Shown piece by piece: positions 1-64,000 of a stretch of DNA of 64,000 nucleotides; position 1 is the first letter of the stretch, and each line of letters starts with the position of its first letter. Location: assembly GCA_030324005.1 (NCBI GenBank), contig JARDVH010000121.1, forward strand, positions 7,416,242 through 7,480,241. Direction: 5' to 3'. The notes below the pieces were generated by a model. The model did no database searches and had not been told where the DNA came from. It worked only from the letters and a program-made list of their open reading frames with translations. Position numbers and translations under genes: made by a program. This DNA comes from Negaprion brevirostris. Taxonomy: Eukaryota.

Positions 1-455
1 GTTTTTGTTTGCATGTGTGGAATGTCATTGTTCACTACCATTAGCCTTTTTTTTTTGTTCTAATTCGTCATAACATTTGCATAAACCTTCCAAGTTGCCG
101 TCCGGATTTGAGTAAATGGTCTGTGCAAAATGTTATCCAAAAAAAAACAGATTTCTTGAACGTTGATTGATTCATCTCCTTGACTTTAAAGCAACGTTTA
201 TGTTTCTCAAATTCCAATGTTCATCTCTGTAGCAACTCACTTTCAAATAAAGCAAATATTGACAATTCACTTACTTGGGTACATCGACGGTTACCTTGGA
301 ACTGCGTCTTTGGCAGAAAAATTGAATGAAGCACTGGCATCTGATCCCACCATCCTGTGTTCAAATGTTTGAGTTACCGGTCAATAATTTCTCTTATTTG
401 TACCTGAAATCGAAATAAGATGCACCGTTTGTTTATTCCTATGTTAACTCGACAG

Positions 456-476
456 ATCTTGAGTCTGCGAAGAAAA
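456..476 (+). CDS. 21-nt phase-1 heptad micro-exon (xLESAKK)
   Basis: ttaactcgacag|ATCTTGAGTCTGCGAAGAAAA|gtaagt; consensus donor; same position in the repeat unit as its paralogues. Confidence 0.8.
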
Positions 477-742
477 GTAAGTGTATTGCTCCATTCGTCA
501 TTTCCTGATGATGAAAAGCTATTACTTTAGAATGGTCGTTAGCACATTTTTTGAGTGTTGCTGCTTAAAGTTTGTGACTAAACTGTTACATCATTCAGGC
601 TGCACAATGTGTCTTTGTTCGATTTACATTCTGTGCAATTGTCATAAAAGCTTCCCAATGTTTTTTCCCATTGAGTGTACAGCCACGTAAAATGCAATTC
701 CAAGTAAATTAATCTAGCCCGGATCTAATCGTTTTGGTTACA

Positions 743-1155
743 GATCATAGAACCCAACAGTGCAGAAAGAGGTCATTCGGCCCATCGAGTCTGTACTGAA
801 CACAATCCCAACCAGGCCCTACCCCCATATCCCTACATAATATGCCCACTAATCCACTCTAACCGACGCATCCCTGGACACTAAGGAACAATTTCTTAGC
901 ATGGCCAATCAACCTAACCCGCACATCTCTAGGCTGTGGGAGGAAAACGGAGTACCCGGAGGAAGCCCACGTAGACACGAGGAGAATGCTCAAACTCCTC
1001 ACAGACACTGACCCAAGCCGGGAATCGATCCCAGGAACCTGGAGCTGTGAAGCAGCAGTGATAACCACTGTGACACCGTGCCGCCTACCACTGCGCTACC
1101 GTGCCGCCCACCACTGTGCTACCGAGCCGCCCACCACTGTGCTGCCGTACCGCCC
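743..1155 (-). mobile_element. HE1-like tRNA-derived SINE with tandemly multiplied 5' end
   Basis: Minus strand has a tRNA-like head (...GGTGTCACAGTGGTTATCACTGCTGCTTCACAGCTCCAGG...GATCGATTCCCGGCTTGGGTCAGTGTCTGTG) and a CR1-like tail (GATGGGCCGAATGACCTCTTTCTGCACTG...TTCTATGATCT). Confidence 0.9.
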
Positions 1156-2012
1156 GGCAGAGTATGGGTACCTGGACACGGAATTACTTATGCATTTGAA
1201 AGCTCTCCGGTGTTTATCAATAAAACGAATATTATCTTGTGAATTAATTTTACCAAAAGAGATCAATTCACTTAAAAAAAATGCTTCTGTCATATTTTCC
1301 ATTAAATAACGCAAACACTCCAACGGACTTCTCGTGCTCTCCGCAGAACATTAATTTGCACATAATTTTGTCTCAGCAGAATATACATTTTAAAATGCAA
1401 TCGATAGGTTATAAGGGTGGCAAAGGTAGATGCAATATGACGTGGTCGAAAAGGACGTTGTACTGAATAACTAAAGGTTGACTAGTATTGCAAATTCGGA
1501 GATTATTGAATAAGATCTTTCAGGTAATGTTTTCGAATGCTGTTTTGATTGAGGTTTTTCATGTTTGGACGATAATGGTGGTCGAACATTTTCAGTATCG
1601 GCTCTTATATTCTAAGAATTTTAGCAAAACACTTTCAAAATGCCCTCCCGGTTTCAGCAAACGCTCGCACTCCAATGCTTTCCAAAAATAAAACACGACA
1701 GATTGGTGTATTGCTTACTCAATCACCTGTTTGAAATTAACACAGCGTATTTTTTTGTTTTTCATGGTCACAGTCGTCGAACCTGTAACTTCTAAAATTC
1801 ATATCAAACTGTCGGTAATTCAATTACCTGAGTAGTTTGATGGGGTGTCTGCAAATTTATTTATATTTTTCCTTAAACATTGAATGAAAAGCTGGCACCT
1901 GATTGCCCGATGCCTCCTCAAAATTTTGAATTTCCAGTCACTCAACTGTCTTGTTTGTGCATAAAATCGAAATGATTTATGATATTTAATTATTGCAATT
2001 TTATCCACACAG

Positions 2013-2033
2013 GCCTTACAAATACACAAAACG
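2013..2033 (+). CDS. 21-nt phase-1 heptad micro-exon (xLTNTQN)
   Basis: attttatccacacag|GCCTTACAAATACACAAAACG|gtcagt. Confidence 0.75.
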
Positions 2034-3439
2034 GTCAGTGTATTGCTCCATTCGCAATTTCCTCTTGATTACGGGCGTGATTTTGTGATGGTGAATAACA
2101 TCTTTTGAATCGTTGCCGCTTATTGACCGTGACAAATCTGTGATATTATCCCGCCTGCTCAACGTTTTCTTTTAAAAGAATGGACTATCTGTGCAACTCA
2201 AAGAAATGCTTTCCAACTTGTATATCCCAACCCGCTTGCAATCAAATAAAACAAAAATGATTTCCCGGCACATTGATTTACTTCTGTATTACTATGTTTG
2301 GGTATAAATACCTAGTTACCCGGATTCTTATGAACCACAGTGCTCTGCATATTTCTCAATTCAAATAATATTTTGTTTGTTAATTCGTTACACCAAAAGC
2401 GGCGAAAATCAGATTTTCCCGCATCTTAACCATCTCATTTGTTTGCTAGCACGTTCACATATATAATTCGACTTGTGTTCTCGTCGGAACAATATTTTGC
2501 ATCTATTTTTTTCTCAGCAAAAGAAAAATAAATTTTAATCTTCAAAAGACCCGTTTTAAGTTTCGCAGTGGTAGATGCAATATTATGTGTTTGAGAAGTA
2601 TTTTGTATTGAATAACTGTGTTGACGAGTATTTTCGAGCAATGCGATTCAGAACAAGTGCAGAGCTTATTGGGTAACATATTTCAAACGATGTTGTCGGC
2701 ATGTAGTGTTGATTGAGTTTTTTCTCGTATTTTTTTGGACTGCAATGTTTGTCGATTCTCTTCATTATCCAGAATGATGTGATCATAAACTCATAAGCAC
2801 GCTGACAAGTTACCGTCCCGAATTCGCCAAACACCGGCAGCTTAATTCTTTCCAAAAATGTCAGAAAAGCAAAGGAGCATGCAATATTACTTCGTTGATG
2901 ATAATTTGGATACTGCAACTTGAAATTAACAAGTATTTTAGAACAAACACACAGAACGAGTACAGAGCTTCTTGAACACCATCAAAAAATTGTGTCGACG
3001 TACAATGCTGAGCGATACATTTCGATTTCAGTGATTCACCTTAAAATTCGATGTTGAACTTATCATGCATTTAACAAAATTCTTGCACTCGAATTCAGCA
3101 AACGTCCACTGCACATTGCATTCCAAAATGACAGCTTTCATTGTTGTTTTCTGATTGTGCTCCTTGATTTTAATTAACTTGCTCTGTTTTTTTTTCCTTT
3201 TTGATCTCAATGGGGGAATCTGCACAGTCTGAATTTTACATCAAAATTCGCAAATACAGTTGCGTAGACATTTGAGTGGCTATGCCGAAATTGCAGGGAT
3301 TTTTTTCGGAAACATTTCATGAAGGGTTGCCCGATTTCTCGTCAAAATTGTTTTCATTCACCGACAGTCTTATGATTGGTACATTAAATCTCAGTGAGAT
3401 TAAAAAAAAACTTTAGCGATTTCACTTGTAATCCCACAG

Positions 3440-3463
3440 AACTTCCCAATAAAAAAAAACAAC
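3440..3463 (+). CDS. 24-nt variant of the heptad micro-exon (ELPNKKKQ), weak donor
   Basis: tgtaatcccacag|AACTTCCCAATAAAAAAAAACAAC|gtgacg; A-run expanded by 3 nt, frame kept. Confidence 0.5.
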
Positions 3464-4557
3464 GTGACGTGCGTTGCACGTACAACCATTTGCATTTGAT
3501 TTTGGCTTTTTTTGGTGAATGACGGCTGCTGAAAGGTCGGAATAAACCTATTATGTTAGGAAGCTTGACAAAGGTCATGCTGTCAGATTGTACAGCCTAT
3601 GCAACCGAAATGAAGAAAACAACATTTCCCAAATGTATATCCCATTTTGCTTGCAATTAAATAAAGTACACCCTTTGAATTCCTGCAACTTGATCTTCAA
3701 CAGGACCAACATCTTGAGAATTATGTAGTTGGGCACTGAGGCAATTATGAACCTCCGTGCTCTGCAGTATTTCTCAATTGAAATAATGCGTTGTTTGTTA
3801 ATTCGTTTCAATTGAAGGGGATACATTATCATTTGCCCACATTATATTAAATTTGTCATGTGTCTGCCGTTAACTTGATCACAATAATTGAAATTGTTTC
3901 TTGTCTTCCTGTCAGAAAATTAATTTGTACGTAATTTTCCTTCGACAAAAAAAAACGGCCAAATTGCAACTGATATTCTGTGAGCGCGTGAAACATCAAT
4001 TCTATATTAATTGGTCGATAGGTACTTTGAATACGATAACTTCAGATTGACAAAAGTAGCAATAAATTCAGATCAGTAATGAATGCAGAGCTAACTGATG
4101 CCTCCCTTTCACAGGACGGTAAAGGTACGCAGTGCAGACTGCGTGTTTGGACTGCAATCATTGTCGACTGCCTTCAGTGTTGCTATCAGAATTATGATAA
4201 ATTGAGTCATACCCTTCCATTATTCCCATCGGTTTCAGGAAAAGCCCGCTTATAGAAACATTGCACGATGACATATTGTTATATTCTTTACATATTCACT
4301 ACCGTATATTTAACGCACCATTTGTTTTCGTCATGCTGCCGCTGTTGTGTCTGTAAGAGCTGAAGTATCGCTAAAAAAAACTTGAGCGTTTGATTGTCTT
4401 CAAATGCTGATTTTGGCAGAAACGCTGATTGGAGCGCTGATATCTGATTGCCAGATTCATAGTCCAATTGTTGAATTGCGGGTCACTCTTCTCTCTTATT
4501 TATGCATGAAATCGAAGTTTGATGCAAAGTTTAACATATGCAATTTGAACCTCACAG

Positions 4558-4578
4558 AACTTAAGAAAACACAAAACG
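4558..4578 (+). CDS. 21-nt phase-1 heptad micro-exon (xLKKTQN)
   Basis: tttgaacctcacag|AACTTAAGAAAACACAAAACG|gtaggt. Confidence 0.8.
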
Positions 4579-5959
4579 GTAGGTGAATTGTACTATTCGT
4601 CATTTCACGTGATTATGAACTTATTTTGTGATAGTGAAAAACATGTTTTAAATGGAAGCTGCTTAAAGATCGCAACAAATCTATCGCTGGTAGGTAGCAT
4701 ATAACCAATGAATAACAACACTTTGTTTGAACTGGAAAAAAAACCCCTCAAATATTTATAGAGTTGCGCACTTGAAACTTAATGTTGGTCTATTGCTCGG
4801 ATTGCACAAGATGAATTAACATGCGCAAAAACGTAATTATGTGACCGAAACATGAGTAGAACAGATAAGAACAGAAATGGGAAAGAGGGCGTCTTGATGG
4901 ACGAATTTTATGATGAAACAATTGGTATGCATATAATCAGTACGGAACGCATGCATTTCATTTTCATCAGGCGGAGAAATAACATCTGTGAAAGTAGCTG
5001 AAATTAAAATCGTAACGCCATTGAGTAATGATCTGGTTTGCGCATCGCTGTCAATGCTTTTGCAACTTCTCTTCCGTAAATCGACCGCCATTCACTCCCG
5101 TCCAAGCTGGCGAGGGGTCGGATATTTTGAAATCCTTGCATTGCACTGACTCTCTCACGTATTAATTGAGCGACTCTCTGGAATCGTGTCGGAACACACA
5201 AAACAAGAACAAATGCAAATCTTAAGAAGGCTAGCTAGCAAGTGAAGCAACTCTTAAATANNNNNNNNNNNNNNNNNNNNNNNNNNNNNNNNNNNNNNNN
5301 NNNNNNNNNNNNNNNNNNNNNNNNNNNNNNNNNNNNNNNNNNNNNNNNNNNNNNNNNNNNTAAATATACAACATTTCCAGAGTCATGTACTGCCTCACAA
5401 ATTGCTGGCTATTAGAGTTGCTTAAACCAACTCGTTAAATGAACAATAATGGTCTGCAATGCAAACCATACAACGAATGAGTATTTCTAGATCTATTCAT
5501 GGGATGTGGTCATCGTTGATCATACCAATGTATATTGCTAAACTGAAATTGTCCTTTGTCGAACTGGCATTCTGGGTCACAGAAAATGGTTTTCAGGAGT
5601 TATGCATACGACTGGGTATGCAATCACATATAGCTCTGACGAGATAAGGAAGGCAGAATTTCTTCTCCAAAGGGCAATCACAGATTTTATGATAAACAAT
5701 AGTGTTTGAATGATCACCGTTAAACGTTGTGCCATTTTTTATTGAATATAGATTTGATAACTTGTATTGGTGTGATTCGACGTTTGCCCGCCGTGCTTAA
5801 CGTGGGGTCTCCTCCTTAGTTGTTTGTTGCCTTCCTTGAAAGAATATCAGAAATATATAAACGTGAAAATAAATCATCGAAAGTTTTTTTTTGCATTAAT
5901 AGCTATTGGGCGTTACGGTTATTCCCACAATTTGCTTGCTATCGATCAACAAGTTCTCC

Positions 5960-6612
5960 AACCATGTCAAAACATTGCCCCAAATACCATGAGCTTTAAA
6001 TGCGCACATACATCGCCTGTGTGGGAACTTATCAAAAAAAAAACTTTCGCAAGTCCAAATTCATGGCATCAACTTGTTGGTCCTTGTCCCTGGTCACATC
6101 CTCAAAGAGATCCGAAGTTTTGCCCAGATCGACTGTCTCTTAGTGAATCTATGCTGACTATTCTAATGGCTGCGCTCTTACCATGAGAAAGATGTTTTCT
6201 TACAAGTAAAAATAGATAATCTACTCATGAAGGAGCAGCCTTCCGAAAGATTGTGATTAATATAAAGTTGCCTGACCTTAAACTGGAATTCTGAGCCCTA
6301 TTNNNNNNNNNNNNNNNNNNNNNNNNNNNNNNNNNNNNNNNNNNNNNNNNNNNNNNNNNNNNNNNNNNNNNNNNNNNNNNNNNNNNNNNNNNNNNNNNNN
6401 NNACCAAAACTGCACACAACACTCCAGCTGAGGCCTCACCAGTGTCCTGTACAGTTGCAGCAAGACCTCCCTGCTTTTATATTCTATCCCCCTAGCTATA
6501 AATGCCAGCATCCCATTTGCCTTCTTGGTCACTTGCTGCACCTGCAGACTGGGTTTTTGTGACTCATGCACAAAGACCACCGGGTCCCTCTGCACTGTAG
6601 CATGCTGCAGCT
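5960..6612 (-). mobile_element. CR1 LINE ORF2 fragments (RT / C-terminal region), split by a gap
   Basis: ORF 6278-6652(-) QVQQVTKKANGMLAFIARGIEYKSREVLLQLYRTLVRPQLECCVQFW is typical CR1 ORF2 C-terminal sequence; older decayed piece at 5960-6200. Confidence 0.9.
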
Positions 6613-6859
6613 GCCCCCCCCCCCCCCCTTTATTTGGCTTGGTACTCTGCACGAGTTTGCCGGATGTCTCGTCAACTTACGAATTTTAAATGCAGTGTTG
6701 TTATGTTGGCCTCAGATGGTTGATCGTAACAAGTGGGAATGTGCAGATTGTTGCCTGGAATGTCTCTTTGCCCAAAGAAAAGGCTGCCTGTAGGCGAGGT
6801 AATTATGCAATAATTGAGTTGGTGTACGCCGTGTGAAATGAAGAGGTGTCCCCAAAAAA

Positions 6860-8650
6860 AGCGTGACGTGTTCTATTTTAAAAAATAATCTGTGCCTCGT
6901 TTCAGTTACTGCACTGACAGTCATATCCAAATGCGTGTCCATATACTGCAGCTGCCTTGCATATGCCCACACATTCAAATGGCTAAGTAACATGAGACAA
7001 CTCTTCATTCCCTTCACAACTCATCCTCACACCCAACTGAGTATCATGTGAAATTATGGAGGTAATTTATTCAGTTAGCACTTCGAAATCATTAGTATAT
7101 TACGTGCAGCGTTGGAGTCCTGCAAATATAATTATGGTGGCGCACAAGTCACTGCATACCATTCAGAAAGAGGCTCAATTATGTCAGCTGTTTTGCTTCC
7201 CATCTGCTAGCCAGCTTCTTACCCATCTCAAGGCACTGCCTGCAATCCAATGCATGTTAAATTTACATCATACCTTGTCAGGTGAGAACTTTTTGAAAGG
7301 TCAACAGTCAAAATAAACTACAACCAAAATATGCTTTAAGTTGTCGTCACTTTTGTAGCGAAATATGAAATCTCTCGATTGCAGCTGTTAGGGGTCTGTA
7401 TTGTTTTTTGCCAATTAATTTTGTTTTACATAGCAACATAAACATCTAAAGTCAGTTTTTATGTTCCGCTAGCTTACATTCATACTGTATTACCCTTTCC
7501 TAATTAATCCCTTGGTCCTCTTTTGCCGAATTTTAAACTGCCCACAAAAAATAGGGCGATTGCGTTTTCTTGACATTTTGAATGCTGCTTCCGTGAATCT
7601 GAAATTATCTATATTTTCCCTTGCAAACCCTGTGATTGAGCACAGTTACGGTTCCTTTGTCATCCCTAAGCAGAACAGGAAGAAACAACTTCCGGATTTC
7701 ACTACTTTCTTTAAATGCCTGCAATTGTCTATCCATTGTTTTTCCTTTGACTAATGTTTCCTAATATATCATGACCAAATCATATGCCATGCCACCATAT
7801 TTAGCTTTCTTATTATGTAGTATCCAGGTCTCCGAATCAGCTGAATCATTGTCCAACTAGGCAATACTTCTGCCATTTTGTGTTCACTCGTCCCAATAGT
7901 TCTGTCAAAACTAGTTTGCCAATTCATCCGTTTTCATTGCACTTTACCCTGTCTGCGATGGCCTTTCTCCTTGCATGTTCTTCAATGTATTGTTCAAGGA
8001 ATGCACTTTATCAATCCCTCCCCTATTTTGCTTGCACTATTTCGACTCGCCCAATCTATATGTCGATGAAATCGTTCATAATTATACATTTTACTCGAAT
8101 GCATGCATCTGTGAATTCTTATCCAAATATATTTTTTTTTTCCCAACGTTATGGCAACAGTTTTGTATTCTGCATACCACCTCCTGAGGCGTTTTATTTT
8201 GCCCGCTGTTGTTTCTTAAATCGACCTGTTAGGATTCCACATCACCTATACTAATATATTCCTCAAAACCTCATCAATATATGTTTTATTCAATATTGCC
8301 ACTCTGCCATTTTTTCTCTCTCCCTTATTCTAAACACTTAATAGACCTCAGTGTTAAGTTTACTTCCTTGGTCAACTTGGAGACACCACTTCAACGCTTC
8401 CATACCTCATTTTATCTACGTGGACAGCTAATTCATCGTTTTTGTTTCGAATGCTCTAAGCATTTGGATGCAAAATATTAAGGTGTGCCACTTTAACGGC
8501 TCATGTCCCTTGCATTCGAATTTTTATTCTATCCTTATATGACTCCGGCCATATCTTTTTTCTGCCTATTACTTTTCTTCTTCAGTTACCGTATTTAATT
8601 TTTCCTGTTCAGAACGCTTGGAAAGTTTCCCATAGCTTTGCCGTATTTCT
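6860..8650 (-). mobile_element. Old, heavily decayed CR1 LINE ORF2 (RT to endonuclease region)
   Basis: By-eye similarity to antisense CR1 ORF2, e.g. gtcactgcataccattcagaaagagg...ccagcttcttacccatctcaagg and ttgcactttaccctgtctgcgatggcc...ttcttcaatgtattgttcaaggaa. Confidence 0.65.
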
Positions 8651-9018
8651 GAAAACCTCCACAAAAAAAAACATGCAGACACTCCTTCTCTCCGGAAAGG
8701 ACATCAGCCCTGATCCAAAAGATCTCTCTCTCTCTCTCGCTATGCCTGCCTACATGTATAACCATCTATCAATCTATGTTTGCATGCACCGTTTTGCGTA
8801 TATCTCTGTGGTATTGTGTCATTCCGCAGAAAGAACAAAGAACGAGAGAATGGATATTACTTTATATTGGAAGGAAGTGGAATGAATATTTCCCAAAGTC
8901 GAGGCATGAACGCACAGAAAGACTTTTTTTTTGAAGTTCAGTCTAGTGTTGCCGCTGACACGATCCATTTGTGTTCGACCTCCGTTTCCATATGAGCATT
9001 TGTCTTCAATCATAATGA

Positions 9019-11665
9019 CTAACCATTTGCTTCACGCGATAAGGATATTAAAGGAACAAGATCGTCAGGGATCACCATCTCTGAAATAAAACAACAACCT
9101 AACAGTTACTTGATTGCTCAACATCAATCAGGCAGGGCAAATGATCGGGAATTAATGGAATTGTTGATACAAAAAAAAAATCTGGACCTTCCCTTCAAAA
9201 CGGTAGATGTCTCAAATTTCGAACGTGGAGAGGACTATCTGGCCATATACACATGTGAATAACAGAACACGTCTGATCAGCAGTACGGTCAACAAGTGAC
9301 ATACATAAAGATTGCTATTAACGATTGGGCATTTTGTTCGTTCCAGCCCCAGAGTCAGAAATAGTGATTCCAGAACTCAATTGAAGATAGCACACTTGGG
9401 GATGTTGTATATTCATACTAGAGCAGCGTTGGGAGTGTCGTTGTTTCTGTGGCTTATTGGGAGTTTCGCTTGCAGAACTTCAAAGAGCCACCAGCCTGTT
9501 ACGCAATTTAATGAGATAATTAATAAACTGGAAATACCCTGCTTTGTATTTCCACCTCTGTTTCAAAACGTAACATATCCTCATGAGCATTAAAAATATC
9601 GATACATTCATTCTCACTCGCCTTCATAGGTAACGAGTTCCAAAACCATATGACCATCTTAGTCAAAAAAAAATCCACATTTTAAATATGCAACATCTTA
9701 AATTGACATTGCGATCTCTCGTTGCATTTTCATGAAAAAAAAACTGATGTTTTCTCTGCAACCCGTAAACGGCCATGTTGAAGTTTCCGATTTCCGTCAC
9801 ATAACATCTATGCCGTTATTCTAAGAGTTGATATGAAACTCCTCAATTCAAAGTTCCCTCATGAGGCACACCGCTCTTTGTTGATAATATACAGACACAA
9901 CTCATCAGAGTACAATTATTGGCATGTTTCTTCAATTAAGGAAACAAATATTGTGCACCAGTGCTGGATTTCCAATCGGCCTCAACAGTGTCTTCTAAAC
10001 TGAAAAAAAAATCTTGTTGCATTGATATCAACGTTCCGGCCCAAAGGCAACACTCTTTCTGTTTTGCCTTTCATACGCGTGGATACCCAGATGTCCAGTT
10101 CCAGTGAATCTGTCTGCACAATTTCACCAGTTAGATAAGATTGTTTCAATACTTTTTTTGCACAAATTGGCAACTCCTCAAGTTTGCAATCCAATCTTTT
10201 ATACGTGAGACATATATTAATTGTCTAACCTGTCCAGATCATCAATGTTTGGTTATAAACGATCAGTCCGATCACCAGGGCACTCAATCGAGAACTCACC
10301 ATTATCATTTAGTGTTCTGTTTTCATTTCCAATGCTTTGATAACTCCATAATGAAATAATACATTTCCAATGTGTTGCACTCATCACAGTTGTAGCTCAG
10401 TGTTTCGTGTCAGAGATCCCCACAATGTCAGGGTTGTCGCCAAGGTTGAGTATTTAATTTCAGTTTGTGGCCATTTACTTCCGAGTGTTTTTCATTTCAA
10501 AAAAAAAGAAAAAAAAACATATTCAATATATTTGTCTTGCTCCATACAGAGGTGACAGCGTGCAAAAATGGAAAGGCATCTGTATCCATAATCTATTTTC
10601 ATTTTGAGGGTAGAATGGGAGATTCTGAACGCTTGTAACAAAGGATCTATCTGAAATGTCCAACGTAGTTGTTACATGTAAATTCATCTAATTCAGGTTA
10701 TGCATTAGCCGTGACAAGAGAATTGAAATTCGCAGGCGTTATTAATAATCGGTGCAACGCTGCTCATTTTGCAAATCGGTCACATGTTTAATGGACGAGA
10801 AGCAAAGAGTGCAAGCTTTGTTCAAAAACACACAGACGTGTCTGTTACGTTGCCTATTATCGAATAAGATGAGTAAGTTAGTCCACAGGTGTGCAACAAG
10901 GGATACAATGTGAACGCGAGGGGCAAAGACCTAAGTGGATTCAATCGAACGGAGAAGAAACGGTAGCGAAACATATTGCAAAATCAACAGATGAATGAGA
11001 TCGAACAGACAATTTATATTGGTTAGAGAGGCAGAAAAGTAGCTGAATTCTGGGACAGAAACGTTTTCCGTCATCCCATACACGAGAGAGAGAGAGAGCG
11101 ACAGACGAAAGGAGTGAGTGAGGGAAATAATTACCGGAAAATGTCCGCCCGAATAATTCTAACGGTCAGCAGAAATATAANNNNNNNNNNNTTTTTCTTG
11201 TGCTGTGTCTCGAGGTAATGCCAGTATTACGCTCAAACTCTATGTCGGCTTTCAAAGTATGCCCCGAGTAAAATTTCCGCACAGTTCTTTTTCACGTGTC
11301 TTTGTTATTCAAGGGCGTAAATCCTTGAGTGTTTTCTTGGATTTGCATTACTGGCGTTGAAGGAACTTCCCTTATTTTAGTGCAACCTGTAAGGGATGGT
11401 CAAGACGCTTGGCCTCACGAAGTAAAATGTATTGCTGTCATTTNNNNNNNNNNTTGCAACGAGCACGAAGACATCCCGGGCGAAACAGTTTTTTTTTCAT
11501 CTGATTAATTTGTTTTTGTTTTGGCATGTGGTTCGTGCAGGTTTATGCAAGAATCCAGCAATCATCAGGCCAACTCTTGCTGAACGCAATTCTACCAAAT
11601 TCTGGCAATTTATACGTGTATTCTTAAGAGTGCCTCTTCCGTAATAAATAGGTATAACTGCTATT
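9019..11665 (-). pseudogene. Decayed Ig-superfamily receptor gene, V(J)-C1-C1-TM-cyt (SIRP-like architecture)
   Basis: Minus-strand exon-like blocks with splice sites. 11665-11135: RINC...DVFVLVA..NDSNTFYFV (DxxxYxC-like, 11416-11442), TGCTKIREVPSTPV, T*KRTVRKFYS, LYFC, donor TCCG|gtaatt. 10650-10230: FCTLSPLYGARQIY*, YSTLATTLTL, **VQH, TM-like LSALVIGLIVY, donor ACAG|gttaga. 9080-9019: EMVIPDDLVPLISLSREANG*. Junctions are phase-1 compatible; many stops and frameshifts. Confidence 0.45.
9600..10200 (-). mobile_element. Decayed CR1 3' fragment
   Basis: Antisense CR1 3' motifs (gggtaacgagttccaaa..accatcttagtcaaaaaa; ggcctcaacagtgtcttc; ggcccaaaggcaacact). Confidence 0.5.
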
Positions 11666-11801
11666 CTGTGGACAACATTTTATGAAATATATTCGCCGGC
11701 TAGGCCAGCCTGTCCATTCCACCTTGTCCATGAAAAGTTGTTGGTGATCTGTATTTGTGTACTGTTGAAGACCCTGAGGTGCACACGCACACAGATAGAA
11801 A

Positions 11802-11832
11802 CGCGCGCGCGCGCACACACACACACACACAC
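11802..11832. repeat. (CG)n(CA)n compound microsatellite
   Basis: cgcgcgcgcgcgcacacacacacacacacac. Confidence 0.95.
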
Positions 11833-12009
11833 ATTTAAGAAATTAAACACGCACATTAAAATAATTTAGGGAATAGTAAAAAAAAACAAAAAAAAAGCTC
11901 TTCCACCGTGAAAACTGCTGACTAGCCACAATACCCACGCTCGTCATAATCCTGCATACTTCTATCAGTACTCTCCCCCTCCCCCACACCTCTCCCCACC
12001 CCAGCTCCC

Positions 12010-12580
12010 CATCCCTCCCCGCCCAACCTCCGTCGTTTCACTGTGAGCGAACCAACCTCAGTTCATAACTAATTTCTTATCTACCAGAAAACATCTTTTT
12101 TTTTCTGTACCATCTCCAAATGTTTCTCATTCTTTCTGGCATTGTGGTGAGAACAATTGAACATTACATTCAAAGTGCACCTTAACTAAAGGTCTATAAT
12201 GCTGCAAAATGACTTACAATTTCTAATCTCAATTCTGTGACATGCCGGATGCCTTATCGATTATATTCTCCACATGTGTTGTCAATTTCAGTGACTTGTG
12301 GATCTGTGCACCCAAGTCACTCTGCCTATTAATCATATGAAGGGTTCTGCCATTCACTGCACATTTCCCACCTGTATTAGACATTCCACAGTGCATTACC
12401 CCATTTTCTTTTCTGGATTAAACTCCGTCTGCCAACTCTTTGCCCAATCATCAAACGTTTATTGATCCACTGATAGTTGTCAACTGACGGTTGTCATCAC
12501 TATCAGCAATCCAAGCAACCTTTGCATCGTCCGCAATTGTCCTAAACAAACCAGTTATATTTTCCTCCAAATCATTTTTA
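12010..12580 (-). mobile_element. CR1 LINE ORF2 3' fragment
   Basis: Minus-strand translation NDLEENITGLFRTIADDAKV (RT (F/Y)ADD motif). Confidence 0.8.
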
Positions 12581-12581
12581 T

Positions 12582-12583
<2 letters not shown>

Positions 12584-12641
<58 letters not shown>
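12584..12641. repeat. (TG)n microsatellite
   Basis: Perfect TG run. Confidence 0.98.
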
Positions 12642-12643
<2 letters not shown>

Positions 12644-13088
12644 CCCATCACAGATTGCTGAATAAAATCTATTGTCAACGTTTTCAATTGAGAAACCCAC
12701 ACTTTNNNNNNNNNNNNNNNNNNNNNNNNNNNNNNNNNNNNNNNNNNNNNNNNNNNNNNNNNNNNNNNNNNNNNNNNNNNNNNNNNNNNNNNNNNNNNNN
12801 NNNNNATTTTGTTGAGCATGCGTGCAACTTCTCAGCATTAAATTTTGCAATGCAGCATAAAAAAACGTAAATTAATTTCTTTATCTCTGGAATTGTTTTG
12901 CTCTCTTTATCTCATATTATTTAGGGAGCTTGAAATTGAATCATCCAGTTGCTGCAGCTTCGAAAGCATGACATCTCAATTTATTTGATATTCGTTGGCC
13001 AACCTAGTATGCGGTACTGCCCTCTTGCTTCAACAGTCGTTGGTTCCGTGGTTTGATAGTAAGGAATGTGATAATCTAATCAGGGCCT

Positions 13089-13911
13089 TGTTTTATGACC
13101 GATTAAATTGGATACCCTAAATTAAATAACTCGCCATATTCAAATCAACGACGTTCAAGCCTCGGGCAAACTTGGTTAACTTCAAATATACAAAGACACA
13201 GAAACATGTCTGGACCTGTCCCATCAATCACCCATCCAAAAAAAAAATGCATTGAGACATAACATGAGATCATCACACCGCATTGTTATGCACCAGCCTA
13301 TCTTATGTACCCAGATAGGACAACACTTTCTTTCATCTGGAGTCCCGACCATTACCTTACTTGGCAACAGGTTATATTTAAGTAACTCCACGGAGATGGA
13401 AACATGAGGTCAGGCCCCTGTGTCCTATCCGTCAGGCGTCAAGAAACCCAATGGTATTGGAACCCCCCCCCTCGAGAACTCATTCATCAGAAGCCAGAAA
13501 AAGTTTCTGGAAAGGAAGGGGGGAAGGGAGGGAGGCAGCGGATAAATGTGCACATCCCGAATTGCCAGTAGGAAGAGTTGGCGAGGGAGATGCCCTTGTC
13601 CATCCGGAAGGCAGATGAGAGAAGGAAAGAAACAAGGAGGGACCACTGGAACTCACCTTCGTGATGACCGGCTAAATGGGCTCAGAGAATCGGTCGTACA
13701 GTTTAGCCAAAACAACTGTACGGGTAGAACACACACGTTTGGAATATCTTGTTATTTTCTTTGTGTAACAGAGGAGTTAATGATATTATGAACAAACGTA
13801 TTGAATATTTATTTGTGCTTGTCCATTGTCCATATTGCAAATAAGGGCACCAGGGTAAACCTTTGAGAAAGTAAAGTGATCATACGTATCTGAGGCGGAA
13901 TAGGCATAAAA
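13089..13911 (+). mobile_element. 5' LTR (~820 bp) of an LTR retroelement
   Basis: Begins TGTTTTATG and ends CATAAAA (terminal inverted repeat); immediately followed by a PBS-like TGGCACCCC and gag-like sequence. Confidence 0.6.
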
Positions 13912-13913
13912 TT

Positions 13914-13931
13914 TGGCACCCCAAACGATCC
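13914..13931 (+). promoter_or_regulatory. Putative primer-binding site (partial match to tRNA-Arg 3' end)
   Basis: TGGCACCCCAAACG two nt after the LTR end; the first 10 nt complement a ...TGGGGTGCCA tRNA end (tRNA identity from recall). Confidence 0.45.
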
Positions 13932-14199
13932 TTCAATAAGGACTGACACTTTGCACCAAGCTGGAACTTTCAACCCAATATTTTCCACGACTCCATCAAG
14001 CCTGAATTCAGAGGGCGAAATCTTCACGTGAAGGACAGTCTTAAGAAAGAGAAGTGCGAATGCTGATTCGACCTTAAAATCGGGCCTTGAAACTCGTGTC
14101 AGAAGCACCATGTGGACAAACTGTGGAATTAGAATTAAGATAGTCAAGGGAGTTTGGGTGAAAGTTACGGGAGGGAATTTGGTGTAAACCGGACCCCTG

Positions 14200-15900
14200 C
14201 CCTGATCCCTTCCTCATAACAACGTAACGAACCCCAAAAAAGAAATTATTATATTCAGTCATGGTGAATGGGACAAAATCCTTAGGACATATTTCACCCA
14301 TAAATGGCCCAAAAGTGTGCAGTACGGTGACGCCCTGAAACAGAACCTGAGAGCCACGAGAATACAATGATCGAGTCAAGCACATAAGGGACCGGGTTTG
14401 AGGACTCCGAAGCTTAGATAGATGATTGCTATCTCCAGTTCTCTGGAAGAGCTCCCTTGTAGAAAAGCGGAGATTACCCCTTTTTACTGAGACAGTGAGG
14501 TACAGGTGATCCAAATAAATCAGTATTGAATGAACAGTACCACGTGCATACTACAATTGAAAACAGAGGTAGGCACATGAGAGGAACGGAACAAGATTAA
14601 CATAATTCAAGTGAGAGACTTTGGGGCTCAATTTGACAAAGCCTACCAAAAGGCACAGCAATGCTATCCGTGAGAGGCCACGCTGCACCAGGCAGAGAAC
14701 GTTAAACGTAAATTCAGCGACCTGAAGTCTGCAGTAAGAGTTTTGCACCAAGCAGGAAAAGAAAGTACTGACCACGCAAAAGACCACTTCAAATGCTCAA
14801 GCAAGATTGAAAACTTAAAATCACAAATAACCATTAGAAGGGATCTTCCGTCTGCGTACGTCGACAAAACAGGGGATAGTGATCCAGGGGCAGTGGGGGG
14901 GAGGGGGGGGTATTTCAGAAGAGGATGTCTGCTATAATGTAACAGTTCGCGTAACGGCGGAGCCCGTTTTTTCCCGCTAATGGAAGCAACGGCAACATCC
15001 ACGCCAGCCCCCATCCCACAAAACCCAGTTTGGGCCCTTTTCCGTCCGCCTGCTCTGATTCCCATCCCGATGGCTCCAGTCACTAAACTAGTTTCCGTAT
15101 CAATGAATCCAGTCACCACCCGATGACAGGATGGATACAGCCAGAATGTGACTGATGTGTCTCCAAACATCATGGCGCAATTCTCAAGCATGCCTAAAAC
15201 GATTGGAGTATTGCAACCATCTCGGAATCCAACTGATCCCTTCGACCAGATCACCCAATTTAGTGTTTTGAACCGCCTAGACGAGGCAGAAGAGGTTACA
15301 TTTGTTCTCTCACATTGAATTCCTGTTACCCATTCCTTTCTACCTGAATGCTGGTTGTGGCAGTGCTTCCTGCGGCAGGCAGGCACTGCCCGTCACGAAG
15401 GCAGCCTTTCTGGCCGCCGTGGGCTACAATAGGATAACACACACACAAAAAAAGGATTGAACACTTGGCAACAAAAGAGGAAGAAGCCCCCTAAGACCTA
15501 CACTAATTGAATATGGAACCGATTTGTTGCGACTGTGGCCAATTCAACCAAGTCCAATTAAAACGCCAACCGCCGATCCACATGGATCCAAACCCTGACA
15601 CCATACGCCACCAAGAGGAATCGCAAAGCCTGTGGGAATTTTGAACCCCATGATACCATAAATATAGAAGCCTGGGCCCTTTGCAAATTAACTGACCAGT
15701 GGGACTAGGAAGACAGACAAACGGAGACCTGCACGTCCATAGAACGCAGAGAAATTAAACTGATCTACCCAGACAGTGCCCTGGTTTAGCGCAAACGAAG
15801 GGGGAGGTGGAATCAGGGAATTAGAAAACTCAGGAATCCCGCCACTATAAATCCCTGCCAATTATCGATATAGAGAACCACAGCTCCGCACTGACCCGCG
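14200..15900 (+). mobile_element. Decayed gag-like ORF of the LTR element, 3'-truncated
   Basis: Plus-strand pieces EWDKILRTYFTHKWP; coiled-coil KFSDLKSAVRVLHQAGKESTDHAKDHFKCSSKIENLKSQI; MNPVTTR*...DPFDQITQFSVLNRLDEAEEVTFVL resemble chondrichthyan LTR-element Gag; many stops; no adjacent pol or 3' LTR. Confidence 0.6.
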
Positions 15901-16399
15901 ATGCATGTGCCAAATGGATAACATGTGCAATACATCATTTGTTACGGCACTGTTGCTATCCTGTGCTGCAGGAAGTAACATTTTCGTTAGAAGATAGACT
16001 AGATGCATAAACAGGCCTTTGACCAATTTCAAGTTGTGGAATACAGATGGTCATAAGATTTATAACCTCCTTCAACGTCATAACTAATTTATGTATAGAG
16101 AATGAAACACTTTCGCTAAATTGTTAGAGGCAAATGAACCGCAGACAATTGCTACTGAAAAGGACAGAACAAGTTCGAAGAGTCATGCAGTTATGTTAAG
16201 TGGACGGGGAAAATAGGGCAACTGATGTTTATTGTGGTAAATTGAAAGTCCGCTGGCCTTTTTTTTTGATCGATGTCTGCAGAGTTCTGCTGTGATTGAC
16301 AGAGATGGCCTTATTTTTTATAATTCAAGTAAAATGTGTCATCCATTCATTTCGTGCAATTAATACAACAAAAGGAAAGATCAAGTAAGGGACTGGTTT

Positions 16400-17572
16400 A
16401 AGAACATAAGAACATAAGAAATAGGAGCAGGAGTCGGCCATCTAGCCCCTCNNNNNNNNNNNNNNNNNNNNNNNNNNNNNNNNNNNNNNNNNNNNNNNNN
16501 NNNNNNNNNNNNNNNNNNNNNNNNNNNNNNNNNNNNNNNNNNNNNNNNNNNNNNNNNNNNNNNNNNNNNNNNNNNNNNNNNNNNNNNNNNNNNNNNNNNN
16601 NNNNNNNNNNNNNNNNNNNNNNNNNNNNNNNNNNNNNNNNNNNNNNNNNNNNNNNNNNNNNNNNNNNNNNNNNNNNNNNNNNNNNNNNNNNNNNNNNNNN
16701 NNNNNNNNNNNNNNNNNNNNNNNNNNNNNNNNNNNNNNNNNNNNNNNNNNNNNNNNNNNNNNNNNNNNNNNNNNNNNNNNNNNNNNNNNNNNNNNNNNNN
16801 NNNNNNNNNNNNNNNNNNNNNNNNNNNNNNNNNNNNNNNNNNNNNNNNNNNNNNNNNNNNNNNNNNNNNNNNNNNNNNNNNNNNNNNNNNNNNNNNNNNN
16901 NNNNNNNNNNNNNNNNNNNNNNNNNNNNNNNNNNNNNNNNNNNNNNNNNNNNNNNNNNNNNNNNNNNNNNNNNNNNNNNNNNNNNNNNNNNNNNNNNNNN
17001 NNNNNNNNNNNNNNNNNNNNNNNNNNNNNNNNNNNNNNNNNNNNNNNNNNNNNNNNNNNNNNNNNNNNNNNNNNNNNNNNNNNNNNNNNNNNNNNNNNNN
17101 NNNNNNNNNNNNNNNNNNNNNNNNNNNNNNNNNNNNNNNNNNNNNNNNNNNNNNNNNNNNNNNNNNNNNNNNNNNNNNNNNNNNNNNNNNNNNNNNNNNN
17201 NNNNNNNNNNNNNNNNNNNNNNNNNNNNNNNNNNNNNNNNNNNNNNNNNNNNNNNNNNNNNNNNNNNNNNNNNNNNNNNNNNNNNNNNNNNNNNNNNNNN
17301 NNNNNNNNNNNNNNNNNNNNNNNNNNNNNNNNNNNNNNNNNNNNNNNNNNNNNNNNNNNNNNNNNNNNNNNNNNNNNNNNNNNNNNNNNNNNNNNNNNNN
17401 NNNNNNNNNNNNNNNNNNNNNNACCGTGCTGCGTCTGCTCTATCAAGCAATTCCCCTCAAGATGCCTCGCTATTTCCTCCTTGATGACGGATTCTAACAG
17501 TTTACCTACAACAGGCGTTAAACTAACTGGCCTATAATTCCCTGCCTTTTGCCTGCCGCCCTTCTTAAACAA
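16400..17572 (-). mobile_element. Young 5'-truncated CR1 LINE (mostly in an N-gap)
   Basis: Tail agaacataagaacataagaaataggagcaggag at 16401; RT segment FKKGGRQKAGNYRPVSLTPVVGKLLESVIKEEI..QHG at 17423-17572. Confidence 0.93.
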
Positions 17573-17939
17573 TCTGCAGTCATGCAGATATTTCCGAGAT
17601 CACAACTCGAATACCTCTCAGAGTTTTGATCTCCTTACTTAGAGAATGAAGAATAGGCAGACTTGTTTTTGTCATTTCTTTGCTGAAATTCATCACTGCA
17701 CTATACAGGTTCTACGATATAAAGTGTCTGGTCAGGCTGAGCTTTTTATTTTCCAGTGGGATTTGAAGAACGCTGTTTGATTTGATTGAATTACATTAAA
17801 TATACAGCACAACCTTTGGAGGGTGTGGAAACATAATCTTTGAATATGTTTGATGGCGAAATCTATTCTTGCTAGCGACAAGCGAAAAAAAAAGATCGGT
17901 AATCTGGTGCACAAGGATACGGAAGCTGAAAAACAAGGC

Positions 17940-18160
17940 GGATCGGCATGAGGCAACACAATGTAACAGGCGCTTCACAGTTTTGACTCAAACCTGGGAG
18001 GCAAACTGTGTGAACTTTGCACGTTCTCCCTCCACATGCATGGGTTTCCTCTACCAATTCATGGATTGGGCAATTTGCCCGGATTGGCAATGCCAAGTTG
18101 CCCGTTAGTGTACTGAGATGTTTAGGGAAGGGGGAATGGCTGGGTCGGTGCAGGAATTTA
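17940..18160 (+). mobile_element. Decayed tRNA SINE
   Basis: actgtgtgaactttgcacgttctccc...catgggtttcctc..tgccaagttgcccgttagtg resembles the SINE core. Confidence 0.55.
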
Positions 18161-18164
18161 CTCA

Positions 18165-18425
18165 TGATTTCATAAATGGTGCAGTGGGCTCTGTTAAGAT
18201 TTTTCACAAAGTATATAGATAGGAAATACACAGTACATGGCAGAACCCTTCAGAATATTGATACGCAAAGTGATCTGGGTGTACAGATACACAGGTCACT
18301 GAAAGTGACAACGCAAGTGGAGAAGATAGTCAAGAAGGTATACAGCATACTTGCCTTCATCGGCCAGGGCACGGAGTTTAAGCATTGGCAAGCTTTGTAG
18401 AACCGTGGTGAGGCCGCACTTGGGA
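18165..18425 (+). mobile_element. CR1 ORF2 C-terminal fragment (sense)
   Basis: KYTVHGRTLQNIDTQSDLGVQIHRSLKVTTQVEKIVKKVYSILAFIGQGTEFK. Confidence 0.85.
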
Positions 18426-18559
18426 TAAAGGGCTTAATTCTGCCCCGCTGACAAGAACACATTGGAACAGCAAACAGAAGTTTTCACTTGGAGCCGGAGA
18501 CAGTATTTCAGTTTAAAGACGGTAGCACGAGTCAGCAAGACGTGTCGTATTGTCGTAGA

Positions 18560-20230
18560 GTCAAACACATATACAGCCTGGAATAAAGACATTGGGCGAA
18601 TTCCCTCGTGCTGACCAGAACTCCTAAACTGAAGTTATTCTATTTGCCTGCATTGCATTCATGTGACTGTCTAAATGTACCATAAATGCACAATTGTACT
18701 CACCTCTACCAGCTCATGTGGCAACTCTATCCTTATGTGTGCCACCCGTCATTCAAGAAATTTGCAACAAGTTCCTTTTAAATCTATTCCCTATCGCTAT
18801 AAAACCATTGATTTGCAATCCCCTAAACTTGGGAGAAAATGACCCTGGCTATCATCCGTTTTGTGCCCATCATGTTTTCATGAACATACATATAGTTACC
18901 CCTCGGTTCACTACTCTCCAGAGACAAAGACATCATATTATACAATCGTCGTCATATATGAAGCCTTCCGGACCCTCTCCAAGTTAATACCACCATCCCC
19001 ATAGCAGAACGACCAGTATTACACACGTTATTCCAAATGTGGCCTCACCAACATCTCGTACATATAAAACATGTCCCAAATCTTGTATGCAATAGTCTGG
19101 CCCCTGAACGCAAGTGTTAAAACACACGACTCACCACGCTGCTAACCCGTGAAGTCACTTTCAAGAAACAATGTATCTGCACCGCTGGGTCTCTCTGTTC
19201 CAAAACATTCCCCCGGGTAAAATCATTGAAACTGTAAGGGTTGCCCTGATTTGTCTTACCAAAGTGCAACAACTCGCATATCTTGTCCCACCAAACTAGT
19301 TGATCAAAATCCCCCTGCAGTCTTAGATAACATGCGTCACTGTTCACTGCAACGCGCAATTTAATATCAATCCGAATCTTACTCATTTTCCTACCGTCTT
19401 GTCATATAAATCGGTTACACAACTGAGGTGCACACTGGAGCCAGCACTTTTCCCTGTGGACCACGCTAATTATAAGTCTCCAGTCCGAAAAGAAAGTGTT
19501 CCTTCACCCTGCGCACGCTTTCGGCAAGTCAATTTTGCACCCAGCTGGTTCGCTATCTGTGAATCCCGTGCGCTAAAAAACGACTGACGTGTCTACCATG
19601 TGTTAGCTTGTCGAAGGCCTTGCTAATGAAGTTAATTTTCACCACACTGGTGTAAACAATTTCTAAATCATCCCTTCAAAACACTTTGGTAAATTTGTAA
19701 TATACGATTTCCCACGAACGAAGCCATACTGGCTGTCAGCCATCACAAATGCATGTACAATTTCATGCAGATCCTGTCCCTCAAAATACCCTCCAAAAAG
19801 ACAATCACCTCTGACGTCTGGCTCACAGGTCAGCACTTTCCTGGCTTTTACCTTGCACTTTTGTGAATAATGCTACAACGTGCGCCTCCCTTCCATCTTC
19901 CGGTATGTCACCCGTGGCTCGAAATGATAGAAATACCGCAGTGAGGGGTGCCATATTTTCCCATCTTCCCACAATGTCCTGAAATACTGGACATTGTTGG
20001 AAGCTAGGGGTTTATCTATGTTTATATATGTGATACATGTGCGTTTATCAATTTCGCTTAGGGAATGTGTCTCAGTTCGTCCTTGTTTTAAGTTCCAACA
20101 TCCCCTTTTCTATAATATGGACGTTTTTCAAAGACTCCGCTCTATACTTCTCCAAGTTCACTAGTTTTAAACATTTTTTCCCATGGTAAATAATGAGGAC
20201 AAGCGTTCACTGAGGAGGTCAAGCATCTGT
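18560..20230 (-). mobile_element. Old CR1 LINE (3' UTR to RT), decayed
   Basis: ORF 19117-19386(-) LRLQGDFDQLVWW..CELLHFGKTNQG..LEQRDPAVQIH; antisense RT motifs further right. Confidence 0.75.
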
Positions 20231-20334
20231 TGTGNNNNNNNNNNNNNNNNNNNNNNNNNNNNNNNNNNNNNNNNNNNNNNNNNNNNNNNNNNNNNNNNNN
20301 NNNNNNNNNNNNNNNNNNNNNNNNNNNNNNNNNN

Positions 20335-20407
<73 letters not shown>
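20335..20407. repeat. (TG)n microsatellite abutting a gap
   Basis: Perfect TG run. Confidence 0.98.
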
Positions 20408-20408
<1 letters not shown>

Positions 20409-20577
20409 CCACTTGCGGTAATAGAAGTTCGCCTCTTCCAAGCTGTCACTTAAACCTGACCGTTCAAGTTGTGCCTGTTAGATGGATTCACCATGCTAAA
20501 TGCAGGTTAGTTTCAGGGTGTCTAGAGGGTGTAATGTTTGAGATTATTTGTTTAGGGCCTCGGTGAACAAATAGCAA

Positions 20578-21560
20578 CGTACAAAGAACAAAGACTATAA
20601 TAGCACAGGAACAGGCAGTTCGACCTTCCAAGCCTGCACCGACATTGGTGCTCGACTTTCGTAAAAATTCCTACCCTTCCAGGGACATTATCCCTCCATT
20701 CCCACCTATCCAAGTATTTTTTCAAGAGTCCTCTTAAAATTCACTATCGTATCTCCGTCCTCTACCTCCTCCATCAGCGAGTTCCAGGCACCCAACACCC
20801 TTCGTGTGAAAAAAAAACATGCCTCTGTACATTTCCTTGAAACTTGCAACTCACACAAAAAAACTATGCCCAGGCTAATTGATTCCTCCCCCCAGGAAAA
20901 CGCTTCGCTCGATTCACAATATCCATTTCCCTCAAAATCGCATAGACCTCCGTCGTCCCAGTGAGAATCAACAATTTTTCTCCAACCTCTCCTCATAACT
21001 AATGTCCTTTGTAGCAGGCAGCATCCTGATATTTTTTTTTATGTACCGTCTCCAAAGACTCCACATCCCTCTGATAGTGTAACGATCAGAATTGAACATT
21101 ATATTTCAAGTACGGCCTAACTGAGTTTCTATCAATTTGCAACATAATTTGCCAGTTTTTTTTTAACTCAATGCTCCAGCCGATGAAAACAACCATCCCG
21201 AATGCCATCTTATCTAACTTATACATCTACACTGCCAATTTCAGTGACCTGTGCACCTGTACACCCTGATACACTTGCCCATTTATAATCTTAAAGGTTT
21301 TGCTATTCACTGTATATTTCCAATCTGTATTCGAACTTCCAAAATGCATTATCTCACATTTGTCCGGATTAAATTCTATCTGCGATATTTTCGCCCAAGT
21401 CTCCAACCGATCTATATCCTGTTGTTTCCTCTGATGGTACACATCGCTGTCTGCAAATTCACCAGCCTCTGTGTCGTCTGCAAACTTACTGATAAAACCG
21501 GTTACATTTTCCTCCAAGTCATTACAAGCAACACAGGTCCCAGCGCAGATCCCTGAGGAA
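20578..21560 (-). mobile_element. CR1 LINE 3' ~1 kb
   Basis: Tail acaaagaacaaag; ORF 21227-21565(-) NDLEENVTGFISKFADDT...QQDIDRLETWAK..FNPDKCEIMHFG. Confidence 0.92.
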
Positions 21561-21829
21561 GTCAATTGTAAAAAATATCAAGCCTCAATTTAAAGTCAAA
21601 CAATTGCATTTGATAGTAAACACACTAGCTTTCGTGGCCTTTCCCTTCGTCAGGTGAGTGGGTGGGATTATCATCGGTTCAGACTCGTTGAGCCGAATGG
21701 CCTCCTTCTGCACTGTACAATGCAATGATTCAATGTATTGCCCCAAAATAAATCAACTGTCTTTATAAATGTATTTTCTTTTAATGTACCCATTGTAAAT
21801 CTTTAGTTATGTGAATAACTCGATCACTG

Positions 21830-22440
21830 GTGTTGTTTCTTCATCATTTATCACTAGCAATGCTGTACAGTTACACCACTGACATGATTTGTAGCCCCAT
21901 GTGCACATAGGTTGATTGCGTCTTCACCTGTGAATGCTCTGTCTGCGAAATCTGCACTTGTTTCGACATTGGCTTCTGCATAACATCCGTCTTATATTCC
22001 AAGCACTATCAGTCCTTCTGTACTATTTTCCGTCATGTCCCTGCTGATTTCTACACGCTTTGCTCATGACAAAATAAAGTTTGCCATTTGAACCTCCTGC
22101 ATCAGAAAGCTCTTTCAATGTTCCTGCTTCTAAAAACTGCTTTCTTGTGTGTGGTCTGTGGACGATTATTTTTCTCATCATGATGAGTGGTTCTTAAACA
22201 CAAATTGGCCATATATCACAGACTTGTGCATTTGCATATCGATGCATAGCTGTAGCAACTGATTCTACTTGGGCGCTGTAGTATCCTATTGGCATTAATC
22301 TGCCTCCGTGTTGTTGAGCCACAACTGCAGTTTGCATTCCCTCATACTCCTGGCCTAAATTGTGAAACTGTTTAGTGAATCTTGGCAAACCAAATGCCCA
22401 ATCCTTCACCATGGCTGATGTTGAATCTTCTTTTTGCTTT
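21830..22440 (-). mobile_element. Retrovirus-like/LTR pol fragment (RT connection / RNase H-like region)
   Basis: ORF 22194-22412(-) AFGLPRFTKQFHNLGQEYEGMQTAVVAQQHGGRLMPIGYYSAQVESVATAM matches the ALGLPD..KPF.L...AVL.Q.HG...PIAYYS..LD.VA consensus of ERV-type pol. Confidence 0.75.
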
Positions 22441-24774
22441 TACCCACAACATGTCACAATGTGCATGCGACCTCTCATTTCATGGATACATGTCAGGATT
22501 TCCCCAGCGCTCCATAATTTTAACACAAATCCTGCAATTGTTAAAAAGCCTCTACAATNNNNNNNNNNNNNNNNNNNNNNNNNNNNNNNNNNNNNNNNNN
22601 NNNNNNNNNNNNNNNNNNNNNNNNNNNNNNNNNNNNNNNNNNNNNNNNNNNNNNNNNNCTATTTATGTGTGCGTTAATTTTAATCTGAACTCGTACAGTG
22701 TGTAATACTTAGGATACCTATTGGTTTTCAGAGTAGTACTGAATTATGGTGAGGTTCATGCGGACACCTGGATTTATGCTAACTGCCAGAGAAGAAAATA
22801 AAACAACAGGCTGTGACAGTTTCCAACTCGTACAGAACATTAACAATTTCTATGTCGTTGTTCCTCTATGAATTTCTGGAAGTTGAAGTCTAGGACCAGC
22901 TAGCAAAATTGAATCTCTCTGCCGAAGTGTGAAAAATTCAGACGTTATTGCACCTTATCCCCACACCTCTCCTTCTGTCGGGAGTCATGCGTTGTGAGGA
23001 TAGCTTAATCTTTATCTCTGGAGTTCCTCTCTTTGTGACGACAGCTCGTTCTCTGAAGAAGACTATGTGACAATCAGAACGCCGATGTCCAGTTATACTT
23101 CTGCCTAGGTGCGTTAAGAGACTAGGGTAGAGGCTAATCGCATAAGTCTGTGTGTTGTCCGAATCGATTGCGTAGAAGTTTATGTCTGCAGAATATCACT
23201 TACCACATCATATTTAAATAATTCATTTCGTTAAAAAAAATGTGCATCTTCCTGTTCTGTTTCAAATGCGTGGTGAAATAGCGATTGTTTCAACAATAAC
23301 TTCCGAAATTGACTGTTGAATTACACGTGGAAAATAACCCGTTATGTTCTTACTATTGTCTAAATCAAGTAAATGTTTGACACTAGTTTAACATAATTAA
23401 ACATCTTAGGACTTCTGATCCGGCGACGAACAGATTGATACACACATAATAGTGACGTGAAAAAATGGGGAAATACTTAATGTTCATAACTCAACAGAGA
23501 AAAATGGAGTTAACAAGGCGGATTGCCCTTTACGCAGAGAAAAGTTTCGTGTTTTTTTTTTAACTTAGTTTCGCTAATATGCTACCTTATCGATTTTTTG
23601 AAAAAAAAACAAACCCAGCGCACACATTTTACTGATTGTACGCAACTGAAGAAGATTCCTGGACATATCTTTTTTACTGTCCATTTTTTTTTTCAGAGTT
23701 AGCATTTAAGCCTCAACATTTAATCGAAACGACTTCCGTTATGTTTCTGAAGTTTAAAGTTGTTTAGGAAGCTTTCCTTGCTGCAGTTATGATCATTGCG
23801 AAATTGTATCATATGGGAGATATCACAGCTATGAAAAGCTGTTCTGCTACGCTGTGAAATGAAACGAACATCTGAACTCAGGCATTAATGTTTAATGTAT
23901 TTACTATTTACCCTGTTTAAATGTTGCCAGTAAGAAAAGCCCAACACAGAATTAAATATATACATATATATATTGCTGATATAAAATTTGTACCTCTGCG
24001 TCGTTCAGTGAGAAGCTGGCAAGTTGTGCCTCCATTTGACTTGAATCAACCTAAAGACTCAAATCAGAAGGTCGTTGTTTGTTTCGGCATGGAGTTATCT
24101 AATTTGTTCAAAAGTAAACTATTTTTAGGCGCACTAACTGAATTGGTTACACAGACATCATTATTGCTAACACATTCCAAGAAAAAAAAGTGTATTCACC
24201 TGATGTTGATTCTGTGAAATGGTATGTCTCCAGCAACAAGTTTTTTGTCAAGCATTGCCAGCAGATTTCCAATCACAGCTATTTCTACGGGGCCAAGGGC
24301 GCAATGAGTCCAAAAAAAAAGTAAAAGCTTAATTTGCATTTTAGACTTTCAACGAGACAGGTAGTTCAAAGCAAATATGTAATTCCAGATTTGTGTTCTA
24401 AAAACAAACTTATTTGGTGTCATAACAGTTTTTTTTTCTAAATAGGAGCATAAGTCAGATTGTTCCGTTTAAATAGTCGCAGAAGTTGTGTGTCCCAAAA
24501 TTGATTCGGGACATTTAATGGATAATAAGCAGTTGAAGAATCAAATTGCACTAACTAATGGGAACTGCAATCAACATGAGGCTCTGCACCACATCCGAAT
24601 AATGACCAGTTAAAAAGTTACACTTTTCAAAATGTGTTGAAATATACAATGTTTGCAGCAAATTAGCGCACAGAAATACATATTACAAACGTGTATCAAG
24701 CCCACGGACTGTCGTGAACGAGCACAATTGTTGTTGGATAGAAAGGCACAATAATGAACATTGGATTTTGAGAA

Positions 24775-25470
24775 TGAAAAACTGGAAGCAGGAGGAGAAT
24801 ATTGGACCCTTCGCGCTGCCCTGTCATTCGTTTTGATTATTTGAAATCACGACGTTTTGGGATGTTGCTCCTCGCTCAGTTGAGGGACTCACCTGAGGAA
24901 GTCGCAGCAACCTGAAAGCACTTGAGTCTAAATAAATCTGCTGGACTCTAATCTGGACCAATAAGATTCTTACTATTCCCATTTTGATGAAGGGTGATCA
25001 TCGAATCCAACATCCTGACACTCGCATTCACTCATGACCCTTGATCACTTCAGACCGAATACCAAACTATGTTATTTCTTCTGAAATCAGGCAAGATTTT
25101 GGCTTCAACCTCCTTCGGTAGCAGTCAATTCCAAAACATTTGCCACCGTCTGGATGAAGACATTTATCATCAACTCACTTCAAAATAGGATACCCCTTAT
25201 CCTCATCTATGACCCCTACTTCTGGACACCCCTACAATTGGCAACATTCTTTCTGAACTTAACCCGCACAACACTGTTAGATTTTTATATGTTTCGATGA
25301 GATCCGCTCTCACTGTTCTAAACTCCAGTGAATATAATCTTAACTGATTAAGGTTCTCCTCATGTGACAGACCTACCATCCCAGTAGTCAGCCTGGTAAA
25401 ACCTTCCTTGTACGCCCTCTGGAGTCAGGACATCCTCCCTCAGATTCGGACACCAAAACTGCACAATGAA
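24775..25470 (-). mobile_element. Decayed CR1 3' fragment
   Basis: ggaagcaggaggagaatattggacccttcg tail and antisense ORF2 end (gatccgctctcactgttctaaactccagtgaatata...caccaaaactgcaca). Confidence 0.7.
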
Positions 25471-26134
25471 CGGCCTCCAGCGGCCCTAGTTTAAAGCTAA
25501 AAATCCCGATTGTCAACGACTATCACACAGCCTGAAAAACGGCATCTGTACAAAATTGCATTTTAACGTTCTTGCGGGATATATATGATTTCAAAAAAAA
25601 AATGCACAGGTCTCTCTTCACAGATACTGACAGGACTGATGGATTTATCCCATATTTTCGTTTGTCTTCTCTTTTTAAAAAAAAACAATTCTCAGTCTTC
25701 CTGTTGCTGAGACACAGAACAACTGATTACCCCTCAAAACAATCAAATTTCCATTTTCACTTCTTTATAGTGGAGGGTTTTTTTTGAAACTTTTGTGGAT
25801 ATCTCATTTCCATCACTACGTGGATGGATTTTCAGATGATTGCTCAAATCATTGTGGATATTTACTTTTCTTCGTGATAGTTTTAAATACATTACATTTA
25901 TACTTTGGATTTTATTGGGCGCACCCTCAAAGGCGTTATGTCCACCAAAGTCGTATGTTACTGTAATTTCTCGGAAGTCGAAAAACAAAGAGATAATGAA
26001 AACATCTTAACCTTACAAAATATTCTGATGAAAAATGCAATACATTCTCAGCAACTTACCAATCAATCGACAAAATTGAATTTTCTGATTTGCTTTTCTA
26101 TCGTTTGTTTGATTGTGATGTTTCCACCACCTAG

Positions 26135-26155
26135 AACTGAAGAAGCGCACTGATG
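26135..26155 (+). CDS. 21-nt heptad micro-exon, type A (ELKKRTD)
   Basis: gatgtttccaccacctag|AACTGAAGAAGCGCACTGATG|gtaagg. Confidence 0.8.
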
Positions 26156-26264
26156 GTAAGGCTGATTTAAACTCAACATTTATTTGCCTGAAATTAATAT
26201 TGCCTTTTTATTGGCAACAAAGATTTCTGCAATGTCAATCTATATTGCTATCTACTGTGTCGTC

Positions 26265-26550
26265 CGTGGCAAGGTGGCACAGCGGGTAGAACTGCTGCCT
26301 CACTGCAAAAGGGACACAAATTCGTTTCTGAATTCGGGTGAAGGCCTGTGTGAAGTTACACATTCTTCCAGTGACCGTGTGGAATTTCTCCGGGTGCTCC
26401 GGTTTGTACTCAATGTTCCGGTGAGGTAGATTGGCAATAGTATTTTGTCCGTTAGTGTCAGAGGAATTGACATGGTAAATCCTTGGGGCTACGGTGATAC
26501 CGAGATTTATCTGCGCATGGCCTTGTACTAATTTCATGATACTACATGTC
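26265..26550 (+). mobile_element. Decayed tRNA SINE downstream of exon A (co-duplicated at ~40150, 47480, 55880, 58520)
   Basis: ggcaaggtggcacagcgggtagaactgctgcctcac..tgtgtgaagttacacattctt..ccgggtgctccggttt. Confidence 0.75.
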
Positions 26551-27710
26551 ATAAAGTTGGAAGTGTCTAAATATACAGCAGAATTAAACTGCCAATCAGT
26601 TATTCCTACAGAGACCAGAGAATAAAGCTAATTAAGGCAGAGGATAAGACTCTCCGGCCCTTCCAAGCCTGCAACTACTTTGCCACCCGACAGATCTAAA
26701 ACCATTTACCCTTCCAGGAACTATATAGCTCTATTCCCATCATATTCATTGATCTGACTGCGAATTCCAGGCACCCACTACCCGCTCTTAAAAAAATCTC
26801 GAACTTCCAATGTTGGGGCAAAAAAAACGCTGACAAAAATAATTACACAGAAGCTGTGGCAGGTTTGTCAGACTGACCAATTCGCAAATGCATCAACACA
26901 AAAGTTTAAAAGGTGTAAATAACAAAGGATTGTGGAACTGACGAATGGATTTTGAAAAAAAAACTTTCACCTCGGAGTGGATGGACAGTAATTGGAAAAA
27001 GAGTCAACATTCTTCATTTATTTTCTTCAAACACGTCCATAAATGTTCTCAGCACAGATCAATTGCAGAGGAATTAATATGCCGCCGCTTAACGAGGGGA
27101 CTTCGTTACACACTGAAATCACAATCTGGAAATTCTGATTGCTTGTCTTCCTTTCAGAGAGTCGACATTCTGGAGTTCCCTCGAATTAGCGCTTATCTCT
27201 GAACTGATGTTGTCACTTTTGATTATTTATAATGCAGGATTAATTGTGCTGCTCTTGGTTCAACATTCTCGCAAACATGGTGTTCCCGTCAGCAGTGAAA
27301 GACTACACTGCCTCTCAGATGCAACACAGCGTACTTAATAAGGGATTGCAATTCAATTCATCAGGGTGATGTAAATGCCAGAAAATCTGACATGTCATAC
27401 TGACATCGGTCATTTTATCCCTGTTGAAATTGTGTTGATCATATCATGATAGCACTAATGATGCTATGACGTAAGATTGAACGGGGAACAACGCCATGTG
27501 ACGTGTCAATAAACAATCCCTTATCAATGTGATGCAATCGCATTGTGCTGGATAAAAAAAAAAATACTGTTATGAACCATGCCGCTTGAAGCCCTGCCAT
27601 TTAGCTTTACCTTCGTTCTTCAAAGTTCAGTCGAGGATTAAGATTTTCCGTCAATGGATTCAGTTTGATTCGCTTAGAAATGTTCTTCTTAATTCTCTTC
27701 TTCCTCACAG

Positions 27711-27731
27711 ACCTGACGAAGTGCAAAAGTG
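27711..27731 (+). CDS. 21-nt heptad micro-exon, type B (DLTKCKS)
   Basis: ttaattctcttcttcctcacag|ACCTGACGAAGTGCAAAAGTG|gtaagg; strong polypyrimidine tract. Confidence 0.82.
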
Positions 27732-27750
27732 GTAAGGAAATACTAAAATG

Positions 27751-27787
27751 TATTATTATTATTATTATTGTTGTTGTTGTTGTTATT
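27751..27787. repeat. (TAT)n(TGT)n microsatellite
   Basis: tattattattattattattgttgttgttgttgttatt; absent from paralogues at ~41660 and ~50955. Confidence 0.9.
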
Positions 27788-30700
27788 AAATGAAATCGGG
27801 GCGACAGAACGGTGGAACGTTCTCCCATCATATAGAATGACATGATATTTCTTCTGCACACAACTATTGACAATATGTTTTTTTTTATTGCATTAATACC
27901 AATATCGCTATGATTTTGGCAGAATGTTGACTTGATACATGAGTGGAACAAAACTGAATGGAGGCCTGTACATCATTTGGAGAATGCAAATACATTGAAT
28001 TGTATACAATGATCTGAAACACATATTTATAATCATAGAGAACTACAACAGACAGCAGAAAAATTCGTACATTGACAGACAAATTCACAAATTGACGTGC
28101 AAACTGAAGGACATAGATGAAAAACTCATTGAGTCAGCTCAAAAGTCTGTTAAGGACAGAGCGACAGAAACATATTCATCATTGAGCAAGAGAACACAAA
28201 ATGTGCTAGCACAGTTTGATAGAACTCGGAACAGGGAGTCCGAAGCTGCTGCTGAACAACATGTGTTGCACAGTAGAAATTCACGTGGACAGCTTCCTTA
28301 GTTGGCGAACAACTATTCTTGTCAGGGGTAACACAACACGAAATTATCTAGGGTGATAATAGAAATTAATGGGCAATGTTAATATATTGAAGAAATCTGG
28401 GCAGAATATTTGATAGAATTTTACATAAATGCTCCTCATATTCATCAAGTAAACTCACGTGTTTTACATCATTGTGCTCAGGTAACAAAACATTTTAATT
28501 AACACATAGAACACATAATAACTTCATTCGCACTTTTAAGAAAAAGTTTGCTTTCAATGTGAATGAATATTCATGTAATACTGGTTAGGATATTAAATAG
28601 CATCACTGATGTTTCATATACTCCAAGTTCTCAGGTTGGGCATATATTTTGTTTTTTTTTCTGACCAGGGTAAATCAGCCCCCTTAAAGTGATTTTCCAG
28701 CCACGTTTAAACAGAACGTTCTAGGCTTAAGGCAGTTCTGACAATTTCTCGACGCAGGTTGAGAAAGTAGATCCTCACGAATGGTGCACAGTCGTGAGCA
28801 CATCTGCTGCTAAGTCTTCATGATTCAATAGCCTGTGATTGTTTCAAACTTTTTGGCTTCAATAGGCCGTGACTGTCTGAAACTCCACAGTAAAAAGTCT
28901 GACAACACCAGGTTTAAGTCCAACCGATTTATTGGACTTAATCCTGGTGTTGGCAGACATTTTGCTGTGTTTACCCCAGTCCAACGCCGGTATATCCACA
29001 TCAAACTCCACAGCCACTTTACCGCTAGAAACGTCACGGCATCCAAAAATCAGTGTGACATCCATTGACTGTCATCCTTCGGATCCGCCATAAATGACAT
29101 ATTTTGCACTGGACTTCGCCTGATTCCTTCTCTCAGACCTTAACGTCTTGAGTCACAGTGGCAAAAGTTTAAGATCCCGTAAGCATCAATCTGAGGATCA
29201 ACAGAACACGAGAGAGCCTCCAATAGTCTCAGATCTCAGTCTAGGGATCGGATTAGGAAACACTGAAAAACACATTTATTTCAAACTATTAAAATAACAC
29301 ACCTTATCTGGTAACAATTAAGACACTAACACCGACCACTCAACAAAACTAACTTTCTCCTATTACAATATGCACATAGATTGTATTACGTCCTTTTATA
29401 TCTTTAACCTCTTCGGAAGTGATATTCAAAGATTCATGTAGCATTGCCACAATCGAAAATCCATATTTTCTGTTTCAGCTGCTTCGAGTTGATCGGAAAC
29501 ATGCCAGGAATGTGACTTCCGTTTGCATAATGTGTTTTGCGTCAAACACTATATGCACAAACCCACATGATCATAGTTATTAAAACAATGACTGAGAAAA
29601 TGATGGCTTTTTTTTGTCGTTTGTTGCAATTTTGGAAGCTCCTATGTACGTGATACCTGATTTGTGTAAACATTGCACAAAAATCTTCATGGATTGGTTA
29701 GGATGCCTGCCTGTAATGAAGATTGGAAATCATTATCTGGTGACAAATTGGTTGTGCGCATTGCATTTCCAGAGATTATTCCAATAGATAACATTTTGCA
29801 GCAAATCGGACAGTATAGCAATGCGTATTTTTATTCGACGAGAGATCAACTGCCGAAAGAAATACAGTTAGCTCAAGGCTCATTCATACATCGATGTTGC
29901 ACAAGAAATTATTCGAGTGCTTAGATTTGAAACGATTTAAAATAGCTGCGGACCATCCACAATTATCGAATGCGTTTAAAACGGTGGCATGCACTTTAAA
30001 ATGCATGTTGAGGGCATATAGTCAAGATTACCCCCAAGCATTGCAAGGATGAATGCGCCAAATGAATCGACACATTGTTTTTTTTTCAGTTGAATAATTG
30101 TTTCCTCATGACGTATAAGAACTACTTAATTTGATTAAGCCGATTTTGCTGAGTTAGCGTTCAGACACTGCATTAATGGACGAAGTGTCAAACTTTAACG
30201 GGGGACAACCTGGGACGACTGTGTTGGCGAGACGGTATTTAAAAATAATGAAACAAATACGCAGACACACACTCAGAAATTCTTAGGTTTCCTCGTGTGG
30301 AGAAATTAATAGTTTGATTAAAATTCGTCGTTGAACGTTTACCAAACAAGAGAATAGGTGAACGTAGGATTAGCTAAGTGGCCGGTTTTAGTGTCTTAAT
30401 TGTGGTGCGTTATGATGATTATCTGTAGTATGGAATCAAATAAAAAAAATAAAAAAATAGATGAGCAAGGAACATAATTTGACAATCAGCCTGTCTTCAA
30501 AGAGCACTCTTGATTCAAGCCAAAATGATGAAACAATATTTTGATTGGGAAGGAAAGTAGAAATAACGTGATAATTGTTGCAATTCAGAAGTAAAAACGA
30601 CAAAAAAAACGGAAGTTGATGCTTCTCATATTAGATCGAATTACCTGAAAGTTATCCGAAGTTATGCAACATTAGTGAGTTGCCATCCACAGGAAAAGAC

Positions 30701-31489
30701 AACGTGGCCTGATTTTTTTTTTTGCAATTATCTGGAGTTACATCCCATAATTAACTGGAAAATATGGCACATGTGGCTGATACACATTCAGACAATCCTT
30801 CAAAAATTGGATAGGCGTAATCAATTTACTTTGGCAACGGTTAAAAAGAAAACAACAAAAAAAATGTCAATTCCCTCTGTCTCTGGGGCCGCAGCCGAAA
30901 TGTTCAATCAAACACATCCTGGCACTGGTAGATAGATTAAAAAAAAACTGACAATGCAGAGATGCATCGAGAAAAGTATGTGCGATTATTGCTCGTGACG
31001 GCTGAAAAGGAGGAAAGGAAAGGGAGGAGTTGGGGTGAAGAGGTAACTGCTACATAACCTGTATCTGAACAGAGCAAAGATACCGATTTGCCAACAACAA
31101 CTCGTGAAATTCGTGAAGAAAATATGAAGGAAACAACAGTGCTATCTGAATAAGCGATTGACAAAGCAAGTGACGTTTACGATTCTGAAGAACACTTCAC
31201 TGGCAATCAAAGCATTACTAACAATTGGGAAATACACTTTGCCCTGTGTCATTGTATCACAGAATAATATTCAGTACATTAATCGCACGTTTCAATAAGT
31301 GTTGAAATATATACTGCATAGGACACATTTCGGGAGATAAATGCACTTCAAGCCGATTCTCGAATTTCCCAGGGCTGCTCTGAACAAGAACAATTTTTGG
31401 ATAGAAAAAATATTGAACTCGCGCTGCGGTAATAAAAAAAAATGATTTTCAAAATGTTGCCCTCGTGGCAAATTCGAAGCATAGAAACT

Positions 31490-32010
31490 GGAAGCTTCGA
31501 CTTTTTGGGGGGTTCTTCGAGCTGCTCAGACATTCATCTTGAATGAGTGTGACCATTAAGTCAACCATCCCGTTACGTCGTCCGGCAATAAGTCTTGATA
31601 ACTTCAGCGCAAACAGCGAAAACTGATTTCTTCTTGAAATCAAAGTTTTGGCATCTTATACATTTTCTGGCAATGACTTGCAGAACATTCACCGTCATTT
31701 GGGTGAAGAGATTTCTCCTCACCCCACTGATACAAAGTGCACATTTTATCCTCATTTATCACCTTTATTTCTGGAGTCACCACTATTGGCAATATCTTTG
31801 CTGAATGTACTGTGTATAACAGTGTAAGGATGTCATAAGTTTCGATCAAATCCTCTCTCACTCTTCTAAATTCCAACGAATTAATCCAAGCCAAATTATT
31901 CTCTCCTCATATGACAGCCCTGCCATTCCAGGAATCGACGCGGTCCGTCATCTAATGCAAAAACATCCTCTGCAGAGAAGGACCCAAATACTGCACGTAA
32001 AGCACCAAGG
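31490..32010 (-). mobile_element. Decayed CR1 3' fragment (older paralogue of 36180-36730, 45435-45990, 53780-54340)
   Basis: ORF 31640-31894(-) SLEFRRVREDLIETYDIL. Confidence 0.75.
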
Positions 32011-32929
32011 GTTGCCTCTAATGACCCATATTATCCCTGAAAATATTTGTAGTATCCAACTATCACACCATCTCAAGAATATCTAAAATGTGTTAATGTG
32101 CCAACATCCCTCTGTGTAGATTTTTTTTTGTCTTACGATGTTCTAGAACAGATATGATGCCGACACATGAACTGTCACCCAAGATCCTTGCAGAAGAGAC
32201 GTTATTTTTTATCCCACATTGCTATGTTTTCCCACACTCTTTTCTTGTTTGTTTGTTTCAATTTCCAGTTTTCAATTGCTGAGACCCAAAACATTGGCAT
32301 GCCGAAATCTTCGACTCCACCTTGCCAAATTGGAGAATGGAAATTATGTTTTTTTGGAACTTTTGGAGATGCCCCGTGTTGACTGTAGTATTCCCGCAAA
32401 TGTTGCATCCTTCATCTACCATGTCGTATGTTCAAATCAATTGGCTATTATCCACCACATCGACCGTTGAAGCTATATTTCTTATTTGTCTGGTTCCTTA
32501 TCTCCGAAATAAACTTGATGGCTGAAATTGTCCGATGTTTGAGGTCCCGTAGGTATCATTTGAGGGATCAATAGAACACAAGAGAGTCTCGAAATTGCAA
32601 GGTTTAAGGTTACACGTAAGATTAAGAAATTTGAAAATAAAATCACTTCAAATTATCAACAGAACACATCTTACTTAAGATACCAAAAATGACCACTTAA
32701 AACGAGACTTACGGGCGCCTATCCAATGCGCACATAGATTATATCTCATTGTTTTGTATGCCTAACCTTTCTGGGAACAATATTCAAAGATTCATTAAGC
32801 AGTGGTACCATCACCCCTCCAATGCCTCTTTTTCAGCTGCTTATTGCTAATTCGAAACATGCTTTGAGAGTGAGTTTTGATTTATATAATGAGGTGCACA
32901 TCAAACACAAAATGCAGAAGTCTACATTA

Positions 32930-34280
32930 TCGGAACCACTAGCTGTTTTGCTATTCGGAATGCAAGGAGTCCTGCTTGGTAGCGTCACCAGGTTGACACC
33001 TCATATTAAAGTATGCCTCTTGCCGCTCCTGGCATGAAATCCTGCACTCTCCATTGAACCAGGATTGATCTGTTGGCTTGGTGTTAATGGGGATATGACG
33101 GTCCGTGAGTTGCAGATTGAGATGAGATACAATTCTGCTACTGTTGATGACCCACCTTGTCTCCTGAGTTCCTTGAACAATTCTAATATTGTCCCATTCA
33201 GCAACATGATGGACGTCATTATCAATGTGAACGCGGGACTTCGTCTCCACATAGACTGCGCTGTAATAACCCTTACCAAAACTATCATGGACAGAGGCAT
33301 ATGCAACCTTCAAACTGGTCAGGATGATGTTAGATATGTTATTTCATCTTGTTAGTTCCTTCACCACCCTCTGCAATCCCAGTCCAGCAGTTATGTAGTG
33401 TCGGACTCCACCAGGTCCAACAGTAGTGCTGCTCCCGGGCTACACTTGGCACTGTGAACTGAATCATTTGATCCAGAGCAGAACTTAAGCCCCTGCCTCC
33501 CTCGATGCTTCCTCCAAGTGTTGTCTAACATAGAGGAATGCTGGCACATCATACAAACCAGGACGCTGCATGGTAAGCAGCAAGAGGTTTCCTTGTCCAT
33601 GTTTAACGTGAAGCCATGAGACTTCCTAAGACCCGGAGTCAATATTCAGAACTCCGCACTGTGCCACAGCCTCGCCTCTGTACAATACTGTGTCACCACC
33701 TCTCCTAGTTTTGCCCTGCTGGCGGGACAGGATACACTCAGGAATGGTCATGGTGATGTTGTGGTGTTATCTGTGAGGTGTGATTTCATGACAAGGAAGA
33801 TGTCAGGATGATGCTTGACTCGTCTGTGAGATCGTTATCCCAATGTGACACTAGCTAGGAAGGACGGCATTGCAGGGTCAACAGGGCAGTTGCTGTTGGC
33901 TTTCTGGTAGCTAAGGCGATGCCAAGCGGTCTGCCCGGATTCATTTCGTTTTTGAGATTTTGTCGCGATTGTTCCAACTTAGTGGCAGCTGAGACATTTC
34001 ACCACACATTGCTGCGACATTGTCGTCAGATGCAGACCAGACAATATGAGCGCGGCGTATTTCCATCCCCAAAAGACATTGGTGAATGAGGTTGTTTTTT
34101 TCTTTTGACAATCGACAATGTTTTCAAGGTCATCAGTTAAGTCCAGATACTAAATTCAGGATTGATTTATTGAATTCAAATTCCCCCACCTGCCGTGGCG
34201 GATTTCGAACCCAGGTCCCCAGAACATTATCTGGGTTTCTGGATTAATAATTGAGCGATAATACCACCAGTCCTTCGCCT
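32930..34280 (-). mobile_element. CR1/L2-group LINE 5' portion (tRNA-like leader plus endonuclease-linker region)
   Basis: ORF 32951-33313(-) KPTDQSWFNGECRISCQERQEAYFNMRCQPGDATKQD; leader GGGGACCTGGGTTCGAAATCCGCCACGGCAGGTGGGGGAATTTGAATTCAATAAA at ~34160-34225(-); same leader in sense at 38010-38175. Confidence 0.75.
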
Positions 34281-34781
34281 CACTTAAGAAAAAGGCTGAA
34301 TCGTGATGTAAGAAATAAACAGATACATAATCAAACAAAAAAACACATGTTCCTCCTGTGGAATAAGTGTTAGCTCGTTTAAAATTCGGTGTTGAAACTT
34401 TACAAAACGAGACTTGGTGGGCCTTTTGTGATCGCAAAAAAAAGTGAGCAACTTACTTTTTTTTTGACAATTCACATATCTTGAGGGAGCCATCACAGAT
34501 TGTTACATGTGAATTTTCTGAGACAACATTTTTATAGGGAAGGAAGCAAGAGAAATGGTGAGACATTTGCTGTAAATCAGAACTAACGGATACACAAAGA
34601 TGATATTGAATTTGACAATCCTCACATCAGCTGAATTATGCGAAATTGTTAACAGTTATTGAGTTGTCATCCACAGAGGAAAAAAAAAACTTGGCACAAA
34701 CCTTTTTGTTTTTGCAAATACCTAGAGTTACAGATGGAAATTAAATGGAATATATGACATTTGTGCCTGTTGTATATAAAA

Positions 34782-35556
34782 CATAGAACAACATAGAACA
34801 TAGAACATCACAAACAGGCCCTTCGGCCCTCAAGATGCGGCGATAATATCCATACCTATCAGGCCTATGTATAGCTCTCAATCCCATTAAACCCCATGTA
34901 CTCATCCAGAAGTCTGTTAAACGACCCCAGCGAGTTCGCCCCTATCACCAACGACGGCGGCAGCCAATGCCACTCACTCGCCACCATCTGAGTGAAAAAT
35001 CGTACTCCTGGCATCAGGGAAGCAAGTCCAGATGAGATGTTAGGGGTAAGTTTTTCACTCAGAGGGTGGTCAGTGAGTAGAATCGGCTGCCGTCGGTGTG
35101 GTAGAGGCGAACTTGCTGGGGTCTTTTAAANNNNNNNNNNAGTTCTATGGCCTGGTAGGTATGGATATGATCGGCGCAACTTGTGGGCCGAAGGACCTAT
35201 TTGTGCTGTGGTGTTCTATGTTCTATGTTGTATGTTCCATGTACCTCCTCTGTACGTGCTCCCCAGCACCTTAAACTTGTGTCCTCTTGTCGCGACCGTT
35301 TCAGCCCTGGGAAACAGCCTCCGAGAATCCACCCTACCTCTACCTCTCAACATTTTATAAAACTCCATCAGGTCACCACTCAATCTTCGGCTCTCCAGGG
35401 AGAACAGTCTTAGCTCCCTCACCTATCTTCATAAGGCATGCCTCCCAATCCAGGCAGCATCCTTGTAAATCTCCTCCACACCCTCTCAATAACTTCCACA
35501 TCCTTCTTTTAGTGAGGTGACTAGAACTGTGCACAGTTCTCCGAGTGAGGTCTGAC
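34782..35556. mobile_element. Rearranged CR1 insertion (- / + / - pieces), absent from the paralogous block
   Basis: Tail catagaac repeats at 34782; inverted tail gttctatgttctatg at ~35213; ORF(-) LFSLESRRLSGDLMEFYKMLRG; paralogue is uninterrupted at ~44800-44810. Confidence 0.85.
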
Positions 35557-37454
35557 ATGCAGAGAATTAATCGACAATTGAGCAACAATTGTATAGATTT
35601 AATCAATTTGGCTTCGTACTGGTTCACGAGGATAAATAGCGTTTATTCACCTTCAGGGGTTATAAATGAAAACCTCAATCAAATGTTACTTAGCTTTGGA
35701 AGACAGTTACGACTCTAACGCAATACAGGTACCAATCGAGGAAAATGTTCAAAGCTGGCTAAGACTGTTGAGGAGACAGGATGTCTGTACGCTGAAGCAA
35801 GTAAGGAATGAGAGACATGGAGATGGAAATTTAACTGTTGTGCCTGAGTTGCTCAAAACACCTGAGAAAAGAAGTCGTTTTGTAAACAACAGCTGGTCAT
35901 AATCGTGAAAAGACATGTGGAGGGATCAGCAGGCATATGTGAATAAGCAGGTGAAAAACGAAGTAATGTGTACAACTCTGAAGAACACCTCACTGGTAAT
36001 CATGACTAACTTAAAATATATCGAGTGCATGGCGACGTTTGTGATAAATATACTTAAAGCAAATTTTGTAAATTCTCCTGGATCCTTTTACAAAGCGCAT
36101 TTTTCTTTCACCGAAAAACATTGAATTCGGTGCCATCAAACTCAAAATTTGATTTTCAAAATTTTGCCCAGGTACTAACATCTAAAGATAGAAGCAGGAG
36201 TAGGTCATTGGATCAATCAGCTCCGCTTCCGTTGAACTTGATTATGAGTGATCATCAAATCCAGCATCGTGATCCTCCTTCCACCCATAACCCTTCAGCC
36301 CCAACAGCGATATATAAATTCTTCTTGAAATCAGTCAGGCCTTTGGCCTTAGCTGTATTCTGTGGCAAAGATTTGCACAGCATACAACACACTCTGTGTG
36401 AAGAAATTGTCTCTCACTTTCACTTTCAAAGGCATACAGATTATTCGCACATTTGTCCCCCAGTTCCGGACTCCTCACTATTGGCAATGTTTTATTTTCC
36501 TGAATCTACGCTATATGACGCAGTTTTTTTTTAATGTTTCGATGAGTTCCACTCAAACTCCTTTCAACTCCAATGGATATAATCCGAACCGATTTATTCT
36601 CTGCTCATATGGCAGCCCTCGCATCCACGGGATCAGCCGTGCACATCTTCACTACGTGTTCTGCATTAGGGACATCCTCCCTCAGATAGAAGAAAAACAA
36701 ACTGCACGCAATAAACCAGGTGTCGCCTCGAAAGGTCCAGTTTGCCAATAGAAAATGCTGCAGTCTTCAACAATTTACAAAATCTCAGAAGCATCTAAAA
36801 TGATAATCTGCCAACAGATGCATATGTAGAATATCTGTCTAATTGTGCTTTAGAATTATATATGATCTCGAAGCTTGAGCTGTACTTCTCTCTTCACAGA
36901 TTCTTGCAAACATGTTGTGATTATGCCACATTGCATTTGTTTCTCCTACTTTTCCTCCTTTTTTTAAACAAAATAGTCTATTTCCAGGATTTCAGCTGTT
37001 GTGACCCAAAATAATTTGTTACCCTGCATGATATCCTCAATTATCCATGGTACTAGGGGACACACATGAGAATAATGGGTATACCTTTTAGAATAGAATT
37101 GAGAACAAATATCTTCACCAAGAGCGTGTTGACTGTTGTGCAACCATTTGCCACAAAATGTATCTGAGGCCAAACGTCGGACTGATTTCAAGAAGAATTT
37201 AGATATCGTTCTTGGAGTTGAAGTGTTCAAAGAACAAAGAACAAAAACAGCCCAGAAAACAGGCCCTTCGGCCCAACGAGCGCGCGCCGCCATTTTAACA
37301 TTACCAGTCCCACCTCCACCAACGACCCTTATCTATGCTTATGGCATTCCACATTGAGGGAAAACTAATTTCGGGGCAATTTATTATTGGCTTTCTCCAA
37401 CAGTTTTTTTAGTAATACTAATTTCCTTCAATTCCTCCTTCTCGATGGGTGCAT

Positions 37455-37770
37455 TTAGGATGGCACGGTGGCACAAGTGTTTAGCACTGCTGCCTCTCAG
37501 GACCTGGGTTTGATTCCCAGCTTGGGTAACTGTGTGGAGTTTGCACATTATCCCCGTGTCTGCATGGGTTTCCTCCGGGTGCTCTGGTTTCCTCCCACAA
37601 TCCGAAAACGTGCTGGTTAGGTAGCTTGGCCGTGGTAAATTGTTCCTTAGTGTCAGGGGGACTATCCTAGGTAGATAAGTAGGGCTATGGGGATGGTGGC
37701 CGGTTGGGATTGTGGTCTCTGCTGACCACAATGGGCCGAATGACGTCCTTCTGCACTGTCGGGATTCTGC
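37455..37770 (+). mobile_element. HE1-like SINE inserted in a decayed CR1
   Basis: ggatggcacggtggcacaagtgtttagcactgctgcctctcag...atgggccgaatgacgtccttctgcactgtcgggattct. Confidence 0.88.
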
Positions 37771-38194
37771 GACAATTGGTTCTTTAGCATTCTGGGAAGT
37801 TATATGGGTCTTCCTCCATGAAGACAGAACTAAAGTATTTATTTAATTGTTCTGTCATTTCCTTGTTCTCTATTATAAATTCTCCTTTGTCTTCATTAAC
37901 ATTTTTCTTTTCACTCACACCTCATACTTTTGTAGTTTCCTTTGTTCGGGCATGGTCTCACGTCACTCGCGTTCTTTAGCTGAGATGTCGATGCCAGATT
38001 TGGATTCAATGTGGCAGTGGCCTAATGGTAATGTCACAGGACTAGCAATCCAGAGGCCCAGGATCATACCCTGGAACATGGGTTCAAACCCCATGACGGC
38101 TGTAGGTGGAATTTAAATTCAATTAATGATCAAACCAATCAGGAATTAAAAGTGAGTCTAATGGCAACCATGAAACTAAGTAGATGTTTTGGAT

Positions 38195-38486
38195 GACGTA
38201 GTGGCACAGTGGGTAGCACTCAGCGCCACAGACTTGAGTTCGATACTGGCCTCAGGCCTCTGGTTTCGTCTCACAGTCCAGATGTTAAGTGGGTTGACCA
38301 TGCTAACTTGCCCCTTTGTGTCCAAAGGTGTGCAGATTATGTGGGTGCCGATGATCAATGTGTGGGGTTATGAGAGTGGCACTGGGTAGGGTGCTCTATT
38401 AGCAGATTGGGTGGCACAATGGTTAGCGCTGCTGCCTCACAGTGCCAGGGACCCAGGTTTGATTCCCGGCTTGGGTCACTGTCTGT
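38195..38486 (+). mobile_element. Two SINE pieces (decayed copy, then a young 5' end running into the gap)
   Basis: gtggcacagtgggtagcact...; gggtggcacaatggttagcgctgctgcctcacagtgccagggacccaggtttgattcccggcttgggtcactg. Confidence 0.85.
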
Positions 38487-38769
38487 NNNNNNNNNNNNNN
38501 NNNNNNNNNNNNNNNNNNNNNNNNNNNNNNNNNNNNNNNNNNNNNNNNNNNNNNNNNNNNNNNNNNNNNNNNNNNNNNNNNNNNNNGCATTCTAAAAGCA
38601 CGCTCTGGCCTACTGATCAGTGTCTGTTACTGTGTGATTTTAGTGGAAGGCTCTGAGGATAACTTTAGTTTGCTTCTATTTTGTGTGCCCAATTTCATAA
38701 AATTTATTGTCTGAAACCACAAGGAATTACAAATAATTCTACTTCTATTTCTTCCCAACTGTGATAGAA

Positions 38770-39770
38770 TCACTCATTCCCACTTTTCCAATCAATGAAA
38801 CATTTTCACGTGGTTTACAATACAGGGTTTGTGCAAACAATCGGAACGGTATAATTCAGATATGCAATGAATGAACAAAAACCGAACAGAGGCATAGTTT
38901 CGCAATTGCAACCTTGAATCACATGAGGCACAAACACCAAAATAAATGTTGATTTGATCGCATATATTGTCTCAGTGATGGAAGTGTCTGTTCTCCTTGA
39001 TTGGGAAAAATTTGTCGCATAAGTTCGCAATGCAAGAACTTTTCTAAGACCAATGCTCATTCCAGCAGTGGACCAATATCTGCATGTAAAATGCCACAGA
39101 ATCACATTTTGACACAATAGTGCAACCGTAATGTATGAGAGGATTTGAGTGACAAAATGTTCACCAAACGAATAAAAAGCCTCCACAATCCAACAAAGGT
39201 AAATGTAAACATTGTTTTTTTTTAATTCAAACCTGCCTTTGCGAACACTTTTTTGCTTGTTTTTTTTTTTAATCCATGGTTAAGACATCATCAGCAAATA
39301 GAATCCCATGCCCCTTTGATAATTAGACAATGCAGTTCATCAAAAAGTTAATCAATTTTTGGCCATCATGGAAAACAGTACTCTTTAATGCTTTGTCGTA
39401 TCTCCGTTATTTGATACCCATGAATTTGATTGCCATTTGGCTACATCTGTTCCATGCAAAACAACTCTAGCCGATTCAATGTGTGACCATCTCTGCAGCA
39501 TTAAGGCACAATCATGATTCTTGACATTATTCTCTGCACTTACATTCTGGACATTTACCTCTCCGTCATTTTTCGGACCTGAAATCATCATAACATTCCA
39601 TTTTTTATGCTAAAATGGTGCCGCAGATCGTTGTTAATTACATCTCTACTTCAGATCCAGTATACTTCCACATGAAGAAAACACTTTTAGTTGTACTGGG
39701 AATCCTTTGCACTACTGTACTGCACTTTCAAGGGCAATATGAAGGTACTTCAAGCCATTCCATACCCCCA
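38770..39770 (-). pseudogene. Class A (rhodopsin-type) GPCR pseudogene, TM3-TM7, single-exon-like
   Basis: ORF 38815-39186(-): TM5-like ILSYITVALLCQNVILWHF; TM6-like TIYAIKSTFILVFVPHVI (FxxxxxP); TM7 IAYLNYTVPIVCTNPVL* (NPxxY with Y to stop); helix-8-like TT*KCF. TM3-like YLHIALES at ~39724-39747. Confidence 0.55.
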
Positions 39771-40014
39771 TGTCCTCTCAATTCGATGTTTTTGAGTGGG
39801 GACGGAATCAATAATGATGGAGGGATTATAGAAGTATCTACATGGACGCATCTTGAAATGCCTGATTATATTCTGATGAACAAAATATTCTGATGAAAAA
39901 TGTAAAGCATTCTCAGCAACTTTCCAATCAATCGACAGAATTGATTTTTCTAATTTACTTTCTAATTTACTTAATTACTGTCGTTTGGGTTATTGTGATG
40001 TTTCCAACACCTAG

Positions 40015-40035
40015 ACTTGAAAAAGAAAACTGAAG
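40015..40035 (+). CDS. 21-nt heptad micro-exon, type A (DLKKKTE)
   Basis: gatgtttccaacacctag|ACTTGAAAAAGAAAACTGAAG|gtaagg. Confidence 0.8.
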
Positions 40036-41629
40036 GTAAGGCAGATTTAATCTCAACATTCATTTTCCTTAAATTAATATTGCCTATTTCTTGGTAACAA
40101 AAAAAAAAATCTGCCATATCAATTTATATTGCTATCCACTGTGTCGCCTCTGGCAAGGTGGCACAGTTGGTAGAACTGCTGCATCACAGCACAAGGAAGA
40201 CACATCCGATTCCGACTTCGGGTGAAGGCCTGTGTAACGTTACACATTCTTCTCGTGACTGTGTGGAATTTCCCTGGCCGCTCCGGTTTATTCGCAATGT
40301 GTGGATGAGGTAGATTGGCCAGAGTATTTTGCCCCTTAGTGTCAGAGGAACTGACATGGCAAATCCTTGGGGCGACTGGGATACCGAGATTTATCTATGC
40401 ACGGTTTTGTTCTGCACTGTACTAATTCCATGATTCTACACGCCATGAAGTTGGAAGTCGCTAAATGTACAACAGAATCAAAATGTCAATGAATTATTCA
40501 TACAGAGAACGAAGAATAAAGACAATTAAGGCCCAGGATAAGGCTCTTCGACTCTTCCAAGCCTGCAACTGCTATGCCATCCAACAGAATTAAAGCCACT
40601 TAGCCTTCCAGGAACAATGTAGCTCTATTCCCACCATATTCATTGATCTGACTCCGAATTCCAGGCTCCCGCACCCCTCTCCTAAAAGTAAACCCTCTAA
40701 CTTCCAATTTTGGGACAAAAAAAAAATCGATGACACAAATAGATGTCCGGAATCGGCGCAGGGCTGTCAGACTGACCGATTCGCAGATACATCAACACAA
40801 GGGTTTAAAAGGTGTAAACAAAAAAAAACTTTTTGGAAGTGACAAATGGATAATTAAAAAACAAAGACAACTTTCACCTCGGGGGGAAAAGAGAGTAATC
40901 GAAAAAAAAAGTCAACATCCTCCATTTATTTTCTTCTAAAACATGTTGATGTGTGTTCGCAGCCCGGATCAATTGGAGGGGACTTAATACGCCGTAGCTT
41001 AACGAGTGGACCTCGTTACACACTAAAATCACAATCTAGAAATTGTGATCGCCGTCATCCTTTCAGAGAGTCGACATTCTGGAGTTCCCTCGAATTTGCA
41101 TACATGTCAGAATTGATGTCACTTTTGATTATTAATAATGCAAGATTAATTGTGCTGCTCTTGATTCAACGATCTCGCAATTATGTTGTGCACGGCAGAA
41201 GTGAATGACTGTACTGCCTCTCAGATGCAACGTAACATACTTAATGATTCATTGCTATGCAATTCATCGGGGTGATGTAAATGCTAGAAAATCTAAACCT
41301 TATACTGACATTGAACATTTTATCCCTGTTGACATTGTGTTGATCATTTGGTGATAGCATTAAGAACGCTGTGACGTCAGATTGGCCGGAGAACAACATT
41401 ATGTGACGTGTTAATAAATAATTCCTGACCAATGTGATGCAAACCCATTTTGCTGGATTAAAAACTGTTGTGAACCATGTCACTTGAAGCACTGCCATTT
41501 AGCGTTTCCTTCCATGATCAAAGTTCTGTCGAGGATTTAGTTTTTTTTTCAGTCATTGGGTTCAGTTTGATTCCATTTAAAAAAAATGTAATATCTGCAA
41601 CGTGTTCTTAATTCTCTTCTTCCTCACAG

Positions 41630-41650
41630 AACTGGCAAAATGCCAAACTG
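41630..41650 (+). CDS. 21-nt heptad micro-exon, type B (ELAKCQT)
   Basis: ttaattctcttcttcctcacag|AACTGGCAAAATGCCAAACTG|gtaagg. Confidence 0.82.
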
Positions 41651-44600
41651 GTAAGGATGTAATAACATGATTTTTTAATATCTCTGAATGAAATCAGGGC
41701 GACAGAATTGTGGAACATTCTCCCATCATGTAAAATGTATGTTGTTTGTAATGCGCACAACTATTTGCAGCACGAAGTGAGTCCAGATTCAATGTAATTT
41801 TACCTGAATTCTGCGTGAAAATCCCCCTGCCTTGATTAAAGAACAGTCGGAGCCAACATTTGTTTTTGAATGCTTTGATGCCAAAATCGCTATGATTTTG
41901 GCAGAATGTTTAATTGATACATCAGTGGAACAAAACGGAATGGTGGTCTGTATATAATATATATACTAGCAGAGTTTGGAGTATGCTAATATATTGAATT
42001 ATATTGTGATCTGAAGCACACATTTACAGTCATACAGAACTACGACATACAACAGAAAAATTCGTATATTGACAGACAAACTCCCGAATTGACTTTCTAA
42101 TTGAAAAACGAAGATGGAAAACTCATTGAATCTGCTCAAATGTCTATTAAGGACAGACCGACAGAGACATATTAATCATTGAGCAAGAGAGCAGAAAATG
42201 TGCTGGCACCGTTTGATAGAAAGAGGGCCAGGGAGCTTTGGACTGTTTGCTAGGGAGTTTTAAACCGCTGCTGAACATCATGTGTTCTATAGTAGACAGG
42301 TTCATTCGGTGGCGAACGATTATTCTTGTCAGGAATAATGCAACATTGAATTATCTAGGGTGATTATAGAAATTAATTGACAACATCAATATATTGTAGA
42401 AATTTGAGCAGAATATTAGCAAGAATTTTACATAGCCAGCCCCTCATACTGATAAGGAAACACATGTGTTTGACTTCATTGTCCTCAAGTAACAGAACAT
42501 TTTAATGAATACACAGAACACCGAATAAATTCATGCACTCTTTTAACAAAAGGTTGCTTTAAATGGAAATGAATAATCCATGTAATACTGGTTAAAATAT
42601 TAAAAGCATCACTGATGGTTCATATATTCCAAGATCTCAGGTTGAACATTTCTTTTGTACTCTGACGAGGTTAAATTAGCCCGCCTGAAGTAATGTTCCA
42701 GAAAGGTTAAAACAGAACAGTCTTTGCTTATGACAGTCTCTGTCAATTTCTCGACGCAGGTTGAGAAAAGTTGATCCTCAAGAGTGGTGCTCAGTCGTGC
42801 GCAAATCTGCTGCGATGTCTTCATCCTTCAATAGCCTGTGACTGTTTCACGATTTTTGGCTTGAACGGGCCGTGATTGTCACAAATTCCACCACCAGCCT
42901 GCCGCTAGAAATGTCACTACATCCAAAAATCACTGTGATGTCAATTGACTGTCATCCTTCGGATCTACCAGCAATGATATATTTTGCACTGGAATTCGCC
43001 TGGCTCCTTCCCACCGACCTTAACATCATGAGGAATGAGTGGCAAATGTTTAAGATCCCGTAATCATCACTCTGAGGATCAACAGAACCCGAGAGAGCCT
43101 CCAAGAATCTCAGTGCTCAGTCTACGGGGAGGATTAAGAAACACTGAAAAAACACATTTACTTCAAACTATTAAAAGAACACAACTCAATTAAGACACTA
43201 AAACCGACCACTTAGCAAAACTGGCGTTCACCTATTACAATATGCACACCGATTGTGTTACGTCCTTTTATATCTTTAACCTCTTCGGAAGTGATAGCCA
43301 AAGATTCATGCAGCGTTGCCACAATCGACAACCCATTTTCTCTGTTTCAGTTGCTTTGAGGTTTTTGGAAACATGCCAAGATTGTGACTTCCATTTTCAT
43401 AACGTATTCTGCATCAACCACTAGATGCAAATGTCTACATTGTAAGAGTTGTTAAAACANNNNNNNNNNATTGAGAAAACGATGACAGTTTTTTTGTTGC
43501 AATTTTGGAGGCTCCTCTATAAATTATACGTGGTTTGTGTAACCTTTGCACGAAAGTCTTCATTGATTGTTTAGGATGCCTGCCTATAATGTAGATTGGA
43601 AATCATTATCTGGTAACAAGTTGGTTGTCTACGCTGCATTTCCAGAGACTATTGCATTAGGTAATATTTTGCACCAAATCGGACTGTACAGGAATTTATT
43701 CGACTAGAGATGGACCACCGAAAGAAATACAATCAGAACAAGACTCATTTTTACATCGATGTTGCACAAGAAATTGTTCGAGTGTTTAGATGTAAAACCA
43801 TTTAAAAATAACTGCGTACCATCCAGAATTGTCTAATGCGTTAAGCGTGGCATGCAGTTTGAAATGCACCTGGAGGGCATATTGTCAACATTATCCCCAA
43901 GATTCGACAACTTTGCAAGGAGGGTTGTGCCAAATGAATCGGCACATTATTTTATCAGTTGAATATTTGTTTATCTGTTGAATAATTGTTTCATCATGAC
44001 GTACAAGAACTACGTAATTTGAAGAAGTTGAATTTGTTGAGTTAGTGTTCAGAGACTGCATTATTGGACGAAGTGTCAAACTTTGACGGGGGACAAGCTG
44101 GAACTGCTGAGTTGGCGAGACGGTATTTAAAAATAATAATAGAAATACGCGGATACAAACTTTGAAATTCTCACGTTTCCTCGTGTGGAGAAAATAACAG
44201 TTTGATGAAAAGTGGTCGTTGAATGTTTACAAAGCAAGCCAATAGGTGAACCTCGGTTTCGCTCAGGGGCCGGTTTTAGCGTCTTAATTGAGGTGTGTTA
44301 TGTTGAAAATCAGTAGTAAGGAATTAAAACAAAAATCGATGAGGAAGGAACATTATTCAATAATCACAAAATCGCTCATGTTCCTCGTGTGGATTAAGTG
44401 TTAGTTTGTTTTGAAATTCGATGTTGAAACTGTACAAAACAAGAACCGGTGGGTCTTTTATGGTCGCAAAAAAAAGAGCAACTTTTTGTTTGACAAATTG
44501 CTTACATTGAAGGAGCCATCACAGATTGTTTCATGGGAATTTTCTGAGACAGCATTTTTAAACTGAAGGAAGCTAGAGAAATAGTGAGACAGGTTTTGCT

Positions 44601-45051
44601 AATCAGAGCTAGTGGATAAACAAAGATGATACTGAACTTGACCTTCCCCACATTAGTTGAATTATGAGAAACTTATCAGATTTGTTAACAGTTATCGAGT
44701 TGTCATCCACAGTGGAATAAGCTTGACCCAAAGGATTTTGTTTTTGCAAATACCTGGAGTTACAGATGAAAATTAAATGGAATATATAAAAAATGTGCTT
44801 GTGGTACTTGCAGAGAATTAATCTACAGTTGTGCAACAATTGTATAGATTTAATCAATTTGGTTTCGCACTGGTTCAGGGGGATAAGTGGCGTTTATTTG
44901 CCTTCAGGGGTGAAAAAGGAAAAGCTCAATCAAATGCTACCTAGCTTTGGAAGATAATTACAACTCTAACGCAATAAAGAAACGAATCGAGGAAGATGTG
45001 CAAAGCTGGCTAAGACTGAAGAGGAAACAGGTTGTCTCTACGCTGAAGCAA

Positions 45052-46964
45052 GTAAGGAATGTGACAAATAGAGATGGAAATTTAACTGTTGTGCCTAAGT
45101 TGTTCAAAACACCTGAGCAATGAAGTCGTTCTGTAAACAACAGCTGGTCATGTTCGTGAAAAGACGTGTGGAGGAATCAGCAGGCATATGTGAATAAGCG
45201 GTTTAAAACTGTAGTAATGTGTACAATTCTGAAGATCAACTCACTGGTAATCATGACTAACTTAGCATGCATAGAATACATGGCGAAGTTAAAGTGATGA
45301 ATATACTTTAACCAAATTTTCGAAATTCCCCTGGATCCCTTGACTAAGCACATTTTTCTTTCATCGAAAGACATTGAACTCGGTGCCACGAAAGTCAAAA
45401 GTTGATTTTCAAAATTTTGCCCAGGTTCTAATATCTAAAGATAGAAGCAGGAGTAGGTCATTGGATCAATCAGCTCCGTTTCCATTGATCTTGATTATGG
45501 GTGATCATCAAATCCAGCATCGTGATCCTCCTTCCACCCATAACTCATGAACCCATCAACCCCTACGGCTATATCTAAATCCTTCTTGAAATCAGTCAGA
45601 CATTTGGCCTCAGCAGTAATCTGTGGCAAAGACTTGCACAGCATACAACATAATCTGAGTGAAGAAATAGTCTCTCACTTTCATTTTCAAAGGTATACAC
45701 ATTATTTGCATATTTGTCCCCTAGTTCCGGACTCCTCACTATTGGCAACGTTTTTTTTTTCCTGAATCTACGCTATATAACACTGTCTTCGTAATGTTTC
45801 GATGAGTACCACTCCCACTCCTTTGAACTCCAGTGGATATAATCTGAACTAATTTATTCTCTACTCATATGACAGCCCTGGCATCCACGGGATCAGCCCT
45901 GCACAGCTTCACCGCGTGTTCTGCATTTGGGATGTTCTTATTCAGATCGAAAAACATCAAACTGCACGCAATAAACCAGGTGTGGCCTCGAAAGGCCCAA
46001 TTTGCCAATAGAATTGTCTTCAACAATTTACAAAATCTCAGAAATATTTAAAATGATAATCTGCCAACAGATGCATATGTAGAACATCTGTCTAATGGTG
46101 TTTTAGAATTATATTTGATCTCGAAGCGTGCGCTGTCCTTCTCTCTTCACAGGCTATTGCAAACATGTTGTGATTATGCCACATTGCATTTGTTTCTCCC
46201 ACTTTTCCTCCTTTTTTAAACAAAATAATCTATTTCCAGGATTTCAGTTGTCGTGTCCCAAAATAATTAGTTACCCTTCATGACATCCTCAATTATCCAC
46301 GGTACGAGGGGATACACATGAGAATAATGGGTATACCTTTTAGAATAGAATTGAGAACAAACATCTTCACCTAGAGCGTGTTGACTGTTGTGCAAACTTT
46401 TGCCACAAAATGAATCTGAGGACAAATGTCTGACTGATTTCAAGAAGAATTTAGATGTAGCTCTTGGGGTTGAAGTGGTCATGGTTATGGATGGAAGGAG
46501 GATCGCGATGTTGGATTTGATGATCAACAATAACCAATATCAACAGCAGCGCAGCAGGGTAGACCCAATGGCCTATAGATATCGATGTTTAGATGTTATC
46601 ACTGGGACAAAATTTTGAGAATCAAAATATGATTTTCATGGCACTGAATTCAATACTTGTCGATTCGTCACAGGATCCCAGGGAATTTCGAGAATTTGCT
46701 TTAAGTGCTTCATCACTTTAACTTTTCCAAGGACACTATATATTTCAAGATAATCGTGCTTGTCAATGAGGTGTTTTATTTTTCAGAATTGTACACTTTA
46801 CTTCATTCATCAGAAGCTTGTTCACATATGACTGCTGATTCCTCCACATTTCTTTTCACGAATGTGACCAACATTTATTAAAAAAAAACGACCGCTTTGC
46901 TCAAATGTTTGAACAACTCATATACAACAATTATCTTTCCATCTCTATCTATCACAGTCCTTAC
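45052..46964. repeat. Long imperfect inverted repeat (arms ~45052-45724 / ~46303-46964)
   Basis: gtggaggaatcagcaggcatatgtgaataagc vs gcttgttcacatatgactgctgattcctccac; aaattccctggatcc vs ggatcccagggaattt; ttcttgaaatcagtcagacatttg vs caaatgtctgactgatttcaagaa. Confidence 0.9.
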
Positions 46965-47363
46965 ATCCATCTTCCACAGACTGGAGGATGGAAATTACGT
47001 CGTCGTGTAAATTTTGGTGATTAATTACTCATATGGATGGAAATCGAATGCATAACATTTCACAAAGATGATTCTGAATATTTACCCTGTGTGACAGCTT
47101 TAGTAGTAATTAATGCATATCTTTATTATCCACACCCAACTTAATTTATGTCCACCAAAGTCAAATGTCAGCGTCATCTCTTGTAAGTTGAACAGTAGCG
47201 GACTGATGAAAATATTCTGATGAAAATACAATGTATTTTAGCAGCTTTCGAACCAATGGTCAAATTAAATTTTGCAATTTCCTTTTCTATCGTTTGGGTA
47301 ATTTTGGCTTTTGGGAAAATGGATTGAACAAAATGATTATCAATGTTGCCCTCGATCACCTAG

Positions 47364-47384
47364 ATCTGAAAAAGAGCGCTGGAG
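47364..47384 (+). CDS. 21-nt heptad micro-exon, type A (DLKKSAG)
   Basis: gttgccctcgatcacctag|ATCTGAAAAAGAGCGCTGGAG|gtaagg. Confidence 0.8.
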
Positions 47385-47889
47385 GTAAGGAAGATTTATA
47401 CTCAATTATTTATTTTCCCTGAAATTGTTATTGCCTGTTTCTTGGCAGCAATGGCTCCTGCCATATCAATTTATATTGTTAACGACTGTGCTGCATGTCC
47501 CAAGCTGCACAGTTGTCAGTACTGCTCCCTCACAGCACCAGGGACCCATATTCGATTCCGGTCTCGGGTGAATGTCTGCGTGAAGTTTATGCATTCTTCC
47601 CGTGATGTGTGTGTTTTTTTTCGGAGCTTCCGTTGTTTCCAAACCTCCAAAGATGAGCGGGTGAAGTAATTGGCCATTGTATTGTGTCTATTAGTGTTAG
47701 ACTAATTATCATGGTAAGTTCACGCGGCTACAGGGTCACTGAGATTTATCCATGCATGGTCTCGTTATGCAATCTAATTTCATAATTCTTTATGTCATAA
47801 AGTTAGAAGTCGCTAATATGCAGCAGAACAAAAATTTCATTCAGTTATTCATACAGAGAACAAAAATAAAAAAAAATAAAATAAAAAAC

Positions 47890-49350
47890 GATTGCAGGAC
47901 CACATAAGTCCCTTCCGCCCTTCCAAACCCCGCAACTATCATGTCACCGGACAGAAATAAAGATTCTTGCCCTGCCAGTAATCATATCCCTCTATTCCCA
48001 CCAAATGCATGTATATGTCAAGACAACTCTGAAACATCAGGATCGTATCGGCTTCCATTATCTGCGCTGACTGTGTAGTCCAGGCACCAACCACCCTCTT
48101 CAAAAAATAAGTTTTGAACCTCTACTTCACTGCTTGCCCCGCGCATCATAAACGTGTGTTCCCTCGTAATTGAAATTTCCACCCTCGCAAACATCTTCTA
48201 ACGATACACTCTGCCCAAATCGTCTCATAATCTTGTTGACTTCAATCAGTCCCTCCTCAATCTTCGGTTTGCCAGTGGGAACAAATCAGGTTTCTCGAAC
48301 CTCGCCTCAAAGTTAATGTCCTCCAGATCAAGATGCATTCTGGCAAATCTTGTCTGTACCGTTTAAGAAATATCCATCTTCTTTTGATAGTTCAAAAATC
48401 AACATTACATTCCAACTCAAGACTAATTCAAGTTCTATAAAGCTGCAACTTGACTCGCCAATTATCACACTCAGTGCCACGACCGATGAAGAAAAGCATG
48501 TAATATGAATTTTTGACTATCTTATGCACAAATGTTGCCACTTTCAGTGAACTAGTGTACCTGCACAGACAAAACGCTCTGCCTATCAATATCTTTATAC
48601 GTTCTGTGATTTTCTCTGCCTTCTCATCTGTTCGTCCTTCGAAAATGTGATACCTCACATTTGCCTGGTTAATCCAAATCTGTCAGCTGTCTGTCCATGT
48701 CTCCAACCGATGCTTTGACGGTCCTCATCGTTATCTGTAATTCCATCAACCTTTCTGTCATCTGCAAACTTACTAATCAAAACAGAAAACAGTTGATTTG
48801 CCTCCATATGCAGAAACAACAAAATCTCAACACTGATCGCTGTGGAAAGCAACTTGTCACTGCCCTCCATTCAGAAACACACCTTTTCATGGGTACCCTC
48901 TGATTTCTACGACCGAGCCAGTTTAGTATCCATCTTGCCAGCTCACCAGTGATCCAGTGTGACTTCAACTTTTGTACTATTCCGACTGGGGGGGCATTTT
49001 CCAAGTCCTTACTTATATCCATGTAAATAACATCCAGTGCCCTACCGTCATCAGTCATCTTAATCACTTCTTCGAAAAACTCGATATACTTCGTGAGACG
49101 TGACTTCTCCTTCTTCGTACCATGTTGCCTCTCGGTGATAATTCCACTTATGCCCAAGTGCGAGTAACTCCTATCTCGAAATATCTTCTCCAATATTGTT
49201 TCTAACACTGACGCAAGGCTCAGCTACATGTGATTAATTGTATTATCTCGCATTTCATTCAGAACAAAGAGACAAAATTAGCAAAGACACGCCAATCCTC
49301 TGTGACGTCAGCTGTAACCAAATGATACACAGATTTCTTTCAAGGCCCCA
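47890..49350 (-). mobile_element. CR1 LINE 3' ~1.4 kb (co-duplicated at 56265-57470 and 59095-60530)
   Basis: ORF(-) RALDVIYMDISK..KLKSHWITGELARWILNWLGRRNQRV; LISKFADDRKV. Confidence 0.9.
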
Positions 49351-50927
49351 GCAATTAAGTCGTTTGCCTCGCGCAGATCAAGTTATTTATTTATTTATTT
49401 TCTTCATGGTCGTTGATTGAGGGAAGGATAATGTTTGCTTTACAGTGTGCAAGAATTAATTACTTGACCCAATTCAAATATTTAGCTCTGTGATTTATCC
49501 ATAGCATTATAGAAATTGCAAAGCCCTACTGCGCAGAATACGCCACATGCTCCAGATTGCGCAGTCCCTATTTAACAGAATTACTCATCCTGCTCCTCTC
49601 CCTGTAATCCCACACACGTTTCATGAGTGATCCCATGAAACTTACACATTTTGGGACATGGCTTATAAATGCTGCACGGCCAGTTCACCTAACTGGCAGA
49701 TTTTTTTTTAGATACACATCGTTAATTAACAACGAGTTGGCATAATCTCTATTTGGATACAACCTGTGCTGCGACTTTACACATATTGGATGAAGATCAA
49801 CCTGTGTTTCAGTATTTTTTTTTCTCATCCAGGGAAATATTCGGAATGATTTTGGGACTGCTGAACAGGAAGTAGATTTTTTTTTCAGCCAAGAATGAAA
49901 ACACCAAATGCAAAAGAATTAGTACAATACTTGGAAGGTGGTGTCAACGCAGGAAAGACAGAAAGGTGTGAGAAATTCAGAAATAGAGTCGCAAAGTCAC
50001 CTCAATATTATAACAAACATATATATTTCGACAAAAATAGTTATATAGGTTGTGCGGCAGGTTTATCAGACTGGCCAACTCGCAGATGCGTGAATACTAA
50101 AATTTAAATTTGTAAATTATGAGACATTAAGGAAATGACCAACGGATGCTTAAAAAAAAACTTCATCTCGGGACAGACAGATGGCGTTGAGCAGGGAGCA
50201 ATTGAGAACAGTTTCAACATGATTCATTTTTTTTTCCTGCAAATGTTGACGAATGTTCTCAGCTCAGATCAAATGTAGGGGACTTAAAACTCCGCACTTA
50301 AACAAGGGGACCTCGTTACACGCTATAATCACAAACTGGAAATTCGGGAACGGTTTCTGAGAGTCGACATATCGAAGTTCCTTGAATTACCGTATGTCTG
50401 GAAATTGATGTTGCCACTTCTGATTCTTAATAGTGCAGGATAAATGATGCCGCTCTTAATTCAACACTCTGGCAGTCATGTTGTTCCCGACACAACTAAA
50501 TGACGCTGCAGCCTCTCAGGCCTAACTCAACCTACTCAATAAGTGAGAGCAATGCAAATCATTATGGTGTTGTAAATGCCAGAACATCGGAAATGTTACA
50601 TTGACATCGATCATTTTATCTCTGTTGAAAATGTGTCCCTCATATCACGATAACATTAGCGATGATATGATGCTTGATTGATCGGGGAACAGTGCAATAT
50701 GACTAGTTTGTAAATAATTCCTGGCGAATGTGATGCAAATCCGTTGTGCTGGATTAAAAAAAGAACTGTTGTGAGCCATGTGATATGAAGCTCCACCATT
50801 TATCTGTTGATTCATTCAGTAAAGTTCAGTCGAAGACATACATTTTCAGTCGTTGGGTTCAGGTTGATTTCCTTAGCAAAATCTAATATCTGCAAAATAT
50901 TCTTACTAAGTCTTTGATTCCTCACAG

Positions 50928-50948
50928 ATCTCACAAAGTGCCAAAGTG
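50928..50948 (+). CDS. 21-nt heptad micro-exon, type B (DLTKCQS)
   Basis: tctttgattcctcacag|ATCTCACAAAGTGCCAAAGTG|gtaagt. Confidence 0.82.
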
Positions 50949-51539
50949 GTAAGTTAATAACAACATGTTTTTTTTTTGCATATCTGAATTAAATCGGGAG
51001 CGCCAGGACTGTTATGTGAAATGTACTCCCGTCAATTAGAATAACAACATTTTTGTTCTGCATACAAATATTTGTAGTACCGAGCGAGTCCAGTTTGTGA
51101 ATAATTTTGCCTGAATTCTGCCTGAAAATTATCTTGCCTTTATTAAAGAACAGTCAAGTCGCCGAATTGTTTTTGAATGCATTGATATCACGATCGGTAT
51201 GATCTTGGCAGAATGTTTAACTGATACATCAATGGAACAAAGCTGAATGGAGGCTTGTATATAATGTATATAACGCCAGAGACTGAAGTATGCTAATATA
51301 TTAAATTTCATGGAGTGATTTGAAACAAATATTTATCGTCACACATGACCAACAACAGAAAACAGAAAGGTGTGAACATTGACAGACAAAGTCGCAAATT
51401 GGCTTTAAAATTGAACATCGTTCAATTGGACATAGTTGGAAAATTCATTGAATCTGCACAAATCTCTATCCAGGACAGAGTGACAGAAACATATTTATCA
51501 TTGAGGGAGACAAGAGAAAATATCTCACCACACAACTGT

Positions 51540-52050
51540 TGAATATGGAATTCCTCCTAAATACATTAAACACATTTCTCTCGATCCACCTGTAACATTA
51601 TGACTGTCTCAGTCAATGTTGGGAAAGTAAAAAATTCCCTACAATGACAATCCTACTTTTCTTCCCGTAATCTGTAATCTTCTTTCATCTCTGTTCCTCA
51701 TTTTCATGCTGGCTAATTGGGGGCATATATTGCAAACCTTTCAATATGATCCCCCTCCTCATTCTCGAATCTACAAAACAAAAGAATCAGCGAGCGAACC
51801 CTCGGATGTATCCCCTCTCAGTTATGCTGTGATGATTTCCCTGTTCAAAAGTGCAACTCCCTCTCCTATCTTACCTTCTATTCTATCTTTCCCACAGCAT
51901 CTGTACCCTGGAACATTGAGCTTCCAGCTTGTCTCTCCCCCATCCGTGTTTCAGTAATAGCTATAATAGCCCAGTCCCATGTGCCCATCCATGACGTGAG
52001 TTCATCTGCCTTGCCCGTCAGGCCTACTGCACAAAATGAATACGTTTTAA
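51540..52050 (-). mobile_element. CR1 ORF2 endonuclease fragment
   Basis: GLTGKADELTSWMGTWDWAIIAITET (APE endonuclease N-terminus). Confidence 0.85.
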
Positions 52051-52534
52051 GTCTGTAAATGACATGCACATTCATTTTAAAGTGAGGGACAAGAATGGTA
52101 GACGTAGGGAACTTTCGATGAAATGGTATATTGAGGTCCTGTTCAAAAGTAGATGGAGGCATATGACACATATAGAAAGCTGGAAACAAAAGAATCCCTT
52201 GAAGAGTATAGATAACGCAGGAATCAGAATAAGATAACAATCAAGAGGGCAAAAATTAGGAACGTGATTGCTTTGCGAGATAAGGCAAAGGAGAATCCAG
52301 CGAGCGACAATAAATACACGCAGGAGAAAAGAGCATCACGGGAGAGCATGCGGTCTCTGAAAGATTAACAATAACATTTAAGTGCAGGTGTGGAAGCGAT
52401 GGGTGATGTCATAGATGAACCTTTCTCATCAGCATTTATTGTTGCAAAAGTGATGAGCGTTAGGGGCAATTTGGAAAAAAAATGATGTTATGATGAGTTT
52501 ACATATCACACACAGGTTGGAGCTGGAAATCATA

Positions 52535-53205
52535 TCGCAGAGTGACATGAACCCAAGATCCCGATTCAGGCCGAGTTCATGTGTGCGGAATTTGGCAATC
52601 AATCTCTGCTCAGAGACTGTGCGTTGCCTTGTGTCCCAGAGGCCACCTTGGACAACGCTTCCCGGAAGAACAGAGGCCAAATGCCCATGACGACTGAAGT
52701 ATTCCCCAACAGGAAGAGAACACTCTTGCCTGGTGATTGCCCAGTGGTGTTCATTCATCCGATGTCGTATCCTCTGCATAGACGCCCCAATGTTCCATTC
52801 ATCGGGACATCATTTTCCGTCGCCTATCAGTTAGACAACCTTGGCAACGTGTATTTATCATTTACCTGGTGGATGGTGTTCTCACGTGAGATGATGACAC
52901 CCATGCCGATGATCTGGAACGTCTTGCAAAGGTTGCTGTGGTACGGTTGTGTGGTGTCGTGGTCACTACTCTCCTGAAGGCTGGGCAGTTTCCTGTGGAC
53001 AATGGTCTGTTCGAGGTTGTACAGTTGTTTGAACGCAACAAGTGAGAGTGTGTGGATGTCCTTGACGAGATGTCTGTCTTCATTAATGACAGTTTGAAAG
53101 CTCGGTAGAAAATGTAATGGCTTCTCAGCTTGGGCAACTACTGGACAACGAAGGGTACTCTCTCCATTGCGTCCCATGTTTGTATTCTGAGCAGTTCGAT
53201 GCTGT
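52535..53205 (-). mobile_element. Penelope-like element 3' end (GIY-YIG region)
   Basis: RIRHRMNEHH..ECSLPVGEYFSRHGH..RQRTVSEQRLIAKFRTHELGLNRDLGFMS; LVAFKQLYNLEQTIV..CKTFQII. Confidence 0.85.
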
Positions 53206-53391
53206 TTCGTACTTGTGCAGAAGGATAAATAGCATTTCTTCGCCTGAGGAGTTGTAACGGAAAACCTCAGTAAAATGCTACCTAGCTCTGGAAGGCAATT
53301 ACAACGCTAAGACAGCAAAAACACGAATCGAGAAGTTGTGTAAAGCTGGCTAAGGCTGAAGAGGAGAAAGATTGTCTGTACGCTGATGCAA

Positions 53392-55314
53392 GTAAGGAAT
53401 GCGAGACATAGAGATGAACAGTTAACTGCTGTGTCTGAGTTCTTCAAAACAAATGAGCAAAGAGGTCGTTTTTAAACAACAGCTGGTTATAGTCGTGGAT
53501 AGAAATGTGGAGGAATCAGCAGTCATATGTGAATAAGCTGTTGAAAAATTAAGTAGAATGTGCAATTCTGAAGAGCATCTCTCTAGCAATCATAACCATC
53601 TCGAAATCTATCGCGTGCCTGGAAAATCTAAAGGGATAAATGCACTTAAAGCACATTTTCGAAATTCCCCTGGATCCTGTGACAAGCACAGTTTTTGTTT
53701 GTATCGAAAAAATATTGAACTCCGTGCCATGAAAACCAAAATTTTATTTCAAAATTTTTCCCCAGTGCGAACATCTAAATATAGGAAATTGAAGCAGGTG
53801 TATGCCATTGGGTCATTCGAGCTGCTCTGCCATTCATTTTGATTATGGGTTATCATCAAAACCAGCACCGTGATCCTCCTTCAATCCATAACCCATGAAC
53901 TCTTCAACCCCAAGAGCTGTATCTAAATTCTTCTTGAAATCAGTCAGACTTTGGGCCTCAGATGTATTCTGTGGCAAAAACTTGTGCAACATTCAACACG
54001 CTCTGTGTGAAGGAATTTCTTCTCACTTCCATTCTAAAACGGGTATACCCATTATCCACGTACTTGTCCCCCAGTTCTGGACTCCTCACTATTGGCAACA
54101 TTGTTTCTGAATCCACCATTTATAAGCTATTTTTGAATGCTTCGATGAGATCCTCTTCCACTCGATTGAACTCCAATGGATATAATCTGAATCGATTTAT
54201 TCTCTCCTCATATGACAGACCTGCCATCCACAGGATCCGCCCTGCACTTCTTCACCGTAAACTCTCTGCATCTGGGCCGTCCTTCCTCATATACAGAAAC
54301 AACAACTGTAAGCAATAAACCAAGTGTGGCCTCGAAAGGCCCAAATTGCTAATCGAGCATATTCTCGTCTTCAAGGATTACACAATCTCAGAAACTTCTA
54401 ATATGACAATCTGCCAACAGATGGATATCTTGACTATCTGTCTAACGGTGTTTTAGAAATGTATATGATCTCGGAGTGTGAGCTGTCGTTCTCTCTTCAC
54501 AGATTTTTTTCAGACATATTGTGATTATGGCACATTGCATTTGCTTCTCCTACTTTTCCTCCTTTAAAACAAAGAGACAGTTTCCAAGATTTCACTTCCT
54601 CTGACCCCAAAATATTTAATTACCTGCATGGCATGCTCAATTATCCACGGAACTAGGGGACATACATGAGAATAATGGGTATACCTTTTAGAATGGAAGT
54701 GAGGACAAACGTCTTCACCGACAGAGTGTTCAATGCTGTGTACGTCTTTGCCACAGACTGAATCTGAGGTCAAACGTCTAACTGATTTCAAGAAGAATTT
54801 AGATATAGATCTTGTGTTGAAGTGTTCATGGCTATGGATGGAAGGCGGATCACGATGCTGAGTTTGATTATCAACCATAACCAAGATCAATAGCAGCGCA
54901 GCACGATAGACCCAATGGGCTAAAACTTTTCATGTTTAGATGTTGTCACGGGGGCAAAATTTTGTGAATCAAAATTTGATTTTTGTGGCACTAAGTTCAA
55001 TATTTGTCGATCCAAAAAAATGTGCTTCGTCTCGGGATCCCAGGGAATTTCGAGAATTTGCTTGGAGTACATTTGTCACTTTAAATTTACCAGGGATATT
55101 ACATATTTCAAGACCGTCATGCTTGCTTGTGAGGTGTTTTGAGAATTGTACAGGTTACTTCATTCTTCAACAGCTTATTCACATATGACTGCTGATTCCT
55201 CCACATTTCTTTTTCACGAATGCAACTAGCTTCAAAAAAAAACACTTTGCTCAGGTGTTTGAACAACTCAGGCACAACAGTTAACTTTTCATCTCTATTT
55301 CTCGTATTCCTTAC
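53392..55314. repeat. Second copy of the long inverted repeat (arms ~53392-54074 / ~54652-55314)
   Basis: gaaatgtggaggaatcagcagtcatatgtgaataagctgttgaa vs ttcaacagcttattcacatatgactgctgattcctccacatttc (long exact complement). Confidence 0.92.
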
Positions 55315-55748
55315 TTCGATTTTCCACAGACTGGAGGATGGAAATTATGCTTTAGTGTAACTTCTGGAGATCTTCCCTGTTATTTACTTATGTGGATGGA
55401 AATCAAATTCATAACACTACACAATGAAAATTCTGAGTATTTACCTGTTGTGATAGTTTGAGTAGTAATTAATGCATATATTGGATCTTTATCATCCACA
55501 CCCAAATAAATGTACGTCCACCAAAGTAACATGCCAATGTAATTCCTCATAAGTCGTACAGGAGCGGACCAACGACAATATCTTAACCACACAAAATACT
55601 CTGATGAAAATGCAATGCATTTTAGCATCTTTTGAATCAATTTTCAAAATTGGATTTTGCAATTTCCTTTTCTGTTGTATGGGTAACTGTGACTTTTGGG
55701 AAAATGGATTCAACAAAATGGTTATTAATGTTGCCCTCGATGACCTAG

Positions 55749-55769
55749 ACCTGAAAAAGTGTCATGAAG
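55749..55769 (+). CDS. 21-nt heptad micro-exon, type A (DLKKCHE)
   Basis: gttgccctcgatgacctag|ACCTGAAAAAGTGTCATGAAG|gtaagg. Confidence 0.8.
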
Positions 55770-56264
55770 GTAAGGAAGATTTAAACTGAATTATTTAATT
55801 TCCCTAAAATTGTTATTGTCTGTTTGTTGGCAGCAATGGTCCCTGCCATAACAATTCGCATTGCTACCCACTGTGCCGCCTGTGACAAGTTGGCACATTT
55901 GTTAGCACTATTCCCTCACGGCACCAGGGAACCATATTCGATTTCGGCCTCGGGCAAAAGTCTGTGTGAAATTTATACATTCTTCCCGTGACTGTGTGGG
56001 TTTTCTCCTGGTACTCTCGTTGGTTCCAAATCTCCAAAGATGTGCGGGTGAGGTTGATTGGCCATGGTATTTTGTCTGTTAGTGTCAGCGTAATTTGCAT
56101 GGTAAATCCATGCCGCTCCGATGATTCCAAGATTTATCTGTGCATGTTCTGGTTCTGCACTGTACGAATTTCATAATTGATATATCGTAACGTTAGAAAT
56201 CTCTAATATACAACAGTCAAAATTTCAATCAGTTATTCATATAGACAACAAAATACATAAATGA

Positions 56265-57470
56265 AAAAGAATTGGAGCGCAGGATAATGTTATTCGGCCC
56301 TTCTAAGGCTTGCAGCTATCATGCCACCGGACAGAACTAAAGTCACCTACCCTTCCAGGAATCCTATCCTTTTATTCTCATCATATTCATTTACCTGTCA
56401 AGACAATTCTGAAACATCAGGATCGTATATGCTTCCATTATCTGCGCTGAATGTGTATTCGAGGTACCAACCACCCTCTTTAAAAAAATAAGCCTTGAGC
56501 CCCTCCTTCTCACGTTGCCCCGCGCACTGTAAATGTGTGTCCCCTCGGAATTGACATTTCCACCCTCGCAATCATCTTCCAACGATCCACTCTGCCCAAT
56601 CGCCTCATAATGTTGTAACTTCTGTCATGTCGCTCCTCAATCTTCGTCGTGTCAGTGGGAACAAACCAAGTTTCTGGACCCTCTTCTCATTGTTAATGTC
56701 CTCTAGTTCAGGATGCATTCTGGAAAATGTTTTCTGTACCCTCTCCAAAGCATCCACATCCTTTTGGTAGTTTGGAGATGAAAATTCAACACTACATTCC
56801 AACTGAGGACTAATTAAGGTTCTATAAAGCTGTAGCATGACTTGTCAATTGTTAAACTCGCTGCCACGACCGATGAAGGCAACTGTGCCGCATGAATCCT
56901 TGACTATCTTATGCACAAGTGTTGCCAATTTCAGTGACCTAATGTACTACACAGCCAAAACCCTCTTCTTATCAATATCTTTAAAGGCTCTGCCATTTTC
57001 TCTGCGTTTTCATCTATTTGTCCTTCGAAAATTCAATACCTCACATTTGCCTGGTTAAGCTCAATTTGCCAGATGTCTGTCCAGTTCTCCAACCGATCTT
57101 CCGACAGTGCTCATCGTTATCTGTCATTGCACCTGTCTTCCTGCCATCTGCAAACTTTCCAATCAAATCAGTTGGTTTCCCTCCCTATTTATAAAAAGCA
57201 AAGCCTCAGCACTGATCAAACTGGTACGCCACTTGTCACAGTCCTCCATTCAGAACTGCACCGTTCAACTGGCACTCTCTCATCTGTGACCGATTCAGTT
57301 TAGTATCCATCAGGCCAGCTCAAATCCGATCCAATCTGACTTCACCTTGTGCACCGGCCTGCCTTGAGGGACAATGAAAGAAGCAATACTGACGTCCATG
57401 AAAACAACATCCATTGCCCGACCCTCATCAGTCAACTTTGTCACTTGCACCAAAAATGTGTGGCCTCTTC
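56265..57470 (-). mobile_element. CR1 LINE 3' fragment (duplicate)
   Basis: MLQLYRTLISPQLECSVEFSSPNYQKDVDALERVQKTFSRMHPEL. Confidence 0.9.
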
Positions 57471-58389
57471 CGGCCCAGATTAAAGATGAAAATTTCTACA
57501 CTTCAGTGAATATCACTTTAATCGATTACGGCTCTCCTCATTCAACAGACCTACCGTACAGGAATCAGCCTGAAAAAAAAAGTTTGTTGACTTTGAGAGC
57601 AAGGACGTTCTAGCTCGTATTTAGAAAGCAAAATTGCACGCAATACACAATGTGTGGCCTCCAACGGCCCAGGTTAAAGATGAAAATCTCTGTCGTCTCC
57701 AACGATCACACAACCGATGAAACAAAACGACATTTGGAAAATATCACTGTGTCACAAAATTTACAGGTAAAAAGCCATTTCATCGGTGTTCTGGATGGCA
57801 TATGATTTAAAATAATGAACTGTCCTCTCTTCACAGACACTGGCATGCCTGATGGGTTTATCCCACAATTTATTTTGCTATTTGTTTTAATAATGTATAT
57901 TTCAAGGCTTTAAGCTGCTGGAACCCAAAACATTGGATTACTCTGCAAGCACGCCCAAAACTCCATCTTCACTTTTTCATTTTGGAGGATGTTTTGTTAA
58001 AATTTGTGGGGATCTTCCATTTTCTTAAATTATGTGGCTGGATTTCGAACGATTACAGAGAGGATTGTGAGTACTTATAGTTCGTTACAGTCGTTTTTAT
58101 TAAAATAAAATCATACATTGGATTTTATAATGCACACACTAAATGGCGTTATGTCCACCAAAGTCTTGTATCACTATAATTACTCGTTAGTCGAATAACA
58201 GCGACCTGATGAAGATATTTAAACTCACAAAATACTCTTATGAAAACGCAATGCTTTCTTGGCAACATTTTCGATTTAATGGCCGAAATTATATTTTGCA
58301 ATTTGCATTTCTGTCGTTTGAGTTATTGGCATTTGGGAAAAATTCATTGACCAAAATGCTGAGCAATTTCTCCCTCCTCCATCACCTAG

Positions 58390-58410
58390 AGCACAAAAAG
58401 AGTGCTGATG
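58390..58410 (+). pseudogene. Inactivated type A micro-exon (EHKKSAD; donor GT to TT)
   Basis: ccatcacctag|AGCACAAAAAGAGTGCTGATG|ttatgg; both the Leu and the donor are lost. Confidence 0.7.
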
Positions 58411-58614
58411 TTATGGAAGACTTAAACTCGTTTATGTATTGCCTTAAATTGTTATCGCCTGGTTCCTGGCAGAAATGGTTCTTGTCATGTTAATTTATAT
58501 TGTTAAACACTGTTCCACCTGTGTCAAGGTGGCACAGTTGTTAGCACTCCAAATTCACAGTACAATTACACATATTAAATTCCGTCCTCGGGTAATTGTA
58601 TCTGTAATGTTTAG

Positions 58615-58812
58615 AATCACAGATTATTAGAACCCTACAGTGAAGAAAGAGACGCTTCGGCCCATCGAGTCTGCACTGACCACAATCCCACCCAGCCCTA
58701 CCCCCATATCCCTACATAATTTATCCGCTAATCCCTCTAACCTACGCATCTCGGAACACTGAGGGACAACTTTCAGCATGGCCAATCAAACTAACCCGCA
58801 CATGTTTGGACT
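58615..58812 (-). mobile_element. 3' fragment of HE1-like SINE nested in the older SINE
   Basis: Near-identical to 743-930 (tagaaccctacagtgaagaaagag..cggcccatcgagtctgcactg..ctaacccgcacat); absent from paralogues. Confidence 0.88.
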
Positions 58813-59094
58813 TTACTAATTCTTCCCATGAGGGTGTAGATGTTCTCCGGGTGCTCCCGTTTGTTCCCAGCTCTCCAAAGATGTGCACGTGACGTAGATT
58901 GGCCATGGTATGTTGTCTGGTAGTGTCAGCGGAATTAGCACGGTAAATCCATGTGGCAAATGGGAGAAGGAGATTTATCCATGCAAGGTCTCCCTCTGCA
59001 CTGTATTAATTCCATGATTCTAAAAGTCAGAAATTAAGAAGTCTCTAAATATACAGCAGAATCAACATTTCAATCTGTAATTCATGCAGAGAAG

Positions 59095-60530
59095 AAAAAA
59101 ATAAACACTAGATAAGACCCATCGGCCCTTCCAAGGACGCAACTACCATGCCAGCGAAGAGAACTAAATTAATTTATCCTTCCAGGAAACATATCCCTCG
59201 ACTCCCATCATATTCGTATATTTGTCAGGACTCCTCTTAAATGTCAATATCGTATCTGCTTCCATGACCTCCCCGAACTGCGAATTCCAGGCACCCTCCA
59301 CCCTCTCTTAAAAAAAAAACTTGAACTTCTACTTCACACCTTGTCCCACACAACATAAACGTGTGCCCCCTCGTAATTGACATTTTCACCTTCGAAAACA
59401 CCTTCCAATGATCCATTATATCCACTCCCCTGATATTCTTGCAGATTTCTATTAGGTTGCGCCCAAGAACAAACTAAGCTTCTCGAACCTTTTCTCATAG
59501 TTAATGTCGCCCATGTCAGACACCATTCTGGGGGGGGGGAAAAATCTATACTCTCTCCGAATCTTTTTGGTAGTTTGGTGACCAGAATTGGACACTACTT
59601 TCCAACGAAGTGCTAACTAAAGTTCTATAAAGCTGAACATGAGTTGCCAATTGTTAAAGTCAATGCTACGACTGATGAAGACAAGAATGCCAGATGAATT
59701 GTTGACTACCTTATCCATCTGTGTTGCCACTTTCTATGACCTGTGTACCTGCACAGACAAAACAATCAGCCCATCAATATCTTTAACTGTTCTGCCATTG
59801 TCTGTGTTTCCCATCCCATTAGTCCTTCGAAAATGCAGTACATCACATTTGTCTGGATAAAGCTTTACCTGCCAAATATCTGTCCATATCACCCACCGAT
59901 CCCCTGATGATCCTTATGGTTAATCGTAATTCCCCCAACTTTTTGCCATTTGCAATCAAACCAGTTGATTTCCGTCCATATATATGTAAACAGCGAGCCC
60001 CAGCACTGTTCCCTGTGGGACGCCACTTGTCACAGCCCTCCATTCAGAAACGCATCTTTTCACTGGTACCCTCTGTCTTCTTTGACCGAGCTAGTTTAGT
60101 GTCCATCTTGCCAACTCGCCAGTGATCCAGTGTGACCTCACCTTCTATACTATTCTGACCTGAGGGACATTTTAAAAGTCCTTACTTATGTCCATATAAA
60201 CAACATCCAGTGCCCTACCCTCACCACTCATCTTTCTCACTTCATTGACACACTCGATCTATTCAGTGAGGCATGACCTCCCCTTCTTAATACCATGTTG
60301 CCGCTCGCTGATACGTCCACCTATGCCCAAGTGCGACTAATCCCTTTCTCGAAGGGTCTTCTCCAATACTTTTTCTAACACTGGTGCAAGGCTCAACAAC
60401 ATTTGATTAACTGTATTATCATGCATGCCATTCATAGCAAAGGTACAACATTGGCTATTGTCCAATCCACTGTGACCTCAGCTGTAGCCACTCGGGTGCG
60501 CAGATGTCCGTCAAGGTCCCAGCAATTAAG
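59095..60530 (-). mobile_element. CR1 LINE 3' fragment (duplicate)
   Basis: Collinear with 47890-49350; KMSITRGHTF motif. Confidence 0.85.
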
Positions 60531-60918
60531 TCGTTTGCCTTTCGCAGGTTAAACTATTGTTTTTCTTCATGGTCGTTGATTGACGAAACGCTTTCTGGAG
60601 AGAAGGATACTTTTTGTTTTACAGTGTGTAAGAATTGATTACTTGGCCCGTTTCAAATATTTAGAAATGATAGTTCTGCAAAGCATTATAGAAACTGCAA
60701 AACTCAACTGCGCAGACTTGGCCACATACTCCAGGTTGTGCAGTCACTACCTAACAGAATTTCTCATCCTGGTCCTCTCTCTGTAATCACACNNNNNNNN
60801 NNNNNNNNNNNNNNNNNNNNNNNNNNNNNNNNNNNNNNNNNNNNNNNNNNNNNNNNNNNNNNNNNNNNNNNNNNNNNNNNNNNNNNNNNNNNCTGTGCTA
60901 TCGTGTTGTCCCAAATCG

Positions 60919-62880
60919 ATGTAAGGGTGCAGCGACTTCATTTTTGTTGTGTAGCTCACAGCATGTCTGCCACTTAAGAGCAGAGTCGGCAAGGAGTGTT
61001 GCGTTTAAGAAATAAGTTAATACATAAATAACATTTATGGCGAAGTATCCCTCCACCTTCGCCGATGCTATTGGCGACACTCCTATTGAAGGAAATATTG
61101 GTACTAGATAATTTGTGAACTGAAGGAAGCCACCAGCGTTTACATCACTTTTAAGTGCTGCAACGTTTTGAATCTGTACTGATTGAATGTTGAAATTTGC
61201 AACTACTAAATAGAGATCGGTTTTGCCTATAGTGCCAATATGTACGGAAATAGACGTTGTAGCCAGGAGAACCTTTTTTATTTCAATACGTAAATGCTAT
61301 TTCCCTGACCTAAAATCTTTTGCTTCCCGAATAGATTTCCTCAAACATCTGAATGCACTCTATCCTATGCTGACATTTTCTGGCCAACCTTCCGCTAAAA
61401 AGATCTTACTCAACTCATTCAGTTTTGGAATTCGTGAGGCCAGATAATTTCATCTCCTGCCCTCATGTGCACTTTACAGCGTTAGCTTCCGAATCTTTGT
61501 AAGCGTTCAAAAACGCAATGGGAATTTCTGAGACGCTGAGAAAAATTTTCAGTGTGGTCACGAGTACTTATTGCAGGTTCACGAGGTAAGTGTGTCGAAC
61601 TGGAGGTAGCGCGGAGTAAGTGGTCAAATGGGTAGCGGGGTGAAACCACTGGATAAGAGGTTGATTGCAACCTGTTACGGCGTTAGGTAGGCAAGTGGCA
61701 ACTCAGCTGGGCGTCAAAGGGTTACATTTTTCAGGTGTATTCATGGAAATTCGGAGCGTCAGGAAGTAAGATGATTGCTCGAATACGGAAAAGATAAGTG
61801 TTAGTATGGGGCGGGGTGAGTCGGATGGTGGTTCCTGACAGGTTGACCCTGGGCAGTTTGCGGCAAAGGGTAGCGAAGGGCTCAGTTGGAAGGTCGGCTG
61901 CACAAATCGGGAGATCGGAGGTTTGTGCAGCATCGGGGTATCAGGTGTCAGCCTGATTCCGGGGCCACAATAATCGGGTCATGTTGGGAGGGAGTTTCAT
62001 ACTGTTGTGGGTGATCTCGAGGACAGCCAGTGCGTCTGGAAGGGAGTTGAGGATGAGTTTTATGGTAACCCAAGATTTAATCCGAGATTTTCTATTGATC
62101 CGAGCACTTCCTGCATAATTTGTGATGCAAGCAAGATTGGGCTATCCAAAATATAACCCAGAAGATTTATCTAGGAAAAGTTATGACATCCAAGACATTC
62201 CCTTGAGTCAGTGCATTGGAATATCTGCGAGTCCAGACGCGGGATATTCGTGTTCCTTTGCCTTCCCTCATCTAGAGACAGGAAGTTCAGTTCTAAAGTA
62301 TCATAAAATGGTGTCGATACCACGGTACTGCTCTCAGAAGCTGGCATACATGCAACAATTTGATTCTCATGAATGGCAACTAGCACACTGAAACGATTTT
62401 CCGGAGTACGTTACAATTACATTCGGTAAAGTGCATATGTCAGATTCGTACGTAAAGTAGGGCCCATGTTGAACAGGTAGAGACAACAGTAATTCAATAC
62501 TGACTCTTTGGTGCAACCAGTGTGTCACAGTGAACCGCTAATAACGAAGACTTTGATTTGCAGAGCACTTTTCCAAAACTACGTATAACATGCAACTTAT
62601 AATTGTTGTGGAATAAGTGGATAATATTACAATTACATGGACATATTGGTAGAATGAATGGAGAAGTTACAACTTAAATTTAATGATACGAAGCGTAAAA
62701 TGTTATTTTGGTTGGGTTATTTGTAGAGAAAATTTGCAATTCAGGTCCAACTTCAAAGTTAGTGCAGCAGCAGAGCGACATCATTTGACATGTGCTCAGA
62801 CTTTTGAAAGCGACGAGGCAGATTGGGGGAGCACGTGATAAATTTTACCATGCAAATAGTTTTAAAATAGTGGCGTAGAG
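60919..62880 (+). pseudogene. Decayed leader-V(J)-C1-(TM) Ig-superfamily gene split by an insertion
   Basis: Leader-like exon 60919-60988 M*GCSDFIFVV*LTACLPLKSRV-G|gcaagg; acceptor ttttgcctatag|61233 VPIC..VVARR..ISIRKCYFP..FLK..FSFGIREAR; after the insertion, one continuous frame SPDAGYSC..ETGSSVLKY..DFPEYVTITFGK..NSILTL..*FAEHFS; possible TM exon after caattcag|62745. Confidence 0.5.
61441..62229. mobile_element. ~0.8-kb G-rich insertion with short imperfect terminal inverted repeats (MITE-like)
   Basis: Ends cagataatttc ... ggaatatctg; composition jumps to G-rich; removing it rejoins IREAR-SPDAG with V-domain spacing. Confidence 0.4.
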
Positions 62881-64000
62881 TTAAAAAAAAGTCATGTAAG
62901 TGTTTTAAACTTGTGTCTATAACCAAGCAAAAATCAGAAGCACTTCTCGATTTGCTGCGGTATGCATTACACGCTCCTGCAACCAAATTCAGCGAACACC
63001 TTTGTAAAGAGAAAAAAAATCACCGTGAAAAGTGACCATCATTTGTTCTGAATTTGCAGAAAATGCGGATAAAAGTAGGCAAATAAGCTTTAGCACATCA
63101 ATGCAGAAACCTGACAATTAGTACGATGGCAGAAACTGTTTTTATTACTTCAATATTCTTGCCTCATGCATTTTTTGTAGCGTTTATATATTCGTTCGCT
63201 TTCCTGAAGTAAACATAGTTGTTGCACGTTAACGTTATTTCGGGGTTATTGCAGACTATCCATTAATTTACTTAAATCAGCATGTACACTGTCATTCCAG
63301 TCGATATGTTTCGTCAAGAGACGTCCCTATTTTCCGTTTGTAAATTTCATTCCATTGATTGTTGGAAGTATTTATTGTACTCGGGGGCGTTCTTCAATTG
63401 TAATGGCGTGCGATGTTATTTTTTAAACAGGAATAACCAACAAGTTAACCAAAATGATACAGAGATGACACAAATCTCTTACATGGACATTGGATCGGGA
63501 AATCGATCGAATCGCCTCATCCTGCACTACGTGGAGTCTATGGCTCTATGGTTACATAATTTACACTCCTGAACTGCTGAAATCCAGCCTCTTAGTTAAA
63601 TCAGCGAATCCTTCCTGCACATGCCCCAATGCAACACTGCAGAATGTTTTGTCTTTCCTGAACGCACACATCCACATACCACCTGCATTTATCTAAATCA
63701 CCTGCTCTCCAGTAACGAATGCTTCAGCTGAAGGCATCAATTCTTTGCTAATTTCAGCTCATCATTTTTATTTCTATTCTGACGTAAGTGCACTGTGATT
63801 TTTTGTGATATTACTCCACTCCAGATACAGTGTCCCAATGATTGCATTAGTCTGCTGAGAATCACGGCTGTGGGATCGTGCAACAGTGACACTCATATCT
63901 CTCCAGTTATGCTCTACTGGCACGAGCACATACAATAGCTGCTTCTAACGTGGAGTATTTATTATTCACTCAAATCGTTGAGAAATTAAATTCGAAACGA

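What the first reader, a model, noticed from the sequence alone, without database searches (positions are those of the whole stretch)
1..4690. Tandem repeat whose unit is one intron plus one heptad exon
Four highly diverged ~1.1-1.5 kb units each keep a frame-preserving exon at the same position. The third unit's A-run grew by exactly 3 nt (24 nt), keeping frame. This suggests selection for frame and a mechanism (unequal crossover) that adds heptads one at a time. These units show no evident homology to the introns of the 26-58 kb exons, implying independent expansion events.
Basis: partly seen in the sequence, partly recalled or inferred. Interest (0 to 1): 0.7.

Follow-up and report, generated by a model that had tools for sequence, protein, structure and literature searches.

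The report
Shark heptad mini-exon tandem array
A shark gene appears to have lengthened a coiled-coil protein by copying a 21-base exon together with its intron, a process already described for chicken BG immune genes; the odd third copy looks broken rather than frame-preserving.

Summary
The array is real. Four head-to-tail units (core about 1.15 kb, 65-76% identical in local alignments) each carry a positionally homologous exon-like segment on the + strand. Three are intact 21-nt exons (456, 2013, 4558). Seven more intact 21-nt exons lie at 26-56 kb. All ten share one open frame (phase 1) and an invariant Leu.

The headline detail fails. Unit 3 gained a net 4 nt, not 3, and its homologous GT now reads TG. 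The 24-nt reading needs a weak, shifted GT, so unit 3 is probably a dead copy, like those at 10550 and 58390.

The introns show no homology to the downstream families, but the exon cores resemble them. Serial rounds of duplication fit better than independent origins.

The closest known system is the chicken BG/butyrophilin heptad-exon tail, which expands by unequal crossing-over. Membership is untested, because no Ig, transmembrane or B30.2 exon was found in the window. The hydrophobic register also differs: Leu is at codon 2 here, against codons 4 and 7 in BG. The DNA is shark-like. The units are now too diverged to suggest current expansion.

The parts
10..4685 (+). Tandem array, family A: four exon copies, three complete and two partial introns; core unit about 1.15 kb; left end outside the window
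456..476 (+). Intact 21-nt exon, copy A1 (the most divergent intact core)
739..1146 (.). Dispersed-repeat insertion in the first full intron, absent from the other units; SINE-like (the label, and its resemblance to shark HE1, are recalled)
   Evidence: gap in profile tiling; 10 hits elsewhere; 23-nt tandem tail at 1064-1155
2013..2033 (+). Intact 21-nt exon, copy A2
2600..3134 (+). Internal tandem duplication in the second full intron (2600-2864 vs 2904-3134, 70%)
3440..3464 (+). Degenerate copy A3: net +4 nt, homologous donor reads TG, only a weak shifted GT after 24 nt, Pro at codon 3; probable pseudo-exon
4558..4578 (+). Intact 21-nt exon, copy A4; array homology ends about 110 nt downstream
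10550..10570 (+). Degenerate exon copy with a GA donor, weakly related to family C
26135..26155 (+). Intact 21-nt exon, family B
27711..27731 (+). Intact 21-nt exon, family C (Cys at codon 5)
40015..40035 (+). Intact 21-nt exon, family B
41630..41650 (+). Intact 21-nt exon, family C
47364..47384 (+). Intact 21-nt exon, family B
50928..50948 (+). Intact 21-nt exon, family C
55749..55769 (+). Intact 21-nt exon, family B; last intact exon found in the window
58390..58410 (+). Degenerate family-B copy: TT in place of the donor, Leu replaced by His

Best explanation
The array is an old intragenic tandem duplication inside a large shark gene whose coiled-coil region is encoded by symmetric phase-1 exons of 21 nt, one heptad each. 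A segment of about 1.15 kb (the exon, about 1 kb of upstream intron and about 110 nt of downstream intron) was copied head to tail at least four times, most likely by unequal crossing-over. Because the exon is symmetric and a multiple of three, each gain or loss adds or removes one heptad without disturbing the frame, so copies are born and die cheaply. Three copies here stayed spliceable and the third died. A later round downstream used a larger two-exon unit (B+C) and also left a dead copy. The likely product is a membrane protein with a long helical tail or stalk of the BG/butyrophilin kind (my estimate for that family: about 0.45). SHOWN: unit homology, exon positions, splice sites, shared open frame, invariant Leu, the +4 change and donor loss in copy 3. 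INFERRED: transcription and splicing, that all exons belong to one gene, the coiled coil, the crossing-over mechanism, the gene family.
For: Strong acceptor-donor pairs on the + strand peak at 21 nt: 8 pairs, at most 3 at any other length from 10 to 60, 0 at 21 on the minus strand, at most 4 at any length in 100 shuffles. Phase 1 is open in 10 of 10 intact exons; phases 0 and 2 each have a stop in 5 of 10. No downstream pairing of intact exons makes a stop at the split codon. Leu at codon 2 in 10 of 10, with four synonymous codons; Lys at codon 4 in 8 of 10; small or Cys residues common at codon 5. Pooled pN is below pS in all three families (0.36/0.57, 0.28/0.41, 0.14/0.53). Intronic indels are frequent, and only 20 of 128 are multiples of three. 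A rough neutral simulation gives P of about 0.02, 0.02 and 0.04 for the observed survival in families A, B and C. The B+C pair was duplicated together (26015-30488 vs 39880-44366, 78-80%). [quoted passage not shown]
Against: No transcript evidence. No Ig, B30.2/SPRY or lectin exon among 148 of 175 open frames of 75 aa or more scanned against Pfam, and no convincing transmembrane or terminal exon, so the gene is not identified. Within family A alone phase 0 is also open in 3 of 3 intact copies; phase 1 rests on the match to families B and C. Family-A exons are less alike (0.54) than their flanks (0.67-0.81), and copy A1 does not score on the cross-family profile. Only one core position is reliably hydrophobic (codon 5: 5 of 10), so the coiled coil is weak. 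The simulation assumes star trees and uses a Leu criterion chosen after seeing the data; pN/pS rests on 12 non-independent pairs. Twelve N gaps could hide exons or join pieces wrongly. 3 of 13 copies are degenerate, so a decaying gene is not excluded.
Confidence: 0.72

Rival explanations
1. One reading: all four copies are live, and copy 3 is spliced as a 24-nt (8-residue) exon through the shifted GT, which selection kept because it restores frame after the +4 change.
For: A GT does lie 24 nt after the acceptor and the frame is open. BG genes have occasional 24-nt exons, and the first BG1 tail exon is spliced as 21 or 24 nt. The acceptor CAG is retained.
Against: The donor scores -1.2 against 2.6-7.4 for the ten intact exons and loses to three nearby GTs. 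The shifted GT is an automatic by-product of the exon's terminal G meeting the new T. Pro follows the Leu. Copy 3 has the longest branch (0.40 against 0.21-0.36) and the weakest flank scores. The run length may be mis-called.
Confidence: 0.1
2. The exons encode an extracellular, possibly disulfide-linked coiled-coil neck or stalk of a gene unrelated to butyrophilins (for example a type II lectin-like or scavenger-type receptor), so the heptad-exon design arose independently of BG.
For: Leu sits at codon 2 and the second core position at codon 5, whereas BG uses codons 4 and 7 (PMC5938342, section 12). Cys is at codon 5 in 4 of 10 exons; core Cys suits an oxidising compartment (own knowledge).
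Against: BG tails also carry a conserved Cys. A single exon of another length upstream could reset the register. Searches for other families with 21-nt heptad exons gave none. No lectin exon was found in the window. This rival differs from the best explanation only in gene family, not in how the array arose.
Confidence: 0.3
3. The whole gene is a pseudogene, and the intact-looking exons are simply the copies that have not yet been hit.
For: 3 of 13 copies are degenerate. The introns hold many dispersed repeats. Family-A exons diverge faster than their flanks.
Against: 10 of 13 copies keep AG, GT, 21 nt, an open frame and Leu although their flanks are only 67-84% identical; neutral expectation about 2e-5 under rough assumptions. 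Donors rank at the 97.6-99.9th percentile. Very recent death would look the same.
Confidence: 0.1
4. The units are a tandemly amplified transposon or satellite, and the exon-like signals are chance.
For: No repeat library (Dfam, Repbase) could be searched with these tools.
Against: No dispersed copy in the other 59 kb, while true repeats recur many times. No terminal inverted repeats (longest 28 nt at 71%). No Pfam hit in the array's open frames and no Rfam hit. The same exon signature recurs in two families with unrelated introns.
Confidence: 0.03

Closest known systems
Chicken BG genes (butyrophilin family, MHC B locus): cytoplasmic tail of 21-nt heptad exons
   Same: Many 21-nt exons, each one heptad, with a split first codon of 1+2 nt (PMC5938342). 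Exon number changes by expansion of multi-exon repeats: three-exon in BG0, four-exon in BG1, attributed to unequal crossing-over (PMC5043582). Skipped, read-through and occasional 24-nt exons occur.
   Different: The hydrophobic codons are 4 and 7 in BG but 2 and (weakly) 5 here. Exon spacing here is 1.1 to more than 12 kb; BG genes are compact (own knowledge; intron 1 is 113-354 nt). A one-exon unit is preserved here with its whole intron. IgV and transmembrane exons were not seen. The host is a cartilaginous fish.
Mammalian and other jawed-vertebrate butyrophilins (BTN3A, BTN2A and relatives)
   Same: Several very short 'heptad' exons between the transmembrane and B30.2 domains (PMC6790196). 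Butyrophilins are reported in cartilaginous fishes, and heptad number varies between species (PMC12841164).
   Different: They have only a few heptads, against at least 10 intact ones in this window alone. No B30.2 exon was found here.
Tandem exon duplication in general
   Same: Duplication of a symmetric exon with its flanking intron (general knowledge; PMC9741552 seen as a search listing only).
   Different: Here the copies appear to be additive units of a repeat protein rather than mutually exclusive alternatives (inferred, not shown).

Membership tests
BG / butyrophilin family | Run of 21-nt exons, one heptad each | tested here: met
   10 intact 21-nt exons; length peak far above shuffles
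BG / butyrophilin family | Phase-1 exons with a split first codon | tested here: met
   Phase 1 is the only frame open in all ten; BG split codon described
BG / butyrophilin family | Hydrophobic residues at codons 4 and 7 of the exon (described for chicken BG8 and BG13) | tested here: not met
   Codon 4: 0 of 10 hydrophobic; codon 7: 0 of 10; codon 2: 10 of 10 against PMC5938342. The register of shark butyrophilins themselves could not be obtained.
BG / butyrophilin family | Extracellular IgV (with or without IgC) exon upstream | not testable with these tools
   None found in the window; the gene continues left of position 1, and no vertebrate genome collection was available
BG / butyrophilin family | Transmembrane exon before the heptads | not testable with these tools
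   No convincing candidate among strong + strand donors; it would lie upstream of the window
Butyrophilin (not BG) | C-terminal B30.2/PRY-SPRY exon | tested here: inconclusive
   No SPRY/PRY hit in 148 of 175 open frames; the gene end may lie beyond 64000 or in a gap
BG / butyrophilin family | Protein-level homology to known members | not testable with these tools
   The exons give 7 residues each, below the 40-residue minimum of the protein search
BG genes | Exon copy-number variation between haplotypes | not testable with these tools
   One haplotype only
Transposon or satellite | Dispersed copies, terminal repeats or element open frames | tested here: not met
   within this window only, no repeat library searched

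The most novel reading that the evidence does not exclude
Sharks evolved, independently of chicken BG genes, a gene built from 21-nt one-heptad exons in a different register, and this locus preserves several ages of the process side by side: an ancient one-exon unit, a younger two-exon unit, and dead copies of each family. It would be a convergent case of exon-by-exon tuning of coiled-coil length in a receptor family not yet described.
Probability: 0.3. Interest if true: 0.6.

Novelty: new variant of a known kind. Interest (0 to 1): 0.35.

Why it matters
BG genes with long heptad-exon tails are described from chickens. My searches found no paper describing such an array in a cartilaginous fish; the library lacks most subscription papers. 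If this gene is butyrophilin-related, the long-tail design is either old or recurrent in jawed vertebrates. If it is not, the design evolved twice. The large introns keep the duplication units readable, which shows that birth and death of single exons, not a frame-saving 3-nt indel, sets the tail length. The mechanism itself is already known, which limits the surprise.

Tried and rejected
(1) Identifying the gene by protein search was not possible: the exons give 7 residues each, below the tool's minimum. Gene identity stays open.
(2) Pfam scan of 148 of 175 open frames of 75 aa or more; the 27 left out were 26 frames that overlap N gaps and one simple-repeat frame at 10931-11158. Three weak hits, all below their cut-offs: RVT_1 at 21230-21577 minus, EGF_FBN_1st, Pentapeptide_4.
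(3) Rfam: 0 matches. Tandem Repeats Finder does not see the array because its longest period is 500.
(4) The multiple-alignment identity table is invalid for rows with unit 4 (overlapping slices aligned to themselves); I ignored those rows. In the phase table the row 10551 is off by one; the copy starts at 10550.
(5) A four-copy tree is nearly star-like (internal branch 0.035, support 70), so the order of duplication cannot be read.
(6) A 21-nt look-alike at 35780, with similar donors at 45051 and 53391, was rejected as an exon: purine-rich acceptor, and it lies in the arm of an inverted-repeat element.
(7) A scan for a terminal exon or heptad exons of other lengths found nothing above minus-strand background beyond the 13 copies.
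(8) Dating: a per-lineage distance of about 0.2 at the epaulette-shark rate of 7e-10 per generation (PMC10587355, passages) gives about 3e8 generations. That cannot be literal; I take it only to mean 'very old'.
(9) The supplement of PMC12841164 held no readable sequences; 2 of 5 pages are pictures, and the supplement store gave no answer. Shark butyrophilin accessions there, and BG alignments in supplements I did not open, may bear on the register question.
(10) Splice-site scores use approximate vertebrate frequencies from my recall, not MaxEntScan.
(11) Orthologous loci in other sharks stayed unchecked: no vertebrate DNA collection was available, and no contig collection was scanned.
Full report
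Setting. The window is vertebrate genomic DNA, about 39% GC, with twelve N gaps. An open frame from a retroelement fragment (52525-52809, minus; 'Penelope-like' is my recalled label) finds 7 proteins among 41 candidates. Six are named, and all six are from sharks (Mustelus, Scyliorhinus, Heptranchias) at 64-72% identity. I take the host to be a cartilaginous fish and went no further.

The array. Self-comparison shows homology between blocks across 1-4690. Local alignments between units score well above 30 shuffles each wherever the units overlap, at 65-76% identity; global alignments of the shared segment give 54-64%. A 1165-position profile built from three units tiles the region: 10-455 (last part of a unit), 457-738 plus 1147-2012, 2014-2901 plus 2904-3439, 3445-4557 and 4560-4685. 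The core unit is therefore about 1.15 kb. The first full intron is longer because of a dispersed repeat at 739-1146, and the second because of an internal duplication. Homology stops about 110 nt after the fourth exon. The left end lies outside the window, so four copies is a minimum. The unit has no dispersed copy in the rest of the window, no terminal inverted repeat and no Pfam or Rfam match. No repeat library could be searched.

The exons. Strong acceptor-donor pairs on the + strand peak sharply at 21 nt: 8 pairs, against at most 3 at any other length from 10 to 60, none at 21 on the minus strand, and at most 4 at any length in 100 shuffles. Ten intact exons were found (456, 2013, 4558, 26135, 27711, 40015, 41630, 47364, 50928, 55749) and three degenerate copies (3440, 10550, 58390). 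Phase 1 is open in 10 of 10; each other phase has a stop in 5 of 10. Counting the split codon as codon 1, codon 2 is Leu in all ten with four different codons, codon 4 is Lys in 8, and codon 5 is Cys in 4 and otherwise small or basic. The split codon gives mostly Asp or Glu and never a stop. This reads as one heptad per exon, with Leu at position a and a weakly filled d (inference). Against it: phase 0 is also open in the three intact family-A copies, family-A exons are less alike than their flanks, and copy 456 is atypical.

Unit 3. The conserved intron motif starts 25 nt after the acceptor in three units and 29 nt after it in unit 3, and both alignments open a 4-nt gap. The position of the original GT now reads TG. 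A 24-nt exon needs the GT formed by the exon's last G, which scores -1.2 (85th percentile, 4 of 9 consensus matches) against 2.6-7.4 for the intact exons. Better GTs lie at 29, 75 and 96 nt; the first shifts the frame and the last includes a stop. The copy has Pro at codon 3 and the longest branch in the tree. Its A-run is 9 nt, where A/T runs show an unexplained spike, so the length may be mis-called. I judge it a dead copy; a live 24-nt exon is possible (about 0.1), since BG genes have such exons.

Selection. Length alone says little in family A: flank indel rates give a 0.42-0.61 chance per pair of no indel in 21 nt. Taking AG, GT, length, open frame and Leu together, a rough neutral simulation gives P of 0.022 (3 of 4, A), 0.021 (4 of 5, B) and 0.036 (3 of 3, C); the copy at 10550 was not counted in any family. 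Star trees and the after-the-fact Leu criterion make this optimistic. pN is below pS in each family, on few sites.

Relation to the 26-58 kb exons. The flanks fall into three families, with between-family z-scores of at most 5; 10550 is a distant relative of family C (z 7-8 to 41630). But a core-only profile trained on two families ranks 8 of 10 exons of the remaining family in the top 1% of all 18-mers. The families are either descendants of an older duplication whose introns have diverged beyond recognition, or are shaped by one protein constraint; these data cannot separate the two. Downstream the duplicated unit held two exons, B and C, and some copies are 78-88% identical, so that round is younger.

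Mechanism. A symmetric 21-nt exon can be gained, lost or skipped without frame damage. Unequal crossing-over between units adds one heptad (family A) or two (B+C); copies that lose a donor drop out silently. At 60-70% identity the family-A units are poor substrates for further unequal exchange (own knowledge), and the star-like tree shows no recent homogenisation. The process here looks historical.

Comparison. Chicken BG tails are encoded by 13-36 exons of 21 or sometimes 24 nt (PMC4046983; passages and the first part of section 8). BG1 alleles vary from 13 to 21 exons through a four-exon repeat, probably by unequal crossing-over, and BG0 has a three-exon repeat (PMC5043582; passages). In BG the split codon is 1+2 nt, and the hydrophobic codons are the fourth and last (PMC5938342; passages and the second part of section 12). 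Butyrophilins have a few heptad exons before B30.2 (PMC6790196 and PMC8813856; passages) and are reported in cartilaginous fishes (PMC12841164; passages and supplement text). This locus works like a BG tail. It is not filed as a member: the register test fails against chicken BG, and the Ig, transmembrane and B30.2 exons could not be seen. Searches for a described shark counterpart or for other 21-nt heptad-exon families found none (listings only; 40 of 54 results shown).

Verdict. A real and well-preserved example of exon-by-exon coiled-coil expansion, with a known precedent. The most striking detail in the finding is wrong. The remaining interest lies in the shark host, the different register and the unknown gene. 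Interest 0.35; new variant of a known kind.

Noticed in passing
window, whole: A/T homopolymer lengths spike at 9 (48 runs, against 18 of 8 and 13 of 10; none of 12 or more). Either a base-calling or assembly cap or an unusual mutational equilibrium.
   Followed up: partly
window 25900-60800: Large nested tandem duplications of 3-14 kb carry the B and C exons as a two-exon unit; identities 68-88%.
   Followed up: partly
window 10550-10570 and 58390-58410: Two further dead exon copies, with GA and TT in place of the donor.
   Followed up: yes
window about 35700-37230, 45000-47000, 53300-55400: Three copies of an element with long inverted arms (76-84% complementary); possibly a non-autonomous DNA transposon. 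One arm holds a 21-nt exon look-alike.
   Followed up: partly
window about 13400-16000 (+) and 22200-22440 (-): Broken retrovirus-like remnants (gag-like and RNase H-like by eye, from recall; no Pfam hit), interrupted by stops.
   Followed up: no
window 52432-53306 (-): Retroelement fragment with an endonuclease-like frame; its closest named relatives are shark proteins.
   Followed up: partly
window 61000-64000: CpG observed/expected rises to 0.8-1.0, with strong + strand donors at 61585 and 61815; possibly the start of another transcript.
   Followed up: no
window 4689: A strong + strand donor sits right at the array's right boundary, with no open phase-1 acceptor upstream.
   Followed up: no

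Follow-up and report, generated by a model that had tools for sequence, protein, structure and literature searches.

Heptad micro-exons multiplied by duplication in Negaprion brevirostris: part of a probable giant coiled-coil and B30.2 gene of cartilaginous fishes

The window, the 64,000 nt of Negaprion brevirostris contig C121 analysed here (C121 position = window position + 7,416,241), carries on its plus strand an array of micro-exons that each encode one heptad. Family A is represented at 456..476 (xLESAKK, 21 nt, phase 1-1, donor score 4.5), 2013..2033 (xLTNTQN, 21 nt, donor 2.4) and 4558..4578 (xLKKTQN, 21 nt, recognised by AG/GT, length and frame). The later exons, all of 21 nt, are supported by splice sites and by the duplication blocks that hold them: family B1 at 26135..26155 (xLKKRTD), 40015..40035 (xLKKKTE), 47364..47384 (xLKKSAG) and 55749..55769 (xLKKCHE), and family B2 at 27711..27731 (xLTKCKS), 41630..41650 (xLAKCQT) and 50928..50948 (xLTKCQS). 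A preliminary description had listed 12 copies, and all 12 positions hold when the sequence is rechecked, as does its statement that ten exons are 21 nt, phase 1-1 and stop-free; each lies between YAG and GT. It was also right that 58390..58410 is a dead B1 copy (donor TT, Leu lost), but it missed one more dead copy at 10550..10570, where the donor is GA. The 24-nt family A copy that it took for a live exon is correctly placed at 3440..3463, but it runs up to a weak GT (donor -1.3), contains Pro and an expanded A-run, and is without the donor kept by its family; it is probably decaying.

Several counts above chance confirm that these micro-exons are real and code for heptad units. The phase-1 frame is free of stops in all ten 21-nt exons, against stops in five of the ten in each other frame, and donor scores, from a consensus matrix typed from recall, range from 2.4 to 7.3. 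A splice-site filter blind to frame returned 11 matches of length 21 on the plus strand of the window, nine of them array exons, with none of that length on the minus strand and between 0 and 5 for every other length from 9 to 60; over 264 kb the same filter gave counts of 22 versus 4. Codon 2 is Leu in 16 of 23 exons and codon 4 is Lys in 18, while Cys stands at codon 5, three residues past the codon-2 position, in 8 of the 23. Contigs from one DNA sequencing run cover the exons at 40015, 41630 and 55749 with 0-1 differences per contig, the first of them unchanged. This run behaves as DNA, with no exon-to-exon joint among the 15 joints listed (there are 37 further joints), and may be the source of the assembly.

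That the array grows by duplication of exon and intron together, as proposed earlier, is borne out by duplicated blocks within and beyond the window. Self-comparison reveals tandem segmental duplications at 26015..60792 on the plus strand, in which 26015-30488 matches 39880-44366 at 78-80% identity and 44862-49069 matches 53204-57446 at 78%. Frame-neutral phase 1-1 micro-exons of one heptad each have been multiplied through such blocks, and some copies die through donor loss. The further proposal, that exons are conserved and introns are not, stands for splice sites, length, frame and the L/K/C codons but fails for raw identity, which between paralogous exon copies is 0.62-0.81 in the later families and 0.38-0.76 in family A, no higher than the 0.48-0.85 of the flanking introns. 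At the L/K/C codons pN is 0.15 versus a pS of 0.49, and at the remaining codons 0.33 versus 0.34; these values come from 10 pairs that are not independent and exclude family A.

The array reaches past both window edges, to about 30 candidate exons over 294 kb at an average spacing of about 10 kb. Upstream candidates with the micro-exon pattern, all on the plus strand, lie at -147119, -122756, -94611 and -91458, at -62255, -60471, -59241, -52033 (33 nt) and -48568 (30 nt), and at -40954, -40541, -27137, -5176 and -3824; downstream candidates on the same strand lie at 69704, 72270, 73892 and 98551 (weak), and the weaker ones on either side may be chance. Downstream there are also a dead copy at 70261 and candidate 27-nt exons at 116178 and 146722, again on the plus strand. 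A 15-nt candidate at -97127 sits, by eye, in LINE-like sequence and is not part of the 30. No large exon is found among the window ORFs between the two exon groups, so the window likely holds one gene and not two, as had been allowed. The entire window (1..64000, plus strand) would then lie inside one gene, with the array continuing on both sides.

Searched genome-wide, an AG + 21-nt LxKC exon + GTRAG pattern gave 19 matches versus 5 in a reversed control, and 9 of the 19 fall at this locus. A second LK pattern was uninformative (9 matches versus 6), and the matches to a broad LxK pattern were mostly chance (85 versus 62); on C121 the LxK pattern found zero exons from 7.49 to 9.51 Mb. At C121:9.50-9.52 Mb, 2 Mb downstream, there is a second array, and paralogues occur on other contigs, including a 75% identical copy on C150. 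The second array and contigs C1314 and C30399 contain further micro-exons, and scans of these three found no convincing large exon.

The array is positioned within a cluster of divergent B30.2 exons. The six best C121 matches to divergent B30.2 all fall at 6.2-11.0 Mb, around both arrays, and in a tree of 47 rows six local exons group with nine protein rows (eight named chondrichthyan proteins and one fragment of unspecified source) in a 100/100 clade, apart from canonical BTN and TRIM. The earlier attribution to a cartilaginous fish is borne out by a nearby B30.2 exon, which shares 74% identity with a Scyliorhinus protein. In RefSeq, members of the clade go by 'TRIM39-like', 'TRIM58' or 'zinc-binding protein A33-like'. 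Those of chimaera, sharks and rays consist of a long coil plus B30.2. A scan of 14 clade proteins (eight named genes with isoforms, plus fragments, in models whose 5' ends may be incomplete) found SPRY/PRY and no Ig, RING or B-box, and the same scan detected V-set and C2-set_3 in a Stegostoma BTN control. The best 19-residue hydropathy in six proteins tested is at most 1.59, with no clear TM. Ig/TM exons could be missing from family models with incomplete 5' ends.

The candidate 3' end is the B30.2 exon at C121:8,311,392, which we infer to be linked to the array; the nearest same-strand clade B30.2 lies 748 kb beyond the last candidate exon. Phase-1 micro-exon candidates precede the 8.31-Mb exon, with no LxKC-type exon in the 18 kb upstream of it, and for two other clade B30.2 exons the preceding 4-5 kb showed no micro-exon. 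What resembled a first exon with a signal peptide, at C121:8,304,750, proved to be the acceptor tract, rich in T, that belongs to a 24-nt micro-exon. Such a tract mimics a signal peptide at window position 27680 too, and the artefact could affect the hydrophobic N-termini of chimaera and skate models.

A [DE]LxxC heptad is specifically common to the array and the local B30.2 clade, a likeness at the level of motif and not of alignment. The chimaera protein P0162 (a 1,722-aa model) contains 12 such motifs versus 0.5 in shuffles, with none of 200 shuffles reaching 12, and when 132 B30.2 proteins with 300 aa or more are ranked by [DE]LxxC content, the top six are all of this clade. One P0162 heptad equals the unit of exon 73892 save for one residue. 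Around 17 motifs, hydrophobic residues recur at i-7 (0.65) and i+7 (0.76), with all non-heptad offsets at or below 0.35. In a stricter first look, the chimaera coil found no match among the large exons of this genome. Word-based protein searches returned the same chimaera gene alone for that coil, no match among longer proteins for the 8.81-Mb B30.2, and four matches, one of them in the clade, for a B30.2 alignment. The 7-residue exon profile also puts an unrelated salmon coil first. Isoforms and versions of the family genes in RefSeq differ by blocks of 6, 9 and 12 residues, as expected for micro-exon skipping.

We consider it fairly probable that the locus is a giant, length-tunable gene for a coiled coil with B30.2, from a cartilaginous-fish family without Ig, RING or B-box. 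It would span at least 294 kb and possibly about 1 Mb, with the window in its middle. Joined by splicing, the micro-exons would encode a long coiled coil of parallel chains in which position a is Leu, d is Cys or a small residue, g is acidic and e is mostly Gln, Lys, Arg or Glu; this rod would oligomerise chains and bear B30.2 binding heads at its far end. The TRIM coil and the butyrophilin tail likewise oligomerise and hold B30.2 heads. Because each module is seven residues in phase 1-1, rod length could be tuned without a frame break: duplication, loss or skipping of modules would alter it and leave frame and helical register intact. Its job would most likely be to serve innate immunity or ligand sensing as a multivalent adaptor whose reach can be tuned. 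A cytosolic product has slightly better than even chances and a secreted or lumenal one slightly worse; in the latter case the core Cys would cross-link chains. A more far-reaching version, which we regard as doubtful, sees in cartilaginous fishes an undescribed family of coiled-coil rods that are secreted, disulfide-stapled and tipped with B30.2, originating from a butyrophilin-type gene without Ig/TM, one member being a ~1-Mb gene with as many as about 100 micro-exons, in which skipping sets reach. The Ig/TM exons would have been lost and the former cytoplasmic tail routed outside the cell; the frame would survive since those exons are all phase 1, and the product would be an extracellular multivalent recognition molecule.

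The preliminary description had proposed a BG- or butyrophilin-like gene whose Ig and TM exons would lie upstream of the window, and had suggested looking for a B30.2 exon downstream. Kinship with the B30.2 superfamily stands, but the 100 kb on either side of the window (18% N) yielded no exon for IgV, IgC, TM or B30.2, the array itself runs to at least 147 kb upstream, and butyrophilin Ig exons lie elsewhere. It is still conceivable, if improbable, that this is a membrane protein of that type. Its IgV and TM exons, and any IgC exon, would then be hidden in gaps or farther upstream than 147 kb, and the array would encode a cytoplasmic tail to which a B30.2 may or may not be attached. In favour, phase 1-1 agrees with the exons of the Ig superfamily, one canonical BTN of this genome has a 27-nt exon ahead of its B30.2, the 5' end is beyond the region covered, and N makes up 17.8% of the 264 kb read. 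Against this, no Ig family appears among plus-strand ORFs of at least 65 aa (139 upstream, 130 in the window, 109 downstream), and proteins matching the array motif are without Ig. Genome-wide, 55 candidates for the BTN IgC profile (PF22705) yielded 24 matches, none of which lies beyond 2.19 Mb on C121, and 65 candidates for a BTN IgV query yielded 31, on C121 only at 1.66-1.73 Mb; the canonical butyrophilins lie on another scaffold, mostly C84. The 5 Mb upstream on C121 contain no PF22705/BTN-V match to an IgV-IgC ectodomain, with assembly gaps a caveat, and no V-set was found at 6-11 Mb among the 150 of 927 candidates scored. The hydrophobic register differs too, at codon 4 and the last codon in BG (PMC5938342) versus Leu at codon 2 and Lys at codon 4 here.

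About equally improbable is a B30.2-less offshoot, or another coiled-coil gene such as a tetherin-like one or a lectin neck with a disulfide-linked coil, amid the B30.2 cluster. The Cys spacing recalls extracellular disulfide-linked coils, no B30.2 lies within the 748 kb, and the C150 scaffold with the paralogue has no clade B30.2. However, the heptad motif is specific to array and local clade, and the 264 kb contain neither a lectin family nor an exon that convinces as TM or GPI signal. At -83372, a hydrophobic ORF that matches Pfam Orf78/DUF is a trinucleotide microsatellite, and a TM-like ORF at 94289/95787 is without an acceptor, inside a 95%-identical duplicate flanking assembly gaps. PLVAP, which marks the tetherin locus (PMC10617486), gave a single PV-1 match at C150:12.33 Mb, not beside the array. 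Finally, a decaying or silent relic, its splice-like sites kept by inheritance of duplicated blocks, is very unlikely. Four copies are dead or decaying (3440, 10550, 58390 and 70261), raw exon identity is at or below that of introns, and counts are small; yet with blocks 20-30% diverged, the ten live window copies are all still 21 nt long, open in frame and bounded by AG/GT, and their Leu codons vary synonymously. A crude neutral simulation, which ignores ascertainment of copies, put the probability that 9 of 11 copies stay intact at P = 0.005 to 0.0002. A paralogue retains an intact version of the copy that is dead at 70261, which is what birth-and-death in a live family would produce.

BG and BTN already exemplify the principle of heptads encoded by 21-nt exons, and the present case is a variant of it. 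Enterophilins of guinea pig (a long heptad leucine zipper and B30.2 without Ig) and the secreted B30.2 vespryns of snake venom, both likened by description, belong to other lineages. Chicken BG genes (BG0, BG1-BG13) likewise encode a long coil in many 21-nt heptad exons whose first codon is split and whose number differs from gene to gene, and have some Cys (PMC5938342, PMC4046983); PMC5938342 gives their tails 27-37 exons, mostly of 21 nt and a few of 18 or 24, and PMC8813856 describes IgV and TM without B30.2. Unlike BG, our locus has no IgV/TM found in the region covered, a different register, exon spacing of ~10 kb and a likely B30.2 end. Butyrophilins, which according to PMC12841164 occur in cartilaginous fish too, share the order of phase-1 heptad micro-exons, 27-nt exon and B30.2, seen here in a canonical BTN and in the 8.31-Mb clade gene, but they have IgV-IgC-TM and a few heptads, and the B30.2 of those in this genome falls outside the clade. 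TRIM-B30.2 proteins (TRIM39, TRIM58, A33-like) share a coiled coil followed by PRY-SPRY; by contrast, none of the 14 clade proteins has RING or B-box, and their B30.2 forms a separate clade. RING and B-box are also absent from the ORFs of the 264 kb, a region that stops short of the 5' end of this gene.

Closest are automatically named models from other chondrichthyans: XP_042192744 and XP_007898089 (Callorhinchus, 1,697 and 1,722 aa) and XP_038671249 (Scyliorhinus, 945 aa) combine a long heptad coil containing [DE]LxxC with a clade B30.2, and XP_055510696 (Leucoraja, 295 aa) a long heptad coil with one. They are probably the family of this gene, with putative orthology, although the block differences among these models are 6, 9 and 12 residues and not 7. 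The salmon XP_045550229 type (signal peptide, giant coil and PRY-SPRY, of similar size, with several isoforms and Atlas clusters of 55-137 chordate members) has its B30.2 outside the clade, is not among the [DE]LxxC-rich proteins, and is possibly a parallel invention.

The gene looks like an undescribed relative of the butyrophilin and TRIM immune genes. If so, B30.2 would occur in a third architecture besides those of TRIM and butyrophilin, one belonging to the oldest lineage of jawed vertebrates, and the case would bear on how BG-type heptad tails relate to BTN tails. Genes of the family would now be mislabelled as 'TRIM39-like', 'A33-like', 'myosin-2 heavy chain-like' or 'nuclear-pore anchor-like', and a gene of hundreds of kb would be invisible to ORF-based annotation, its exon birth and death caught midway.

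All twelve micro-exon sites of the preliminary description proved to be correctly placed in the window, and ten of them are, as had been claimed, 21-nt exons of phase 1-1 with YAG at the 5' side and GT at the 3' side. None of the ten contains a stop in the phase-1 frame, versus five of ten in each of the other frames. When a splice filter blind to reading frame was run over the window, a length of 21 gave 11 plus-strand matches, nine of them array exons, and no minus-strand match; other lengths from 9 to 60 gave 0-5 matches each. A profile built from the ten exons added one degenerate copy at 10550, with GA as its donor, and no minus-strand position in the window scored above 2. The 24-nt element at 3440 is present where it was described; its donor score is low (-1.3 versus 2.4-7.3 in the others) and the family donor sequence is gone, so we count it as a decaying copy. 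The proposal that the array grew by duplication of exon and intron together was borne out, the window being made up of tandem exon-plus-intron blocks that are 65-88% alike. A 1.6-kb repeated block (35555-37229, 44806-46481 and 53206-54828), which has inverted copies inside and looks like an old transposon, travels with the duplications. Degenerate repeated intron segments lie at 12052-12576, 18213-18392, 20672-21523, 48272-49069, 56642-57446 and 59175-60242, and look like 3' ends of CR1-type LINEs. The interval 13800-15400, richer in GC, holds long ORFs on the minus strand and one of 87 aa, without a Pfam match, on the plus strand; it is probably a retroelement remnant.

The expectation that exons would be more conserved than introns held only in part. 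Paralogous exons are not above introns in raw identity, which counts against a naive coding reading; splice sites, length, frame and core codons are what is conserved. Live exons show no indels and keep their splice sites. Of 23 exons, 16 have Leu at codon 2, for which six different codons are used, 18 have Lys at codon 4 and eight have Cys at codon 5; these counts are partly circular, some exons outside the window having been chosen for being open. At the Leu, Lys and Cys codons pN/pS was 0.15/0.49, versus 0.33/0.34 at the other three codons, on the basis of 10 non-independent pairs with exon family A excluded. Judged from the sequence, the micro-exon array is real and well supported, and purifying selection is acting on exon length, frame and coil core while surface residues drift freely.

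The array does not end with the window, which occupies C121:7,416,242-7,480,241. Over the window plus 100 kb on each side, the splice filter gave 22 versus 4 matches at length 21, with further exons both upstream and downstream, and paralogous 27-nt exons lie downstream at 116178 and 146722. Across the 2.69-Gb genome, an LxKC exon pattern had 19 matches versus 5 in the control, nine of them at the window's locus, and takes the array upstream to -147 kb, the part from -147 to -100 kb being covered by two 600-base pieces only. There are thus 30 candidate exons over 294 kb, spaced about 10 kb apart. In the downstream flank (93026-95923), a near-identical (95%) 1.4-kb tandem duplicate with flanking gaps is probably an uncollapsed haplotype. 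A second array on the same contig and strand (C121:9,509,382-9,519,353) comprises five heptad exons of 21 nt at intervals of 1.7-4 kb, and its introns have no homology with the window's locus beyond repeats. Paralogous micro-exons occur on another scaffold (C150:41,103,600-41,104,400) and on the small unplaced contigs C30399, C1314, C8238, C79894, C2942, C15291, C16599 and C71506, which points to a family with several loci or to unassembled parts. Those on C150 and C30399 are 75-79% alike, and one is the intact version of a copy that is dead at the window's locus.

In the preliminary description the array was read as the tail of a BG or butyrophilin-like gene. BG genes have an IgV domain, a TM and many 21-nt exons, and butyrophilins have IgV-IgC-TM, few heptads and a B30.2 domain (PMC5938342, PMC4046983, PMC8813856); butyrophilins are also present in cartilaginous fish (PMC12841164). 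BG exons are hydrophobic at codon 4 and the last codon (PMC5938342), a register different from that of the array. The IgV, IgC and TM exons predicted upstream were not found in the scanned 100 kb, nor was a B30.2 exon in the 100 kb downstream: Pfam recognised no Ig, SPRY or lectin family in the plus-strand ORFs that were 65 aa or longer (139 upstream, 130 in the window, 109 downstream), and a splice-site scan of window and flanks, 17.8% of which is N, revealed no convincing large exon. The positive control, a gene on C84, had its V, C, TM, 27-nt and B30.2 exons all recovered. Genome-wide, butyrophilin IgC and IgV matches fell mostly on C84, with none on C121 beyond 2.2 Mb; a general V-set search was weak (150 of 927 candidates scored). 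C84:85-101 Mb, probably the MHC-linked TRIM/BTN region, holds a large cluster of exons for SPRY, IgV and BTN-IgC, with a canonical butyrophilin among them. A tetherin locus was also considered; its marker PLVAP (PMC10617486) sits on C150 and not at the array, which rules it out.

What C121 does contain is divergent B30.2 exons, with SPRY matches at 6.23, 8.31, 8.81, 8.85, 10.36 (a copy with a frame change near a 10-N gap) and 10.95 Mb. Used as a genome-wide query, one of them returned all six within the top seven places, the other being on C84 (93.46 Mb), a copy not among the tree rows. Among the best 150 of 1,763 matches in 1.84 billion protein representatives, the closest single-domain matches were models from chimaera, sharks and rays that carry the names TRIM39-like, TRIM58, A33-like or nuclear-pore anchor-like. 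In a tree of 47 B30.2 rows, the six exons group with nine such proteins in a single clade (100/100), separate from BTN and TRIM, and the partner of the 8.85-Mb exon is a Scyliorhinus protein (74% identity); midpoint rooting and an outgroup drawn from the search matches mean that no succession of events can be read from the tree. Of the clade proteins, 14 were scanned; all carry SPRY/PRY, and none has Ig, RING or B-box. The longer ones look like heptad coils in their N-terminal parts. It is precisely these proteins that are marked by the array's typical [DE]LxxC heptad: the six richest of 132 B30.2 proteins of at least 300 aa were all clade members, and the 1,722-aa chimaera model (Callorhinchus XP_007898089) has 12 copies versus 0.5 expected, in a hydrophobic register of seven residues. 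With a broader exon profile specificity was lower, and a salmon coil ranked first. The gene models of family members differ, between isoforms or annotation versions, by blocks of 6, 9 or 12 residues. Ahead of the 8.31-Mb B30.2 exon, which begins in phase 1, lie candidate exons of 24, 36, 21 and 27 nt, a 3' layout like that of BTN.

Neither end of the window's gene turned up in the DNA covered. The nearest same-strand clade B30.2 lies 748 kb beyond the last candidate exon. At the observed spacing this distance would take about 70 exons, a number roughly consistent with the 600-odd residues that separate the B30.2 of the chimaera protein from its main LxxC block. No exon was found with the LxK pattern in that interval, nor with LxKC in the 18 kb upstream of the 8.31-Mb B30.2. 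From sequence comparison, the window's gene is probably a giant member of an unnamed coil-plus-B30.2 family. The literature searched, mostly non-subscription papers, describes neither this family nor an array of this kind in a cartilaginous fish. Salmo salar XP_045550229 and chordate Atlas clusters of long coil and PRY-SPRY proteins (scores 0.93 and 0.91), all automatically named, include teleost proteins with a signal peptide, a giant repeated coil and a canonical PRY-SPRY, similar in architecture but belonging to a different B30.2 clade. Enterophilins and vespryns are possible leads for comparison.

Of six clade-family models tested, two have a hydrophobic stretch of 11 residues at the start, and a clear TM is seen in none; T-rich acceptor tracts mimicked signal peptides in our own scan, so that secretion is hypothetical. 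Were the protein secreted, cysteines of the core would be expected to staple chain to chain. Cysteines are found in cytoplasmic coils too, as in the BG tails described in PMC5938342. The sequence itself reveals frame-neutral heptad modules, born by block duplication and dying by donor loss. Spliced together, they would make up a coiled coil of parallel chains in which position a is Leu, d is Cys or a small residue, g is acidic and e is mostly Gln, Lys, Arg or Glu, and this coil would carry B30.2 heads. PMC8813856 describes B30.2 as a domain that binds ligands, and the TRIM coil as a means of oligomerisation. The product would likely act multivalently, as a sensor or an adaptor, with exon number setting its length.
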